The position numbers and the translations under genes are program-made. Shown one piece after another: positions 1-64,000 of a DNA stretch of 64,000 bases (position 1 is the first letter of the stretch; each line of letters starts with the position of its first letter). Source of the stretch: Candidatus Hodarchaeota archaeon (lineage in GTDB: Archaea; Asgardarchaeota; Lokiarchaeia; Sigyniarchaeales; SOKP01). Where the stretch lies: contig JBHLJY010000002.1 of NCBI GenBank assembly GCA_048887225.1, positions 96,001 to 160,000 on the forward strand, in the 5' to 3' direction. The notes beneath the pieces were generated by a model. The model was not told the origin of the DNA, ran no database searches, and worked only from the letters and a program-made list of their open reading frames with translations.

Positions 1-270
1 AATATTCATTTGAAATTGATATCCTTCGACGGATTGCGATATCATTAGTGGACGATTAACTGCAAGAGTCATTGCTTCTTGGACCTTTCCTGGTTTAGCA
101 GAATCAATAACAATACTATGCATACCATCCTTAACTGACCATACAGCTGCGGGAACAATGACTTTACTGATAGTTTTATCGTTAGGGAAGTTTTTCATAG
201 CATTAAGATATATTTTTCCAACCTCCTCTGATTTACCAGCAGGCCACCAAGCTTCTATTATTATATACAT
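1..270 (-). CDS. Hypothetical protein, 3'-truncated by window edge (MYIIIEAWWPAGKSEEVGKIYLNAMKNFPNDK...)
   Basis: Manual translation. Open frame from ATG at 270 with GAGG upstream, behind the repeated promoter module. A paralogous relic lies at 5410-5538. Confidence 0.8.
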   Translation of the reverse strand, partial: MYIIIEAWWPAGKSEEVGKIYLNAMKNFPNDKTISKVIVPAAVWSVKDGMHSIVIDSAKPGKVQEAMTLAVNRPLMISQSVEGYQFQMNI

Positions 271-314
271 ATTTTTTACCTCTAATTTTTATTTTTTAAT
301 TGGATTCAATTTTT

Positions 315-419
315 TATTAGATATTTCACCCATAAATTTGGATTAAGTAAAAAATTGACAAAAAAGTATTTAAATGTTTTACATTTTTGTAATGGGCGAT
401 TTGGAAAGAAAATCAAGAA
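315..419 (-). promoter_or_regulatory. Repeated promoter module copy 1 (TATA TTTAAATA at 367-374; operator variant 330-341)
   Basis: Aligns by eye with the copies at ~7535, 9635, 13225, 13865 and 16942. Confidence 0.7.
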
Positions 420-447
420 ATTATCCATTTAGTTCAATAGAAATGAA
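420..447. repeat. 28-bp site S1 (degenerate; right arm partly deleted)
   Basis: attatccattt-agttca-atagaaatgaa. Confidence 0.55.
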
Positions 448-484
448 TAAAAAAAATATTGTGAAATTAAAACTAAAATCAGTT

Positions 485-1579
485 TTACACATTTATTAGT
501 CTTGGTGGCGGGACAAATACATTTCTAAGACCTGTTCTGTTTAACGTCATTGATTCTTCGGGGCAGTGGTGGGCACAAATGCCGCATCCAATACATCTAT
601 CTTCATTTACAATGGCAACAGTATCTTCTAAATCAATTGCTTCCATTGGACATTTTTCAACACATGTGCCGCACCCTACGCAAGTTTCTTCATTCACTTT
701 TGCTAAATAGGAAGTTAATGTGTTCATTGCCGCTAATCCGCGATGATACAATTCTAAAGTACCACAGCAACATTTACAGCAACTGCAAATAGCATTTTCG
801 TTGTATTCGGGATCGTCAGGAAGATGAAATGCAGTGTGAACGAGTCCAAGGTTCTCAGATTCTTTGAGAGTATTTAACGCATCTTCTTTCGAGATCGGCT
901 TAATAAACTCGTGTTCTATTAGGAATCTAGCATATTTACCAAATATTAAGCAATTTTCTCTTGGGGCATCTAATTTACAAGGATCTGCAATGAGATCCTG
1001 TTTATGTCTGCAATAGCAAGTTCCAACACCGAAAGTATCATATTTTTCTAAAATTTTAGTTATTTCTTCGTATGGTAACACAATTTGTTGCTGAATATCA
1101 ACCTGTTCCTCGACGGGAACAATGCGTGTACCAGGTGGAGCGCTCTTAAATTGGGGTATGAATGTATCATAATTACTTTGAACCAGTTGCTTTAATTCGT
1201 CAAATAATTTCTCATATAAATTTGCTAACTTCTTTTCTTTTTCACTCGTTCCACCGCGCATTAATGTATACTCGAATATACCCGGTACGAAGGGATTAAG
1301 ATTATAAACCATGATACCTGTGTCTTCATCGGGAAAACTAGAAATTACTCCCTCATAACTTAAATCCTTTAGCATTTTTTCTAATTCATTTTCATCCAAG
1401 TCTGTTTTTTGTTTTATTCGATCAATGATAAGCGATGGTTTCTTAAATATCTGAAGAAATTTTGCTTGTTCCTCGGTTATAATAGTTTGCAATATCTCAA
1501 TAAGAGTGTTGCTAACAGGTAATACTATTCCTGCCTTTCCAATTAGTTGTATAAGTCTAGACCATATTTTTTCGGACAT
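485..1579 (-). CDS. 4Fe-4S dicluster (ferredoxin) domain protein with N-terminal HTH-like region
   Basis: CxxCxxCxxxCP twice at the C-terminus, plus CYCR and CSCCKCCC motifs. Confidence 0.85.
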   Translation of the reverse strand: MSEKIWSRLIQLIGKAGIVLPVSNTLIEILQTIITEEQAKFLQIFKKPSLIIDRIKQKTDLDENELEKMLKDLSYEGVISSFPDEDTGIMVYNLNPFVPGIFEYTLMRGGTSEKEKKLANLYEKLFDELKQLVQSNYDTFIPQFKSAPPGTRIVPVEEQVDIQQQIVLPYEEITKILEKYDTFGVGTCYCRHKQDLIADPCKLDAPRENCLIFGKYARFLIEHEFIKPISKEDALNTLKESENLGLVHTAFHLPDDPEYNENAICSCCKCCCGTLELYHRGLAAMNTLTSYLAKVNEETCVGCGTCVEKCPMEAIDLEDTVAIVNEDRCIGCGICAHHCPEESMTLNRTGLRNVFVPPPRLINV

Positions 1580-1694
1580 GATTATCTTACTTTTATTTAT
1601 TTTCAGCTTTGAATTTCTTATAATAAATTTGAAGTATGATTAATAATCAGTTATTTCAATTAAAATATTTTACATTTATGTGATTTCATTATTT

Positions 1695-1722
1695 ATCTTA
1701 TATCTTAGAACAAATATATGAA
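1695..1722. repeat. 28-bp site S2 (TAGAAC spacer)
   Basis: atcttatatct-tagaac-aaatatatgaa. Confidence 0.75.
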
Positions 1723-2227
1723 CATCTTTTAAAAAAAAATTACAATCTAACCTTAATGCCTTTTTTTTCTTGAGTGTAAAGTCTCTCCTCCCTATCAATT
1801 CTTGGGACAATATAGGATATCAGTAAAAAGATTATTGAAGCAAATATATAGATATCATTAATAAGCATTAACAAAGTCGCGATTAAACAAATTATGAATA
1901 TGGTTAATAATACTATTTTGTATCAATTTATTCTATTATAATTGGATAAATTATAATATTTTTTACATAAATTTTACTTCATTCTTTAAAATGGGTTAAA
2001 AAATTTAATTAAAATTAAGTTTGGAAAATTCAATATCACAATAAATTACTAGATGCCTTTAAATAACGCCTTGAAGATTTCATTAATTGAACTTTTTTAT
2101 TATACTTCGATCGAAAAGATTTAGCGATTGATTTATTCGAAAAAATTAATCAAGTTAAAAAATGTAAAAGAAATGAAAAAAACTAAGATTTATTAGTTTA
2201 GGTTATGGGTAAAATTTAAAATGCTAA

Positions 2228-3160
2228 GTGCCAAAAAAAAATGATAGAAAAATGAAAGCATCAAAAATAGTATTATACGCAATGTTGATGGTATCTTTAT
2301 TAATACCTTATATTGCCGTTGGATACGCTGCAGATAAACCTAGATATCTAGGAGTAAGTGAAGGGCAAGAGGTTATTTGGAAGACAGAATTCGATAAGGG
2401 ACCATTAGAGGACTATTTCGAAGATATTGGTTTATCTGAGTTAGTAGCTGAACAAAATGCAGATACATTTTTTTCTTGGTTTGATTGGGATGATGATGTA
2501 GAAGCTTGGAAAATTTATGTAGAAGACATTAGAGATGAGAAAGAATCTGATTGGGATAGCATTACTAATAGACTTGATGATGAAGATGATGTCAAACATG
2601 TAAAAATTCTAGTCAATATGTATGAAACAGAAGATTTAAGTGATGCTGAAGCTTGGGATGACTTTGATAAACTTGAATCATACACTATATATGAAGCCGA
2701 AGAAATAGTCTACGCTGAAATCGCATTATCAGGACTTCAAGATATCTTAGGTACGGGGCTTTTCGCTTTTGTTGTTCCAAAAAATCTTAAATGGAATAAA
2801 GTTGTTAATGAGATTGATGATTGGTTAGATGACAACAATTTGGAGGATATGAGGGCTGTCGATGATGTGGAAGTAAATTATTTTTTCCAAGATAAAGGCG
2901 TTGGTATAAAAACAAACAGAGAATCAACAACTGCGGGTGTTGAAGATTTCGATTCCGAATCAAGATACACAGATGATGGAATTCTTTATTATTATGAATA
3001 TGAATATGACGGGGACACAATCGCTAAATATGAATTGTCAATAGTTGGACAAAGTTTAGTTTACACCATAGAAAATTGGTGGTGGATTACTCTAATTGTT
3101 GTAGCTGCGATCGTTGGGGTAATTATCATTATAATAGTAATCATAAAGAAAAGGAAATAG
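2228..3160 (+). CDS. Acidic secreted, C-terminally membrane-anchored surface protein (start possibly 2252)
   Basis: Signal-peptide-like N-terminus, D/E-rich body, C-terminal TM helix followed by KKRK. Confidence 0.8.
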   Translation: MPKKNDRKMKASKIVLYAMLMVSLLIPYIAVGYAADKPRYLGVSEGQEVIWKTEFDKGPLEDYFEDIGLSELVAEQNADTFFSWFDWDDDVEAWKIYVEDIRDEKESDWDSITNRLDDEDDVKHVKILVNMYETEDLSDAEAWDDFDKLESYTIYEAEEIVYAEIALSGLQDILGTGLFAFVVPKNLKWNKVVNEIDDWLDDNNLEDMRAVDDVEVNYFFQDKGVGIKTNRESTTAGVEDFDSESRYTDDGILYYYEYEYDGDTIAKYELSIVGQSLVYTIENWWWITLIVVAAIVGVIIIIIVIIKKRK

Positions 3161-3165
3161 GAAAT

Positions 3166-4389
3166 GTGTCAAAAATCAGTATTGTTAACGTAAACGATTA
3201 CGGGGATATCCAACAATCGGTTGTAGCAGCAATTAAAATGATTGAATCAGATTTCCATTTTAATTTTCTTAATTCTAATTCAATTCTTTTAAAACCAAAT
3301 TTACTAGTCGCTAACAAGAATGCATGTACACAGCCAAGTTTTGTTGAGGGTATTGTTTCTTACCTGAAAGAAATAGGAGTTTCTATGGATAACGTAAATA
3401 TTGGAGATTCTCCAGGACAATATAAAACATCAGCCACCAATATTGCTAAGAAGATTGGCCTTTACGATATTTGTGATAAGTTGGGGATAAAATTTATTGA
3501 TTTTGAAGGAGATGCACCTATAAAAGAAGAAATTGAAGGTGCTTTAAGGATTAAAAAATATTATATAGCAAAAGCGGTTAAAGAATGTGATATTTTAATT
3601 AATTTGCCAAGATTAAAAACACATGCGGAGGCTACAATAACAGGTGCAATAAAAAATTATTGGGGGATAATTCCAGGGGGTATAAAGTCAAAATATCATT
3701 TATTAGGTAAAACACCAGACCAATTTGGGGAGGCTCTTACTGATAATTATTCCTGGGTCGTAAAAAACAAGCCAAATAGATTAATAGTATATGATTTACA
3801 CACAATAATGGAAGGATCAATGGGGCCTGTAGCAGGAACTATGAAAACTTGGAATTTAATCTTAACTGGTACTGATGAATTGGCATTAGATTTGGCAGCA
3901 TTAGAGATTGGTAAATTTAAAGGAATTCTTGTACCTCATTTGAAAATTGCTATTAAGAGAAATTTAGGAATCTATAATTTAAATGATATTGAATTTGTGG
4001 GAATGTCTTTAAAAGAAGCCAAAAACTGCACGCCTAAATTTAAAGGTCCAAATGAATTTTTTACAAAAATAACGAATTATCTAGGAAAGATAGGATATAA
4101 AATATTAAAAAAAATCCCTGTATTAAGCAAAACATCCTGTAGAAAATGTGGTCAATGCGCTCAAATTTGTCCCGCAAAGGCAATTTATTTCAAAGAGAAT
4201 CATTATCCTAATTATTTAAGAAAAAAATGTATTTCTTGCTTATGCTGCATGGAAATGTGTCCTCATCATGCTATTGTAGTAAGAACTAGAGGAATTAGTG
4301 GATTAAATTTTTTGTCTAAATCCGCTTTTAAGCTAGAAAAATTTATTTTAATTTTTTCAGCTATAATAGTAATGTCATTGTTTATTTAA
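3166..4389 (+). CDS. DUF362 family protein with C-terminal 2x[4Fe-4S] domain
   Basis: LLKPN, GDSPG, INLPRLKTH and GAIKN motifs, plus two ferredoxin motifs. The GTG start at 3166 avoids overlap with the upstream gene. Confidence 0.85.
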   Translation: MSKISIVNVNDYGDIQQSVVAAIKMIESDFHFNFLNSNSILLKPNLLVANKNACTQPSFVEGIVSYLKEIGVSMDNVNIGDSPGQYKTSATNIAKKIGLYDICDKLGIKFIDFEGDAPIKEEIEGALRIKKYYIAKAVKECDILINLPRLKTHAEATITGAIKNYWGIIPGGIKSKYHLLGKTPDQFGEALTDNYSWVVKNKPNRLIVYDLHTIMEGSMGPVAGTMKTWNLILTGTDELALDLAALEIGKFKGILVPHLKIAIKRNLGIYNLNDIEFVGMSLKEAKNCTPKFKGPNEFFTKITNYLGKIGYKILKKIPVLSKTSCRKCGQCAQICPAKAIYFKENHYPNYLRKKCISCLCCMEMCPHHAIVVRTRGISGLNFLSKSAFKLEKFILIFSAIIVMSLFI

Positions 4390-4404
4390 AATCAGGGGAT
4401 ATTT

Positions 4405-5373
4405 TTGAGTGTTTTATTAACAGGTGCCTTTGGAAATGTTGGATTAAGTACTTTAAAAAATTTGATTCATAGAAACCACAAAGTTAGGATTTTTGATATT
4501 GAGAGTTCTAAGAATCGGAAGATTGCTAAAAAATTTGAAGATAAGGTTGAAATAATTTGGGGGGATATACGAAATAAAGAAGATGTGGAAAAAGCTGTTT
4601 CAGGACAAGAAGTTGTAATTCATTTAGCAGCAATTATACCTCCACTCGCTGATAAACAGCCTAAATTTGCTGAAGAGGTAAATGTTGGAGGAATAGCTAA
4701 TCTTATTGAAGCAATGGAGAATCAAGTAAAAAAGCCTCGACTCATTTTCACATCTTCCATAGCTATTTATGGAGATCGACTTGAATCACCTTTTATAAAA
4801 GTCTCCGACCCTCCTAATCCTAATTCTGATGATGAGTATGGTAAACAAAAACTAAAATGCGAGAATCTTATTAAAAATTCCAGATTAGAGTGGTTAATTT
4901 TTCGCTTAACTTATATCGCTTCGCCGAATAAGCTCCAAATAGATGCTTTAATGTTTGATTTACCACTTGAAACATGCATAGAGATTTGTCACTACAAAGA
5001 TGTCGGATTTGCAATTGTCAATGCGATAGAAAATAACGAGGTCTGGGGTGAAACCATGAATATCGCAGGCGGAAAGAAATGTCGGATTATTTATAGAGAG
5101 TTAATTGCGAGGATGTTAGGTTTATTTGGCCTTGGGAATCATTATTTACCCTCGGAAGCTTTTAATAATTGTGGCTCCATCTGTGGATTTATGGATACTA
5201 GTAAAAGTCAAAGGCTTCTACAATATCAGAGACATACGCTTTCCGATTACTTTAATGAGGTGAAAAAAAAAGTTAGATTTTTGCGTTTTTTCGCAACATT
5301 AGTTCGACCTCTTGCTCGGAGATATATTATCGGAAAATCTCCTTATTATAAAGATAAACACAAACACAACTAA
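4405..5373 (+). CDS. NAD-dependent epimerase/dehydratase (extended SDR)
   Basis: TGAFGNVG, HLAA and YxxxK (YGKQK) motifs. Confidence 0.9.
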   Translation: MSVLLTGAFGNVGLSTLKNLIHRNHKVRIFDIESSKNRKIAKKFEDKVEIIWGDIRNKEDVEKAVSGQEVVIHLAAIIPPLADKQPKFAEEVNVGGIANLIEAMENQVKKPRLIFTSSIAIYGDRLESPFIKVSDPPNPNSDDEYGKQKLKCENLIKNSRLEWLIFRLTYIASPNKLQIDALMFDLPLETCIEICHYKDVGFAIVNAIENNEVWGETMNIAGGKKCRIIYRELIARMLGLFGLGNHYLPSEAFNNCGSICGFMDTSKSQRLLQYQRHTLSDYFNEVKKKVRFLRFFATLVRPLARRYIIGKSPYYKDKHKHN

Positions 5374-5409
5374 TTAAAATATATTAGCCTTAGAAATAAT
5401 ATTACTTTT

Positions 5410-5538
5410 ATGTTTTTCCCTGGACATACTCGGATTCGGCCTGCTGGCAAATCAGCTGAGGTTGGAAAATTATATCTGGAAGCAATGAAAAAATTTCTTA
5501 TTAAATCAAAAAAAGAAGAAAATCTTTCTAACATTTGA
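5410..5538 (+). pseudogene. Relic fragment paralogous to the gene at 1-270
   Basis: PAGKSAEVGKLYLEAMKKF here versus PAGKSEEVGKIYLNAMKNF; similarity then stops abruptly. Confidence 0.65.
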
Positions 5539-5542
5539 CGAG

Positions 5543-6106
5543 ATGAGAGAAAAAAACATAATTTTACCTTCCATAGCAACATCGCTTCCATTATGGTGGG
5601 ATAATTCAAGTACTCGAGCAGTAATTTGGAAAGATATTGGATGGCAAGTAGCAAAAGTTTCAGTAAATAAAGTTAATGATGTTTCTTATAAAATTGAGAA
5701 AATTACATTCATAAAAAGCGATGTGAAGAGAGAATTAGAAATTGAAGAAATAGAAGAAGCAAAGGAAAAAAGACCAGAATTAGAAGAAATTGAATTAGAA
5801 GCTCAACAAATAACGGAAATTAAAAAGAAGAAAATAGGTTCAGTTTTATCAGAAAGATTTTTCGGGATTGTCTCAATAGCAATAGGGATTTTAGCTTTTA
5901 TCTCACCAGCAAACATATTCACTTACATAGCAGTTATTAACATTTGTTTGGTAGGGATTTTAATTGGAACGTTTGGAACTAAATACGACGAAAAATCAAC
6001 TATGGCATATATAGGAGTAATTGTATGTTTGGCTGTGCTTTTTTATTGGATAATAAATATTTGGATATTTTTTATAGAATTAGCTGAAGCGTTAGCTGGA
6101 GATTAA
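5543..6106 (+). CDS. Hypothetical membrane protein (3 C-terminal TM helices)
   Basis: ORF track; charged linker followed by hydrophobic helices. Confidence 0.6.
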   Translation: MREKNIILPSIATSLPLWWDNSSTRAVIWKDIGWQVAKVSVNKVNDVSYKIEKITFIKSDVKRELEIEEIEEAKEKRPELEEIELEAQQITEIKKKKIGSVLSERFFGIVSIAIGILAFISPANIFTYIAVINICLVGILIGTFGTKYDEKSTMAYIGVIVCLAVLFYWIINIWIFFIELAEALAGD

Positions 6107-6205
6107 TATTCTAATTCAAGAATCTCTAAAAAATAATTGTTTGATAAATGGAATCCCTAAAAAGATCTAAATCTTTAATTTTTTTTATTTTTTTTTTGTT
6201 TGTCT

Positions 6206-6463
6206 TTATGGAGTCAATTCCTGTCTTATTTCTAACAACAAACTATCATTTTTTTTACTGTGTTTTCTGAAAGCAACTTTTTCAATAGTTTCAATCTTAA
6301 TTCTTGTTTTTTCTGCTATTTGTAATTTAAGCAGATTAACCATATTTTGATAAATTATTATCTCTGATAATTCATCCTTATTAAAAATCAATCCTAGAAT
6401 CTCCCCATCCATTTCTCTTTTTGTTATAATAATTTTTTCTTTTGTAATTTCAATACTTGACAT
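6206..6463 (-). CDS. Hypothetical protein
   Basis: ORF with GGAG RBS and T-rich downstream region. Confidence 0.6.
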   Translation of the reverse strand: MSSIEITKEKIIITKREMDGEILGLIFNKDELSEIIIYQNMVNLLKLQIAEKTRIKIETIEKVAFRKHSKKNDSLLLEIRQELTP

Positions 6464-6656
6464 TTAATATTCATCTCCCATTACAATAACTCCAATTAAA
6501 GTTAGGATTTCAATTATTTATTTTTTCCCTTAATATATTTACCTATCGACAAAAGCCAAATTTCAAATGAAAGATTTAAAATTGATCTCATCCATATTAT
6601 GAATTATTCTACGGAATTGTATTAAAATTATCAAATAATGTTGTGGTGATGTTCTA

Positions 6657-6869
6657 ATGTTATGGTGGGAGAATTATATTTATTTCTTTGTCATACTTTT
6701 TCTATCTCTGATAATCTTAGTAATGATTTTTGCTATTATTTATATTCAAAATGCGATGATGTCTAAACTTTTAAAGTTTTTTTTGATTTTTCTGGCGGGT
6801 TGTGGTATTCTTTTTAGTATTATATGGTTTACTATAGTTATAACAGAATGGTTTTCGGTGGTTATATAA
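6657..6869 (+). CDS. Small 2-TM membrane protein
   Basis: GGTGA RBS; two hydrophobic segments. Confidence 0.6.
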   Translation: MLWWENYIYFFVILFLSLIILVMIFAIIYIQNAMMSKLLKFFLIFLAGCGILFSIIWFTIVITEWFSVVI

Positions 6870-7003
6870 TGTCAGTTGAACAAATAAATAAAACGCTAGA
6901 TGATTAAAACCCTTACAAGAATATAAGGTGTTTAGCTTCTTTCAATTTATTTGATATTATCCAATCCTGAATAGTTGCAGTTTGTTCAGTATCTGCTTTT
7001 TCG

Positions 7004-7036
7004 ATTAAATCATATATCTGTTCTAAGATATAAGAT
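7004..7036. repeat. Site S3 (core 7009-7036), left member of a perfect 33-bp inverted repeat
   Basis: attaa-atcatatatct-gttcta-agatataagat is the exact reverse complement of 7629-7661. Confidence 0.9.
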
Positions 7037-7088
7037 AGAAAAGAAAAAAAAGAAGAATTTAAAATTTAAAATATCTCTTTATGTACTT

Positions 7089-7481
7089 TTATTTTCGCTT
7101 TTGTATCCAAATATGAATTCCTAATATTGTAAAGAAAACATTTATAATTACGCTTAATAAAAAAGCACCTATTGGGATATTATAAAGAACAAGACCGATA
7201 ATATTATTGATTATGCTGAAAATTTGCGCTATTATGCCAAATAAGACCCAGCTCTCGATCTTGTCCCAGTTATCTAAGTCCTTATACAGCGTTATTACAA
7301 CTATTGCCCAAGTTAAATATAGACCTCCTACCCCTCTAGTAGATTGTGGATCCCAGAAAGGCCAATTAAATGCTGCACCCGAAGATTCAGGAGATATAAA
7401 CCACCATAAGCCAAAAATAATCAATACAATTATACCTGCAATCCAAAATATTTTAAGCTCTTTTTCAACATCTAATGCCAT
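7089..7481 (-). CDS. 4-TM small membrane protein, paralog 1
   Basis: MALDVxKELKI...LDNWxKIExW...GIHIxIQKRK shared with three other copies; GGAGG RBS. Confidence 0.9.
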   Translation of the reverse strand: MALDVEKELKIFWIAGIIVLIIFGLWWFISPESSGAAFNWPFWDPQSTRGVGGLYLTWAIVVITLYKDLDNWDKIESWVLFGIIAQIFSIINNIIGLVLYNIPIGAFLLSVIINVFFTILGIHIWIQKRK

Positions 7482-7534
7482 TGTTTTCCCTCCAATTATT
7501 TCTTTTTATTGAATTTTTTGATTTTCTTTTTTTT

Positions 7535-7615
7535 ATTAGATATTCCACCCATAAATTTATGGATTAAGTAAAGAATTGACAAATGAGTATTTAAAGATTT
7601 AACTTCTTTGTAATA
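7535..7615 (-). promoter_or_regulatory. Repeated promoter module copy 2 (operator 7549-7562, TATA 7588-7595)
   Basis: Perfect palindrome CCATAAATTTATGG about 26 bp downstream of TTTAAATA, with A-rich BRE. Confidence 0.75.
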
Positions 7616-7628
7616 AACGACAAAAATA

Positions 7629-7661
7629 ATCTTATATCTTAGAACAGATATATGATTTAAT
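7629..7661. repeat. Site S4 (core 7629-7656), right member of the 33-bp inverted repeat
   Basis: atcttatatct-tagaac-agatatatgat-ttaat. Confidence 0.9.
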
Positions 7662-7735
7662 GCCAGGACAAAATATAAAAAAGTATTGTTCTTACCTTAT
7701 AAACAATCCTATAATTTCGAAAAGAAACTCAAGAA

Positions 7736-7763
7736 ATTATTTATTTAGTTCAAGATATATGAT
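7736..7763. repeat. 28-bp site S5
   Basis: attatttattt-agttca-agatatatgat; ~50 bp of right flank shared with S6. Confidence 0.8.
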
Positions 7764-7821
7764 TCTCTAAGTCCTCAAAAAATATAAAATAAAAATAAAT
7801 TGACTTAAATTCGAGATTTCT

Positions 7822-8565
7822 CTAATTTCTTTCAATTTTCTCAAATCCTTTTTTAATTTTAATAATTAGTGTCTTTTCAAAATACTCTCCCTCTATTAAG
7901 ATCTTAAAGGGGAAATCTTCTGATTTAAAGAATTCGGTAAAATATTTTAACCAATAAATACTATAGCGTCTATTTTGATGATGTTTAAAAGTTAGTAAAA
8001 ATTGATCAGTGTTAACATATTCGATATCAATTTTGTAAAAGTAATTAGCTATTACCCAGACTTTTTTGATGGACTTTAGTATCTCTTCTATTTCTAAGTC
8101 TTTAATTTGTTTTTTATTATACCATATGATTAAATCAAAAGCTTCATTTTTCTGGATAGGTCGATTTAATTCATCCTCAGGAGCTTCCGCAGCAGCAATT
8201 AATTGATTAAAATCAGTTTTTCCAATTAGCATCATTTGCATCTCGCTTCGAGCGTTACACCACCATCTAAGTTTAGATTTTTTCTTTTTCTTTGACAATT
8301 TATAATAAAATTTGACAGATTCCTCAAATAATTTAAATTGATTCTCAAATTCAGGCAAAAGTTTTTCGATTATATTATGTGTTTTTAAATCCATAGAAAG
8401 ATATTGAGAATAGAGTTCAATAGCTTTTTCGATTATAGTATTCATTTTACAATTTTGCTGATCCTTTAGCGTGTCGATTAAATTCCTTATTTCACTTCTT
8501 ACATTAACATATACAGATTTAGAAGGTTCGGATAGAGTTTTTTTAGCCATTATTATTAGCACCAA
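7822..8565 (-). CDS. Putative transcriptional regulator, ribbon-helix-helix-like N-terminus plus ligand-binding-like C-terminal domain
   Basis: SVYVNVRSEIRNLIDTLK...MNTIIEKAIELY fits a beta-alpha-alpha RHH pattern. Confidence 0.55.
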   Translation of the reverse strand: MVLIIMAKKTLSEPSKSVYVNVRSEIRNLIDTLKDQQNCKMNTIIEKAIELYSQYLSMDLKTHNIIEKLLPEFENQFKLFEESVKFYYKLSKKKKKSKLRWWCNARSEMQMMLIGKTDFNQLIAAAEAPEDELNRPIQKNEAFDLIIWYNKKQIKDLEIEEILKSIKKVWVIANYFYKIDIEYVNTDQFLLTFKHHQNRRYSIYWLKYFTEFFKSEDFPFKILIEGEYFEKTLIIKIKKGFEKIERN

Positions 8566-8749
8566 AAAATTTTATTTATCTATATAAATAATGGATATTT
8601 ATATATATATATACATGCTTTTTTTATAATATATATTGATTATTTGATTATCATATATATCGAAAGATTTAAATATGCTATTATATATCTATATATCAAA
8701 AATCTAAAAAAAATATTGTAAATAAAAAATAATGGGGTTAATATAAATT

Positions 8750-9106
8750 ATGAAAGTTTTAAAAACAACTATTAGTATTAAAAAAATCAATATAGATTTA
8801 GTTTTTTGTCCTGCAAAAAAATTGTATTGGGAATATCTTATATGTAAAACTTGTCATTGCTTTAAATCAAATTATAATTCATACATTGAATGTAATTTTA
8901 AGAAAAGTGAATTTTCAAGATCTAAATCTTCAAATAATACAACAGAAAGTTTTGCAAAAGGTATATTAGTGCAGAATTTTAGTAAAAATGCAGAAACTAA
9001 AAAAAACATGGAAATGGTTATTAATGAGCTTTCAAACAATTTCAAAAGAGATAGACTTCGTAAACAACTAAAAAAAGTCCCAATTGTAATATCTCAGAAG
9101 ATATAA
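8750..9106 (+). CDS. Hypothetical protein with 4-Cys putative metal site
   Basis: CP-x10-CxxC...C motif; GGGG RBS. Confidence 0.6.
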   Translation: MKVLKTTISIKKINIDLVFCPAKKLYWEYLICKTCHCFKSNYNSYIECNFKKSEFSRSKSSNNTTESFAKGILVQNFSKNAETKKNMEMVINELSNNFKRDRLRKQLKKVPIVISQKI

Positions 9107-9185
9107 ACTTCTTAAAAATTTCTGTTTTAATCAATATTTTTAACAAAAAAAAAAGAAGAATTTAAAATTTAAAATATTTCCTTGT

Positions 9186-9581
9186 TCATTTTTCTTTGCG
9201 CTTTTGTATTAAAATATGAATGCCTAATGCAGCGAAGAAAATAGCTATAATTAAATTTATTATGCCAATTGGGTTAGTAGTGTAAAAAATGATGCTAATA
9301 ATAAATGAAATTAATCCCAGAATATTTACTATTACTGAAAAAATTATCCAATTCTCAACCTTCTCCCAGTTATCAAGTTCCCTTAACACTTTTAATGCAA
9401 TTAATGCCCAAGCTATGAAAACTCCTCCTAAATATCTACCTGCAGCTGGATCAAATAAAGGCCAATTATGCACCGCAACCCAAGACTCATAAGAAATAAA
9501 GAGCCATAAGCCATAATAGATAAGTACTATAAAACCCAAAATAAAATTAATTTTAAGCTCTTTTTTAACATCTAATGCCAT
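9186..9581 (-). CDS. 4-TM small membrane protein, paralog 2 (true start 9581)
   Basis: Homology with the other paralogs begins at MALDV. The longer ORF call reads through the promoter module. Confidence 0.9.
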   Translation of the reverse strand: MALDVKKELKINFILGFIVLIYYGLWLFISYESWVAVHNWPLFDPAAGRYLGGVFIAWALIALKVLRELDNWEKVENWIIFSVIVNILGLISFIISIIFYTTNPIGIINLIIAIFFAALGIHILIQKRKEK

Positions 9582-9634
9582 TATTTTCCCTACAATTATA
9601 TTTTTTTTATTGAATTTTTTGAATTTTATTTTTT

Positions 9635-9741
9635 TATTAGATATTTCACCCATAAATTTATGGAGTAAGTAATAAATTGACAAATAAGTATTTAAAGCTT
9701 TAACATTTTTGTAATAGGCGATTTAGAAACAAAATCAAAAA
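9635..9741 (-). promoter_or_regulatory. Repeated promoter module copy 3 (operator 9650-9663, TATA 9689-9696)
   Basis: Near-identical to the other copies. Confidence 0.75.
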
Positions 9742-9769
9742 ATCATATATTTAGTTCAAGATATAAAAT
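9742..9769. repeat. 28-bp site S6
   Basis: atcatatattt-agttca-agatataaaat. Confidence 0.85.
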
Positions 9770-9930
9770 TCTCTAAGCCCTCAAAAATTATAAAATAAAA
9801 AGAGATTGATTTAAATTCGAGGTTACCCTCGTTTAAGCTTGGATGTGTCAATTATTCCCTTCTGAATTAAGACAAGATTTTCCACATGTCTGAATATTAA
9901 GAACAATCATGATTTTCTGACTAAGATATT

Positions 9931-11088
9931 CTAAAAATCTATTGGCCTCCCCTCATAAGCATATTCGAATATTTTTCGAAAATCTTCTTCTGAGGGACTT
10001 CTTGGATTAATGATTTTTGTGAAATCTGCATCTGCAAATGATACTAATTTTTCAATGTTTCGTTCCCATTCTTTTTTAGATATCCCAAAATCTTTTATGG
10101 TAATAGGAACATTAACTTTTTTTAAGAAATCTCGAACAAAATTAGCCAATGTTTTTGTAGCATCGTCATTAATTAATACATTTATATTATTCAAAATATT
10201 TTCATATTTTTTTTCACTTGTAGGTTTGTTAAATTCAATAATATAAGGCAACATTATGCTTACTGAGATACCATGTGGAATGTGATAAACAGCACCTATA
10301 GAATGACCACACGCGTGAGCAATAGCACAAACAGAATGACCAAGAGCTAATCCAGCAATAGAAGCGGCATAATGTACCTTCGCACGTATATTAATATCAT
10401 TTGCACCTTCTCCAACAGCAAGAGGTAAATAATTGATTATCAATTTAATTGCATGCAAATTCAAGGCATCAGTAAAATCTGAAGCTATATTACTATAAAT
10501 TCCTTCAATAGCATGCGTCAATGCATCCAAACCAGTTGAAGCGGTAAGTTTTGGTGGCATTTTTAGAGGCAACTTTGGATCAATGATTATCATTTCAGGA
10601 ACTAACTCTATAGAAGCAATTGCACCTTTTCTATTAGTTTCGCTGTCTGTGACTCCCGCTCCACCTGTACTTTCTGCTCCCGTACCAGACGTAGTTGGTA
10701 TTAATATTAATTTAGATTTTTGCCCTAATTTAGGGACTGTTCCTAAAATACATTCATGTAGTTTTTTATCTTCACATTCATAAAGAAAATATATCCCTTT
10801 TGCCGCATCCATTACAGAACCGCCCCCAAATCCGATAATTAAATCTGGTTTATATTCACGTGCAACCTCACCACCTTTGGATATAGTAATATCCATAGGA
10901 TCTGGTTCAATCTCATCAAAAAAAATAAAATCTTTTTTACTAAGAAATTTTGAGATTAAATTTCCATGTATCTCATTAATAACTTTATCAGTAACAACCA
11001 AAACTTTATTTTGGCTCAAATTTTTTAATTCTTTTAGAGATCCTTTTCCATAATAAATAATCGGTAATTTAATCATTCTCACAGTCAT
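9931..11088 (-). CDS. Iron-containing alcohol dehydrogenase
   Basis: GGGSVMDAAK, PTTSGTGAE, DALTHAIEG, HACGH and HG motifs. Confidence 0.95.
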   Translation of the reverse strand: MTVRMIKLPIIYYGKGSLKELKNLSQNKVLVVTDKVINEIHGNLISKFLSKKDFIFFDEIEPDPMDITISKGGEVAREYKPDLIIGFGGGSVMDAAKGIYFLYECEDKKLHECILGTVPKLGQKSKLILIPTTSGTGAESTGGAGVTDSETNRKGAIASIELVPEMIIIDPKLPLKMPPKLTASTGLDALTHAIEGIYSNIASDFTDALNLHAIKLIINYLPLAVGEGANDINIRAKVHYAASIAGLALGHSVCAIAHACGHSIGAVYHIPHGISVSIMLPYIIEFNKPTSEKKYENILNNINVLINDDATKTLANFVRDFLKKVNVPITIKDFGISKKEWERNIEKLVSFADADFTKIINPRSPSEEDFRKIFEYAYEGRPIDF

Positions 11089-11224
11089 CTTTATACTCCT
11101 GTCGTTTTTTAATTTCTTTAAATTTAATAATTTAATATGAATTTCATGACTATGAAGTAAGTATGAATAATATAAAAATATTTAACTTTTTTGTTAAAGG
11201 GCGATTTAGAATAAAAATCAAGAA

Positions 11225-11252
11225 ATTATCTGTTTAGTTCAAGATATATGAT
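11225..11252. repeat. 28-bp site S7, with shared left flank 11180-11224
   Basis: attatctgttt-agttca-agatatatgat. Confidence 0.8.
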
Positions 11253-11397
11253 CCTATACTACTTATCACATACTTTAAAAATATAATGGAAAATTAGGTT
11301 ATACCAACGACAGATAAAGTATTTTTTAGAACTAAACTTTGGGTTAATGGCTCTTTATACTTTATGATTAGGAGTCTTATTTCTTATTTTTAATAAT

Positions 11398-11610
11398 TTA
11401 GGGGTAAAAACCTGGGGCACCATCTTTAAATCTTTCTGAAGCGGGTTCACCTCCAATCCCCCAATGAGTTCTGGGGATTTCGTGTACAATTACTTCAACA
11501 GCATGCTGAGGTACGCCTAAATTAACAAAAACTTTAGTTATATTTTCAATTACTACTTTTACTCTTTCTTCTCCAAAACCTTTCCAAACATGAACATGAA
11601 CTATTGGTAT
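11398..11610 (-). CDS. 4-oxalocrotonate tautomerase family protein, ATA start (not in ORF track)
   Basis: Manual translation: (M)PIVHVHVWKGFGEERVKVVIENITKVFVNLGVPQHAVEVIVHEIPRTHWGIGGEPAS...; Pro-1 and the WGIGG motif are present. Confidence 0.85.
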   Translation of the reverse strand: MPIVHVHVWKGFGEERVKVVIENITKVFVNLGVPQHAVEVIVHEIPRTHWGIGGEPASERFKDGAPGFYP

Positions 11611-11703
11611 TTTATTTCAACTCTAAATTTATTTTTAAATTTAATCTATCTTATTTAATGTTAAAATTCTCTTTATAATATTTCCTTTAAAATTTATACT
11701 TAT

Positions 11704-13221
11704 TTAACTTTTTTCTAATATTAAGTCAGCTGCTAAACAACCTGTGTACATAGAAACGGGATAACCTCCTAAAAATGGCTCTAAAACCGAATATATCCCC
11801 ACCATTAATAAATTTTGTATTGGGGTCTCAATGAGCAATTTTGTTGTTACTCTTATTTTTTTCATATCTCGAGACCACCCTGCAACAGAACCATTATATC
11901 TTTGACCCCAATCTCTATAAGTTAAGGGTGTCGCAATTTCAATTTTTTGAATCGAGGATGAAAGTCCGGGTAATATTTGCTCGACAACTTTTATAAGTTT
12001 TTCTGCTAAAGCATTTTTATATTCTTTATACCCCTCTTTTCTCATTTTTTCTCCAATTCTCCATTTTTCAAAATGTTTATAGGGCATAGTAACCCTTATA
12101 ACTAAGCTTTTCATTCCCTCTGGGGCGAAATTCGGCGATTTATTCGACCATAGACAAATCTCAATCTCTTTATTTTCAAAATCATCGAGGTCATCATCTT
12201 CAGATTTTGCGATTTTTGCTCGATAAAATAAATGGTCTGCTCTCATTCGACTAAAATCAATCTTATCGGAGTCCACACCTAAATAAACACAAAACTCAGA
12301 ACCAGTATAGGCTGTATTTTTAATAATATCAAGGTATGATTTAGCAATCATATTTGGATCAATTAAATCTAAGTATACCTTTTTATAATCAGCATTTGCA
12401 ACGATCCAATGCGCTCTGAAAAATTTTCCTTCTTCAGTTTCTACACCGATGGCTCTACTATTTTCAATTATTATCTTTATTACAGGTGAGTTCAACTTTA
12501 TTTCGCCATTATTTTTCTGAATATATTCACTAAGTAATTCGTTAATCCCATGTATCCCGCAAGAAGGAAACCAGATGCCTTCAATAGACATAATATTCCA
12601 CATAAATGCAAGATGCACCATATTCATAATGGGCTCAAAGGTACCTTGACTCCCCAATAATCTTTTTAAAGAATCATTCTCTAGATACTTTTCTAATAAA
12701 ATTTTTGATGATTTTTCTTTATACCTTTCATATAATTCATACTCCTCTCTATGTATTTTCAATAGCAATTCTTCTGCTAATTCACGCTTTTTACCTATCA
12801 AATATTCTGGATGCCATTTATTTACTTGACTTATCACTTTCAATAATTTGTCAAACTCTAAAAAGAATTTTTCAATACCAATCCGATCTTCTAGATATAA
12901 TTCTTTTAATGCTTCTTTAAAATTATTCCACTCTTGAGAATATATTATATCAATTTTAGGAGTTATTAATTGAAAATTACTTCTTTGAAATGAAATATTT
13001 TGATTAATCCCTATATCATCTAATATTTCTTTTACCAAATTAGGAAAGCTAAATGACAAAGGACCCATTGGAAAATAAAAATTTCCCCTTCTAAATATGT
13101 GACTCGTGCCTCCTATATGATGAATTTTCTCTAAAATTAAAACTTTCTTACCTTTTGATGCTAATTTTGCCGCGCATGTTAGCCCCCCAACACCCGCTCC
13201 GATAATTATTACATCATACAT
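11704..13221 (-). CDS. Phytoene dehydrogenase/retinol saturase-like FAD-dependent oxidoreductase
   Basis: GAGVGGL dinucleotide fold, LEK..HIGG, ATPLTY and a C-terminal GGYP motif. Confidence 0.85.
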   Translation of the reverse strand: MYDVIIIGAGVGGLTCAAKLASKGKKVLILEKIHHIGGTSHIFRRGNFYFPMGPLSFSFPNLVKEILDDIGINQNISFQRSNFQLITPKIDIIYSQEWNNFKEALKELYLEDRIGIEKFFLEFDKLLKVISQVNKWHPEYLIGKKRELAEELLLKIHREEYELYERYKEKSSKILLEKYLENDSLKRLLGSQGTFEPIMNMVHLAFMWNIMSIEGIWFPSCGIHGINELLSEYIQKNNGEIKLNSPVIKIIIENSRAIGVETEEGKFFRAHWIVANADYKKVYLDLIDPNMIAKSYLDIIKNTAYTGSEFCVYLGVDSDKIDFSRMRADHLFYRAKIAKSEDDDLDDFENKEIEICLWSNKSPNFAPEGMKSLVIRVTMPYKHFEKWRIGEKMRKEGYKEYKNALAEKLIKVVEQILPGLSSSIQKIEIATPLTYRDWGQRYNGSVAGWSRDMKKIRVTTKLLIETPIQNLLMVGIYSVLEPFLGGYPVSMYTGCLAADLILEKS

Positions 13222-13224
13222 AGA

Positions 13225-13332
13225 TTTTAGATAAATTCACCCATAAATTTATGGATTAAGTAAAGAAGGGAGAAATTAGTATTTAAAGATTTAACTTTTT
13301 GGTAATAGGCGATTTAGAATAAAAATCAAGAA
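13225..13332 (-). promoter_or_regulatory. Repeated promoter module copy 4 (operator 13241-13254, TATA 13280-13287), fused directly to the oxidoreductase ATG
   Basis: ...CCATAAATTTATGGGTGAatttatctaaaatctATG. Confidence 0.75.
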
Positions 13333-13360
13333 ATCATATATTTAGTTCAGGATATAAGAG
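13333..13360. repeat. 28-bp site S8
   Basis: atcatatattt-agttca-ggatataagag. Confidence 0.85.
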
Positions 13361-13405
13361 AGAAATGAAAAAAAAAGAAGAATTTAAAATTTAAAATATT
13401 TCCTT
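13361..13405 (-). terminator. T-rich terminator region shared by the four 4-TM paralogs
   Basis: aaaaaaaagaagaatttaaaatttaaaatat on the + strand also at ~7044, ~9145 and ~16450. Confidence 0.55.
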
Positions 13406-13413
13406 ATTTAGTT

Positions 13414-13809
13414 TTATTTGCGCTTTTGTATTATAATATGAATACCTAGTATAGCGAAAAAGAGATTCACAATCATAGCTATTATGGTACCAGCAGAAAA
13501 TACATTATACATAATAATGCCAATAAGTTCAGCGATGAAAATTAAAATTTGTGCCATTACAGCAAATAACACCCATTCCTCAATCTTCTCCCAGTTATCA
13601 AGTTTCTTTAATAATCTTATTACAATTATCGCCCAAGATATAAAAACTGCTCCTACAACTCTAGCAGTAACTGGAGCAAAATAGCCTGCAGTACCTAATA
13701 TTGCATAATAAGATTCATAAGAAATAAAAAACCACAAGCCGTAAATGAGCAATACTATTAGACCTGCAATCCAAAATATTTTAAGTTCTTTATCAACATC
13801 TAATGCCAT
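13414..13809 (-). CDS. 4-TM small membrane protein, paralog 3
   Basis: Paralog family homology; GGAGG RBS. Confidence 0.9.
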   Translation of the reverse strand: MALDVDKELKIFWIAGLIVLLIYGLWFFISYESYYAILGTAGYFAPVTARVVGAVFISWAIIVIRLLKKLDNWEKIEEWVLFAVMAQILIFIAELIGIIMYNVFSAGTIIAMIVNLFFAILGIHIIIQKRK

Positions 13810-13864
13810 CGTTTTCCCTCCAATTAATTTTTTTTATTGAGATTTTTAAATTTCTATTTTTTAT

Positions 13865-13970
13865 GTTAGACATTTCACACATAGATTTAAGGATAATTTA
13901 AAATATTGATAAATAAGTATTTAAAGATTTAACTTTTTTGTAATGGGCGATTTAGAAAGAAAATCAAGAA
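13865..13970 (-). promoter_or_regulatory. Repeated promoter module copy 5 (degenerate operator 13879-13892, TATA 13918-13925)
   Basis: acatagatttaagg replaces ccataaatttatgg; TATA and BRE intact. Confidence 0.65.
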
Positions 13971-13998
13971 ATTATCTATTTAGTTCAAAATATAGGAT
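13971..13998. repeat. 28-bp site S9
   Basis: attatctattt-agttca-aaatataggat. Confidence 0.8.
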
Positions 13999-14021
13999 TT
14001 TTTAATACTTAAAATTTAAAT

Positions 14022-16376
14022 ATGTTTTACAAAGTTAAATTCTTATATAAGAAATATACATATGACGAGTTTTTAACAAAATTGAAAAGTTCGAAAAAAG
14101 CAATCTTTGTAGCTATAGCATTCTTATTTAGTGGTTTGATTGTTTTTCTATTTACTCCTACTGAACGACGAGTACTTCACGATCAAAATTCGGAAATCAA
14201 GATTGAAGAAGAAATAGCTAGAGATGCAGGATCAGGAACCATTTACTATGTCGATAGCATCAACGGGGATGACTCTAATCCCGGAACTTCTGGTACTCCA
14301 TGGAAAACAATACGTAAAGTCAATTCAATGACGTTCAAGCCAGGAGATTCAATATTATTCAAAAGGGGCGGAAGTTGGAGAGAGTATTTAGATCCTCAGA
14401 ATGGTAATAGCACGGATAAAATCACATACGGAACGTACGGAACGGGTCCTAAACCAAAATTTATTGGCGCTTTATTAAGAAATGAGACGATTGACTGGTT
14501 CGATATGGGCGGGAACATTTGGTCTACGAATAGTTCAAAAGAGGTTGGTTCTCAATTACTTTCGAATCCCAGCTTCGAATCCGGCACTTCAGGGTGGGTT
14601 TTCTACAATCACACAGATACTAGAGCAGAGGGTTACCAAGATACTATTCGATATGATTCTGGAAGTGCGAGTTATGGTATAAACTGTACAACAAGAAGCA
14701 TTTATCCTTATGATATCTCATTTAGAGCAACAGATATAATAGTAATACAAGGATGTCTTTACAATTTCTCATTTCGAGCGAAATGTACGCAACCATTTAA
14801 CATTAGCGCCATTGATATAATGAATTATACTGGTTCTGATACTATTAGATTAACTTCTCACACCACTAATCAAACTCCTACGATTACAACAACATGGAAA
14901 ACGTATCACGTTCTATTTAGGGTAGATAAATCATGCACTACAGGGTGGATAATATTTGCTCTTGGAGATGTTTTGCCTGAGGGGTCCATATTTAATATTG
15001 ATACATGTTCCTTCAAGATGCTTCAAAATGACACTCTGTTTTATGCTGATATCGGGAATCTAATTTTTAACAATGAGCAGGAGTGTGGTCTAAAAGTGTG
15101 GAATGCGACGGATTTAGATTCTCAGGGCGAATTCTGGTTTGATGAGGATAATTGGTTTGTAAAGATGTATTCAGTTGATAATCCAGCGTCGGTTTATTCA
15201 GATGGAATAGAAGTTTGCATGGGACGCCACATTATTGATGAAGAGGGGAAGCATGACATTATTTATGAGAATTTGCATTTGATGTACGGTGGTGCTCATG
15301 GAATTGGTGGAGGGAACACATACAATATCACAATACGATACTGTGATTTCTCTTATATTGGGGGAAGTGAACTGCCAAGCACTCTTTACAACAATATTCG
15401 ATTTGGAAATGCAATCGAATTTTGGTCAAATGCTAGCGATAATTTAGTAGAACATTGTAAGATATGGGAAATCTATGATGCGGGGATAACCAATCAAGGG
15501 ACCTACAGTGGCAATAAGCAATATAATCTTATATACAATAATAATACAATCTGGAATTGTGAGATGTCGTTCGAAATTTGGAATAACCCCGCTAATTCTA
15601 TTATGCATAATATTTATATCGAGAATAATACCTGTTATGACGCTGGTTCTGGATGGGGCAATAGCCAGCGATATGATCCTAAAGGTACTCATTTATATCT
15701 TGGATGGAATACGGCAAATACCATAGATATATTTATCCGGAATAACATTTTTTACGAGGTAAATATGTCCTGTCTATATATCCACAATGAAACGTGGTCT
15801 CAATATGCTTTAGGCAACCTCACTTTAGATTATAATATGTATTATTCTACAGCCGCAAATTATATGATTTATTATCAGAATGATTTGTATTTATATGATG
15901 ATTTCTCACAATATCAAGCTGACACTGGGAAAGATGCTCATTCGTATGCTGGACCACTGCCAAAAGTTAAGAACCTGGAAATAACTCCGAGTAATGTTTA
16001 TGTAGGGAATAAGGTTACTATTCAATTCGAAGTTGATGATATTATTGGTCTTAAAAACGTGTCTATTGAGATTTTTGGAAAAAATCACACATTAAAAGCA
16101 TATTCTGGTGTGTATAACTATTCTTGGACTGCTAATAATAGTGGAACTGTCAATTATAAGATACATATGGAAGATTTGACGGGTTATAATAATTCGATGA
16201 GCCGATCTATATCGGTAAATATCTATATCCCGCCAAGCGGCGATGATGATGATAATGACGATGATGATGAAGAAGCAATAATTCCATTCGGAAATTATTA
16301 TCTGCTATTTGCGGTTCTTGCTATGCTCTCTTTAATTGTAATTATAAAGCGAAAAGCAATTTTTAAAGAGTTATAA
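14022..16376 (+). CDS. Cell-surface protein: pectin-lyase-like right-handed beta-helix with inserted CBM4/9-like domain, acidic linker, C-terminal TM sorting signal
   Basis: YYVDSINGDDSNPGT..PWKTI, PGDSILFKRG, LLSNPSFESG, N-rich beta-helix repeats, poly-D linker and IPFGNYY-TM-KRK. Start may be TTG ~14081. Confidence 0.8.
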   Translation: MFYKVKFLYKKYTYDEFLTKLKSSKKAIFVAIAFLFSGLIVFLFTPTERRVLHDQNSEIKIEEEIARDAGSGTIYYVDSINGDDSNPGTSGTPWKTIRKVNSMTFKPGDSILFKRGGSWREYLDPQNGNSTDKITYGTYGTGPKPKFIGALLRNETIDWFDMGGNIWSTNSSKEVGSQLLSNPSFESGTSGWVFYNHTDTRAEGYQDTIRYDSGSASYGINCTTRSIYPYDISFRATDIIVIQGCLYNFSFRAKCTQPFNISAIDIMNYTGSDTIRLTSHTTNQTPTITTTWKTYHVLFRVDKSCTTGWIIFALGDVLPEGSIFNIDTCSFKMLQNDTLFYADIGNLIFNNEQECGLKVWNATDLDSQGEFWFDEDNWFVKMYSVDNPASVYSDGIEVCMGRHIIDEEGKHDIIYENLHLMYGGAHGIGGGNTYNITIRYCDFSYIGGSELPSTLYNNIRFGNAIEFWSNASDNLVEHCKIWEIYDAGITNQGTYSGNKQYNLIYNNNTIWNCEMSFEIWNNPANSIMHNIYIENNTCYDAGSGWGNSQRYDPKGTHLYLGWNTANTIDIFIRNNIFYEVNMSCLYIHNETWSQYALGNLTLDYNMYYSTAANYMIYYQNDLYLYDDFSQYQADTGKDAHSYAGPLPKVKNLEITPSNVYVGNKVTIQFEVDDIIGLKNVSIEIFGKNHTLKAYSGVYNYSWTANNSGTVNYKIHMEDLTGYNNSMSRSISVNIYIPPSGDDDDNDDDDEEAIIPFGNYYLLFAVLAMLSLIVIIKRKAIFKEL

Positions 16377-16414
16377 TACTTTTTTTTCTTTTTCTTAATT
16401 CAGTCTAAAATTGA

Positions 16415-16442
16415 ATCATATATTTAGTTCAAGATATAAGAG
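16415..16442. repeat. 28-bp site S10
   Basis: atcatatattt-agttca-agatataagag, lying between two convergent genes. Confidence 0.85.
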
Positions 16443-16493
16443 AGAAATGAAAAAAAAGAAGAATTTAAAATTAAAATATTTCCTTATTTAGTT

Positions 16494-16889
16494 TTATTTG
16501 CGCTTTTGTATTATAATATGAATACCTACTATAGCGAAAAAGATATTAATAATTATAACTATTATGGTACCAGCAGTTAATAAATTATACACAACAATGC
16601 CAATAATTTCAGCGATTAAAACTAAAATTTGTGACATTACAGCAAATAACACCCACTCCTCAATCTTCTCCCAGTTATCAAGTTTCTTTAATAATCTTAT
16701 TACAATTATCGCCCAAGATATAAAAACTGCTCCTACAACTCTAGCAGTAACTGGAGCAAAATAGCCTGCAACACCTAATAATGCGTGATAAGACTCATAA
16801 GAAATAAAAAACCACAAACCGTAAACGAGCAATACTATTAGACCTGCAATCCAAAATATTTTAAGTTCTTTATTAACATCTAATGCCAT
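16494..16889 (-). CDS. 4-TM small membrane protein, paralog 4
   Basis: Closest to paralog 3; start at MALDV. Confidence 0.9.
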   Translation of the reverse strand: MALDVNKELKIFWIAGLIVLLVYGLWFFISYESYHALLGVAGYFAPVTARVVGAVFISWAIIVIRLLKKLDNWEKIEEWVLFAVMSQILVLIAEIIGIVVYNLLTAGTIIVIIINIFFAIVGIHIIIQKRK

Positions 16890-16941
16890 TATTTTCACTC
16901 CAAATATATTTTTTTATTGAATTTTTTAATTTTCTTTCTTT

Positions 16942-17022
16942 TATTAGATATTTCACCCATAAATTTATGGATTAAGTAAAGAATTGACAAATAAGTATTT
17001 AAAGATTTAACTTTTTTGTAAT
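16942..17022 (-). promoter_or_regulatory. Repeated promoter module copy 6 (operator 16957-16970, TATA 16996-17003), truncated before the site
   Basis: Near-identical to copies 2-4 up to ...ttttttgtaat. Confidence 0.75.
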
Positions 17023-17400
17023 TTATTTCTATTGTTTTTCAGAATTCCCAATAATGATATTAAACGTATGGTTGAAGCAATATCTGCAAATCATCCTTTT
17101 ATTGCCCAGCGTATTGCTTCCTCTTCTGTCTGGAACTCTTGAGTTTGCCTTCTTTAAGACTTTTGCGAACTTTCTTAACAACTACCACTAAGTTCAAATG
17201 AACCCATATCACAAGAATTAATAATGAGTGTGCGCATACCTGGAGGAATGTATCAAAGAGAAATTCCTAATAATATCCCTCTTTTGCTATTACATGACTC
17301 CAATGATATAAATATATGGTCCTTGGTAGCTCTACCTGGTTCAGCAACTTTAAAATTTATAAAATATTAGTAGAATCTAAAAAAAGGGAGAAAAATAATA

Positions 17401-17907
17401 ATGAATGAGGAAAAAAAGCAAAAAGAATATTGGGATAACTTAAAGGGTTTTGCTATATGGCTCGGGACATATGGTTGGATAATATTGCTCTTTGGAGGTA
17501 TACTTTTCATTCTATGGGGATTTATAGGATTACTATACCCTGCAGTTGCAGAAGCTACAATTGAGCAGGTACCTGTTTTATACGCTAATCTTGTAATTGA
17601 TATAGCAGGGATTCTTCACATACATGGCCTATTCACTTATATAATGTGGTTTGTAGGTGGGATATTGGCGATTATTTTTACATTCGCATTTGTTAAACCG
17701 CGATTTTCAAATAGGTGGAAAGAAACGGATTATGATTATTTACTTAATGACGTTATTAAAATAGGTAGATTAAGAATTCCTCTAATGTTAATAGTTGGCA
17801 TTATTTTGGAAATTCTTATGTCTTGGTGGGGCGGATTAATAATTATAATACCCCTCTTGTTATTGGTTTTTATTGGGCCAAAGAAATATAAGTGGAAAGA
17901 AAATTAA
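17401..17907 (+). CDS. Hypothetical membrane protein
   Basis: Several TM segments; GGGAG RBS. Confidence 0.75.
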   Translation: MNEEKKQKEYWDNLKGFAIWLGTYGWIILLFGGILFILWGFIGLLYPAVAEATIEQVPVLYANLVIDIAGILHIHGLFTYIMWFVGGILAIIFTFAFVKPRFSNRWKETDYDYLLNDVIKIGRLRIPLMLIVGIILEILMSWWGGLIIIIPLLLLVFIGPKKYKWKEN

Positions 17908-17975
17908 GAAATTATAAAGATTTATTACTAATTATGACTAATTTAAGTCAAAATGAAAGAATTTAGATTTGAATA

Positions 17976-18374
17976 ATGTTTAAAAAATTTCCTCTAAAGT
18001 CTAAGGATTTTAATCCATTTTGCGAATTAATTGGACTTGATTTCACTAAAATTGGTAAAGGATATACTCAGTGCGCTTTGAAAGTTAATGAGAATTTATT
18101 AAATCCTCACAAAGTGCTGCACGGTGGAGTAATGTATTCAATGGCGGATACGGGGATGGGAGGGGCTCTTTATACATTATTAGACAAATCTGAGAGTTGT
18201 GCTACAATAGAAATTAAAATAAATTATTTTATACCCGTTACTTCGGGAACACTCACATGTAATACAAGTTTAATTCATAAGGGTAAAAAGACTGCTGTTA
18301 TAGAATCAGATATATTAAATGATGGAACTCTCGTTGCAAAAGCAATCGGAACATATTCTATCTTTAAAGTCTAA
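17976..18374 (+). CDS. PaaI-family (hotdog) thioesterase
   Basis: NPHKVLHGGVMYSMADT; TIEIKINY. Confidence 0.92.
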   Translation: MFKKFPLKSKDFNPFCELIGLDFTKIGKGYTQCALKVNENLLNPHKVLHGGVMYSMADTGMGGALYTLLDKSESCATIEIKINYFIPVTSGTLTCNTSLIHKGKKTAVIESDILNDGTLVAKAIGTYSIFKV

Positions 18375-18385
18375 AGTCGCATATT

Positions 18386-18778
18386 TTAATAGGCATCTAT
18401 TATTTTCTGGTAATATTTAGTCAAATTATCAAATACAATATCAATTTTAGATTCCTTCTCAATTAAGAATGCTAAAAAGTTTTTAGTATCACATTCAACA
18501 ATAACTATTGTCTGCTCTTCCAACTCAGCAATTATTTTGCCAATTTTATTGACACCAAAAGTCTTTCCTAAGCCTTCAGCACTTTCCAAAACTGAAGCGC
18601 ACATAGCCGCAAACTCATTATAATCAGCACCTTTACCAATATTTTCACTAATTAATCCTCCATCACGAGTTGAAAGTAAAACTCCTTTAAATTTGCCTAG
18701 TTCCTTCATCTCATCTAGAATTAGATTGATTTTTTCAAATTTCTGAGGATGTGATGGTTTGTCTTTACTCATTTTCAT
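18386..18778 (-). CDS. Roadblock/LC7 domain protein
   Basis: GVLLSTRDGGLI; FAAMCASVLESAE. Confidence 0.85.
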   Translation of the reverse strand: MKMSKDKPSHPQKFEKINLILDEMKELGKFKGVLLSTRDGGLISENIGKGADYNEFAAMCASVLESAEGLGKTFGVNKIGKIIAELEEQTIVIVECDTKNFLAFLIEKESKIDIVFDNLTKYYQKIIDAY

Positions 18779-18840
18779 CGAATTACTTCAAATTCCAATG
18801 ATTAATTAAATTAAAAATTAATTTAACTATTTTATTATAT

Positions 18841-20253
18841 ATGAATTCAATCCCTAAATTTGAAGAATTATTAGAAAACAGTAATAAAAATTTTATTAAA
18901 ACTGATCTTTTACCTTTCTTAAGAATCCCGAGTAACACTCTTAATAAAGAAGGGATAAACAAAGCAAAAAAATTTATTATATCTTATATATCAAGCTTTT
19001 CTGAAGAGATAAAAGAATATTCAGGCGAAATTAATCCTTTAATTCTCGCAAAAGTGAATGGTAAAATAAAAGAAAATTTGCTTGTTTACATGATGTACGA
19101 TACTCAACCAATTAATATAGAGAGCGAATGGTTAAGCGAACCTTTTGGAGCTGAAATAGTAAACCTTCCACCGCCATTAGATACTTTAGGAAAATGTATA
19201 ATTGCTCGAGGTGCTTATAATTCAAAAACTGCTTTATTATGTTTTTTAAATGTTATAAAAATATTGAAAGAAAATGATGCATTACCAATTTCATTATTAC
19301 TTCTTTTTGATGGTGAGGAAGAGAAAGGTTCACCTACTTTATTAAAATTTCTCGAAACTGAAAATCAAAAAGAGATTTTTGAAAAATGCATTGATGCCTA
19401 TTATCCATCAACAAAGCAAGATCTTAGTGGAAAATCGGTTTTAAAATTAGGATATAAAGGAATTTTATCGTTAACTATTATAGTTTCTTCTGAAAATAAA
19501 GAACCTCACTCAGCTTTTAGTGGAATGATTCCTAATCCTTCAATGGATTTGATTTCCTTGCTTAATACAATTTATTCTAATGGCAAATTTCATATTAACA
19601 CTCTAAAGAAAACTTACCGTCTTTCGGATGAAGAAAAATCAATTATAGATGATTTAATGACGAAATTAGATCTTGAGAAAATAAAAAAGAAAGCTGGAAT
19701 AATAAAGACACTTGTAGAGGATCCCAAACTGGCTTTTATTAATTATTTATTCAATCCTACTTTTAATATTTCAACGTTGAAATCCGGCTATTTGGAGGAA
19801 GGGGCGAAAAATTACGTTCCTAACAAAGCTATATGTAAAATAGATATTAGATTTGCCCATAATATTTCAGTTGATGAAATTTTTAAAGAAATAAAAGAAA
19901 AAGTCGAAAATTACGCTAAAGAATCTAAATCTCAAATTCAATTAATAAAAAATGTAGGATATGAAGGTTCGAGAGTTAATAAAAATTCAAATTTAGTTGT
20001 TAGTGAGATTGAAAGTTTAAAATTACTAGGCATTTCAACTGAAATTTGGCCATTAAGCGCTGCTGCTGCTCCTTTAAGTAAAATTCAAAAAGAAATAAAT
20101 TTAGAATTTATTAGTGGGGGTTTAGGCATTGGTGGTTTTGCTCATTCTCCAAATGAATTCATTCAATTAGATTCAATCATTAATACAAGATTATCTTTTT
20201 ATTATTTTTTAAAAATCTATTCAGAAAGAATTTTTATAAAAAAAGGTTTATAA
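18841..20253 (+). CDS. M20/M25/M40 family metallo-hydrolase (atypical ligands)
   Basis: YDTQP, ARGA, GEEEKGS, LGYKG and AHSPNE motifs. Confidence 0.85.
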   Translation: MNSIPKFEELLENSNKNFIKTDLLPFLRIPSNTLNKEGINKAKKFIISYISSFSEEIKEYSGEINPLILAKVNGKIKENLLVYMMYDTQPINIESEWLSEPFGAEIVNLPPPLDTLGKCIIARGAYNSKTALLCFLNVIKILKENDALPISLLLLFDGEEEKGSPTLLKFLETENQKEIFEKCIDAYYPSTKQDLSGKSVLKLGYKGILSLTIIVSSENKEPHSAFSGMIPNPSMDLISLLNTIYSNGKFHINTLKKTYRLSDEEKSIIDDLMTKLDLEKIKKKAGIIKTLVEDPKLAFINYLFNPTFNISTLKSGYLEEGAKNYVPNKAICKIDIRFAHNISVDEIFKEIKEKVENYAKESKSQIQLIKNVGYEGSRVNKNSNLVVSEIESLKLLGISTEIWPLSAAAAPLSKIQKEINLEFISGGLGIGGFAHSPNEFIQLDSIINTRLSFYYFLKIYSERIFIKKGL

Positions 20254-20580
20254 ATCAATTATTATAACCAAATTTTATGCTATAAGGTTATAACTTCCCC
20301 AAATCAAAATATGAAGCATAAAAATAGAAATCATAAAAAAATAGCACAAGAAAAAGCCCGAAGAAAATGGTAATTCATCCATTTTCCCGGCAAAACCTCA
20401 CCCTGCTCTCTCTCACTTTTTCAGAAGTTGGAAAGACCTTTATGTTAATTCTAGATACCTTAATATTTAATATAAGATATAGTGCTCTATACTTTTTTGA
20501 CTAAAAAGTTTAAAAATGAGAATAACAATTCATATATTATCCTATTAATATAAGAATATACCCATTTCACCATTTTTATT

Positions 20581-21114
20581 ATGCAAGACGCTTTGTTTAA
20601 AATATGTATTTTTGGAGACGGAGGCGCAGGAAAAACATCTTTGGTCAATAGATATTTAACTGGGATTTTTAGAAGTAATTCAAGGATGACGATTGGAGTT
20701 GACTTTCTATTAAAAAATTTAGAAATAGAGGGTAAAAAAGTAGTGCTTCAAATCTGGGATTTTGCAGGTGAGGAACGATTCCGTTTCATTTTACCAAGTT
20801 ACGTTAAAGGTTCGTCTGGTGGTATATTTATGTTCGATATAACAAGGAATACTAGTTTAGGAAACTTACCTGACTGGCTTGAAGTGTTTTACGAGGGTAT
20901 TAAAGACAGTATTCAACAGGTTCCTATTCTTATGGTGGGGGGAAAATTAGATCTTCACGATAGACGATCTGTTTATAGTATAGATGCAATTGATATGGCA
21001 AAAAAATATGATCTTTACGATTATATTGAATGTTCAGCAAAAACTGGTGAAAATGTGGAAATAATTTTTTATAAAATAGCTCGGAATCTAACTGAAATGG
21101 CAGGATTACTTTAA
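20581..21114 (+). CDS. Rab-like small GTPase (Asgard type)
   Basis: G1 GDGGAGKT, G2 TIGVDF, G3 WDFAGEERF, G4 GKLD, G5 CSAK; no C-terminal Cys. Confidence 0.95.
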   Translation: MQDALFKICIFGDGGAGKTSLVNRYLTGIFRSNSRMTIGVDFLLKNLEIEGKKVVLQIWDFAGEERFRFILPSYVKGSSGGIFMFDITRNTSLGNLPDWLEVFYEGIKDSIQQVPILMVGGKLDLHDRRSVYSIDAIDMAKKYDLYDYIECSAKTGENVEIIFYKIARNLTEMAGLL

Positions 21115-21880
21115 CTAATTGATTAGTTAGTTGAAATACTGAATTGGGAATTTATGAAATCCTATTTACTTCTAAAAAAATTTTTCCTTATAATATTAAC
21201 GAATATTTTAATAAAATTAATATTCTTTTGATTTTTTAAATAATATTATTTTCTCAAAATATGTTAATCTTTAAAATAATACCTAAAAACTATTCATTCG
21301 TTTCAGTAATAATGAGTTGAAAAAAACGAAATAGAAGAATATTCGCATATTTGTCGGCGATTATGATTTTAACCGATTAGATCAATACTCTTAAATAAAG
21401 GATTAATTAAGCGAATCCGCAAGTAATCAAATAATATCATAAAAAATATTCTAGAAATTAAATTATATGAAAAATCATTATTTAAAGAATGCTGTTAATG
21501 AGATAACAATATTTGCTTGTTAATATGCTCTATATAACAAGTGATTAATAAAACATATCAATTCATTAATAATGGGCATCAATTCCCATTTTTTGTGGTT
21601 AAAATCTTTGTTTCTGCTTATTTCAATGGTTAGATTGAAAGAAATCGTTAAGAATTGAAAGTAAAAAATACTATTAAATACCCAAATAGATTTTGTGAAA
21701 AAATAATCTTCTAAACAAATTATTTAAGAGTTTTTTCTCAAATTTAGAATCAATTAGTGGATAAGGGACATATCCGTTTTATTAGCTAATATGATTATAG
21801 CCAAAGTATATATTATAATTCATTAAAGATAATTTTTTAATAGAAAAATCTATATTTTAATAAAAAGCCACCTAAAAAAT

Positions 21881-23731
21881 TTGCTTATCGAAATGAACGA
21901 GTCTTTGATGCCAGAAAAAATATATAAATATCTTTTAAGCAATAAAATGACAAAAAGGGAAGCTGCCGAACATATAATATCATTAATCGAAAATAATGAC
22001 GAGGTAGATATTCGAATTAAGTGCATAGAAGCGTTTGAAAAAATCGATTTTAGGAGTGAAAAAATATTTAAAATATTAGAAAATTCTTTGATCTCAGACG
22101 AAAATCCATTAGTTAGAGCTTCCGCCGCCCAATTAATGATTAAGTTTTTCTTAAAAAAGAGTGAGATTCCGTTAAAATGGGCAATTCAACAAGATAAATC
22201 ACCAATCGTTTTTGTAACAATTTACGAATTATTAAAGAAACACGAAAATATTTATGTAGAAAATTTAAAGAAAGATACAGTTAAAAAATTAGAAAATTAC
22301 GTTCGAAAATATATTAACTGTGGCATAAAATCCCAAGAAGCCCTAATATTGGGCTTATTGGAAATCCTTACTGGAACTAAGTTAAATATGAGGAATGTTG
22401 ACGAAAGTCTATGGGACGGCTGCGAATACGATTCAGTTTACAAAATGAACAATAGTGGAAATGTTATTCTAATAGAAATTAAAGATATACATGGTATGCG
22501 TGAAAAATATCCCATTTCAATGATACCTGAGCAGATAGGTTCATTAACATCACTTGAAACACTATTAATTTTGGAAAATAAAATCAAATCTATTCCAGAA
22601 TCAATAGGGTCGCTCCATTCGCTTAAAAAATTGAATTTAAACTGGAATCTTATAAATACTCTTCCTAAATCAATTGGTTCAATAGGATCGCTTAAAATTT
22701 TAGAATTAAGAAGTAATAGACTCGAAGCAATACCTGAAGAAATAGGATTATTAAAGACGCTAGAAAAATTAGATTTAAGTAAAAATCAAATTCAAACACT
22801 AATAAAAACAATAGGTTCGCTTACTTCCCTTAAACATTTAGATTTGAGCCATAATAATATCCAATCAATACCAGAATCAGTAAGATTCCTTACTTCCCTT
22901 AAACGTTTAGATTTAAGCTATAATGATATAAATTCAATTCCAGATTCAATAGGGTCGCTATTATCGCTTGAAAATTTAAATCTGAGCCATAATAAAATAA
23001 CTACTATCCCAAATTCAATAGGTTCGGTTTTATTCCTAAAAAAACTAAATTTAAGCCATAACAAAATTCAATTAATACCAACTTCTATAAAATCACTTAA
23101 TTCCCTTGAATATTTAGATTTAAGTCATAATGCGATTCGAGATATTCCTAAATCAATTGGAAATCTTAATTCTTTGAAAAGCTTATTTTTAGACTCAAAT
23201 AATATTGAGAAAGTTCCAAACTCAATAGGTAATATAACTTCTATTGAAAGACTTTTTTTAAATGATAATAAAATTAAGGAAATTCCTGAATCAATAAGTT
23301 TGCTTACATCACTAAAAATTTTAAATTTAAGCGATAATACCATCGAGAGAATCCCAGAAGTGATGAGTTCACTTAAATCACTCGACAATTTATATCTAAA
23401 CAATAATAATATTCGAGAAATTCCTGAATCAATGATAACACTCAATTCTCTTAAAGTTTTAGAATTAAATAATAATAAGATTAGAATTTTACCAGAATGG
23501 TTAGGAGTGTTAAATAAACTCTTTCGTGTAGACTTAAGGGGGAATCTTGTTCAAGAAATTCCCTTTTCTCTAAAAGATTACTTTAAAAAAAAATTTGACC
23601 TATTGAGTCCACGCCCATATATTATGCTTACTGAATCTCTGGGAAATGAAAATTTTTTAAACTTGCCTGTGTTATGTGTTGATAAAAAAGGAAAGTACGT
23701 ACGTAAATTTAAATCCTATAAAATCGCTTAA
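21881..23731 (+). CDS. HEAT-repeat plus leucine-rich-repeat protein
   Basis: N-terminal LENSLISDENPLVRASAA, then about 15 23-aa LxxLxLxxNxIxxIPxSIG repeats. Confidence 0.93.
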   Translation: MLIEMNESLMPEKIYKYLLSNKMTKREAAEHIISLIENNDEVDIRIKCIEAFEKIDFRSEKIFKILENSLISDENPLVRASAAQLMIKFFLKKSEIPLKWAIQQDKSPIVFVTIYELLKKHENIYVENLKKDTVKKLENYVRKYINCGIKSQEALILGLLEILTGTKLNMRNVDESLWDGCEYDSVYKMNNSGNVILIEIKDIHGMREKYPISMIPEQIGSLTSLETLLILENKIKSIPESIGSLHSLKKLNLNWNLINTLPKSIGSIGSLKILELRSNRLEAIPEEIGLLKTLEKLDLSKNQIQTLIKTIGSLTSLKHLDLSHNNIQSIPESVRFLTSLKRLDLSYNDINSIPDSIGSLLSLENLNLSHNKITTIPNSIGSVLFLKKLNLSHNKIQLIPTSIKSLNSLEYLDLSHNAIRDIPKSIGNLNSLKSLFLDSNNIEKVPNSIGNITSIERLFLNDNKIKEIPESISLLTSLKILNLSDNTIERIPEVMSSLKSLDNLYLNNNNIREIPESMITLNSLKVLELNNNKIRILPEWLGVLNKLFRVDLRGNLVQEIPFSLKDYFKKKFDLLSPRPYIMLTESLGNENFLNLPVLCVDKKGKYVRKFKSYKIA

Positions 23732-23774
23732 AAAATTATGATTTTGAACATTTCAGGGAAAAATTTTTAAGATT

Positions 23775-24632
23775 TTACTCCTTAGAGAAGATCTCATCTA
23801 ATGAATTGATAACCAAATCGGGAATAATATTTTTATTTTCAAGATTCTGCCCTTTTGTTTTATGTTTTGAATTTTCAATCAGTTCCCTAGTTGTTACGCC
23901 AGTTAAGACAGCAATCGTTGTTATTCCAGCGCGATTTCCAGCTAAAATATCTGTATTTAATCGATCTCCAAAAATACAGGATTTTTGCGCTGGGATTTTT
24001 GACTCCTTCAAAATCAATTCTATGCCTGTCGGCTCAGGTTTTCCAAAAATTTTAACTGGTTTTTGACTAGTACACGTTTCTACAGCATTCACCATAACGC
24101 CAGCTCCAGGCTTAAGTCCCCTCGCAACAGGCAACGTAGCATCCGCGTTCGTAGCGTAAAATTGCGCATTACCCTCCAAAATGCATTTTTGAGCAATTTC
24201 TAATTTTTTATAATGAAAATCTCTATCAAGTCCAACGATTACGAAATCTATATCGTCATATTTAGATGGTTCCGTTACAATTTTATGGCCTAATGATTTT
24301 AATTCTTCTCGCAATCCACTTTCTCCGATAACAAAAATATCTGCATTTTTCTTTATTTCTGTTATTTCAGCCGAAGTTATTGAAGCGCTAGTATAAAAGT
24401 CAGAAATTTCACTTGGTATGTTAAATCTCTTTAATCTCTCAATATACTTCTGACGTGTATTTGTTGAATTATTTGAATTATAGACTACTTTAATGGAGAG
24501 ATCTTTTAAATCTTGAATAACTTTATCAGCATTTGGAATTAAGGCATCACCTCTGTAGATTACGCCATCCAAGTCAAAAATCGCTAATTTAATATCTTTT
24601 AATTCCTCGATTAATTCTCTCATTATAAACAT
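23775..24632 (-). CDS. HAD-IIA family hydrolase (NagD-like)
   Basis: FDLDGVIY, SNNS, GKP and GDRLNTDI motifs. Confidence 0.93.
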   Translation of the reverse strand: MFIMRELIEELKDIKLAIFDLDGVIYRGDALIPNADKVIQDLKDLSIKVVYNSNNSTNTRQKYIERLKRFNIPSEISDFYTSASITSAEITEIKKNADIFVIGESGLREELKSLGHKIVTEPSKYDDIDFVIVGLDRDFHYKKLEIAQKCILEGNAQFYATNADATLPVARGLKPGAGVMVNAVETCTSQKPVKIFGKPEPTGIELILKESKIPAQKSCIFGDRLNTDILAGNRAGITTIAVLTGVTTRELIENSKHKTKGQNLENKNIIPDLVINSLDEIFSKE

Positions 24633-24643
24633 CTATAATGTAT

Positions 24644-25798
24644 TTAAAACCATCCAATAGGAAAGCCTAATAATATCATACTTACCGCAATACCAATTGT
24701 AATAAAGATTGGGTTTAAAAGATTATCTGCAATAATCGTTGGAAAGAAATCTAATATAAAAAAGATTAAAGCTGCAATTAACGCGTAGACTGGACCAAGA
24801 ACTATCAAAGCTATTAAAAATGCGCTCCCCGTCCCTGCTATAAAACCCTCAATAGATTTTATTTCGCCACCTATACATTTAACTTCATGTTTACCATATT
24901 TTCGCCCAATTAAGGCAGCAAGGGCGTCTGAAAAACATGATATTAGTATTGCAGCAACCACGATTAATATATGAACTATTCCTATAAAGTAAAGCATATA
25001 AGAAAAAATAAAACCACTTATTAAATATATATGTGCTGCGAAAGCGTTGTATTCCTTATCTCTGAGAACTGCCTTTGTTAAAAAATTAAAAATCGAGTAT
25101 TCTGGACCCCATAGAATCCTAATAATATCGCTTATAATAGCAAAAAACAAAGCTCCAATTAGGGCAAAAAACGTAAGATCAACAACAGCTTGAAAATCTC
25201 CTTTAGAATAAGGGTAATCGTTAATATCTCCCCATATAATATTGTAAAACCATTCGGTTTCATTAATAAATACAATAATAGTATCGTTAATTATTCGAGT
25301 AACAGGAAAAAGAAAGAAAAAACCAAAATAAGCCAATATAAATCCAAAACCAGCTAAATGGAAGCTTTTTCTAACTGTTTCCATTTTAACAGAAATATTT
25401 TCTTTATATGGATTTTCTTGAGTCATAAGTGCAACAAATTTTCTAAATCTTGAAATTTTTAAATTCTTAGAATTAGGCTCTTCTCGATTCATTTGTTTAA
25501 TTATTTGTTTAATTATTGAAGCAAAACTAATGAAAATGATTAAAATTATTCCAATCCACCATATCATGAAACCATTGTAAGGATAAGGAAAAAACCAAAA
25601 AAATAGATTATATAATCCAAAAATTATAAAAAAGATTCCACATATAATTGTTGAACTCCCACCATAATGATTTTTTGCTTTATAACCTTTTATAGATATA
25701 TAAAACATGAAAAAAGCGAGGAGAAAGAAAAACAGTGAAAATATTGTATTATATATAATAGCTACAATATCCCAATTTATAATTGTAATAATTAACAA
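24644..25798 (-). CDS. CTP-dependent lipid kinase family (dolichol/phytol/Dgk1-like) membrane protein
   Basis: RKSFH, DALAALIGRKYG, KSIEGFIAG and DNL motifs. Confidence 0.8.
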   Translation of the reverse strand: MLIITIINWDIVAIIYNTIFSLFFFLLAFFMFYISIKGYKAKNHYGGSSTIICGIFFIIFGLYNLFFWFFPYPYNGFMIWWIGIILIIFISFASIIKQIIKQMNREEPNSKNLKISRFRKFVALMTQENPYKENISVKMETVRKSFHLAGFGFILAYFGFFFLFPVTRIINDTIIVFINETEWFYNIIWGDINDYPYSKGDFQAVVDLTFFALIGALFFAIISDIIRILWGPEYSIFNFLTKAVLRDKEYNAFAAHIYLISGFIFSYMLYFIGIVHILIVVAAILISCFSDALAALIGRKYGKHEVKCIGGEIKSIEGFIAGTGSAFLIALIVLGPVYALIAALIFFILDFFPTIIADNLLNPIFITIGIAVSMILLGFPIGWF

Positions 25799-25858
25799 AC
25801 CAAATATAGTATTATATTTTTTCTATTGATTAAATTTTGATTTTTCTTAAATTTTAAT

Positions 25859-27097
25859 TTAAATCCATTTTATAAGTGATGAACAACCAATACCTTCACT
25901 TTGTTCAACCCTACCTAAAATCTTAAAGGTTGCTCCTTCTCTTCCGCATTCTGGACACTTATTTCTGGTTACCAATTCTACGTGATCATCTACAATCACC
26001 GCATGCTTTACGGACGCATTACTTCCGAAAGGAGTTAATACCTCTAAAAAACCCCTATCTCCATCTTTTTTCATAGGTTCTAAACTCTTAATATCTCTTA
26101 TTATTATTCTAGAATATTGTGGGCAATGAAACACAAAATCTTCTTGTTTATCGGACCAATGACTACCAAAAACAATTGGGCATTCTGTAAAACCAAATAT
26201 ATCAATCACTCTATCCCTCTCAAGTCCAAATAATTCAGCTATATTAGACACAAATTCTAATTTATTAATGGGATCATATTTCAACATTGCTTTATGACCA
26301 TCCCAGCCTCCACCACCCACAACTACATCAAGCTCGTTTCCTAAATTGTAAGTTATATCTTTTTCTCTTAAAAAATCCATGAATTTAGTTATTAAATAAT
26401 TACTTCCACCTATTCCAAAGTTATACCTTTCATCTTCTGGTTTTTTTAAATTTTTATTTATGGTTTTTATAAGATAACTTTGTTTAATATAAAATCCCCC
26501 TACAATACTATGTGTCTTTATGATCGCCTGTAGTGCTTTTAAAATTGAAAAAGTAAATAGATATTTAACTTTAGTCATTTCTTCCGAGACTTTATAATAA
26601 TTACCACTATATGCACGCACGGGTCTTTCTTTGGTAAATCTTGTGCAGAATCTATCCAGCATTTTTGCACTCGGAGAAAAAAGAAATACTTTTGCATTAT
26701 CCCAATCTCTAGGAATAAAGTCTAAAAAGCATTTTCTTGACATTTCGTGGAGAAAATCTATATCATTTTCATTAATTCCAACAAGAGACGGATCACCACT
26801 AGTAGTAGATGAACAATTCCAGTGCAGGACCTCGTTTACTGGAATTTTTAATAATTTTTTATACAAATTCGCGCTTTGTTTATAGAAAGTTGTTGAAATA
26901 AATGGAATTGCTGCTAAGTCATCAATGTTATTTAAATCATCTACATTAAAACCTGTGTTATCAATCATATCACTGTAGAAATTATTATTTTCTATATTTT
27001 CGGTGATTATTTCTCTCATTAATTCGATAAACTCAGTATCCTTATAATCTTTTTCAAGTGTTTGTTGAATTATAGATTTTGTTTCACTTTCAGACAG
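25859..27097 (-). CDS. LuxE-like acyl-protein synthetase (probable CTG start at 27097; ORF track ATG at 27019)
   Basis: SSTTSGDPS, GGGWDG, DIFGFTE, FKILGR..SEGIGCS. The frame stays open upstream to a CTG preceded by GGGGA. Confidence 0.85.
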   Translation of the reverse strand: MSESETKSIIQQTLEKDYKDTEFIELMREIITENIENNNFYSDMIDNTGFNVDDLNNIDDLAAIPFISTTFYKQSANLYKKLLKIPVNEVLHWNCSSTTSGDPSLVGINENDIDFLHEMSRKCFLDFIPRDWDNAKVFLFSPSAKMLDRFCTRFTKERPVRAYSGNYYKVSEEMTKVKYLFTFSILKALQAIIKTHSIVGGFYIKQSYLIKTINKNLKKPEDERYNFGIGGSNYLITKFMDFLREKDITYNLGNELDVVVGGGGWDGHKAMLKYDPINKLEFVSNIAELFGLERDRVIDIFGFTECPIVFGSHWSDKQEDFVFHCPQYSRIIIRDIKSLEPMKKDGDRGFLEVLTPFGSNASVKHAVIVDDHVELVTRNKCPECGREGATFKILGRVEQSEGIGCSSLIKWI

Positions 27098-27252
27098 CGA
27101 CGTTTCCCCATTTGATTAATTTTAAATAATAATAAGAATATTCTCTCTATATTATATTATTCATCAGATATCATAATAAATATATTTTATTAAATAGGTT
27201 AGATAAAAATAATTTAATTTAATATGAATTTAAATTAATATAAGTTGATAAA

Positions 27253-28050
27253 ATGAACGCCAAAACAAAAAATTGGATTGTTTATGGTTTTCAGCTTCAG
27301 TTTTTTGTTGCATTGACGATTATCACTATTTTTATTGAATTTATATGGCTATTCGAAGGTTTAATTCATCAGAATCTTTCCGATTCGGATCCACCTAGTA
27401 GAACGGCTGTGCCCTCTGTTCAAGAAGTTGTTTTTTCAATATCGTTTGTAACATTTATGATACTGAATCTTGGCATGGCTAGCATTTCGTTGTATGGCTT
27501 TATTTTTATACTTAATGTCCTTAATTCAAATCCAGCAAAAACAGCCCCAGTTTGTGCCTTAGCGATCGATTTTGCTTTGGTAAATTTATTTCTTTATCAT
27601 TTTTCTCTTTATAAAGAGCGCTATTTTAATTACATTGCTCCATTTTTTCCATTTTCTATTTATTTTCATATTCCAAGCCTTATCTCTCAAATTTCTGAAA
27701 TTTTATTGATAATTGCCTTTTTTACCATTTTCCTAAATCTTCAGTTTGGGATTGAAGGTATATATAAATCACGCATACTTAAGACTAATAAATTGACTGA
27801 TTTTATTCACATTTTATTAATCATAAACGGAATTCTTCCAATTCTCGTTATTTATATTTATATCGATATGAATATCCTCAAAACTAATCTTATAGGGATC
27901 ATTTTTAGCCTGATTGTTGCCCTCTTATTAATTGGCTTCTTTAACTTTGTGCTGCGTAAAAATAAGATTAGGTATCCAATCGAAGCCATCGCTATCTGGC
28001 GTCACGGTAAGGTAATTACTAAAAAAGGAAAGGAAAAAAAAATTAAGTGA
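27253..28050 (+). CDS. Hypothetical multi-pass membrane protein
   Basis: About 6 hydrophobic segments. Confidence 0.7.
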   Translation: MNAKTKNWIVYGFQLQFFVALTIITIFIEFIWLFEGLIHQNLSDSDPPSRTAVPSVQEVVFSISFVTFMILNLGMASISLYGFIFILNVLNSNPAKTAPVCALAIDFALVNLFLYHFSLYKERYFNYIAPFFPFSIYFHIPSLISQISEILLIIAFFTIFLNLQFGIEGIYKSRILKTNKLTDFIHILLIINGILPILVIYIYIDMNILKTNLIGIIFSLIVALLLIGFFNFVLRKNKIRYPIEAIAIWRHGKVITKKGKEKKIK

Positions 28051-28367
28051 AAAACTAATTTTAATTATATGGATATATTAATAATCTCTCTCACGCAGCA
28101 AATAAATGCAAAAATTAAACCCGAAAATATAAAAACGATGATTGACACTACAAAAATATTTTAATTAACGAATAGAGAAATTAAATTTTGTAAATCAAAA
28201 GAAAAACATTTAAAACTTTATATAGAACTAAAATTTTAATTTATTATATTTGAAAAGAAAAAAAATAAATATAATTAAACTAAGATAATTATAACTAAAG
28301 TTATAACTTCATTCCAATCTAATTAAATTTTTCAATTTTAATCACATTTTTGGTGTAATTATTTCGT

Positions 28368-28736
28368 ATGGAGTCAACTCCCGAAACCTTGGATGTTATA
28401 CTTAAAAAATTATTATCTGCTATTCCAGAAGTAAAAGCTGCTGCAATTGTTTCTGTTGAGGGGTTACCTATCGCCTCAGCTTTGCCACAAGGCATAGATG
28501 AGACTCGAATCGCCGCAATGACAGCCGCTCTTTTATCTCTTGCCGAGCGAGCGATACAAGAGATGAGAAAAGGGGATTTTGAACAAGTATATGTAAAAGG
28601 CACAGATGGGTATTTATTAGTGTTAGCAGCTGGTCAAAATGCAGTATTAACAGTTTCAACGACGAAAGACGTTAGGCTTGGTTTAATCTTTTTAGATTGT
28701 AAGAGAACATGTGATAAAATCGCAAAACTCATATAA
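28368..28736 (+). CDS. Roadblock/LC7 domain protein
   Basis: AAAIVSVEGLPIASALP; IAAMTAALLSLAER; LGLIFLD. Confidence 0.93.
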   Translation: MESTPETLDVILKKLLSAIPEVKAAAIVSVEGLPIASALPQGIDETRIAAMTAALLSLAERAIQEMRKGDFEQVYVKGTDGYLLVLAAGQNAVLTVSTTKDVRLGLIFLDCKRTCDKIAKLI

Positions 28737-28877
28737 ACCGTTTTATTTAACTTTTAAAATATTAACACAATACCACAAACTATTAATTTTTTGGTATATT
28801 TATTATATTAATCTAAATTCTATTAAATAAGTCTAAACTTCCCAAACTCTGATTAGAATGGTCATATCGGTGGTCTA

Positions 28878-29441
28878 ATGTTTAAACTTTATACAATCTT
28901 CGGCAGGATCGAGATCCCACCATTTTTGTTTGATCAAGAAAAAACAGTATCGGCTAGGATTATTCTTAGTGAGGATTACGAAGGAATAATAACTAAAGAA
29001 TATGGCTTTATCATAGCTGTAGTTGATGTTCTTTCAGTTGGACCTGGTATTATTATTCCAGGAAATGCAAATACGTTTCACGAAGTTGAATTTACAATTC
29101 TTTCATTTAAACCATCCTTGCAAGAAGTAATTGAGGGAGACGTAGTAGAAATAGTAGACTTTGGCGCATTTCTTCGAATGGGACCGTTGGATGGATTAGT
29201 TCACGTAAGTCAAATTTGTGATGATTATATATCCTACGAGCAAGTTGGAAATAGATTTATAGGTAAGGAGACGGGAAAAATCCTCGAAGTAAATGACTCA
29301 GTAAGAGCAAGGATTATAGCGGTCTCACTCGGCATGGGCCGTTCAGGCAAATTGGGATTAACTATGCGACAAAAATTCTTAGGAAAGGAAGATTGGATTA
29401 AAAATGATATCGAAGAGGAACTTGCTGAAAAGGCAAGCTAA
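28878..29441 (+). CDS. rpo7: RNA polymerase subunit Rpo7 (E')
   Basis: S1 domain FGAFLRMGPLDGLVHVSQI; GLTMRQ. Confidence 0.96.
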   Translation: MFKLYTIFGRIEIPPFLFDQEKTVSARIILSEDYEGIITKEYGFIIAVVDVLSVGPGIIIPGNANTFHEVEFTILSFKPSLQEVIEGDVVEIVDFGAFLRMGPLDGLVHVSQICDDYISYEQVGNRFIGKETGKILEVNDSVRARIIAVSLGMGRSGKLGLTMRQKFLGKEDWIKNDIEEELAEKAS

Positions 29442-29503
29442 ATTGGAAAAAATTAGATTAAAAAAAAATTGTCTATTATAGTAATTATAAGAAAAGAACT
29501 TGA

Positions 29504-29713
29504 TTGGAGGGAGAAAAGGACTTGTCGCGTGAAAAAGCTTGCAAAACATGCCACATCATAACTAAAAATGAGCAAATCTGTCCTAAATGCAAAACTCACA
29601 GTTTAAGTGATGATTTTACTGGAGAAGTTATTATTCTTAAACCGAATGAATCGAAAATCGCTGAATATCTTAAAGTTGGAATGCCAGGCAAATATGCCTT
29701 GCGTGTTCGTTAA
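29504..29713 (+). CDS. spt4: Transcription elongation factor Spt4 (RpoE''); likely TTG start 29522
   Basis: KACKTCH..CPKC; PGKYALRVR; synteny. Confidence 0.95.
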   Translation: MEGEKDLSREKACKTCHIITKNEQICPKCKTHSLSDDFTGEVIILKPNESKIAEYLKVGMPGKYALRVR

Positions 29714-29757
29714 TTTTTTCTTTTAAATTTATTTCAATATTGCAAAAAAAATGATTT

Positions 29758-30354
29758 TTGATATTAATGGATTATAATTTAAGTCTTCCACAGAATAAAA
29801 GACATAAATTCTCCCAGCCACTAGGTAAATTAATTGTTGGTAAAAGAGAGGACACCTTATTAGAAATTGAAACTTTTTTTAAAGATTTTGTCAATAGATA
29901 TTCTAATACTCATTTCTATTTAGTAGGAGATATAGTAACACTAGATTTTTTATCAAATCAATTCTTAAAATCCTTTATTAAACTTTGTATAGTTGATGAA
30001 AAAACTCAGAGAAATCGCATAAATATTAATTATAAAGGATTTTTTGAAGAAATTATTGAGTTTCAAAGCCCCGCTGGACTTATACCTAAAGAAAGTTGGG
30101 CCTTGTTAAGAAAAATAGTCAAATCAGAAAAAAGAACAGTTCTTAAAATTACTGAAGGAGAAGAAGATCTATTGGTTCTTCCCTTGGTATTAGAAATTCC
30201 AATTGAAAAAAATGTTAAGAACTTTGTTTTTTATGGGCAGCCTCCGATAACTGACTCAAGACACACGATTCCTGAAGGAATCGTAATGGTAGATGTGAAT
30301 AAATCTATTCAAAAGGTAGTTAAGAAATTTATTGCATTAATGGAAAGATCTTAA
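29758..30354 (+). CDS. DUF359 GTP-dependent dephospho-CoA kinase
   Basis: VGDIVT, VDEKTQR, GEEDLLVLP, YGQP; conserved synteny. Confidence 0.9.
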   Translation: MILMDYNLSLPQNKRHKFSQPLGKLIVGKREDTLLEIETFFKDFVNRYSNTHFYLVGDIVTLDFLSNQFLKSFIKLCIVDEKTQRNRININYKGFFEEIIEFQSPAGLIPKESWALLRKIVKSEKRTVLKITEGEEDLLVLPLVLEIPIEKNVKNFVFYGQPPITDSRHTIPEGIVMVDVNKSIQKVVKKFIALMERS

Positions 30355-30452
30355 AACAAGTACTATTTTAAATTCAAAACATTCAGAGAAATATTTCATA
30401 GGAACTCAAAAAGCAAAATTTTATTTTTTATTTGCAATTTTATGTTTTGAGT

Positions 30453-30809
30453 ATGTCGTTCGATGTAGAAATTTTAGAAGAAAAGAAGAATCAATTAATT
30501 GATAGAATAGAATTAAAAGTTAAAATTGATCATTTCGGAAAAGGAACACCAAATAGACTTGAAGTGAAAAAGAAAATATCAGCATTAAAGGACTTCAATG
30601 AAAAGCTTACAATTGTAAAAAAAGTTAAAACTCATTTTGGAGCAACCCAGGATATAGCAAAGGTATATGTATATGGTAATGCTGAAGAACTTCAATATTT
30701 TGAACCTTTTCACATACAAGTCAGAAATTTGCCTCAAGATAAAAGAGAGGAAGTTTATAAACTTAAAAAACAGAAAGAAACCTATAAACATCTTTTCGGT
30801 TATAAATAA
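30453..30809 (+). CDS. rps24e: 30S ribosomal protein S24e
   Basis: NQLIDRIE, GTPNR, THFG, AKVY; synteny. Confidence 0.92.
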   Translation: MSFDVEILEEKKNQLIDRIELKVKIDHFGKGTPNRLEVKKKISALKDFNEKLTIVKKVKTHFGATQDIAKVYVYGNAEELQYFEPFHIQVRNLPQDKREEVYKLKKQKETYKHLFGYK

Positions 30810-30835
30810 TAAAATAATAATGGAATGAGTTATAA

Positions 30836-31048
30836 ATGACTGATGCATCAAAATATTATAAAATTGAGGGAGATAAATTAATTAGAACTCATCGTCAATG
30901 TCCTAAATGTGGTACTGGATTTTTTCTCGCTGACCATTATGATCGTTGGAGCTGCGGACGATGCGCTTATACAGTTTTTAAACGAAAAGGAAAAAAAACC
31001 GCATCCACAAGACGAAGATCTCCTCGAAAACGCGTAAAATCGCAGTAA
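30836..31048 (+). CDS. rps27ae: 30S ribosomal protein S27ae
   Basis: [22 protein letters not shown]. Confidence 0.96.
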
Positions 31049-31163
31049 AATTTTTAATTTTTATATAAATCTATAATTATCTTCAAACAATCATTTATTT
31101 CTTTTGTTGTATTCTCTTTTTATAAAAGAAGCTACTTATTTACAAACAAATTTGGCAAGATAA

Positions 31164-32177
31164 ATGAAATTCAATAAAAAAATCTGCCTCGGCATAGAAA
31201 GTACAGCACATACTTTTGGTGTTGGAATTATTGATTTTGAAGGAAAAGTTTATAGTCTTGTTAACGATAATTTTATACCTAAAGAGGGGGGATTACATCC
31301 TGTCTTAGTAAAAGAACAACATTTAAATAATTTTATGACAACAATAAAAACCGCACTCTTAAAATCTAATTGCTCAATAGAAGATATTGATTTAATTGCT
31401 TTTAGTGATAGTCCTGGATTAGGACCAGTATTAAAAGTAGGTGCTTTAATAGCACGTATATTGAGTCAAATTTTAAAAATTCCAATCATAGGTGTAAATC
31501 ATTGCATCGCACATATCGAAATCGGACGCTTAATGTGTAAAATTGAGGATCCACTTACATTATATGTGTCTGGAGGAAATACAATCGTAAGCGCTTTTGA
31601 ATCTTCTAGATATCAAATATTTGGAGAGACGCTTGATTTGCCAATAGGAAATATGCTTGATTCTTTTGCTCGAGATGCTGGGTTGCCTCATCCAGGAGGA
31701 CCAAAAATAGAAAAATTGGCTCAAGAATCGAAAAAATATCTTCCATTACCTTATATAGTGAAAGGTATGGATCTATCATTTTCTGGATTATATACTGCTG
31801 CGAAAAGATTAATAGAATCCAAACAATATGGAAAAAATTATAACTTAAATGATATAGCATATTCAGTTCAAGAAACTTGCTTTGCGATGTTAACAGAGGT
31901 TACCGAAAGAGCCTTAGCACATACAGAAAAAAATGAAGTTCTATTAACTGGTGGAGTTGCTGCAAATAAAAGATTACAAAATATGATTGAGTATATTAGC
32001 AATGAGCATAACGCGAGATTTGAAGTAGTACCTTTCAAATACGCTGGAGATAATGGAGCTATGATTGGCTGGACTGGTATTTTACGATATGAATCGGAAG
32101 GAGGTCAAAATATCTCAGAAACAATTATAAAACCCAAAAAAAGAATGGACCAGATTACTGTACCATGGAGGTCTTAG
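31164..32177 (+). CDS. kae1: KEOPS t6A transferase Kae1
   Basis: LGIESTAHT, VNHCIAHIE, LYVSGGNT, GDNGAMI. Confidence 0.97.
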   Translation: MKFNKKICLGIESTAHTFGVGIIDFEGKVYSLVNDNFIPKEGGLHPVLVKEQHLNNFMTTIKTALLKSNCSIEDIDLIAFSDSPGLGPVLKVGALIARILSQILKIPIIGVNHCIAHIEIGRLMCKIEDPLTLYVSGGNTIVSAFESSRYQIFGETLDLPIGNMLDSFARDAGLPHPGGPKIEKLAQESKKYLPLPYIVKGMDLSFSGLYTAAKRLIESKQYGKNYNLNDIAYSVQETCFAMLTEVTERALAHTEKNEVLLTGGVAANKRLQNMIEYISNEHNARFEVVPFKYAGDNGAMIGWTGILRYESEGGQNISETIIKPKKRMDQITVPWRS

Positions 32178-32183
32178 AATTCG

Positions 32184-32882
32184 ATGAGTTCAAATATTAC
32201 AAGAGATAAAATCATACGTAAAGGTGCTGAAGCAAATCTTTATTATGGTCATTGGTTTGATAAGGAAGTTATTTTTAAATACCGTATCCCTAAAAGATAT
32301 CGGATTGAGGAACTTGATAAAAGAATTAGAAATGCTCGTACATTAAATGAAGCTCGTGCATTAATTAGAGTAAAAAATTATAGATTAAATGTCCCTCAAG
32401 TCTACGAAATTGATACAAAAAATTCAATAATAGTAATGAAATTCATAAAAGGCGAAAAATTGAAAGACAATCTAAAAACTTTGGAAAACACAAAAAAAAA
32501 GGAGATTTTTGAAAGTATTGGTGTCTTTGTCGCTATTTTACATATGAATGGGCATATCCATGGTGATATCACAACCAGCAATATTATTATCACAAAAAAT
32601 CAAAAAATTTTTTTTATTGATTTTGGACTTCATGAATACTCTGATTCTATCGAAAATAAAAGTGTTGACATTCATTTATTAAAAAGAGTATTAATTTCCA
32701 CTCATGGTAAAGATTATAATATATGTTTTGATTCATTTCTAAAAGGATATCAAGCGGAATATAGTAAAATGGACGCAAAAGAATGTCAACAAATAATAAG
32801 AAACACAGAAGTAATTGAAACAAGGGGACGATATGTAAGGAAATCAGAAAGAAAATCATTGGGTAGATATGATAGACTGTAA
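32184..32882 (+). CDS. bud32: KEOPS kinase Bud32
   Basis: GAEA, HGDITTSN, IDFGL, RGRY. Confidence 0.96.
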   Translation: MSSNITRDKIIRKGAEANLYYGHWFDKEVIFKYRIPKRYRIEELDKRIRNARTLNEARALIRVKNYRLNVPQVYEIDTKNSIIVMKFIKGEKLKDNLKTLENTKKKEIFESIGVFVAILHMNGHIHGDITTSNIIITKNQKIFFIDFGLHEYSDSIENKSVDIHLLKRVLISTHGKDYNICFDSFLKGYQAEYSKMDAKECQQIIRNTEVIETRGRYVRKSERKSLGRYDRL

Positions 32883-33146
32883 TACTGATTTTTAATAAAA
32901 TTTTTTCAATAATAATATATACTTGAATATAAAACGTTCAATATCTTTCCTTACTTCTGATATAGAGTGCTTTATATAGAAGCAAATATATATATAACAA
33001 TTCTAATTATTATTATTATATTTGAAAATAATAGAAATATATGAATGGGCTTTTCGCTATCAGATATAATACCAAATAAAAAATTCGGGTTAATATAAAA
33101 CTTCAAATATCACATTATTTAAAATATTTTAATGGAAGCGAATTAA

Positions 33147-33371
33147 ATGAGAGAGAAAAAAAAAGAAAAAACCAAAACTCCAATGAGAAACATTACTATA
33201 AATATTCCAGATATATATGATAAAAATATTCAATGGTTAATTTCTAAAAAAATAATCGCCAGTAGGTCTGAGGCCATTAGGACTGCTCTAAGAGAATATT
33301 TACATTCTGAATATGGAAATAATCTAGAGTTGCTGGGATATGCTCCTACTGAAAATGTAGATCAAAAATAG
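33147..33371 (+). CDS. Ribbon-helix-helix (CopG/Arc) regulator
   Basis: ITINIP...SRSEAIRTALREYL. Confidence 0.88.
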   Translation: MREKKKEKTKTPMRNITINIPDIYDKNIQWLISKKIIASRSEAIRTALREYLHSEYGNNLELLGYAPTENVDQK

Positions 33372-33384
33372 CTTTTATTTTTAT

Positions 33385-33624
33385 TTATCGTCTTATTTTC
33401 CTTGCTTCTCTTTCTACTTCTCGCAAGACGACTATGTCATCTAATCGCACAGGACCTTTCACATTTCTAGTAAGAATTCGATTTTTATCAGGACCTTCAA
33501 GAATTCGAACTTTTATCTGAGTGATTTCCCCTGTAAGTCCTGTACGCCCAATAACAGCAATAACTTGAGCAAGAATGGATTGATCATTTAATTCTATTCC
33601 TTTTGATTTGTCAAATTTAACCAG
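33385..33624 (-). CDS. rps28e: 30S ribosomal protein S28e, probable CTG start (not in ORF track)
   Basis: Manual translation: [57 protein letters not shown]; follows rpl7ae. Confidence 0.95.
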
Positions 33625-33640
33625 GTTAATTTTCCCCCTA

Positions 33641-34012
33641 TTATTTTTTTATTACTTCAAGCTGCTTTATTATATCATCTAATATATTCTCATTTCCCGT
33701 ACCAACATTATCAACGGCGATTGATGAAGCGCCAACATTCAAATTTACAGCATTTCCTAAGTTTTTTCTGCTCGAAATATACGTATAAGGAATGTTCTTT
33801 TCTTCACATAATAGTGGCACATGATATAATATCTCTGGAGGATTAACATCTTCAGCCATAACGACTATTTTGGCCTGTCCTCGTTCTATAGATTTTGTAA
33901 CTTCGTTCATGCCTTTCCTTATTTTTGAATCCTTTGTTTCGGCGATACTATTTAATATATTCTTAATTTGATCCTTTAATTTATCAGGAACTTTAAACTT
34001 AACATAAGACAT
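33641..34012 (-). CDS. rpl7ae: 50S ribosomal protein L7Ae
   Basis: [15 protein letters not shown]; AEDVNPPEI. Confidence 0.96.
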
Positions 34013-34165
34013 TTAATTCACATCTCATTCTAATATATTAATATATATTTTCATTAATCATAGAGATTTTAATGAGAAAATTAGTACATAATATAAAATA
34101 AAATTTATGATTTAAAGCTGAAAACATTAAAATTTTTTTAGGATGTTTCTTTTTAATTATTTATA

Positions 34166-34366
34166 ATGATTATACCTATACGATGCTTCTCCTGTAATAA
34201 GCTCATTGCCCATGTTTATCAACCATATCTGGATTTATTAGAAAAGGGCGTAAGTTCTGAGGATGCTTTTGAACAATTAGGTATAGAGCGCTTTTGTTGT
34301 AAACGCATGATTGTGGCGCACGTTGATTTGATAGATGACTTACTAAAGTTTCCTCGCCTGCAATAA
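34166..34366 (+). CDS. rpo10: RNA polymerase subunit Rpo10 (N)
   Basis: MIIPIRCFSC...RFCCKRM. Confidence 0.96.
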   Translation: MIIPIRCFSCNKLIAHVYQPYLDLLEKGVSSEDAFEQLGIERFCCKRMIVAHVDLIDDLLKFPRLQ

Positions 34367-34472
34367 GAGAAAAAATATTTGGTTTGATTTAGATTAAATT
34401 ATATTGAATTTAAATTAAACACAAATTTTATTCTATATTAGATTTTTAAAAGAATAATGAAGTTAGAAATAA

Positions 34473-34655
34473 TCAGTGCTTACCGTAATAAATAGTCCAG
34501 CGCGTTTTTCTTGGGTTCTTATTGTATTTTAACATTGCTTTTCTACATTTTGCTGTACAGAAATTCAAGATATTACCATCTCTTTTAATAAACATTACTC
34601 CTCGCCCAATTGGTATATCATATCCGCAGAAACTACACTTTTTAACCTTAACCAT
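34473..34655 (-). CDS. rpl24e: 50S ribosomal protein L24e
   Basis: CSFCG..I..GRG...FCTAKC..NPRKTRWT. Confidence 0.95.
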   Translation of the reverse strand: MVKVKKCSFCGYDIPIGRGVMFIKRDGNILNFCTAKCRKAMLKYNKNPRKTRWTIYYGKH

Positions 34656-34665
34656 AAGAATTCAA

Positions 34666-35067
34666 CTATTCTTTTGTTTTAAAAAGTTCGGCTTCTCCAT
34701 ATTTTATAACTTTAAGGTTTATTAAAGTTATATCGTGAGTTATTTCATTACCTCTTACTGTTTTTCTTCTTCTTTGACCTTTCCTTTTAGGTTTATACCC
34801 AATACCTCGTTTGGAAACCAATATTTTTTTCTTCACTGGACCATGCACGTCTTTCCGTATTGGGAATCCTGATGTATCGCTCCCTCCTGTAATTTGAAAT
34901 TCGTAGTTAGGAAACCCAATAAATCCTCCTTTAATAACATCACCAATCTTCAATCCTTCAAACCTAAATTTCTTTTCGTCAATTTGTACTAATTTAGAAA
35001 ATCCCTTTCCAGGACCCGTGTTACCACCAGAAATATTCAATTTGTATACTCTTTTCTCAGAACTCAT
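34666..35067 (-). CDS. rps6e: 30S ribosomal protein S6e
   Basis: ITGGSDTSGFP; GQRRRKTVRGN. Confidence 0.95.
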   Translation of the reverse strand: MSSEKRVYKLNISGGNTGPGKGFSKLVQIDEKKFRFEGLKIGDVIKGGFIGFPNYEFQITGGSDTSGFPIRKDVHGPVKKKILVSKRGIGYKPKRKGQRRRKTVRGNEITHDITLINLKVIKYGEAELFKTKE

Positions 35068-35219
35068 TTTTATCAACATTACAAAAAGAACACTGAGTTA
35101 TTAAAAGAATGAAAATTTAAATATTTTTTCGAAATTTGAAGGCTTATTCATTAGTTTAGCCATAAATTTAAAATTATTTATAGCTTAATTAACTTATAAA
35201 GAAATATTTGGAGTAATCT

Positions 35220-36005
35220 ATGCAAATCTTTGAAGTTATTGAAATAAACGAATATCCTTACATGATGACAAAAGAAATTTATGATGGCGAGATCGTGAGA
35301 GATGTTATAAAGGAGGATAAAGTCTACCTTATCGTTGACCATAATTTGAATAGACTCTGGACATATAATGGTTATAAAAGTTCTTTCAAATTACAAATGT
35401 ATGGTGTTAAATTAGCAGAAATGCTTAGTAGACAACTTATGTTAAAATATAACGTTTATTCTTTAAATAGAATTCCTGAAAAAGATGAAAGATTTCAAGA
35501 ATTAATGGAAAAACCTCTTGGTGGAGGTATAGCACAAGCTATTGGAAAACAAGACTTTATTGAATTTGCAGATGGATTTAAAGTTAAAGCTGATGTTAAG
35601 ATCATTCCAAATATTAACGTGAAAAACGCTTTAGAATATATAAACGAAATTCCACCTCCCGAACATTTTATTAGAAAATTTATGATTGTGGGTGGAAATA
35701 TATATACAGACGAAAAAATTACAGAATCTTTTATTACGGAAGAAAAGATGGTCGAAAAACCATTGAAATTGGGAAGATTAAATAGAGGTTTTACTTTTTT
35801 TGAAGATTACACTGCTCGATTAATAATAAATGATAGAAAAATGCAAGGTATTGAATTATATATTCACGAGAAAGATAAAAGTAAGACAAAATTATTAGAG
35901 GTAAAAATTCCTATATTTGCAGAAGAAAAGTTTAATAAAAGCGGTTCAATGGATACATTAATCAATGCTTTTCAAATACCTGAGGAATTGCCAAAAGAAG
36001 AATAA
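35220..36005 (+). CDS. Gelsolin-like domain protein with C-terminal extension
   Basis: KVYLIVDH..RLWTYNG.KSS pattern and FQELM resemble the gelsolin repeat core. Confidence 0.55.
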   Translation: MQIFEVIEINEYPYMMTKEIYDGEIVRDVIKEDKVYLIVDHNLNRLWTYNGYKSSFKLQMYGVKLAEMLSRQLMLKYNVYSLNRIPEKDERFQELMEKPLGGGIAQAIGKQDFIEFADGFKVKADVKIIPNINVKNALEYINEIPPPEHFIRKFMIVGGNIYTDEKITESFITEEKMVEKPLKLGRLNRGFTFFEDYTARLIINDRKMQGIELYIHEKDKSKTKLLEVKIPIFAEEKFNKSGSMDTLINAFQIPEELPKEE

Positions 36006-36214
36006 AACTCATTCCTTAAGAAAATTTAGGTGAATTTCTACATTCAACATTATCTTAATTATAGAAATTTTAATATTAGTGAATTAACTTGTTTTTATTG
36101 GAGATAAGTATTTTTTTAAATATTATCTACAAAATACAATAATATATAAAGAAAATATCTACAAATTATACAAAAATAAATGATTTAAAGTAAAAATTTT
36201 TTGTTGTGATACTT

Positions 36215-37510
36215 ATGCCAAAAGCTGTCGAATATTATATCGGGGAAGCATTAGTGGGTGATGGTCGCGATCCAAATATAGCTCATATAGATTTAATAAT
36301 TGGTTCTAAAGATGGACCTGTTGGGGTATCTTTTGCTAATGCTCTTAGTGAACCATCAAAAGGACACGGTGGATTACTAGCTGGTATCCGTCCAAACCTA
36401 CTCGCGAAACCAGTAACATTAATAGTACCAAAAGTCACAGTAGCAAAAATGGAGGATGCCAATAAAATCTTTGGGCCTGCTCAAGCAGCAGTCGCTAAGG
36501 GGATTGCAGACGCTGTAGAGGAGGGATTGATACCGATTAACAAATTAGACCAATGGCTAATAATTGCTAGTGTTTTTATCCATCCTGAAGCTTCGGATTA
36601 TAGAAAAATCTACCAATATAATTATGGTGCTACGAAATTGGCGATTCAAAGAGCCTTGAAACAATATCCTCCAATTGAAAAGATATTTTATGATAAGGAC
36701 CGAGCAAAACACCCTGTAGCTGGATTAAGGGTTCCAAGACTCTGGCGCCCTCCCTATATACAAGTAGCTTTAGATCATCCAGCTCTCGAGCGCCAAATGA
36801 AAGTTGTTCAACAATTACCTAAAAGTGATCGAATTTTACTTGAAATTGGCACACCTTTTCTTAAGAAATATGGTGTTGAATCGATTAAAAAAATACGTGA
36901 CCTTGCAAAAGAAAAATTTATAGTTGCCGATTTAAAAACATTAGATGTCGGTAAGTTAGAGGTTGATTTTGCGTTTGATGCAACTGCTGATGCTGTTGTA
37001 GCAAGCGGTTTAGCTTCTAATGCTTCACTCGATAAATTCATTCTAGAAGCGCAGCGTCTTGGCATTCACGCATTTGTTGATACGATGGAAGTTCCAGATC
37101 CTCTTGAGAAATTGAGTTCGCTAAGACAAACCCCTGATGTTGTAATAATTCATAGAGCTATTGATGTTGAGCAATCTTTAGAAGGAGATAAATCTCCTGA
37201 TGCCCAGCAACGACAAAGATGGGCGTTGGTTTCAAAAATTAAAGAATTATATAAAGAACAAAAAAAAGCGTCAGGAAGGGATCGTGTCTTAGTTGCTGTT
37301 GCTGGAGGAATTGAGCCAAATACTGCGCAATATGCCCTTGAGATGGGTGCTGATATCCTCATAGTGGGGCGTTTTATAGCGTCAGCAAAAGATGTAAAAT
37401 TTGCCATGAGAAGGATGCTCCAAGTTTTACCGGGTTATCAAGATATTGACTTAAAACGAATACACTCTGAAGATGATGACCAAAGTGTAAAGAAGGCTAC
37501 ATGGGATTAA
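36215..37510 (+). CDS. fae-hps: Bifunctional formaldehyde-activating enzyme / 3-hexulose-6-phosphate synthase
   Basis: IGEALVG, AHIDLIIG, GPAQAAVAKG, YNYGATK; QVALD, LEIGTP, ADLKTLDVG, AGGI. Confidence 0.94.
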   Translation: MPKAVEYYIGEALVGDGRDPNIAHIDLIIGSKDGPVGVSFANALSEPSKGHGGLLAGIRPNLLAKPVTLIVPKVTVAKMEDANKIFGPAQAAVAKGIADAVEEGLIPINKLDQWLIIASVFIHPEASDYRKIYQYNYGATKLAIQRALKQYPPIEKIFYDKDRAKHPVAGLRVPRLWRPPYIQVALDHPALERQMKVVQQLPKSDRILLEIGTPFLKKYGVESIKKIRDLAKEKFIVADLKTLDVGKLEVDFAFDATADAVVASGLASNASLDKFILEAQRLGIHAFVDTMEVPDPLEKLSSLRQTPDVVIIHRAIDVEQSLEGDKSPDAQQRQRWALVSKIKELYKEQKKASGRDRVLVAVAGGIEPNTAQYALEMGADILIVGRFIASAKDVKFAMRRMLQVLPGYQDIDLKRIHSEDDDQSVKKATWD

Positions 37511-37645
37511 TTTTTTTTAAATCTCGTTTATTCTTTTATATAATTTTGAGATTGAATCCACTTTTCTTTTTTTTTGCAGCTTAATTTTAATCAAAAAGCT
37601 TTTTAAAAACAAATTCAGATTTAAAAAAAAAGAAATTAAAAAATT

Positions 37646-40153
37646 CTAGAGCTTTATCGGACGACTATTAGCTTGGAATACTGGTCCTATGATTTGACTG
37701 TAAAGCTTAGAGTATTGCTCTTGGTTGCTGATAATGGCTACCATTTCCGTTTCTTTTGTTGTCACGGGCGCAAGGATTACCTCTTCAGCATCTCGTGTTA
37801 CAGCAAAAAAATCTCCCGCTCCAGTTAAATTGCGGAATTGAATGTTTCCCAATTGCATCATTTTCTTAATGATATCTCCGTAGGTTGCCATATCAAAAGC
37901 AGATGTAAGCATAAATCTGGCTGCTTTTTTCTGATAAGCGAATTCAGAGATAAGTTGTAAAATTTCGGGTAATACTTTAGGCATAACAATTATTATTGAA
38001 GATTTGGTTCGATACACAGCACTTTTAACTGCTGCTATCAACGCATCTCTTCCAACAGTGTGCCATGTGTTAACTATTCCTTTATCTTCTTGAACAGAAC
38101 TCGATGCGTTATGAATATCTTTTAACTTTGTTTCGTTAGTTTCAGCTATTTCAGTAACGTCGTCAATTGAGTTCATAAAATGAAGTGTAAAATCGGCAAT
38201 AGCATCTTTTACATTTTGGGAAGTGTCCCGAGTTGTATTCGATAAACTAGTTCGTAGGGTTTCAGCGTTTTCTTTATATTTATTTTTATGATCTTCGAGC
38301 ATATTAGACAACATTTTGTCCATATCAGCTGATTCCTCGTTCCAGAGGTTAATTTCAGAGTCAATTTTTTCAGAAGTAATTGACTTAGATGAGTCAAAAT
38401 CAGAACGAATTTTAGCTAAACGGCTATCTACAGTATTTTTATTTTTTGATTTGAAATCGTTTATGGTGGTAATTTGATTATTGCATTCAGTGGATACATC
38501 ACTTTTGCCTCCAGAAAATTTAGAATCCATATCCTTGCCCCAATTATCATTCTTTGTTTTAATATCGGAATCAAAAGCAGTATAATGTTTTAACGATTGT
38601 TCTTTATGTGTATTTATTGCTTCATCATAATCCTTATGGTGCTGTTTTAATGTATTTTCTAGGGAATCCTTCAACTTTATTGTGGTATCAGAACAGTCTT
38701 TTATTCCACTCTGCAAAGTGTTATCGATTTCACTTGCCATATCTGTTGCTAAAGTATCTAATTCTGCACTTATCGTTTCCTGTGCTCTTTTATCAAGGTC
38801 TGTAGTTTCTGTAGCGAGAGAACTATTTTCACTAGATATAGTTTCCGTTACTTCTCCTTTCAATTCATCTGTAGTTGCCTGGGTATCATTGATATATGTA
38901 TCGCAATCATTAACAAAATCGTCTTTAAATGGTCTTGAAATTGATGCTACTTTTTGCTCTATTACCTTCCAATCGTTAATAAATCTCATTTTTTTCTTTT
39001 TTCCAAAGAAAAAACCTACATTTGTGATTGCTTCTGAAAAATCACTAAATCGATTTGAAGTATCAAGAAGATTTTCAAGCAAGGTAAGAGCACTATCTTT
39101 ATATTCATTTACTTGATTTTGAAAAATCGAATGTCGATTCTCAACTTTAGAATGTATATCTGACTCAATCCTACTAGTCGTGCTTTTCACATGGTTAATA
39201 TGTTCCGATAATAATTTTGCGATTCTTTCTTTTAAATCTGTAATAATTTTTTCCATTCTTTCTAAATATTTTTCAAGAATTTGTTCCATTTTAGGTTTAA
39301 GCTCATTCGCAATATTTTTATGCCTCTCAACGTGGTCATCTAAATCCTTTTTCAATTCTTTTTCCAAATTTTCGACACGAGATGAAAAATCTCCTAATAA
39401 ATCGGCGATTAAACTATTTAAATCATTTTTAGCGGTAGTTATAGCCGATTCATTATCACCTACAAAAGAACTTGAAATATTCTTAAGATCAGTGTTTAAT
39501 GTGTCTAAGATATTATGAATGTTATTTTCCAGACTTCCTGTAGAGGAATTTTGTGCCTCTTTGATTGCCTCTAATTCGCCATCCAACTGATCTACATCAG
39601 CTTTTAATTCTGAATAATCTTTCTCAATATTATCGTGAAGTTCTTTTTCTAAAGTTTTAGATGTTTCGGTAAACCGGTTGGTTGCTTTATCAATTCTGGC
39701 TTTTTTATCAGAATTTTTTGCGTCAGAATCATCGAAAAAAGCCTTAATTTGAGTAGCTACCGCATTCTCAACTTCCTCGATACTTTTATTTTGAATTGAT
39801 TCAAGCTTCTCAAATCGACTTGATTGGTCAGATAGAGCATTATCCTTAATACTAGCAATCTCATTTCTAAACACTTCAGATTCATTCGTAAATAATTCAA
39901 AATAAGGTTCCAACGGGATATATCTATCTACAATACCTTTTATTTTTTTTAAGAAATTATTTTCCACGAGTTTTTTGGTTATTTCTTCAACTTTAGAATA
40001 CTCAATCTCATCCTCTTCAAAATACATGAGTACTTCAGATATTGTGGCTTGAGGTACTCCTAGATATTTTATGTAAACACTAATATCCTCTTCAGTCAAT
40101 CCGTATCGAGTGAAGACTTCTTTAGTTATCTCTTTTAGAGACATATTTTTCAC
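37646..40153 (-). CDS. TrmB-like wHTH + ~600-aa coiled coil + TrmB/PLD-like C-terminal domain
   Basis: YGLTEEDISVY..L...ATISE..YSKV....KKL...FL...RYIPLEP, a long heptad-rich region, then KSSIIIVMP...RDAEEVILAP. Confidence 0.7.
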   Translation of the reverse strand: MKNMSLKEITKEVFTRYGLTEEDISVYIKYLGVPQATISEVLMYFEEDEIEYSKVEEITKKLVENNFLKKIKGIVDRYIPLEPYFELFTNESEVFRNEIASIKDNALSDQSSRFEKLESIQNKSIEEVENAVATQIKAFFDDSDAKNSDKKARIDKATNRFTETSKTLEKELHDNIEKDYSELKADVDQLDGELEAIKEAQNSSTGSLENNIHNILDTLNTDLKNISSSFVGDNESAITTAKNDLNSLIADLLGDFSSRVENLEKELKKDLDDHVERHKNIANELKPKMEQILEKYLERMEKIITDLKERIAKLLSEHINHVKSTTSRIESDIHSKVENRHSIFQNQVNEYKDSALTLLENLLDTSNRFSDFSEAITNVGFFFGKKKKMRFINDWKVIEQKVASISRPFKDDFVNDCDTYINDTQATTDELKGEVTETISSENSSLATETTDLDKRAQETISAELDTLATDMASEIDNTLQSGIKDCSDTTIKLKDSLENTLKQHHKDYDEAINTHKEQSLKHYTAFDSDIKTKNDNWGKDMDSKFSGGKSDVSTECNNQITTINDFKSKNKNTVDSRLAKIRSDFDSSKSITSEKIDSEINLWNEESADMDKMLSNMLEDHKNKYKENAETLRTSLSNTTRDTSQNVKDAIADFTLHFMNSIDDVTEIAETNETKLKDIHNASSSVQEDKGIVNTWHTVGRDALIAAVKSAVYRTKSSIIIVMPKVLPEILQLISEFAYQKKAARFMLTSAFDMATYGDIIKKMMQLGNIQFRNLTGAGDFFAVTRDAEEVILAPVTTKETEMVAIISNQEQYSKLYSQIIGPVFQANSRPIKL

Positions 40154-40305
40154 ATTAGTTTTTTTAGATTTGTTTTAAGATTCACTTACAATTTAATTTA
40201 AATTTTATATGAATTTACTAATATTTTATTTAAAATATTATTTAATAATATTTTCATACTAATTATTCTTTTTATATTTAGTTATAGAAAAAAAAGTTAA
40301 CATTC

Positions 40306-41991
40306 TTAATCATTTTTTCTGTGTCTTAAAATTTGACCGTTTAAGACTCCTAAGTGACTTCCATTTTTAGCAGTGATTTCTCCATTTACAATAACATAAT
40401 ATATACCTTCTGGAAATTGACGACCATTCTGATAAGTAGCTTTGTCTTTTATTTCGTCTGAATTAAATATGGCGATATCCGCCTTGTAGTTTTCTCTGAT
40501 AATCCCTCTGTCTTTCAAACCTAATATCGATGCGGGTAATGAAGTCATCTTTCTAACTCCTTCTTCTAATGACACAATCTTTTTATCTCTAACATATCTA
40601 GCCAATATTCTTGGAAAGGTTCCGTAGGAGCGTGGGTGAGTATTACTATCTAAAACTAAAAAACCATCAGAACCTATACACACAAAATCTTGTTGAAATA
40701 AAAATAAAATGCTTTTTCTCTCGTTCATACCTTTAAAAGAAACCATGATGGAACCTTCTTCATCTCTAATGAAATCCAATAGAGCTTCAGCTATTTCTTT
40801 TTTCGGATAAATACTTTTCAACACATCGTTTAAATATTTTCCCTCTATTTGATGATTATGCAAAACACTGATAATTCTTACACTATTTTTTAAAAAATTG
40901 AACATAATCTCTATCATTTTAGTTCTAGGGAGTTCTTGTATTTTAGATGTGATATTAGTTAGAAATGTTGAGGTTAACATATTGATTGTCTCATCTATGA
41001 TTTTTTCTCTAGTATTTGGGTTAGTTAAATTTTCTTGAAAGTTTTTATAAACCCAAGGTTTTAATAAAAATCCTGCCAAACTAGTAGAACCCTCCTCATA
41101 AGGATAAAGATCTGCGTAAATATTAAGACCTTCCTTTCTCGCATTTATTACCATTTTAATCATCTTTGGAGTTAATTTCCATGCAAAATTACCAGCAGCC
41201 TTCCAATGAGATATCTGACCTTGAATATTTGCTTTTCTTACAATTTTGATAAATTCATCCATTCCTTCGTCTAAAATTTTAGTCCCTTCGTTTCTTATAT
41301 GAGAGTCGTAAATCCCTCCGTATTGTCTTACAACTTTGCAAAGTTCAATAATTTCTTCTGTAGAGGTTATAGATCCTGGAGGATATATTAAACCTGTACT
41401 CATTCCGAAGGCCCCAGTTTCTAATTCTCTTTTAACGATATTTTTCATTGACTTCAATTCTTCTGGTGTTGCTGAGCGATCATCTAACCCCATTATACTT
41501 GCTCTTATATTTCCTTGAGGTATGAAAAATGCTAGATTTGTAGAGATTCCTTTTTTCTCAATCACATCCATATATTCTTGAAGTGTATCAAATAATTGCA
41601 ATTTACTGGAACCAAACACATTTTCCACGAAAGTCGAATAATAATTTCGAACTTTATCATTAGCAGGAGCAAGACTTATCCCACACATTCCTACTACGAG
41701 AGTTGTAACTCCCTGCATAATGGTTGCTTCAGCTTTATTTGCTTCTAAGATTGTAAGATCACCATGGGAATGCATGTCGATAAATCCCGGGGAGACAACT
41801 TTATTAGACGCATCAATTAATTCGCAGTCATCCTCCTCTAGATTCAATCCAATCTTATCAATTCTACCATTTTTAATATAAACATCAGATTTATATCCTG
41901 GAGAACCAGTACCATCGACAATTATTCCATTTCTTATTAAAATATTCATAGGAACATCAAAAATTAAGTGTGATAAGAATTTGAGAATCAA
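40306..41991 (-). CDS. N-acyl-D-amino-acid deacylase family amidohydrolase
   Basis: PGFIDMHSH, STGLIYPPG, SHIRNE, GSDG, HPRSYGTFPR. Confidence 0.93.
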   Translation of the reverse strand: MILKFLSHLIFDVPMNILIRNGIIVDGTGSPGYKSDVYIKNGRIDKIGLNLEEDDCELIDASNKVVSPGFIDMHSHGDLTILEANKAEATIMQGVTTLVVGMCGISLAPANDKVRNYYSTFVENVFGSSKLQLFDTLQEYMDVIEKKGISTNLAFFIPQGNIRASIMGLDDRSATPEELKSMKNIVKRELETGAFGMSTGLIYPPGSITSTEEIIELCKVVRQYGGIYDSHIRNEGTKILDEGMDEFIKIVRKANIQGQISHWKAAGNFAWKLTPKMIKMVINARKEGLNIYADLYPYEEGSTSLAGFLLKPWVYKNFQENLTNPNTREKIIDETINMLTSTFLTNITSKIQELPRTKMIEIMFNFLKNSVRIISVLHNHQIEGKYLNDVLKSIYPKKEIAEALLDFIRDEEGSIMVSFKGMNERKSILFLFQQDFVCIGSDGFLVLDSNTHPRSYGTFPRILARYVRDKKIVSLEEGVRKMTSLPASILGLKDRGIIRENYKADIAIFNSDEIKDKATYQNGRQFPEGIYYVIVNGEITAKNGSHLGVLNGQILRHRKND

Positions 41992-42076
41992 TAAATTAAA
42001 TTATAAATATATGAATCTGTTTATATTTAAATTAATTGTTTAAGATTTAAAATATGAAATTGAAAGTGGATATGAA

Positions 42077-43501
42077 TTGAACTCTAAGGTTGCAACTTTA
42101 TTTGAAGAATATATTCCTAGAAAATCAAAATTAGCTTTTGGTGCTCTTAATGGAGCTAATGGAGTTTTATCAGGGATAGCATTTTCGGCTATAACATTTT
42201 ATTATAATGTTAAACTAGGATTGAGCGCCCCTTTAATCGGAATCGCATGGTTACTTTTTGCCATTTGGAATACGATAAATGATCCTCTTTTTGGTTATAT
42301 ACAAGACCGTACAAAATCTGAAAAGTATGGAAGAAGAATACCTTATGTTCGCTTTGGAGCTCCGATTATTGGGATTTTATTTATTATTTGTTGGTTTCCT
42401 TTTGTTGATAAGACTGATGAGTTTGGGCTCTTTTTAAATCTTTTAATTGTACTTCTTTTATTTGATACACTATTTACTATAATAGGGCTTATTGGATTTG
42501 CTTTACCTGCAGAAATGGGCATCACACAAAAAGCCCGCGCTGAAATTGTGACCTATGGAGTAATTTCCACTTCAATTGGATTCATTATTTCATTTATAAT
42601 CCCAGTTTTTCTTTTAACAGGTGACAAGTCTACCAACATTGATCCAATGTTTTTTATTGCAATGATTCTAATTGGAATAATATGCGCCAGCATTATTTTT
42701 ATGAGTAGTTTTTTCTTGAAAGAAAATCTTTATACTCAACTAGAAGAGCCATTAGGATTAATGGATACAATAAAAGAAACACTTAAAAATAAACCATTTT
42801 TAAAATATGAAGTTAGTAATTTTTCTTTTCTACTTGCTCAAACAATTTTTACTACAGGTATATTTTACTATGTTGATTTTGTTTTAAATTTAAGGGGATT
42901 TTTAACGATAGTTCCTTTGTTGCTAATTTTTTTAATGGTATTCATATTTACTCCCATTTTCAGTAAAATTGCTGGAAAACATGGATTAAAAAAAGTTTAT
43001 ATATTTGGTCTTGCATTTACTGGTGTAATTTCTATCAGCTTCTTATTCTTAGGTTGGTCTTTATTAACTGCAATAATTCCATTGCTTTTATTAGGAATTG
43101 GATTTTCTGCATTAATTCTTTTAAGACCTGCTATAATGGCTGATGTTATTGATTTTGACGAAACTCGTACTGGTAAGCGTAGAGAAACGAGTTATGGTGG
43201 AATGAATGCTGTAATTGAAAAACCAGCAATTTCAATAGCAAACTGGATTTTTTTATTTGTAATAGCGTACTTCGGATTTCAAGCAAAAGCACAAACACAA
43301 TCAACAAATGCACAGTTGGGAATAATGGTTGCATTAACGTTAATACCTGCAATTTTTGTTCTGTTTAGTGCATTTGTTATGAAATCTTTCCCTTTAGATG
43401 GTCCAGAATGGAATAATCAAAAATTAGAACTTAAAAAAATCCACGATGAGAAGGAAAAAAAATATATTAAATATCTTAAGGAACAAGGTAAAATCCCATA
43501 A
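42077..43501 (+). CDS. MFS transporter, GPH (MelB-like) family
   Basis: WNTINDPLFG..QDRTKS..YGRRIPY; ADVIDFDE.RTGKRRE. Confidence 0.92.
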   Translation: MNSKVATLFEEYIPRKSKLAFGALNGANGVLSGIAFSAITFYYNVKLGLSAPLIGIAWLLFAIWNTINDPLFGYIQDRTKSEKYGRRIPYVRFGAPIIGILFIICWFPFVDKTDEFGLFLNLLIVLLLFDTLFTIIGLIGFALPAEMGITQKARAEIVTYGVISTSIGFIISFIIPVFLLTGDKSTNIDPMFFIAMILIGIICASIIFMSSFFLKENLYTQLEEPLGLMDTIKETLKNKPFLKYEVSNFSFLLAQTIFTTGIFYYVDFVLNLRGFLTIVPLLLIFLMVFIFTPIFSKIAGKHGLKKVYIFGLAFTGVISISFLFLGWSLLTAIIPLLLLGIGFSALILLRPAIMADVIDFDETRTGKRRETSYGGMNAVIEKPAISIANWIFLFVIAYFGFQAKAQTQSTNAQLGIMVALTLIPAIFVLFSAFVMKSFPLDGPEWNNQKLELKKIHDEKEKKYIKYLKEQGKIP

Positions 43502-43523
43502 CTACTAAATAATAGGATAAAAT

Positions 43524-43847
43524 ATGAAAAAGAAAGAAAATGATGAAAATCGCGAAGAAGTCCAAAAAGTTCAAATCATTAATTCAAAGCAAAACCATAC
43601 ATCTTCTTATATTAAAGATAAATTAAAAGAATTAGAATTCGTTGCAGATGAGTTAATTAAGTTTGCTATGTGGAGATGGGAAAAAACTCCAAATAAGAAG
43701 GATAAAATATTAAAAGAAACAGAAGAGTGGTTAACTCAGAGAATCGGACACGGATCAATTGGACCAGCAACAGCGGCAGCGGAACCATTATTAAGAGAAA
43801 AACTAGAGGAATTGCGTTTATTATTTAAAAAAGTATTTTATAAATAA
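43524..43847 (+). CDS. Hypothetical protein
   Basis: ORF in operon-like context. Confidence 0.6.
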   Translation: MKKKENDENREEVQKVQIINSKQNHTSSYIKDKLKELEFVADELIKFAMWRWEKTPNKKDKILKETEEWLTQRIGHGSIGPATAAAEPLLREKLEELRLLFKKVFYK

Positions 43848-43903
43848 AATAAGAACATAATACATTTTGTAATTGATAAATTAGATATTTTATATCATAA
43901 ATA

Positions 43904-44425
43904 TTGAGTACTAATATGATGATAGACCCAGAATTATTTTTAGAATTTTTGAAAGGAAGAAGGTCGATAAGGAATTTTCAAAGCAAACCTCTTTCCGATA
44001 AAGATATAGATATGATTCTAGAGGCTGGTAGATGGACCCCAAGTGCATCTAATGTACAACCATGGGAATTTATTGTAATTAAAAATCGAGAAATCTTAAA
44101 GCAAATTTCTAAAACAGGAATTTATGGAGGCCCTCTGAGAAAAGCACCCATGGGAATTGCGATAGTAGGAAAAAAAAAAGAAAATCCCAATTGGTATATT
44201 CAAGATACATCCTTAGCTTCTATGAATATGATGTTAATGGCTTGGACTCTAAATATTGGTATGTGTTGGATGGGAAATATGGATAGAGAATTCGCTAAAG
44301 AGTTGTTAGGGCTAGGTAAAGATGATTTTCTCTTAACAATTTTAGCTACAGGATATATTAGAGGACAAATTCCTAAGCCAAGTCTTAGAAAAAGCTTAGA
44401 TGAAATAAAAAGAGAAATAATATAA
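43904..44425 (+). CDS. Nitroreductase family protein
   Basis: RRSIRNF; TPSASNVQPWEF. Confidence 0.93.
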   Translation: MSTNMMIDPELFLEFLKGRRSIRNFQSKPLSDKDIDMILEAGRWTPSASNVQPWEFIVIKNREILKQISKTGIYGGPLRKAPMGIAIVGKKKENPNWYIQDTSLASMNMMLMAWTLNIGMCWMGNMDREFAKELLGLGKDDFLLTILATGYIRGQIPKPSLRKSLDEIKREII

Positions 44426-44446
44426 AATCTATATTAATCTTTATCC

Positions 44447-45613
44447 TTAAATGGGTATTGTAACCTCGTTAAGTTCTTCAGGTGCTCGAGTGAGTTTCAT
44501 ATTTCCATCATCAGTGATTAAGACACTATCAGAGTGCCGAAAGCCACCTATGCCAGGAATATAGATTCCGGGTTCAATGCTGACTAACATCCCAGGTTCA
44601 AGTTTCCGATCATAACCTTCAGCAATATACGGTGCTTCGTGTCCGGTGATTCCTAAACCATGTCCCGTGCGATGAATGATATAATCTCCATATCCTCGGG
44701 CAGTGATGAATTTCCGCACAGCCTTATCAATCTCATTCATTAGAACCCCAGGCTTGGCGAGTTCATATGCTAAAGCCCTGGCTTCAAACATAACTTCAAA
44801 AGGTTTCTTGGCGTTCTCAGGAACAAATCCTAAAAAAAACGTTCTTTCAACCTCTACTCCGTAGCCATCTATTTGACCGCTCACAATGGAGACATGAGGT
44901 CCCCCATCCTCCATCTCTTGAAAGATAGTGGGAATTTTATGAGGATCATGAGAGATTTTTGGTGGCCAAACAGCTCCAACAACTCTTGTTACAATCATAT
45001 TTGCGTTAGGAATATCTGCTATAATCTTTTTCGTCATAGCACTCGTTACTTCTTGGTATATTACGAATTCCAGCACCTTAGGTTTGCAAACCTTCAATAG
45101 AACTTTATGGCCTTTATTTACTACTCGGCAGGCATGAATGGTCCGCCCAATCTCGTAATCGGATTTTATGAGCCGCACCTCCTCTACAATATCAGATATT
45201 ATTTTCTTTCCGGGTGTTTTTTCATAAATTCCCATAGGCATGGCTGATTCTATTCCAACGCAGGTATTCTCCTTAACAAGAGAGCGATAATAGTCAAACC
45301 AATTCTTTCCTTCAGGTGCAGGAAACTCGTAATAGCTTAAGAAATCTAAATCGCACCGAGCTCGAGTCTCGACGTGGACTTTTTCTAATAGAGGGACCAC
45401 CATTTTTGGAGTTTCCTTTTTTGTAATAACTAAAATAAAAGGACGCTCGTGGACGTAATTGGCAAAATTGGTAAGGAAATATATGTTAACAGGGTCGAAT
45501 GAGACATAATAATCTAAGTTCTGTTCATCCATTAAACTTCTCACCTTTTCTAATCGGTGAGATAATTCCTCTCGGCTTGGAGGTGATGTAATAGGTTTAA
45601 GGTTCCTATTCAT
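44447..45613 (-). CDS. M24 (Xaa-Pro peptidase/creatinase-like) family hydrolase
   Basis: Creatinase N-domain, HRTGHGLG, HEAP and EPGIY motifs. Confidence 0.9.
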   Translation of the reverse strand: MNRNLKPITSPPSREELSHRLEKVRSLMDEQNLDYYVSFDPVNIYFLTNFANYVHERPFILVITKKETPKMVVPLLEKVHVETRARCDLDFLSYYEFPAPEGKNWFDYYRSLVKENTCVGIESAMPMGIYEKTPGKKIISDIVEEVRLIKSDYEIGRTIHACRVVNKGHKVLLKVCKPKVLEFVIYQEVTSAMTKKIIADIPNANMIVTRVVGAVWPPKISHDPHKIPTIFQEMEDGGPHVSIVSGQIDGYGVEVERTFFLGFVPENAKKPFEVMFEARALAYELAKPGVLMNEIDKAVRKFITARGYGDYIIHRTGHGLGITGHEAPYIAEGYDRKLEPGMLVSIEPGIYIPGIGGFRHSDSVLITDDGNMKLTRAPEELNEVTIPI

Positions 45614-45767
45614 TTTATTTAACCTCTTATCTCACGATATTTATCTTAATCTTCTAAAAAAATTAACTAATATTTATTAATTAGGATCTTAAATTTAATA
45701 TATTTTAATGTAAAAGATTTATATAAGGACAAAAAAGTTTAAAACTGTTTTTATAAGAAATAAACCG

Positions 45768-46520
45768 ATGTTATTCGAAAAATTAAATGAAGTAGAGCAT
45801 CTAACTGGTATATTTGGAATTATTTCTACGTGCACAGCTTTTTTATTAGGTATTATTGTTCTATACAAAGCGATTGATACAAAACAAAAGTTACTTTTCC
45901 TTTTCTTTTTAACTGTGACATGTACGGCTTCTCCTTGGTATCCCAGTGGATTAGGATATATCTATTTGTTAATTACTGGCAACACATTTGATTATCGATT
46001 TTATATTTTATTAGGAACTGTTTTAATTCCCATTGCAATACACGCTTGGCTAACAATATATATGACAATTATTTTTCCTAAGAAAAAGAATTTAGTTTTA
46101 ATTCTTTATGGTGTTATTGCTATAATTTTTTATATTTATCTGTTTTATTTTCTTTACCTTGCTCCAGGAGCTCCAATAGAGAATATGATTGGAATTAAAA
46201 GAACCATAATTGATATAGATTATAAAGGTTTTGTTCTTGTTTATCTATTAATTTTAATTATAACTACTATTATTACAGGTATCCATTTTTCTTTGATTTC
46301 AATGAGAACAGATTCAATTGTAGTAAAATGGAAAGGTAAATTTTTATTGGCAGCGTTTATTTCCTTTGGTATTGGGGCGTTCATAGATGGTTTACTTGAG
46401 TTATCCATAATCACCTTAATTATATGTAGATTAATCATCCTGTTTTCAACACTCTTCTTTTATATAGGATTTATTATGCCTAAATGGATGAAAAAAATTA
46501 TTGATTTATCGAAGGCTTAG
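45768..46520 (+). CDS. 7-TM hypothetical membrane protein
   Basis: Seven hydrophobic segments. Confidence 0.75.
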   Translation: MLFEKLNEVEHLTGIFGIISTCTAFLLGIIVLYKAIDTKQKLLFLFFLTVTCTASPWYPSGLGYIYLLITGNTFDYRFYILLGTVLIPIAIHAWLTIYMTIIFPKKKNLVLILYGVIAIIFYIYLFYFLYLAPGAPIENMIGIKRTIIDIDYKGFVLVYLLILIITTIITGIHFSLISMRTDSIVVKWKGKFLLAAFISFGIGAFIDGLLELSIITLIICRLIILFSTLFFYIGFIMPKWMKKIIDLSKA

Positions 46521-46634
46521 GCATCATAATTTATTTAATTAGAAAAAAGATACAATCAAAAAGAGGCATAGAGATTAAAGAAATCATGAAAATTTCGCCT
46601 AAATCAGTATCTTTCGAAGAAAAAAATAAATAGA

Positions 46635-47534
46635 TTAGCTTAAAATATAACCATTTTTTTTTTTTTCAATTAATTTTTTTTTTAGAAATTTATCAAAATG
46701 CTTTTCAATCATTATTCTTTCAGCTATTATTTCGTATGTTTCCCATTCACTGTATCTTTTATATATAATATTTTTTTTAATCAAATCCTGTGGGTTTAAT
46801 GGAGTCTTTTCTGAAAGATACGACAAAACACATTCGTCATTTTTATATATAATTGATTTATAATTCTCTAATTCTTCTTTTATTAGTTTCTTACCTTGAA
46901 ATATTCCTTTATGACCTGAAATTGCGAGTTCTATATCTATATTCTCTAATTTTTCTACAGATTCTTCATAATCAATTAAGTTTGAATCAATACACCCATA
47001 AAAAAGAAACCTCGTGAGATCAATATCCGCTAAAAAAGCAATTTTTGAATTTTTTTCGTAAAAACAACAATGACCCGCGGTGTGACCAGGAGTATGAATC
47101 ACTTTTAATAGATAATTGTTAATTTCAATTAGTTCATTATGTTCTATCGTTTTACTTATTTCGGTATTTTCTATTTTATACCCTTCTATTATTGGATCTA
47201 ATGCATTTTCTGCAATTGTACCATCAAGGCCGTAATACGGGATCATTTTATTTATATCTTCTATAATGTGCTTATCATCACCGTGGCATAAGTATATAGC
47301 ATTTTTAAATAATCTATTACCTGAGATATGATCTTCGTGCCAATGACTTAAAATTATGCGATTTACGGAGAAGTTTCTTTTTAATTTGCGTAAATGTTTG
47401 CTTGAAACTCCTGTATCAATTAGATAATCTCCAATTAACATTGAGTGGGAATATGGATATCTTCCATCCCTTTCACCTCTAATAAAAAAAATGTCCTTAA
47501 ACTCATCTGATAAAGGTTGTATAATATCCTTCAA
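46635..47534 (-). CDS. Metallo-beta-lactamase fold hydrolase
   Basis: SHWHEDH, TPGHT, SGH. Confidence 0.92.
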   Translation of the reverse strand: MKDIIQPLSDEFKDIFFIRGERDGRYPYSHSMLIGDYLIDTGVSSKHLRKLKRNFSVNRIILSHWHEDHISGNRLFKNAIYLCHGDDKHIIEDINKMIPYYGLDGTIAENALDPIIEGYKIENTEISKTIEHNELIEINNYLLKVIHTPGHTAGHCCFYEKNSKIAFLADIDLTRFLFYGCIDSNLIDYEESVEKLENIDIELAISGHKGIFQGKKLIKEELENYKSIIYKNDECVLSYLSEKTPLNPQDLIKKNIIYKRYSEWETYEIIAERIMIEKHFDKFLKKKLIEKKKNGYILS

Positions 47535-47636
47535 AAAAAATGCCTCAATTAAGAGAATTGGTTATGATAAAGATTTTAATCTCTTAAATTTTTACATTTA
47601 ATACGTTAATTTTAAAGTTTCTATATTATTATTAAA

Positions 47637-47813
47637 TTATTTTAATGCGTAATAGCAACGTTTAGGAGAATGAACCTTACCCTGTTCTCTTAATTCTTTA
47701 ATAATTTTAGAAACTTCTTTTGATTCGATACCAGTTTGCTTTGCGATATCTCCTGGTCGTAAAGGCTTATTAGAATTTTGGAAAACTTGCAACACTTTAT
47801 CTTTATCAGTCAT
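47637..47813 (-). CDS. Small winged-HTH protein
   Basis: PLRPGDIAKQTG...VSKIIKELREQGKVHSPKRCYY. Confidence 0.8.
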   Translation of the reverse strand: MTDKDKVLQVFQNSNKPLRPGDIAKQTGIESKEVSKIIKELREQGKVHSPKRCYYALK

Positions 47814-47870
47814 TATATTTAACACTAATTTCAATATTTTATTAAATTTAATTCCTATATTTTTTAAAAA

Positions 47871-49355
47871 TTAATAACTCTTAGCAAGATACACCGTACA
47901 TGACGCAGGCTCTCCACAAATAATACAGCTTGCAAATTCATGTTTTTCTTCATCCATGCGTTTTCCTCTTACAAACGCTCCAATTTCTTTTTCAACAAAT
48001 TCGGCACATCTATATCCCTTATTATCTATTGAGCAAAAACCACAACAAACTATTTTCCCATTTTTTATTGCTTCCATAGCTGAATCTTTTTCATAACATA
48101 TCTCTATTTGAGACTCGAAATCTAACATTTTTTTGTCTTTAATTTCTTTTGTATAATTCTTCGCAATATTTTCTATGAATGATTCAATTTCATTATTTTT
48201 TACGGTGAATTTTTGCCCATCATGTCTTTTTACTACGACTACTTGATTGTTTTCAACGTCTTTTGGTCCAACTTCAATTCTGAATGGTACACCTTTCATT
48301 TCCCAGTAATAAAATTTACTGCCAGGAGATTCATCAGAATCGTCAAATTTTACTATAAATTTATCTTTAATTGTCTCATAAACTTCTTTACATTTTTTTA
48401 AGACAATCTTCTCTTTTCCTTTAATTAATATTGGAACTATAACAATTTGCACAGGTACTAAGTCGAATGGCAAAATTAATCCTTTATCGTCCCCTAAATA
48501 AGCAATCATCGCACCATAAATTCTGCTTATGGCGGGTCCATAACAAGTTTGATACCCATATTTTTCTTTTCCATCCTTATCAACAAATTTGACTTTAAAA
48601 GGTTTTGAAAAGTTTTGACCAAGATAATGCGTAGATGGTAATTGTAATACTCTACCTGACCCCATAAGCGCATCTGCGGCATAAGTGTTCACAGCTCCGC
48701 TAAACTTATCCCATTGAGGTCGTTCAAAGAAGATGATTGGAAGTGCGAATTCATCTTGAAGTATTTGATATGACATTTCCATATCCTGATGGACTTGTTC
48801 CATTGCTCCTTCCTCGGTGGCAAAAACATCGTGAGATTCTATCCAATGGAATTCCCTCCCTCTAAAAAATGGTCTTGTCATTTTACCCTCATAACGCCAT
48901 ACTTGACACGATTGATATCTTTTAAATGGTAAATCTTTATAACTACGGATCCAAATGCTATACATGGGATATATTACCGTTTCGCTAGTTGGGCGAAGGG
49001 CTAATCTTTCAGTTAGAGGACCAGAACTTCCTGCTTCAGTAACCCAAAATACTTCTGGAGCAAACCCTTCTACATGTTCTGCTTCTAACATAAGATTGCT
49101 CTCAGGAATTAAAGAAGGCATTGTTAAGGGCAGATGACCATTCTTTTCTAATAATTCTTCGTATTTTTGATACATTTTCTTAATTGTAATAGTTGCCCAA
49201 GATCTATAACAGACAAAACCCTTGATATTATATCTAATATCTGCCAGTTCAGCTTTATTAATAACTTCTGTATACCAAGCTGAGAAATCCTCTTCTTTTG
49301 AAACTGTTATTCCAGTTATTGGAGATTCTTTCTTCTTTTTAGCCATAGTTATCAT
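47871..49355 (-). CDS. proS: Proline--tRNA ligase (archaeal/eukaryotic type)
   Basis: LRPTSET, FFRGREFHW, HYLGQNFS, GDDKGL; C-terminal AKSY. Confidence 0.97.
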   Translation of the reverse strand: MITMAKKKKESPITGITVSKEEDFSAWYTEVINKAELADIRYNIKGFVCYRSWATITIKKMYQKYEELLEKNGHLPLTMPSLIPESNLMLEAEHVEGFAPEVFWVTEAGSSGPLTERLALRPTSETVIYPMYSIWIRSYKDLPFKRYQSCQVWRYEGKMTRPFFRGREFHWIESHDVFATEEGAMEQVHQDMEMSYQILQDEFALPIIFFERPQWDKFSGAVNTYAADALMGSGRVLQLPSTHYLGQNFSKPFKVKFVDKDGKEKYGYQTCYGPAISRIYGAMIAYLGDDKGLILPFDLVPVQIVIVPILIKGKEKIVLKKCKEVYETIKDKFIVKFDDSDESPGSKFYYWEMKGVPFRIEVGPKDVENNQVVVVKRHDGQKFTVKNNEIESFIENIAKNYTKEIKDKKMLDFESQIEICYEKDSAMEAIKNGKIVCCGFCSIDNKGYRCAEFVEKEIGAFVRGKRMDEEKHEFASCIICGEPASCTVYLAKSY

Positions 49356-49442
49356 TTAAATGAATTATCCAAAAATTAAATATTTAATGAGAAGTAGAAC
49401 AATTGAATCGACTTCTAATTAATAATGATATCATTATCCTTA

Positions 49443-50207
49443 TTAATTATCTGGTAATAGATGGGCATTTGTAAGTACATAGGTATCTAGAATTTTCACT
49501 TCATACCCCTTTGATTCTAAATATTTTTTTAATTCTTCTCCAATTTTCTTCAATTTTTGCAAGTCAGCTGACTCGACAGAATAGCTTATTACCGATTTAG
49601 CTGATTTTAATAAATTTATTTCGTCAGAGCTACTTGCTATGTTAATACTAACTTTGTCGGCACCAGTAACCTTTGCTATTTTTTTAATCTCTTCTTCTAA
49701 TGAGCCAAATGTAAAGAATTCTCTACTCTTTTTATCAAATTTTTCTGATATTATCCTTTCTAAATTTTCCCTTGTCTGCTTATCGTAAAAAGAAGTTAAT
49801 TCAAGTTTACAGATGTCTCTATATTTTCCTTCTATTAAATAGTTTTTATGTTCAATAAATTTTATTATTGTTTCATAATATTCTTGTGAAATTTTTTGAA
49901 AATTTTCAACATTTCTAATAAAATCAGTTAAATAATCAATTAAATCGAAATAAAATTTTAACACAGATTTAATGTTTAATTTTTCATTCATATCCTTTAT
50001 TTCTGGATAATATTGTTTAAGTATAAGATTTATATTTTTATTAAAATCAGCACAAACTTTTGCGATATTATCTACAACCGCAATGGATCTCTTATTTAGC
50101 AATTCAAGCAAATAACCTTCCCATTGAGGTAATTCTTCTTTAAATATCTCGTTAATCTTATTAAGGTATTTTTTCTCAATATAAGACATATGTAAAAAAA
50201 ATAACAT
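49443..50207 (-). CDS. Hypothetical helical protein
   Basis: Long ORF, no recognised motif. Confidence 0.65.
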   Translation of the reverse strand: MLFFLHMSYIEKKYLNKINEIFKEELPQWEGYLLELLNKRSIAVVDNIAKVCADFNKNINLILKQYYPEIKDMNEKLNIKSVLKFYFDLIDYLTDFIRNVENFQKISQEYYETIIKFIEHKNYLIEGKYRDICKLELTSFYDKQTRENLERIISEKFDKKSREFFTFGSLEEEIKKIAKVTGADKVSINIASSSDEINLLKSAKSVISYSVESADLQKLKKIGEELKKYLESKGYEVKILDTYVLTNAHLLPDN

Positions 50208-50287
50208 TATTTATTTATAACATTATTTAATAAAGAAATAAGAAGAATGCATAATGAAAACAAACTACTATTAAAAGGGAGAAGTAT

Positions 50288-50698
50288 ATGAAAATAAACC
50301 TGCATCACGCTCATTTATTTGCCTCAGATATTAATGAAAGCATCCAATTTTATCACGACATGTTCGGAGCAGAGGTTCTATTCGATCTAGAAATGGCAGG
50401 GGCCCGAAATGTGATGATTGCCATTGGATCCTCAAAAATAAACTTCTACGATCAGCCGCCAAAAGACCAAGGGAGGGGTATTGTTCATCATTTAGGGATC
50501 GAAACAGACGACTTGGAAGCTCTCGTAGAACATATGAAGCGCAAGGGCTTTGAGTTTAAAAGATCGATCAAAAATTTTGGGGTATGGAAATATGTCATGG
50601 TGGAGGCTCCAGATCACATACTTCTGGAAGTTTTTGAGGTTGTAAAGAAAAAAATATCCAAGGATCAATACAAAACAATCTCGTCGTTAAATCCCTAG
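50288..50698 (+). CDS. VOC/glyoxalase family protein
   Basis: LHHAHL, HHLGI, PDHILLEVFE. Confidence 0.9.
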   Translation: MKINLHHAHLFASDINESIQFYHDMFGAEVLFDLEMAGARNVMIAIGSSKINFYDQPPKDQGRGIVHHLGIETDDLEALVEHMKRKGFEFKRSIKNFGVWKYVMVEAPDHILLEVFEVVKKKISKDQYKTISSLNP

Positions 50699-50841
50699 AT
50701 CTAAATATTTAATGTGCCCTTTTATACTCCATGATGTTTTATCAGAGTTTATTTCTTAATAAATTTAAAGATTTATTTTAAAAAAAATGAAAAAAAAATA
50801 AAAAAAGCAAACAAAAAGTAGTTCCAAAAAAAAATCGAATT

Positions 50842-51753
50842 TTACAGCTTATTTTTGATTTGTTTTGAACGAGATCTCAAGGTAACTTCAGTCACCTTTG
50901 CAATTTCCGAAACCTCAGCTTGAGTCTTTCTGCAGTTGCTTGCTTTCGCTGCCATATAAATTACAGAAGCAGCTAATCCTTTAGGGTCCTTTCCGGTTCT
51001 TAAAAGACCATTCTTCGAGGCTTGAACTAACATGTTAATCGCTTTCTTTTGCGTCTCCATTGGCAACCCTAAGTCGTTTCCAAAACGAAAGACTAATTGT
51101 TCTGCGGTAATTGGTTTGTATTTCAAATTGAGCTCTGGAAGCACTTCTTTCACAACCATCCCTAAAGAGCGATGTACAGTTCTTCTAGGAGTCATAGAAG
51201 CTTCGCATACTTCCTCAAGTAATCTTGGAAACTCATGTACTCTTATTGCAGCGTACAGAGAAGCGCTAATGAATCCGTCAATTGATCTACCCATCGTGAG
51301 TTTTTTCCTCGCTACAACGGAATAAATCTTCCAGGCAGTCTCTTTGATATATTCAGGTGTATTAAGCTTGCTAGTAAGCATTTTTAACTTAGGTTTTGCC
51401 TCCCAGAAATTCCTTTCAATTGAAGAAATTAAAGAATTTTGAATTTTTGATAATCTAGAAAATAGCGTCTTGCCTTTAGCACCGATTAAACGCCCTTTGC
51501 TGTCAATCTTACTATTAGGTAACATTGTACGAGGTCCGAATTCTCTCCATCGAGGTTCAGTACGTCTTCGTTTGTTTACCTCTTCTACTGTATAAGCTCT
51601 TCTTTCATTTCCAACGAGGTTTCTCCCGATAACCATTCCACAATTTAAACAAATGTTGTCCCCATCTTTAGCCTCGATACTAGGAGTGTTACAGCATTGC
51701 TCTACATCCTGTATTTCTTTTTTGGAACTTTTTAATCGATCTTTATAACTCAT
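50842..51753 (-). CDS. tfb: Transcription initiation factor IIB family
   Basis: Zn ribbon CC...CLNCG; two cyclin folds (GRSID..ASLY; GKDPKGLAAS..TQAEVS..VTEVTLR). Confidence 0.92.
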   Translation of the reverse strand: MSYKDRLKSSKKEIQDVEQCCNTPSIEAKDGDNICLNCGMVIGRNLVGNERRAYTVEEVNKRRRTEPRWREFGPRTMLPNSKIDSKGRLIGAKGKTLFSRLSKIQNSLISSIERNFWEAKPKLKMLTSKLNTPEYIKETAWKIYSVVARKKLTMGRSIDGFISASLYAAIRVHEFPRLLEEVCEASMTPRRTVHRSLGMVVKEVLPELNLKYKPITAEQLVFRFGNDLGLPMETQKKAINMLVQASKNGLLRTGKDPKGLAASVIYMAAKASNCRKTQAEVSEIAKVTEVTLRSRSKQIKNKL

Positions 51754-52036
51754 AGTTTTTCACTTTCCCGATATTTGACATTGATCAAATTATACTTTTT
51801 AATCAACGGTTTTTTATTTTCGATAGTATTTTTTTCTATCTCAGTAATTATTTTTTTTCTTTTTTAATATTCTTTATTTTTATTATTATTTAAATATGTT
51901 GTTCTTTTTTGGTCTTTTTAGTGAGCAACAGACATGTTTTTCCCATTGTTTTCCCACATTATTTCATCATTTGTGAATAATTGCTGTTCTCATGATTACC
52001 AAAAAAATCTAAATTAATATATTTGTTTGTTATTAG

Positions 52037-53782
52037 TTATAAAAAATCAAATTTTTTGGTTTCAAATCCCCTATTTTTAAGAATTTTTTTAGCATTAGTT
52101 ATTATATTATCAATAAATTCATTGACTGAGATTGATTTTTTTATATGACCTGAAGCCATACTCCCTACGGTAATGTCTCTATAATTAAAATCAAAGATTT
52201 TCTTATGATAATCCTCGTCAAATATATTTTGCGTTATAATCTTGTTTTTATAGTCTTCTGGAGCTGGACATTCTTTTGTAGTCAATATTGCGGTGCCAAA
52301 GCATACTGCTTCTGCCCCCATTGCTAAAGCCCCGAGAAATCCTCTAGCATCACCAATTCCGCCAGCGGCAATGATTGGGACTTGAAGTATATCTCGTGCC
52401 ATTGTAATGTTAATTAGAGTTGTATTTTGATAAGGATTTTTAGCTCCAGCACCTTCAATTCCCACCAATGTTATAGCATCTGCTCCATATTTTTCTGCAG
52501 ACACCGCATGTTTTACAAGTGCACATTTGTGAAACCAATAACATCCTGCTTCATAGAGTTTCTTCCCAATTTTATTCGCTTGATACGCTGAAGTGGTACA
52601 AACTTTAATCCCCTCCTCAATAGCAATATCAACGTAATCTAAGTACGAATCTTCAGTTCTTAATCTCGGATTGCTTTTTGCCATTTCCGAAGATACAACA
52701 GAAAAATTAACACCAAATGGATGTTTTGTTAGTTTTTTTGTTAATTCAATTGCTTCTCGGAATTTTTCTTTAGTATTGTAAATTGATGCAGTAATAATTC
52801 CAAATCCCCCCGCATTTGAAAAGGCAGCAGCAAACGTGGCAGTTCCAAATCCCGCAAAAGCTCCCATAATAATTGGATATTTTGATCCCGTCATTTGAAT
52901 TATTCTATTTTCCTTATTTATTACTCCTCTTTCTATTATTTGCTCTGATTTATTTATAATATTCCCTATAAATTCTTTTAAGGATAAGATTTTTTTACAG
53001 TGTCCAATCGCCATTGAGCCAATGGGAGAATCTTTTAATTGTAGATGGAATATTTTCTTGTAATATATTTCGTCAAAGATATCTTGATTTATTATGTTTT
53101 TTTTCCATCTATTTGAAGCAGGGCTCTCAGTTGTAGCTATTATTGCGCTGCCAAAACATACAGCGTCAGCACCCATAGTAAGAGCTGCAAGAAACCCTCT
53201 TGCGTCGCCAATCCCCCCTGCTGCAATTATTGGAATTTCTAACAATTTTTTCCCCATTGTTATGTTAATCAACGTTGTATTTTGATTAGGGTTTTTGAAT
53301 CCAGTTCCTTCAAGACCTACTAGCGTTATTGCATCAGCTCCTGATTTTTCTGCTGCTAACGCATGTTTCAATGTAGTACATTTGTGGAAACGATAACATC
53401 CTGCATTTTTTATTTTTTTTCCAAGTTTAGGAGCGCGATATGCTGATGTTGTAAACACTTTAACTCCCGCATCAATTGCGATGTCTAAAAAATCCATGTA
53501 AAGTTCTTCGGTCCAACTTCTCCCCCCTCTTCTTAGATAAGGAGGCGTTATTGTAAAATTTACACCAAATGGTTTATCAGTCAATATTTTCATTTTTTCA
53601 AGTTCTTTTCGAAACTCATCAGCATTATTAAAATTCAGAGCAGTAATAATTCCTAGCCCTCCTGCATCTGAAAAGGCCGATGCAAATTCCGCTCTTCCTA
53701 AAAAAGCAAAAGCACCCATGATTATAGGATACTTAGTTTCAGTCATCTCAGTTATATTAGTTTTCCATATCAATGTTCTCAC
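52037..53782 (-). CDS. Tandem double nitronate monooxygenase/FabK-like flavoenzyme
   Basis: KYPIIMGAF...PFGVNF...HKC...PIIAAGGIGDARGF occurs twice in one ORF. Confidence 0.9.
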   Translation of the reverse strand: MRTLIWKTNITEMTETKYPIIMGAFAFLGRAEFASAFSDAGGLGIITALNFNNADEFRKELEKMKILTDKPFGVNFTITPPYLRRGGRSWTEELYMDFLDIAIDAGVKVFTTSAYRAPKLGKKIKNAGCYRFHKCTTLKHALAAEKSGADAITLVGLEGTGFKNPNQNTTLINITMGKKLLEIPIIAAGGIGDARGFLAALTMGADAVCFGSAIIATTESPASNRWKKNIINQDIFDEIYYKKIFHLQLKDSPIGSMAIGHCKKILSLKEFIGNIINKSEQIIERGVINKENRIIQMTGSKYPIIMGAFAGFGTATFAAAFSNAGGFGIITASIYNTKEKFREAIELTKKLTKHPFGVNFSVVSSEMAKSNPRLRTEDSYLDYVDIAIEEGIKVCTTSAYQANKIGKKLYEAGCYWFHKCALVKHAVSAEKYGADAITLVGIEGAGAKNPYQNTTLINITMARDILQVPIIAAGGIGDARGFLGALAMGAEAVCFGTAILTTKECPAPEDYKNKIITQNIFDEDYHKKIFDFNYRDITVGSMASGHIKKSISVNEFIDNIITNAKKILKNRGFETKKFDFL

Positions 53783-53882
53783 ATGTTTTTTAGAAAAAGT
53801 AATAATTAAAATATTAAATTCATAAAAATTTTTATTAAAGAAAAGAGATGTATAAAATAAAAAAGAATCCCAAGATTATTAT

Positions 53883-54632
53883 ATGGTTGACATAGTCTTT
53901 GTCGGGATGGTTTTTGAGACTATCATTATAGTAATTGCGTTAATTTTATTGAGTTTAATTTTAAAGAAATATACAGAATTGAAGAATCGACCGACATTAT
54001 ATCTATTTCTGATTTTTTTAAATATATCTATTGCAATTATTTTTTCATGGCTTTCGAAGATTATTGTCCTGACTACAGATATTAAATATATATATAATGA
54101 CCCAAATGCTAGATATCCAAATACGCCAATTTATTGGATTCTTCTGAGAATAGTAGATTTTAGAATTGCTCTTGATTTTTTAGCATTAGCTATAATTTTT
54201 TCATATATTTTTAAAGTAAAGGTTTTTGAGGAAGGCTACAATAAAGTTCATAAATTAATTTTTTTTGGGTATGCTGGCTTTACTATTTTCTTTTCAACAT
54301 TTATCTACGAACGAGGTAATACATCTTTGGATGCTTTTAATTTTTTTTTTATGTTCATGCTTGTTGCTATTATATACATACCTTTTACAATAAAAGCTAT
54401 TATGAGTTATAAGAATTCTATTGATCCATTTATTAAAAACAAAATCTTATTTTTAGTATTAATGTCCTTAAGCTTCATAACTGTTGTATTGAATTTTTTA
54501 ATCGATCGAATTTTGGTATTAATGGGAAGCCCACATTTTACGATCTTTTATTTTATGGCATGGATTTGTTTAATTATAGGAATTATTTTTGCTTACATTG
54601 GATATATTAAACCTAAAAGTAGCGAAGTATAA
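53883..54632 (+). CDS. 7-TM hypothetical membrane protein
   Basis: Seven hydrophobic segments. Confidence 0.75.
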   Translation: MVDIVFVGMVFETIIIVIALILLSLILKKYTELKNRPTLYLFLIFLNISIAIIFSWLSKIIVLTTDIKYIYNDPNARYPNTPIYWILLRIVDFRIALDFLALAIIFSYIFKVKVFEEGYNKVHKLIFFGYAGFTIFFSTFIYERGNTSLDAFNFFFMFMLVAIIYIPFTIKAIMSYKNSIDPFIKNKILFLVLMSLSFITVVLNFLIDRILVLMGSPHFTIFYFMAWICLIIGIIFAYIGYIKPKSSEV

Positions 54633-54673
54633 ATCCTGTAATTATTCAATTTTATCTTGGTCAAAACATAATA

Positions 54674-54862
54674 TTATTTTTCTTTAATTAGTTTTATAGT
54701 AGCAACAAATATCCCTATCAACAATGGTAAAGGGGCAAGTAAACCTAATATAATATATGATCCATCATTTTGGGCATATGCTACGTTAAGTGCCTGTAAA
54801 AAAACTAACATATAAATAGCTAGCATTACTATGATCGGGATAAATTTCACTCTATTTTTCAT
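54674..54862 (-). CDS. Small 2-TM protein
   Basis: Directly downstream of the 280-aa gene on the same strand. Confidence 0.55.
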   Translation of the reverse strand: MKNRVKFIPIIVMLAIYMLVFLQALNVAYAQNDGSYIILGLLAPLPLLIGIFVATIKLIKEK

Positions 54863-54877
54863 TTTTCATCATCTCAT

Positions 54878-55720
54878 TTAAATTGAGCCAATAGGTATAA
54901 GATCTACTCCAACAAAAAAAGGTGATATAATTAAATATACTAAAAATATTAAAAAAAAACAAATAAATAAAAAAATGGGGATATACCCATAAAATATTAT
55001 TGCGGATTTATTTTTTCCTCGATTCTTGATTTTTTTTTCATTTAAGACAAAGTAATAAATAACTGCGAATAGAAATATTACGAAAAACCAGCCAAGAAAA
55101 TTGTAAAATGGAATTGAAAAAATTGAAAATGTTTCATTTGGTTCCATTAACCAAACCCAAGATCCCTTTGAATCAGGATATCTTGAGATTGAACCCAAAT
55201 TTACCATTACGGGATCCATAAAAAGATCTAAGGAAACTGCTAAAATTCCAGCAATTAAAGCATGGAAAACATAATTACGATTTGGAAATATTATTTCTGC
55301 TATATAAACACACGACCATGCAATAACAAACCAAGCTAAACAAGTAGCGAATGGAATTTCTAAAAACCATAAACCTCCTCTAGTAAAGAAATAAGTTTGA
55401 AATGGAATAATCTTGAACCGCCCTCCCAATATCCAAAAACATTCTTCTAATCCTGTAAAAACTATAGAACCGTACAAGAAACAAGTAGTTCTATATTTTC
55501 CATGCCTTTTATAACCGTGATATATGATTAATATAGCTATAAATGAAATAGAAACATCAATTAAAATTAAATCGATCCAAAAGGGTTCATAAGTGTATGG
55601 TCCTCGGACATTTGGAACTTGTAACACCTGTGGAAAAAGATGGTGTAATATTGTTGAAATTATAATTACTGGAGCCAATACAATTGAATTAATTATAATG
55701 AATTTATTGTCGTATTCCAT
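54878..55720 (-). CDS. CruF/DUF422-like (carotenoid biosynthesis family) membrane protein
   Basis: EE..., IP...LAW, DLFMDP, W.W and IP.YNFLGWF motifs. Confidence 0.75.
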   Translation of the reverse strand: MEYDNKFIIINSIVLAPVIIISTILHHLFPQVLQVPNVRGPYTYEPFWIDLILIDVSISFIAILIIYHGYKRHGKYRTTCFLYGSIVFTGLEECFWILGGRFKIIPFQTYFFTRGGLWFLEIPFATCLAWFVIAWSCVYIAEIIFPNRNYVFHALIAGILAVSLDLFMDPVMVNLGSISRYPDSKGSWVWLMEPNETFSIFSIPFYNFLGWFFVIFLFAVIYYFVLNEKKIKNRGKNKSAIIFYGYIPIFLFICFFLIFLVYLIISPFFVGVDLIPIGSI

Positions 55721-55919
55721 AATACGGGCTCTAGATTTTCGATATTTTTATATAAAAAAGCTGTAGGAATATTTTTAGATGAAATAAATTGAATTTAATT
55801 TTATTTAAATTTTCATAACAAGCGAAAGATAAATATTTTCAAATCGTAAAGAATTTAAGAAAAATAAGATATTTAAAAATTGAACAAATCTTATTAAAAG
55901 AAAATATTCGTTTAAGTAA

Positions 55920-56228
55920 ATGAATGACTCAGAGTTTAATGAAGAAATTGAAAAGTTAGGCAGAAAAAAAATAAATTTGTTTTCTTCAGAAGCATTAGAA
56001 AATTCTATTAAAAATTTGACAAATCCTCGTTTTTTAGGATCTATTCATATGAAAAATTTACGCCCAAACACTAATTTTAGCTCAATAGAGAATTTATTAA
56101 AAGGAGAACTTGAATTAAAAATTAACAAATCCTTAAAAAACACAATTTTCAACCCTATAGCAAAGATCTTAATCATTTTAATGATAACTTTTAATATTAT
56201 ATGGATTACTATTTTCTTTCTACTATAG
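55920..56228 (+). CDS. Hypothetical tail-anchored protein
   Basis: Single C-terminal TM helix. Confidence 0.6.
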   Translation: MNDSEFNEEIEKLGRKKINLFSSEALENSIKNLTNPRFLGSIHMKNLRPNTNFSSIENLLKGELELKINKSLKNTIFNPIAKILIILMITFNIIWITIFFLL

Positions 56229-56429
56229 CTTCAAAAGAGAGATGAATAAATCCAAAATTTTTTTTTTAAAAAAGCTATAGAATTATTTAGCAGAAACTAA
56301 CTTTATCAATTAGAAAATATATTCTATTAAATTAAATTTTAAAAAGATCTAACTTATTTATATTTAAATTAATAGCTTTTATATAATTTGATTTTCGAAA
56401 ATAAATCTCGTTAACAAGGTAGCCTACAA

Positions 56430-57899
56430 TTGAAATACGATGTTGTTATTATCGGTGGTGGAGTCATTGGATGCTGCATTGCTCGTACTCTTTCAAAATA
56501 TGATTTAAAAATAGCTTTATTAGAAAAAGAAGCCGATATTGCTTCTGGAACCACTAAAGCCAATTCAGGCGTTATTCACGCAGGGTATGCTTCTGAAAGA
56601 CAATATATTAAGCGTCATTTATGCATTAGAGGGAATAGGTTATATACCCAAGCTCAAGAAGAGTTAAATTTTCCTTTCCAACGAATCGGTTCATTTGTAG
56701 TTGGGCTAGAAGATGATCAAATTAAAGATCTAGAAGAATTGAAAAAAAAAGGAATGGAAGATGGAATTCATGATCTAGATGTAATCCTCGATAAAAAGAA
56801 AATTTTGCAAATGGAACCTAATATAACGGATGATGTAGTTGGTGTCTTACACGCGCCTTCAGCTGGACTCGCAAGTCCTTATGAATTAACATTTGCGTTA
56901 GCAGAAAATGCTGCAATGAATGGAGTAAAATTTTTCCGCAATCATGAAGTTATTAAGATTAAACATCAAGATTATACTTTCAGCGTAAGGACAATAGGAA
57001 GAGAGGAGTTTAAGGCGAATAATCTTATTAATGCATCTGGCCTTTATGCAGCGCATATTTCTAGGATGCTAGGATTAGATTATTTCGAGATAATGCCAAG
57101 AAAAGGTGAATATATTCTATTTGATCGCAACGCAATTCATCTGAATAAAATAGTATTTCCAATTCCAACTAAGGTATCGAAAGGAATATTGGTCTGTCCA
57201 ACTCTACATGGAAATACGTTTGTTGGACCTAACGCTCAAAATATTACTGATTTAGAAGATATTTCAACCACAGAAGCGGGTTTAAAGGAAATTTTAGAGG
57301 GAGGAAGAAAATTAGTACCTAACTTGCCAGCAAGGAGTTCCATTAGAAGCTTCGCAGGTCTTAGAGCAGTACCTAATACGTACGATTTTATAATTGATAA
57401 TACAGATGTGTATGGTTTTATAAATGTTGCGGGTATATTATCCCCTGGTTTAACAGCGAGTTTCGCGATAGCAGAAAAAGTTGAAGAATTTCTTGAATTG
57501 TTAGGTGTTGTTATGAAACTTAAAGACGATTACAATCCAAATAGACCTAAACCTGAACGATTTAAAGATTTTACTAAAGAGGAATTAGATAAAAAGATAC
57601 CAGAAGATTCTACGTGGGGAAGAATAATTTGTCGTTGCGAAACTATTCCTGAAAGAGAAATTCTGAACGCAATTCATGCGCCAGTAGGGGCGACCACTGT
57701 TGATGGAATAAAGTTCCGATGCCGCCCGGGGATGGGTCGTTGCCAAGGAGGATTCTGTCGTCCTCGAGTAATTGGAATATTATCGAGAGAACTAAATCTT
57801 CCGTATGAACAAATAACAAAAAAGGGTGAAGACACACAATTCTTAATAGGACACACAAAAGATTTTATTTTAGAAGAGATAGAACGGGAAAAAGAATAA
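56430..57899 (+). CDS. FAD-dependent oxidoreductase with C-terminal BFD-like [2Fe-2S] (GlpA/LhgO-like glycerol-3-phosphate dehydrogenase)
   Basis: GGGVIG, TTKANSGVIHAG, SPGLTAS; CRCE...GMGRCQGGFC. Confidence 0.88.
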   Translation: MKYDVVIIGGGVIGCCIARTLSKYDLKIALLEKEADIASGTTKANSGVIHAGYASERQYIKRHLCIRGNRLYTQAQEELNFPFQRIGSFVVGLEDDQIKDLEELKKKGMEDGIHDLDVILDKKKILQMEPNITDDVVGVLHAPSAGLASPYELTFALAENAAMNGVKFFRNHEVIKIKHQDYTFSVRTIGREEFKANNLINASGLYAAHISRMLGLDYFEIMPRKGEYILFDRNAIHLNKIVFPIPTKVSKGILVCPTLHGNTFVGPNAQNITDLEDISTTEAGLKEILEGGRKLVPNLPARSSIRSFAGLRAVPNTYDFIIDNTDVYGFINVAGILSPGLTASFAIAEKVEEFLELLGVVMKLKDDYNPNRPKPERFKDFTKEELDKKIPEDSTWGRIICRCETIPEREILNAIHAPVGATTVDGIKFRCRPGMGRCQGGFCRPRVIGILSRELNLPYEQITKKGEDTQFLIGHTKDFILEEIEREKE

Positions 57900-59194
57900 T
57901 GAAAAAATATAATATTGATGTCGCTGTAATTGGAGCAGGTGCAGCGGGTTTGGCGGCTGCTATTGAAGTAAAAAAGGCTGGATTAGACGTTTTAATTTTA
58001 GAAAGAGATAAAGAATTAGGAGGTATCACATTACAATGCATTCATAATGGTTTTGGGCTACACGAATTTGGAGAAGAATTGACTGGTCCGGAATATGTGC
58101 AGAGATTTATTAATGAAGTAAAACAATTAGATATACAGTATAAACTGGATACTATGGTAATTGAGTTTACGCAAGATAAAAATGTTTATGCTGTAAATAA
58201 AGAAGAGGGTCTAATAGAAATAAAAGCAAAAGCAATAATCTTAGCTATGGGTTGTCGTGAAAGAACAAGAGGGGCAATCAATATACCTGGATTTAGACCA
58301 GCTGGAATTTATACAGCCGGACAAGCTCAAAGATTCGTAAATATGGAAGGTTATTTGCCCGGTCGTTCTTTCGTTATTTTAGGAAGCGGAGATATTGGTA
58401 TGATTATGGCAAGAAGATTGACATGGGAAGGATGCCAAGTAAAAGCAGTTGTTGAGATAAATCCTTATGTAAGCGGTTTGATCAGGAATCAAGTGCAATG
58501 CCTAGAAGATTACGACATCCCACTCATATTAGGTTATACAGTAACTAAAATTCATGGTGATGAACGCGTTCAGGGAGTAACCATTTCGAAAGTTGATCGA
58601 AATTTTGATAGAATTATTGGTACAGACAGATTTATTGAGTGTGATACTTTATTGTTATCAGTTGGTTTAATCCCAGAAAATGAATTGACACTACAAGCGG
58701 GAGCAGAGATATCTGCCATGGGAGGCCCAATTGTTGATAATAATTTAGAAACAACAATAGAAGGGGTTTTTGCCTGTGGCAATGTATTACAAGTTCATGA
58801 TCTAGTCGATTTAGTTACTGCTGAAGCAAAAAGAGCAGGATTAAATGCAGTTGAGTATATTAAGGAAAAACATGGAAAAGATATTAAAAGAGAAGATCAA
58901 ATTAATTGTATCGCTGGAGAAAACGTCGCTTACGTTAAACCAGACATAATTAATAGAGAAGACTTATCCAATGACATCATATTCTCGTTTAGAGTGAAGT
59001 ATCCAGATAGAAGAATTCTGATTCAAATTAAAGATCTGGATAGTAATCACATTCTCTATAATAAAAAGAAAGTGTACGTCATACCTAGCGAAATGATTGA
59101 ATTAAACATAAACTTTGAAAATATAAGTCCTAATTGCAAACAGATAGAAATTGAAGTTATACCTCGCCCAGAGGTTTTAATCGAAGAAGATTAG
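57899..59194 (+). CDS. NAD(P)/FAD-dependent oxidoreductase (partner subunit)
   Basis: GAGAAG, LQCIHNGFG, MGCRERTRG, GSGDIG, GNVLQVHDLVD. Confidence 0.88.
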   Translation: MKKYNIDVAVIGAGAAGLAAAIEVKKAGLDVLILERDKELGGITLQCIHNGFGLHEFGEELTGPEYVQRFINEVKQLDIQYKLDTMVIEFTQDKNVYAVNKEEGLIEIKAKAIILAMGCRERTRGAINIPGFRPAGIYTAGQAQRFVNMEGYLPGRSFVILGSGDIGMIMARRLTWEGCQVKAVVEINPYVSGLIRNQVQCLEDYDIPLILGYTVTKIHGDERVQGVTISKVDRNFDRIIGTDRFIECDTLLLSVGLIPENELTLQAGAEISAMGGPIVDNNLETTIEGVFACGNVLQVHDLVDLVTAEAKRAGLNAVEYIKEKHGKDIKREDQINCIAGENVAYVKPDIINREDLSNDIIFSFRVKYPDRRILIQIKDLDSNHILYNKKKVYVIPSEMIELNINFENISPNCKQIEIEVIPRPEVLIEED

Positions 59195-59219
59195 AGATTA
59201 TATTTTGGTGATATAAAAA

Positions 59220-59606
59220 ATGTCAGAAAGTAGCCAAAGCGTCGTAAAAGTTATAAGATGTATTATTTGTCCAACTGGTTGTGCAATTCAAGCAGTTGGC
59301 GACGGTAAAGGAAACGTTACTTTTGATGGATACACCTGCAAAAGAGGGTTGGAATATGCTGAACAAGAATATTACGAACCCAAAAGAATTCTTACAACTA
59401 CTATGCGCGTAGAGAATGGATTATTACCCTTGATTCCTGTAAGAACAAACGAGCCAATTCCTAAAGATAAGCTTAAAGATGTTTTAAAAGAAATTGCTAA
59501 AAAAATTCTTAAGCCTCCGATTAAAATGGGTGATATCTTAATTGAAAATGTGTTAGGTTTAGATGCCAATATAATAGCTAGTCGAGACCTAATTAAAAAC
59601 TCATAA
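59220..59606 (+). CDS. DUF1667 family Cys-rich protein
   Basis: CIICPTGC..C.RG; third gene of this conserved triplet. Confidence 0.88.
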   Translation: MSESSQSVVKVIRCIICPTGCAIQAVGDGKGNVTFDGYTCKRGLEYAEQEYYEPKRILTTTMRVENGLLPLIPVRTNEPIPKDKLKDVLKEIAKKILKPPIKMGDILIENVLGLDANIIASRDLIKNS

Positions 59607-59727
59607 TTTTGATATACTTATTTTAAAATCTCTCCCTTTGAATAATTCAAAATTATGTTATTCTTTAATTAATTATAAATATTCTAAAAAATAATTCTAT
59701 CTTTTTTATTGAACTAAGATAATTAGG

Positions 59728-61107
59728 ATGTTCCAAATGAATAAAAGTGAAGTTTTAACATATTTGGAAGAAATCGTAGGCAAGGATTATGTTTCCAATA
59801 AACCCGAAGATTTATTTATATATTCACAGGATCCTGGAGCTTCTTTACCTCGCCCAGCTGATTTTGTAGTCTTGCCTAAGACAGTTGAAGAAATCCAAAG
59901 AATCGTGATATTGGCAAATAAGGAAAAAATTCCTATAGTACCCATGGGTGGTGGATTGACCCTTAGCGGATTAATAATCCCTGTTAGAGGGGGAATTGTT
60001 TTAGATATGAAAAGAATGGATCAAATTCTCGAAATAAATGAATTAAGTCGTTATGCTCTTATAGAAGCTGGTGTTACAACGGGAAAATTACTTTCCCATT
60101 TAAATGAAAATCATCCAGACTTACAGCCTCCAGTCCCAGATGCTCCACCCTCTGCAACAGTTGCTGGAAACGTGCTAATTCATGGTTCAGGTTATTTATC
60201 TCAAAGATATGGAGATCATGGAGCCATGATTAATGGGCTTGAAGTCGTTTTGCCAAACGGAGAAATATGTAGATTAGGATCGTGCGCTGTTTCCAATTTT
60301 TGGTTTGGTAGAGGGCCTATCCCTGATTTTATTGGATTATTTATAAGTTCGTTTGGCACGATGGGAATAATTACGAAACTTTCAATCCAATTGTTTCCAA
60401 AACCAAAAAAGAGAGATATAATCTTTGGGCTTATGAAAGATCCAAAAAATATACCGCATTTATTGCTAAAAATTACCTCAACGGGATTAGCTGAAGACGT
60501 TTTACTTGGAATGCAAGATAAACCTGAATGGATGAAAGGTTATATTTTTATTATGACTTATATTACAGGAGATTCTCAGGAAGATATAGAACACCAAATA
60601 AAAATTTTTAAGCGCTTATATCGTAATGCAAAAGCTAGATATATGAAAGCCCCTCAAAAGATGGTAAATCTTTATTTAGAAAAACCAATATTTGCTTCAG
60701 GTGCGGCTGATTATAGAAAAGGAGGAGGATTTGAATATGTTGGAGCATTTATGCCTTTAGAAAAGATACCAGAAGCTTACGAAAGAGGAGCAGAACTTTC
60801 AAGAAAATTTGGTATTCCTCCAACATTAGGTTCTCGTTTGATGGGAGGAACTCATACCATTATAATGTTCTTCTCCTATTCTTTCAATAGAGCAGATCCA
60901 GCCGACATGGAAAATGCGAGAAATGCACTTGAAGAAACGAATAAATTAGCTTTAGAATTAGGAGGTATTCCATGGAAGGCGGAATTAACTGGTCAAAGAT
61001 TAATTCTAGAAAAAATGGATCCTAATTATAAGAAGCTAATGAAAATAATTCGGAGTACTCTAGATCCTAATGGAATTATGAATCCAGGAAATTGGGAGGT
61101 GGATTAA
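59728..61107 (+). CDS. FAD-binding oxidoreductase (GlcD/D-lactate dehydrogenase-like)
   Basis: GGGLTLSG, EAGVT, GLEVVLPNG, GTMGIITK, DPNGIMNPG. Confidence 0.9.
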   Translation: MFQMNKSEVLTYLEEIVGKDYVSNKPEDLFIYSQDPGASLPRPADFVVLPKTVEEIQRIVILANKEKIPIVPMGGGLTLSGLIIPVRGGIVLDMKRMDQILEINELSRYALIEAGVTTGKLLSHLNENHPDLQPPVPDAPPSATVAGNVLIHGSGYLSQRYGDHGAMINGLEVVLPNGEICRLGSCAVSNFWFGRGPIPDFIGLFISSFGTMGIITKLSIQLFPKPKKRDIIFGLMKDPKNIPHLLLKITSTGLAEDVLLGMQDKPEWMKGYIFIMTYITGDSQEDIEHQIKIFKRLYRNAKARYMKAPQKMVNLYLEKPIFASGAADYRKGGGFEYVGAFMPLEKIPEAYERGAELSRKFGIPPTLGSRLMGGTHTIIMFFSYSFNRADPADMENARNALEETNKLALELGGIPWKAELTGQRLILEKMDPNYKKLMKIIRSTLDPNGIMNPGNWEVD

Positions 61108-61109
61108 AA

Positions 61110-62282
61110 TTGACTATAGAAGCTGAACAAGATTGGAAAGATATAATACATAGATGTTTTCGATGTGGATATTGTAAATTTACTTATGATTTTACTAACT
61201 TAAATTGTCCTAGTTATAAAAAGCACCGATTTGAGACATATAGTACGGGTGGAAGAATGTGGCTTATATATGCTATTATTAATGGAGATCTCCAATGGAG
61301 TGAAAATTTAGCTAATGTTTTATACTCGTGTTCTACTTGTGGAAATTGTATGGAAAATTGTAGGTTTGATAAATTTAATCATTTTCTCGTAGATTTTATT
61401 GAAGCAGCGCGCGCAGAAGCCATTAAAAATGGCTATTGTCCTGAGAGGCAAAAAGTTATAGTAGATCGAGCCACAAATCCAGAATTCTGGAATCCTTATG
61501 GTGAGCTCAACTCCGATAATGAGGTATTAAAAAGAGAATACAATTTGACAGATGAAGCAGAATGGGTTTATTTTATAGGATGTACCTCAAATTATCGTCA
61601 AAAACAAATTAGAGATGCTACCTTAAGATTATTAAAAAAAACAGAGATAGATTTTACCTTAATTGATGAACATTGCTGTACAAGTCCAATTCTAAGAATA
61701 GGTAATATAGATGTGGGTCCTGATTTTATGAATTATAACATTACGAAAATAAATAATTCTGGTGCTTCTAAAGTCGTAACCTCCTGTGCTGGGTGCTATA
61801 GAACGATGAAAAAAGATTATGAGAAATATGGAGCAGATATAGGATTCGAAATCTATCACACTGGAGAATTAATAAATAAATTATTGGATGAGGGAAAAAT
61901 CAAAATTAAGTCAAAATATGAAAAAATAATTACTTATCACGACCCTTGTCACCTTGGAAGACATATGGAGATGTACGAAATTCCCCGAGAAATTTTAAAA
62001 AAAATTCCTGGAATTAAGTTTGTCGAAATGAAGAGAATTAGAAATAATGCCTGGTGTTGTGGTGCAGGTGGTGGTGTTAAAATTGGTTATCCAAATTGGG
62101 CATTAGAAATTTCAAAAGAGAGACTAGAGGAAGCTAAAAAAACAGGTGCAACAGTTCTAACATCAATGTGTCCATTTTGTAAAACAAATCTTAATGAGGC
62201 AAATAAAAAATTTAACATTGGATTTGAAGTAATTGATATAATAGAACTATTAAATCAGTTAGATATTGAAATTAATGAATAA
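61110..62282 (+). CDS. Fe-S protein with CCG domains (GlcF/HdrD-like)
   Basis: CFRCGYC, CSTCGNC, YHDPCHLGR, CCGAGGG; TTG start after GGAGG. Confidence 0.9.
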   Translation: MTIEAEQDWKDIIHRCFRCGYCKFTYDFTNLNCPSYKKHRFETYSTGGRMWLIYAIINGDLQWSENLANVLYSCSTCGNCMENCRFDKFNHFLVDFIEAARAEAIKNGYCPERQKVIVDRATNPEFWNPYGELNSDNEVLKREYNLTDEAEWVYFIGCTSNYRQKQIRDATLRLLKKTEIDFTLIDEHCCTSPILRIGNIDVGPDFMNYNITKINNSGASKVVTSCAGCYRTMKKDYEKYGADIGFEIYHTGELINKLLDEGKIKIKSKYEKIITYHDPCHLGRHMEMYEIPREILKKIPGIKFVEMKRIRNNAWCCGAGGGVKIGYPNWALEISKERLEEAKKTGATVLTSMCPFCKTNLNEANKKFNIGFEVIDIIELLNQLDIEINE

Positions 62283-62297
62283 TATAAAAAAAACCTT

Positions 62298-63314
62298 TTA
62301 ATAATCTAATTTTTCTCCTAGAGCAAACCTAGCTAAATCACTTAGTAAATATGATTTCAATCCATTTCTTTCGACTTTCGAACCCATAGTCTCCTTACAC
62401 ATAGGACAATTAAAAACACAGACTTCAGCCCTATACTCCATCATATCGTTGATATTTTTATTCAGAGTTTCTCTTACTAATTTTTTCCTGCCAAGCATAG
62501 CAAACGGGGCAGCACAACATAATCCATTTTCTCTATCATATTTCCTTGGTACTCTCTCTAATCCAATCAAATCGCAAATCTTATCTACCCATTTATCTGT
62601 TTCAGGTATAAATCTGTTGGAGCAGTTTCGCTGATAAGCAATTTTCATGTTAAGTTTTTTAATGTCTGACTCATGTTCTTTTAAGTAATTGTAAATATAA
62701 TCAAAGAGATGAATAGGTTTAAATGGGACTTCAATATTATTTCTTGGACAATAAGAAGCATAAAATCCATAACACTCATCATGCCAACAAATCAATTCTT
62801 TAATTCCATGTTTCTTTATGTTTTCGATAATGATCGGTGCTCTTTCTCTTATAATAGAATCTCTTGCTGCATGATGATACATTAAATTACAGAAAAAATC
62901 AAGTCCACTTACATATTGTAAATTCTCGAACATTGGACCTTGCATTTCTTTAACATTTAACTTCGAAAAAGTACACTTATTTAATACAGGTTTTTCTGAA
63001 TCAATTTCCTTCATTCTAATTTCGTCATGAGGTTTATATCGATTGATTATAGTTTCCCGAATACTAGGATTGATGTTGAACGAGTTATATTTTTCTTGTA
63101 ATTCTGTCTTTAAATCGAAAGGATGAGATTTATAAGGGCAATATTCATCGCAAGAGAAGCAAGTTACACATTCACTTAAAACGCGTGAATCTTCGCCATT
63201 AATCATTTTCATCTGTTCTGCTCTTGCATCCTCTACACTTTCAAATTTTATCCACTGACAACGCGTCAGACAATCGATATTTTCACATTCTGAACAATGA
63301 GACTTATCAAACAT
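62298..63314 (-). CDS. Fe-S protein with ferredoxin and CCG-like domain
   Basis: CVTCFSCDEYCP, YQRNC, CCAAP, CPMC. Confidence 0.82.
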   Translation of the reverse strand: MFDKSHCSECENIDCLTRCQWIKFESVEDARAEQMKMINGEDSRVLSECVTCFSCDEYCPYKSHPFDLKTELQEKYNSFNINPSIRETIINRYKPHDEIRMKEIDSEKPVLNKCTFSKLNVKEMQGPMFENLQYVSGLDFFCNLMYHHAARDSIIRERAPIIIENIKKHGIKELICWHDECYGFYASYCPRNNIEVPFKPIHLFDYIYNYLKEHESDIKKLNMKIAYQRNCSNRFIPETDKWVDKICDLIGLERVPRKYDRENGLCCAAPFAMLGRKKLVRETLNKNINDMMEYRAEVCVFNCPMCKETMGSKVERNGLKSYLLSDLARFALGEKLDY

Positions 63315-63512
63315 ATATTACATCTTTTCTTAATTTTTTAAGATAAAAAATCGCTAAATATTATTGAATTTGAGTTATATAAGGTTTTTATAATTTTAGA
63401 AAATTATTAATTTTTTTATTATATTGCTAATTTTTAGATACTATTTTTCATTTCTAAAAAATAATACTCGTAGAACTAAACTAATTTATCTTGTCCTTTC
63501 AAGTTTATAATT

Positions 63513-63968
63513 ATGCCAGATATGGATGACATTTATAAAGTTCACGAAAACTTATATATTGGAGCATATTGGCCAAGAATCAACTTTGAAAAACTTAAAA
63601 AAGAAGGGATCACGGCAATCGTAAATTTAATGGAAGAAAATCACTACGATCCCAGAGATCTAGGATTTGATTATTTACATCGAGGATTTCCTGACGATTG
63701 GTACGTGCCCCATAGCTTTCTAAAAGATATTTTGGATTTTATTGATATTCATACAAGGAAGGGAAAAGTTTTAGTACATTGTGCTATGGGAATTTCAAGA
63801 AGCGGCGGAATTATTGTAGCATGGTTGCTTAAAGAAAATCCAGATTGGAGCTGGAGTGATGCTATGGATTACGTCGGAAGATCTCGGTTAATCTTTCCAG
63901 CAGTTGAGATTAGAGAATCAGTGTTAGATTATTTTGAATCGTTTGAAGGACGAAGAAGAGAATATTAA
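63513..63968 (+). CDS. Dual-specificity protein phosphatase
   Basis: VHCAMGISRS (CX5R). Confidence 0.93.
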   Translation: MPDMDDIYKVHENLYIGAYWPRINFEKLKKEGITAIVNLMEENHYDPRDLGFDYLHRGFPDDWYVPHSFLKDILDFIDIHTRKGKVLVHCAMGISRSGGIIVAWLLKENPDWSWSDAMDYVGRSRLIFPAVEIRESVLDYFESFEGRRREY

Positions 63969-64000
63969 AATCTTTTTCGTTATAATAAGAAATTCAAAAA

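Follow-up and report, generated by a model that had tools for sequence, protein, structure and literature searches.

Palindromic sites at the left end of the window

The window, that is, the whole 64-kb stretch of DNA analysed here, begins with a series of genes separated by copies of a 28-bp palindrome, and the question raised by this locus is whether the palindrome is a joint at which genes are exchanged or a repeat of some other kind. The initial annotation had counted ten such sites and none in the remaining 47 kb. All ten are real, nine of them fit the proposed pattern with 0-3 mismatches exactly where they had been placed (9-10 seen in the window versus 0.00-0.09 expected by chance from shuffles), and there are zero matches past position 16442. 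The exception is S1 (420..447, plus strand), which had been taken for a full 28-bp site and is instead a decayed copy, with the left arm and AGTTCA spacer intact and terminator flank 1 directly after; with nine bases missing from its right arm, it is not matched at three mismatches.

Here, the spacer census of seven AGTTCA and three GTTCTA/TAGAAC copies was reproduced. The GTTCTA (V-type) sites are S2 (1695..1722, minus strand), which lies between divergent genes, S3 (7009..7036, plus strand), a perfect pattern match past the T-run terminator of a membrane-protein gene, and S4 (7629..7656, minus strand), which is inverted with respect to S3 and located upstream of that same gene's promoter module (gene at 7089-7481). 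The remaining AGTTCA (A-type) sites, all on the plus strand, are S5 (7736..7763), S6 (9742..9769), to which a full promoter module is attached, S7 (11225..11252), S8 (13333..13360), S9 (13971..13998), between divergent genes, and S10 (16415..16442), between two convergent terminators with a promoter on neither side.

As had been proposed, each site consists of two inverted arms of about 11 bp around a 6-bp spacer, which is the 11-6-11 geometry of Xer/dif-type core sites. In the V-type sites, the arms agree at 10 of 11 positions, with enrichment at the 6-bp spacing only, while in the copies joined to promoter module A the left arm is weak (7/11 palindromic positions). A search with the arms that was blind to the spacer found that arm pairs with a 6-bp gap carry almost exclusively AGTTCA or GTTCTA. 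A one-base deletion, compensated by a one-base insertion so that the arm spacing is preserved, separates these two main classes, and position-by-position variation of the asymmetric spacer is no greater than that of the arms. As a single strand, the site folds at 0 to -4 kcal/mol, not better than shuffles, and forms no stable hairpin, which fits a dimer that would bind the duplex.

The palindrome could also be a selfish non-autonomous repeat of the MITE or REP/BIME type, made of two abutted terminal inverted repeats or of one palindromic unit and spread by a now-absent transposase, with the cassette look a by-product of intergenic preference. We consider this origin unlikely. Consistent with it, the palindrome lengthens to about 19-6-19 with B-type and type-2 flanks, and decayed and half copies are present. 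Arguing against it are the lack of a stable hairpin, the presence of both arms in every isolated copy, and the arm's occurrence outside sites at two chance positions only, with no insertion sequence found that ends in these arms.

Distribution in the genome and among relatives

The sites had seemed special to this locus, but a wider scan found about 56 copies across the genome in about eight clusters (37 at <=2 mismatches). The array also continues past the left edge of the window, with six further sites immediately beyond it (C2:90791-95870). All true copies are intergenic, the flanking genes being tandem in 33 cases, convergent in eight, and divergent in eight, and contig ends are enriched in sites (6/56, p ~0.001). 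Such clustering in arrays does not suit a MITE or REP-type repeat, for which dispersed copies would be the pattern, though the expansion in one species does, since the nine same-genus species have 0-3 copies each. Four of these nine have no copy at <=2 mismatches, and in other genera nothing exceeds the control pattern. Five other species of the genus nonetheless keep a 21-mer core with 0-2 mismatches, at protein identities of about 75-80% where the flanks of the core are no longer alignable.

The low counts in relatives also bear on a further reading, namely that the site derives from, or serves as, the genus's chromosome-dimer resolution site (dif), its many copies being dif-like satellites as on Acinetobacter plasmids. 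Besides the 11-6-11 geometry, this reading can draw on relatives with 1-3 copies and on the best-assembled of them (G001), whose one copy has convergent genes on either side, as has the dif site of Thermococcus (PMC11840125). With four of nine genomes lacking a copy, and with the arm comparison described below, we regard it as quite improbable.

Genes and flanking modules

That each interval holds whole genes was borne out in part. Most intervals are single-gene units, but S2-S3 (1695-7009) is a block of at least six genes (2228..6869, plus strand; DUF362/Fer4 protein, NAD-dependent epimerase, and unknowns) rather than a single cassette. The cargo of S1-S2 is a 4Fe-4S ferredoxin-domain protein (485..1579, minus strand), that of S6-S7 an iron-containing alcohol dehydrogenase (9931..11088, minus strand), and that of S9-S10 a 784-aa surface protein with a CBM_4_9 domain (14022..16376, plus strand), all three as previously assigned. 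In S7-S8, the expected oxidoreductase is present as an FAD amine-oxidase-type enzyme (11704..13221, minus strand); the expected tautomerase ORF was not found, there being just a 44-aa TTG frame between S7 and the oxidoreductase. S3-S4 encodes a 130-aa four-helix membrane protein (7089..7481, minus strand) with paralogues at 13414-13809 and 16494-16898, while S5-S6 (7822..9683) encodes three proteins: one of 247 aa whose N-terminus, by eye, is ribbon-helix-helix-like, a Cys-rich one of 118 aa on the plus strand, and a membrane protein of 155-165 aa.

Attached to 21 copies in the genome is a conserved module of about 140 nt (module A), a putative promoter and leader judging by its sequence. The reference copy (9600..9741, minus strand) reads, from the site, about 24-47 nt, a BRE/TATA-like box, a 14-nt leader palindrome, and an A-rich tail, and leads into the ribosome-binding site and ATG belonging to the gene itself. 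The module recurs, in full or in part, at 310-416, 7503-7615, 11200-11221, 13236-13329, 13827-13967, and, with no site, 16909-17022. One of two T-run modules, putative terminators, is often attached to the palindrome as well; flank 1 (13361..13400, minus-strand T-run) recurs at 7044-7074, 16450-16480, and, again with no site, 9146-9178.

These flanks reassort freely. The exchange of flanks noticed earlier is confirmed, in that the left module is followed variously by flank type 1, flank type 2, or a unique flank, and at S3, S8, and S10 the terminator flank comes after a different left flank each time. Genome-wide, 10 of the 12 possible combinations of left (A, B, other) and right (1, 2, 3, other) flanks are present, and therefore exchange has taken place across the 21-28 bp core. 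Exchange points are found within the 140-nt module A too. In the variable parts of the genome, single accessory genes are bordered by the 28-base palindrome, which is usually part of a portable terminator-palindrome-promoter unit. A mosaic of this sort, with other short conserved motifs, is also BIME-like (PMC3333891, PMC2817692).

The same observations suit a mobile regulatory cassette resembling the promoter-early stem-loop (PeSL) units of phages, in which the repeated unit would be the whole terminator-palindrome-promoter block of about 200 nt. Genes would then be shuffled by homologous or microhomology-mediated recombination between blocks, and the palindrome, not being a recombinase site, would serve as operator or upstream activating site for a transcription factor that binds as a dimer, or would insulate one unit from the next. 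We hold this to be a real possibility, short of an even chance. The promoter/leader module at 21 sites, the T-run modules at many, and the exchange points inside module A all point this way, as does the ribbon-helix-helix-like protein encoded in the array; phage PeSL units behave exactly so (PMC2839356), and promoter reuse before unrelated genes is documented (PMC3575422). Against it, 35 of the 56 sites have no module A and eight lie between convergent gene ends with a promoter on neither side, the distance from site to TATA box changes with context (about 26 versus 47 nt), the non-palindromic spacer is as strongly conserved across species as the arms, and flanks reassort over just 21-28 bp of shared sequence where the long module is absent. 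For the same reasons of promoter context, and with its two spacer classes only, the palindrome does not behave as a plain transcription-factor operator, for which the initial annotation had foreseen a fixed promoter distance and a variable spacer.

Breakpoints between genomes

Seven stretches containing about 29 sites were compared with the closest relative (G002; about 95% identity, with about 40% of the bases aligning). Not one of these sites is in collinear DNA, and the sites are restricted to accessory DNA that this relative lacks. For a host regulatory site, as the PeSL-like explanation would have it, the absence of any orthologous copy with both flanks collinear at 95% identity is odd. 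Homology stops within an arm or right at the edge of the site when G005 is compared with G006, L039 with C6, and L037 with C23 (at 98% identity), as well as at a gene-end duplication on C7; in L040, it breaks on both sides of one site. Several of the breaks fall <=10 nt from the site edge, and the same cassettes occur in other orders on metagenome contigs. DNA has been swapped repeatedly at or beside the palindrome.

Other comparisons place the module boundaries 35-110 nt from sites. The crossover could not be placed in the spacer, and the partner alleles at several of the edge breaks have no recognisable site, which simple site-by-site exchange does not predict. Moreover, two clean insertions between G000 and G002 are bordered by direct repeats that lie 35-100 nt beyond the sites. 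Both sites are internal to the 4.7-kb insertion (C4:52657-57391), with a 20/22 direct repeat 86 and about 75 nt outside them, and the second, of 2 kb, has the same layout, its repeat being imperfect and about 16 nt long. Array islands, among them the 5.65-kb one with the C7 array, have their ends elsewhere than at sites, and at the position of the C7 island contig C20 of G002 carries a different, site-free insert. Repeat-bounded indels of this kind favour recombination between PeSL-like blocks, as does the C7 junction, which resembles a Campbell-type integration via the duplicated 160-nt gene end. For a MITE, these comparisons are unfavourable, since neither target-site duplications at the palindrome edges nor alleles differing by the palindrome alone were found.

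Search for a recombinase and comparison with dif

The initial annotation had seen no recombinase in the window, and this extends to the whole 412-kb contig, on which there is no tyrosine recombinase. A PF00589 search gave no match on this contig (C2) or in any site-bearing locus, though a truncated integrase gene is found at a contig end 5.5 kb from the C7 array. This lack of a linked recombinase counts in favour of the PeSL-like explanation. Besides two extra integrases, the genome encodes XerA (C25:18132-19061), which is the sole tyrosine recombinase common to the genus, a point that a dif origin can also claim. Neither a Y1/HUH transposase (PF01797) nor a serine recombinase was found in the genome, which further weakens the case for a REP-type repeat mobilised by a RAYT.

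That the arms depart from the dif consensus holds true, as TAA-N6-TTA is absent and the bases adjacent to the spacer differ. The dif sites of P. abyssi and T. kodakarensis share the 7-mer GATATAA with the arms, but its polarity relative to the spacer is opposite, and both features count against a dif origin. A scan for canonical dif in this AT-rich genome returned no clear candidate either way.

Proposed cassette system

The palindrome is a real cassette-like boundary element, and taken together the locus looks like an undescribed gene-cassette shuffling system, whose enzyme and joining point we infer. Site-specific recombination at the palindrome is our leading reading, with a probability of roughly 40%; shuffling by homologous recombination between regulatory cassettes is nearly as likely. 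We count in its favour the excess of sites over chance, the conserved spacer, the flank combinations, the absence of sites from collinear DNA, the site-edge breaks, the intergenic position in every gene-orientation context, the reordered metagenome cassettes, the contig-end enrichment, and the lack of a fold. Counted against it are the repeats outside the sites, the C7 island ends, the exchange inside module A, the inverted dif arm polarity, the absence of a recombinase gene from site-bearing loci, and the weak left arm. The integron-like shuffling by a recombinase acting in trans that was first suggested accordingly stands as regards cassette layout, spacer classes, and flank assortment, and is weakened by the missing linked recombinase and the several breakpoints outside sites.

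Under site-specific recombination, the palindrome would be recognised by a protein and would join the units of a gene-cassette system specific to the lineage, a proposal that we make just as tentatively. Each unit would be a self-contained expression cassette that, in the direction of the gene, comprises a half-site, the promoter/leader module, one gene (rarely a few), the T-run terminator module, and a second half-site, and such units would accumulate in accessory islands. A tyrosine recombinase encoded elsewhere, for which the XerA orthologue is a candidate, would bind both 11-bp arms on double-stranded DNA as a dimer and exchange strands across the 6-bp asymmetric spacer. Sites with like spacers (AGTTCA or GTTCTA) could then recombine, such that cassettes are excised, inserted, or reordered, and the longer modules on either side may undergo ordinary homologous recombination, adding to the shuffling. 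More speculative still is the general form of this idea, an Asgard (Loki-type) platform that does without an integron integrase and uses a 28-bp duplex site, with XerA or another tyrosine recombinase acting in trans, to stack self-expressing single-gene cassettes.

Comparison with known systems

Were this reading true, the system would be the equivalent, on an archaeal chromosome, of pdif modules and integrons, with cassettes captured, stacked, and reordered. In the pdif modules of Acinetobacter plasmids (PMC6449649, PMC13141974), as here, many 28-bp 11-6-11 sites flank discrete modules of accessory genes that recur in different contexts, and no dedicated recombinase is linked, for which reason the host Xer is presumed to act in trans. 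In contrast, the present system is chromosomal and archaeal, its array sites are mostly direct rather than alternating, its arms are dissimilar to archaeal dif, a putative promoter and terminator module is shared, and its breakpoints are in several cases outside the sites.

Integrons and CALIN arrays, including those of archaea (PMC9668308), likewise have mostly single, small, co-oriented accessory genes between conserved repeats, vary among close relatives, and include GNAT enzymes and small uncharacterised proteins in their cargo. Here, however, IntI and attI were not found beside the site arrays, and the repeat, which has no single-stranded fold and, by inspection, no GTTRRRY/RYYYAAC pair, does not resemble attC. 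Moreover, whereas integron cassettes are promoterless, the units appear to carry module A or an upstream region of their own.

REP/BIME elements with their RAYT (PMC3333891, PMC2817692) share with the present site an extragenic palindromic unit, mosaic motif combinations, and species-specific copy number, but this site is AT-rich and non-folding, occurs also between divergent genes, comes with no Y1 transposase, and has one gene per array interval. In promoter reuse by putative mobile promoters (PMC3575422), a highly similar promoter region similarly precedes unrelated genes in one genome, though here the putative promoter is one module of a boundary unit with palindrome and terminator, tied to structural variation. 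Lastly, the PeSL cassettes of T4-type phages (PMC2839356) are short conserved intergenic promoter and terminator units beside non-essential genes in hyperplastic regions, and genomes that are 95% identical differ at these units by insertions, deletions, and replacements; the present locus likewise has what appear to be conserved intergenic promoter and terminator units, with indels between close relatives at them. It differs from them in its cellular archaeal host, in the order of terminator, palindrome, and promoter, in its T-run terminator, and in a palindrome that forms no stable stem-loop, is conserved between species, and is found on its own as well.

Palindromic sites in the window and across the genome

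A pattern search recovered nine of the ten 28-bp sites (S1 to S10, window 420-16442) proposed in the initial annotation, each at its proposed position and with 0-3 mismatches, for an expectation in the window of 0.00-0.09 matches from dinucleotide shuffles. The remaining one, S1 (position 420), did not match the pattern owing to a nine-base deletion in the right arm; the left arm, the spacer, and the flanking modules are intact. Past position 16442, the window gave zero matches, as had been stated, and the spacer census (AGTTCA in seven, GTTCTA in three) and the claimed exchanges of flanks between sites proved correct as well. The proposed gene content needed amending, in that no tautomerase ORF was found between S7 and S8, and the S2-S3 interval is a multi-gene block.

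The sites are limited to this locus within the window but not within the source genome (Loki-type Asgard, 3.27 Mb in 49 contigs; G000), of which the window is C2:96001-160000. A genome-wide scan revealed about 56 true sites; the spacer is AGTTCA in 41 of them and GTTCTA in 15. These cluster on contigs C1, C2, C4, C6, C7, C10, and C28, with the C2 array extending by six further sites to the left of the window, and for six of the 56 a contig end is no more than 700 nt away (p ~0.001). Nine other species of the genus have 0-3 copies each; in the remaining genera of the same family and order, the scan gave no site at two mismatches and stayed near control level at three. Moreover, a 19-mer scan across GTDB found archaeal matches in the same genus only, together with single matches in bacterial MAGs that are taken to be chance, and exact-protein look-ups gave matches in the source sample only.

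Architecture of the boundary unit

All true sites are intergenic, being located between tandem (33), convergent (8), or divergent (8) genes. Twenty-one copies are joined on the left to a conserved ~140-nt module (module A). On the gene strand, a BRE/TATA-like box comes first after the site; then follow a leader containing a 14-nt palindrome, an A-rich tail, and finally the ribosome-binding site and start codon of the gene itself. The 14-nt palindrome is perfect at window 9650-9663 and in every module A copy, lies in the predicted 5' leader of this portable candidate promoter, and constitutes a second operator-like element, separate from the 28-bp site. The opposite side of the site often carries one of two short modules (right flanks 1 and 2) with T-runs on the gene strand, these being the predicted terminators of the preceding gene. 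A third right flank type recurs three times; that it is simply a duplicated transporter gene end was ruled out, as the duplication begins ~80 nt from the site. Among the 12 possible combinations of left and right flank types, ten are present, and where a B-type left flank meets a type-2 right flank the palindrome is extended to ~19-6-19. The intergenic regions at C6:96006-96211 and C6:102090-102172 are made up of module relics, namely part of flank 2, the distal portion of module A, and a degenerate site, from which it seems evident that modules decay in place.

When the spacer was left free in the search, arms at 6-bp spacing almost always enclosed AGTTCA or GTTCTA, two classes that are a one-base deletion plus a one-base insertion apart, with the arm spacing kept. 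Spacer positions are no more variable than arm positions. Here, we noticed good arms around a third spacer, ATCGAA, in a metagenome contig (L038:700-760), and the spacer GTTCGA in the site at C6:99971; there are thus additional, infrequent spacer classes.

Neither the site nor the extended palindrome gave any single-strand structure beyond that of shuffles, and an Rfam search returned nothing relevant. Y1/HUH transposase and serine recombinase families are absent from the genome. A MITE or REP-like repeat is named here as an explanation of rather low probability. A transposon with half-sites as its ends was ruled out, because isolated site copies always have both arms.

Comparison with relatives and metagenomes

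The closest relative, G002, is ~95% identical to G000 in core DNA. In seven G000 stretches of 14-20 kb, ~40% of bases align to G002, and none of the ~29 sites therein lies in DNA collinear with G002. The C7 array is inside a 5.65-kb insertion, in place of which the relatives G006 and G009 and one G002 contig have an 18-49-nt gap. At the site common to G005 and G006, the right flank is 95% identical and homology begins at the left arm, the left flanks being unrelated. In metagenome contigs 98% identical to G000, homology ends a few bases from the site edge or inside an arm, and other metagenome contigs have the same cassettes in different orders. One G002 contig of 6.3 kb combines, as a mosaic, pieces that are found on four G000 contigs, and may be a mis-join at repeats. 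Four sequencing runs, as Logan contigs broken at repeats, gave joints with 22-60-nt sides that may be other genomic module copies and so carry no information on circles or deletions. In G002, two versions of one locus were observed, the first with a GNAT-like insert (G002:C20:1-1150) and the second empty (G002:C49:17560-17800), so that this MAG mixes strains and the spot is an insertion hotspot even without sites.

We regard the element as real and lineage-specific, a unit that bounds single-gene expression cassettes in accessory DNA, with exchange of flanking DNA at the palindrome or next to it. Our favoured reading, to which we give a tentative probability of roughly 40%, is that a tyrosine recombinase acting in trans recombines the duplex palindrome site-specifically, because the asymmetric spacer is conserved, arm spacing is preserved, only the core is conserved across species, reassortment occurs across only 21-28 bp, and breakpoints fall at site edges.

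The cleanest occupied-versus-empty pair, C4:52657-57391 (in the order site, surface-protein gene, site), is flanked by a 20/22 direct repeat positioned 86 and ~75 nt outside its sites, and G002 has the repeat once and no site. A module from the left end of this insertion is seen again at C6:97358, where a site, flank 2, and a similar short core immediately precede it, an arrangement that looks attP-like. In a second insertion, of 2 kb, the site lies ~40 nt inward from one end, and there is an imperfect ~16-nt repeat. The ends of the C7 island do not coincide with sites, and a 160-nt gene end is duplicated there, which looks like Campbell-type integration. Exchange points occur within module A too, and in several edge-break cases the partner allele is without a recognisable site. 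A simple crossover within the spacer does not account for these cases. Nearly equal to the favoured reading, though still doubtful, is a regulatory cassette like the promoter-early stem-loop (PeSL) cassettes of T4-type phages, with repeats that would be shuffled by homologous recombination and the palindrome as operator.

Candidate recombinases and dif

Three tyrosine recombinase genes are found in G000. These are a XerA orthologue (C25:18132-19061) found across the genus, an integrase on C24, a contig of mobile-element look, and a gene at G000:C7:125454-126020 (L002:19434-20000) that is cut off at the C7 end, 5.5 kb from the C7 cassette array. The last is beside a gene that, by eye and from its N-terminus, is uvrC-like, and is only distantly related to XerA and the C24 integrase. 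In G000:C24:1-9000, the integrase gene at the contig start is accompanied by a 48-aa ORF that is duplicated and by numerous small ORFs, and the contig looks like a mobile element or provirus. A tblastn search with the three recombinases against all retrieved loci gave no match beside any site, whether in relatives or metagenomes.

Derivation of the site from dif we consider improbable. The experimentally defined archaeal dif has a 7-mer in common with the site arms but in opposite polarity, its TAA-N6-TTA signature is absent from the site, and a scan of the AT-rich G000 for canonical archaeal dif gave no clear candidate. A ~30-nt repeat with no relation to the site is present several times in a 500-nt intergenic region 1 kb from xerA (G000:C25:20090-20600); a more distant metagenome contig, ~79% identical, instead has a 28-bp site in the orthologous position.

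Cassette cargo

Site-to-site intervals hold mostly a single gene. Three small paralogous families recur as cargo, namely a 131-aa four-helix membrane protein, a ~108-aa protein with weak DUF3303 likeness, and a 129-155-aa membrane protein. The remaining cargo is mutually unrelated (Fe-ADH, FAD amine oxidase, ferredoxin-domain protein, CBM surface protein, beta-propeller protein, GNAT, DUF998 protein, and a 1349-aa surface protein). An identical C-terminal anchor tail, followed by the same T-rich flank, was seen on two otherwise different surface proteins, the CBM protein (window 14022-16376) and the beta-propeller protein (L001:16099-17502; C2:92099-93502), and a similar tail flank is in front of the C10:49605 site. 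Inside the array, window 7822-8565 (minus strand) encodes a 247-aa protein with no Pfam match. Its N-terminus resembles a ribbon-helix-helix DNA-binding domain, and the protein is a candidate for binding one of the palindromes.

Significance and relation to known systems

Asgard archaea have large genomes of mosaic make-up, on which the gain and reshuffling of accessory genes bear, as they do on gene flow across the prokaryote-eukaryote boundary. Should the palindrome be a recombinase site, a novel type of cassette platform would be added, together with an archaeal promoter-terminator unit that is compact and portable; if not, the element is still a clear cellular parallel of phage PeSL shuffling modules, and it would serve as a practical marker of the variable regions of such genomes. 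Canonical integrons have been described from Asgard MAGs (PMC9668308), and the searchable papers gave no description of a palindrome-bounded array of self-expressing cassettes in Asgard archaea. The element does not pass the tests that define integrons, REP/RAYT elements, MITEs, or canonical archaeal dif, and the systems most similar to it in working are the pdif modules of Acinetobacter plasmids and the PeSL cassettes (PMC2839356).
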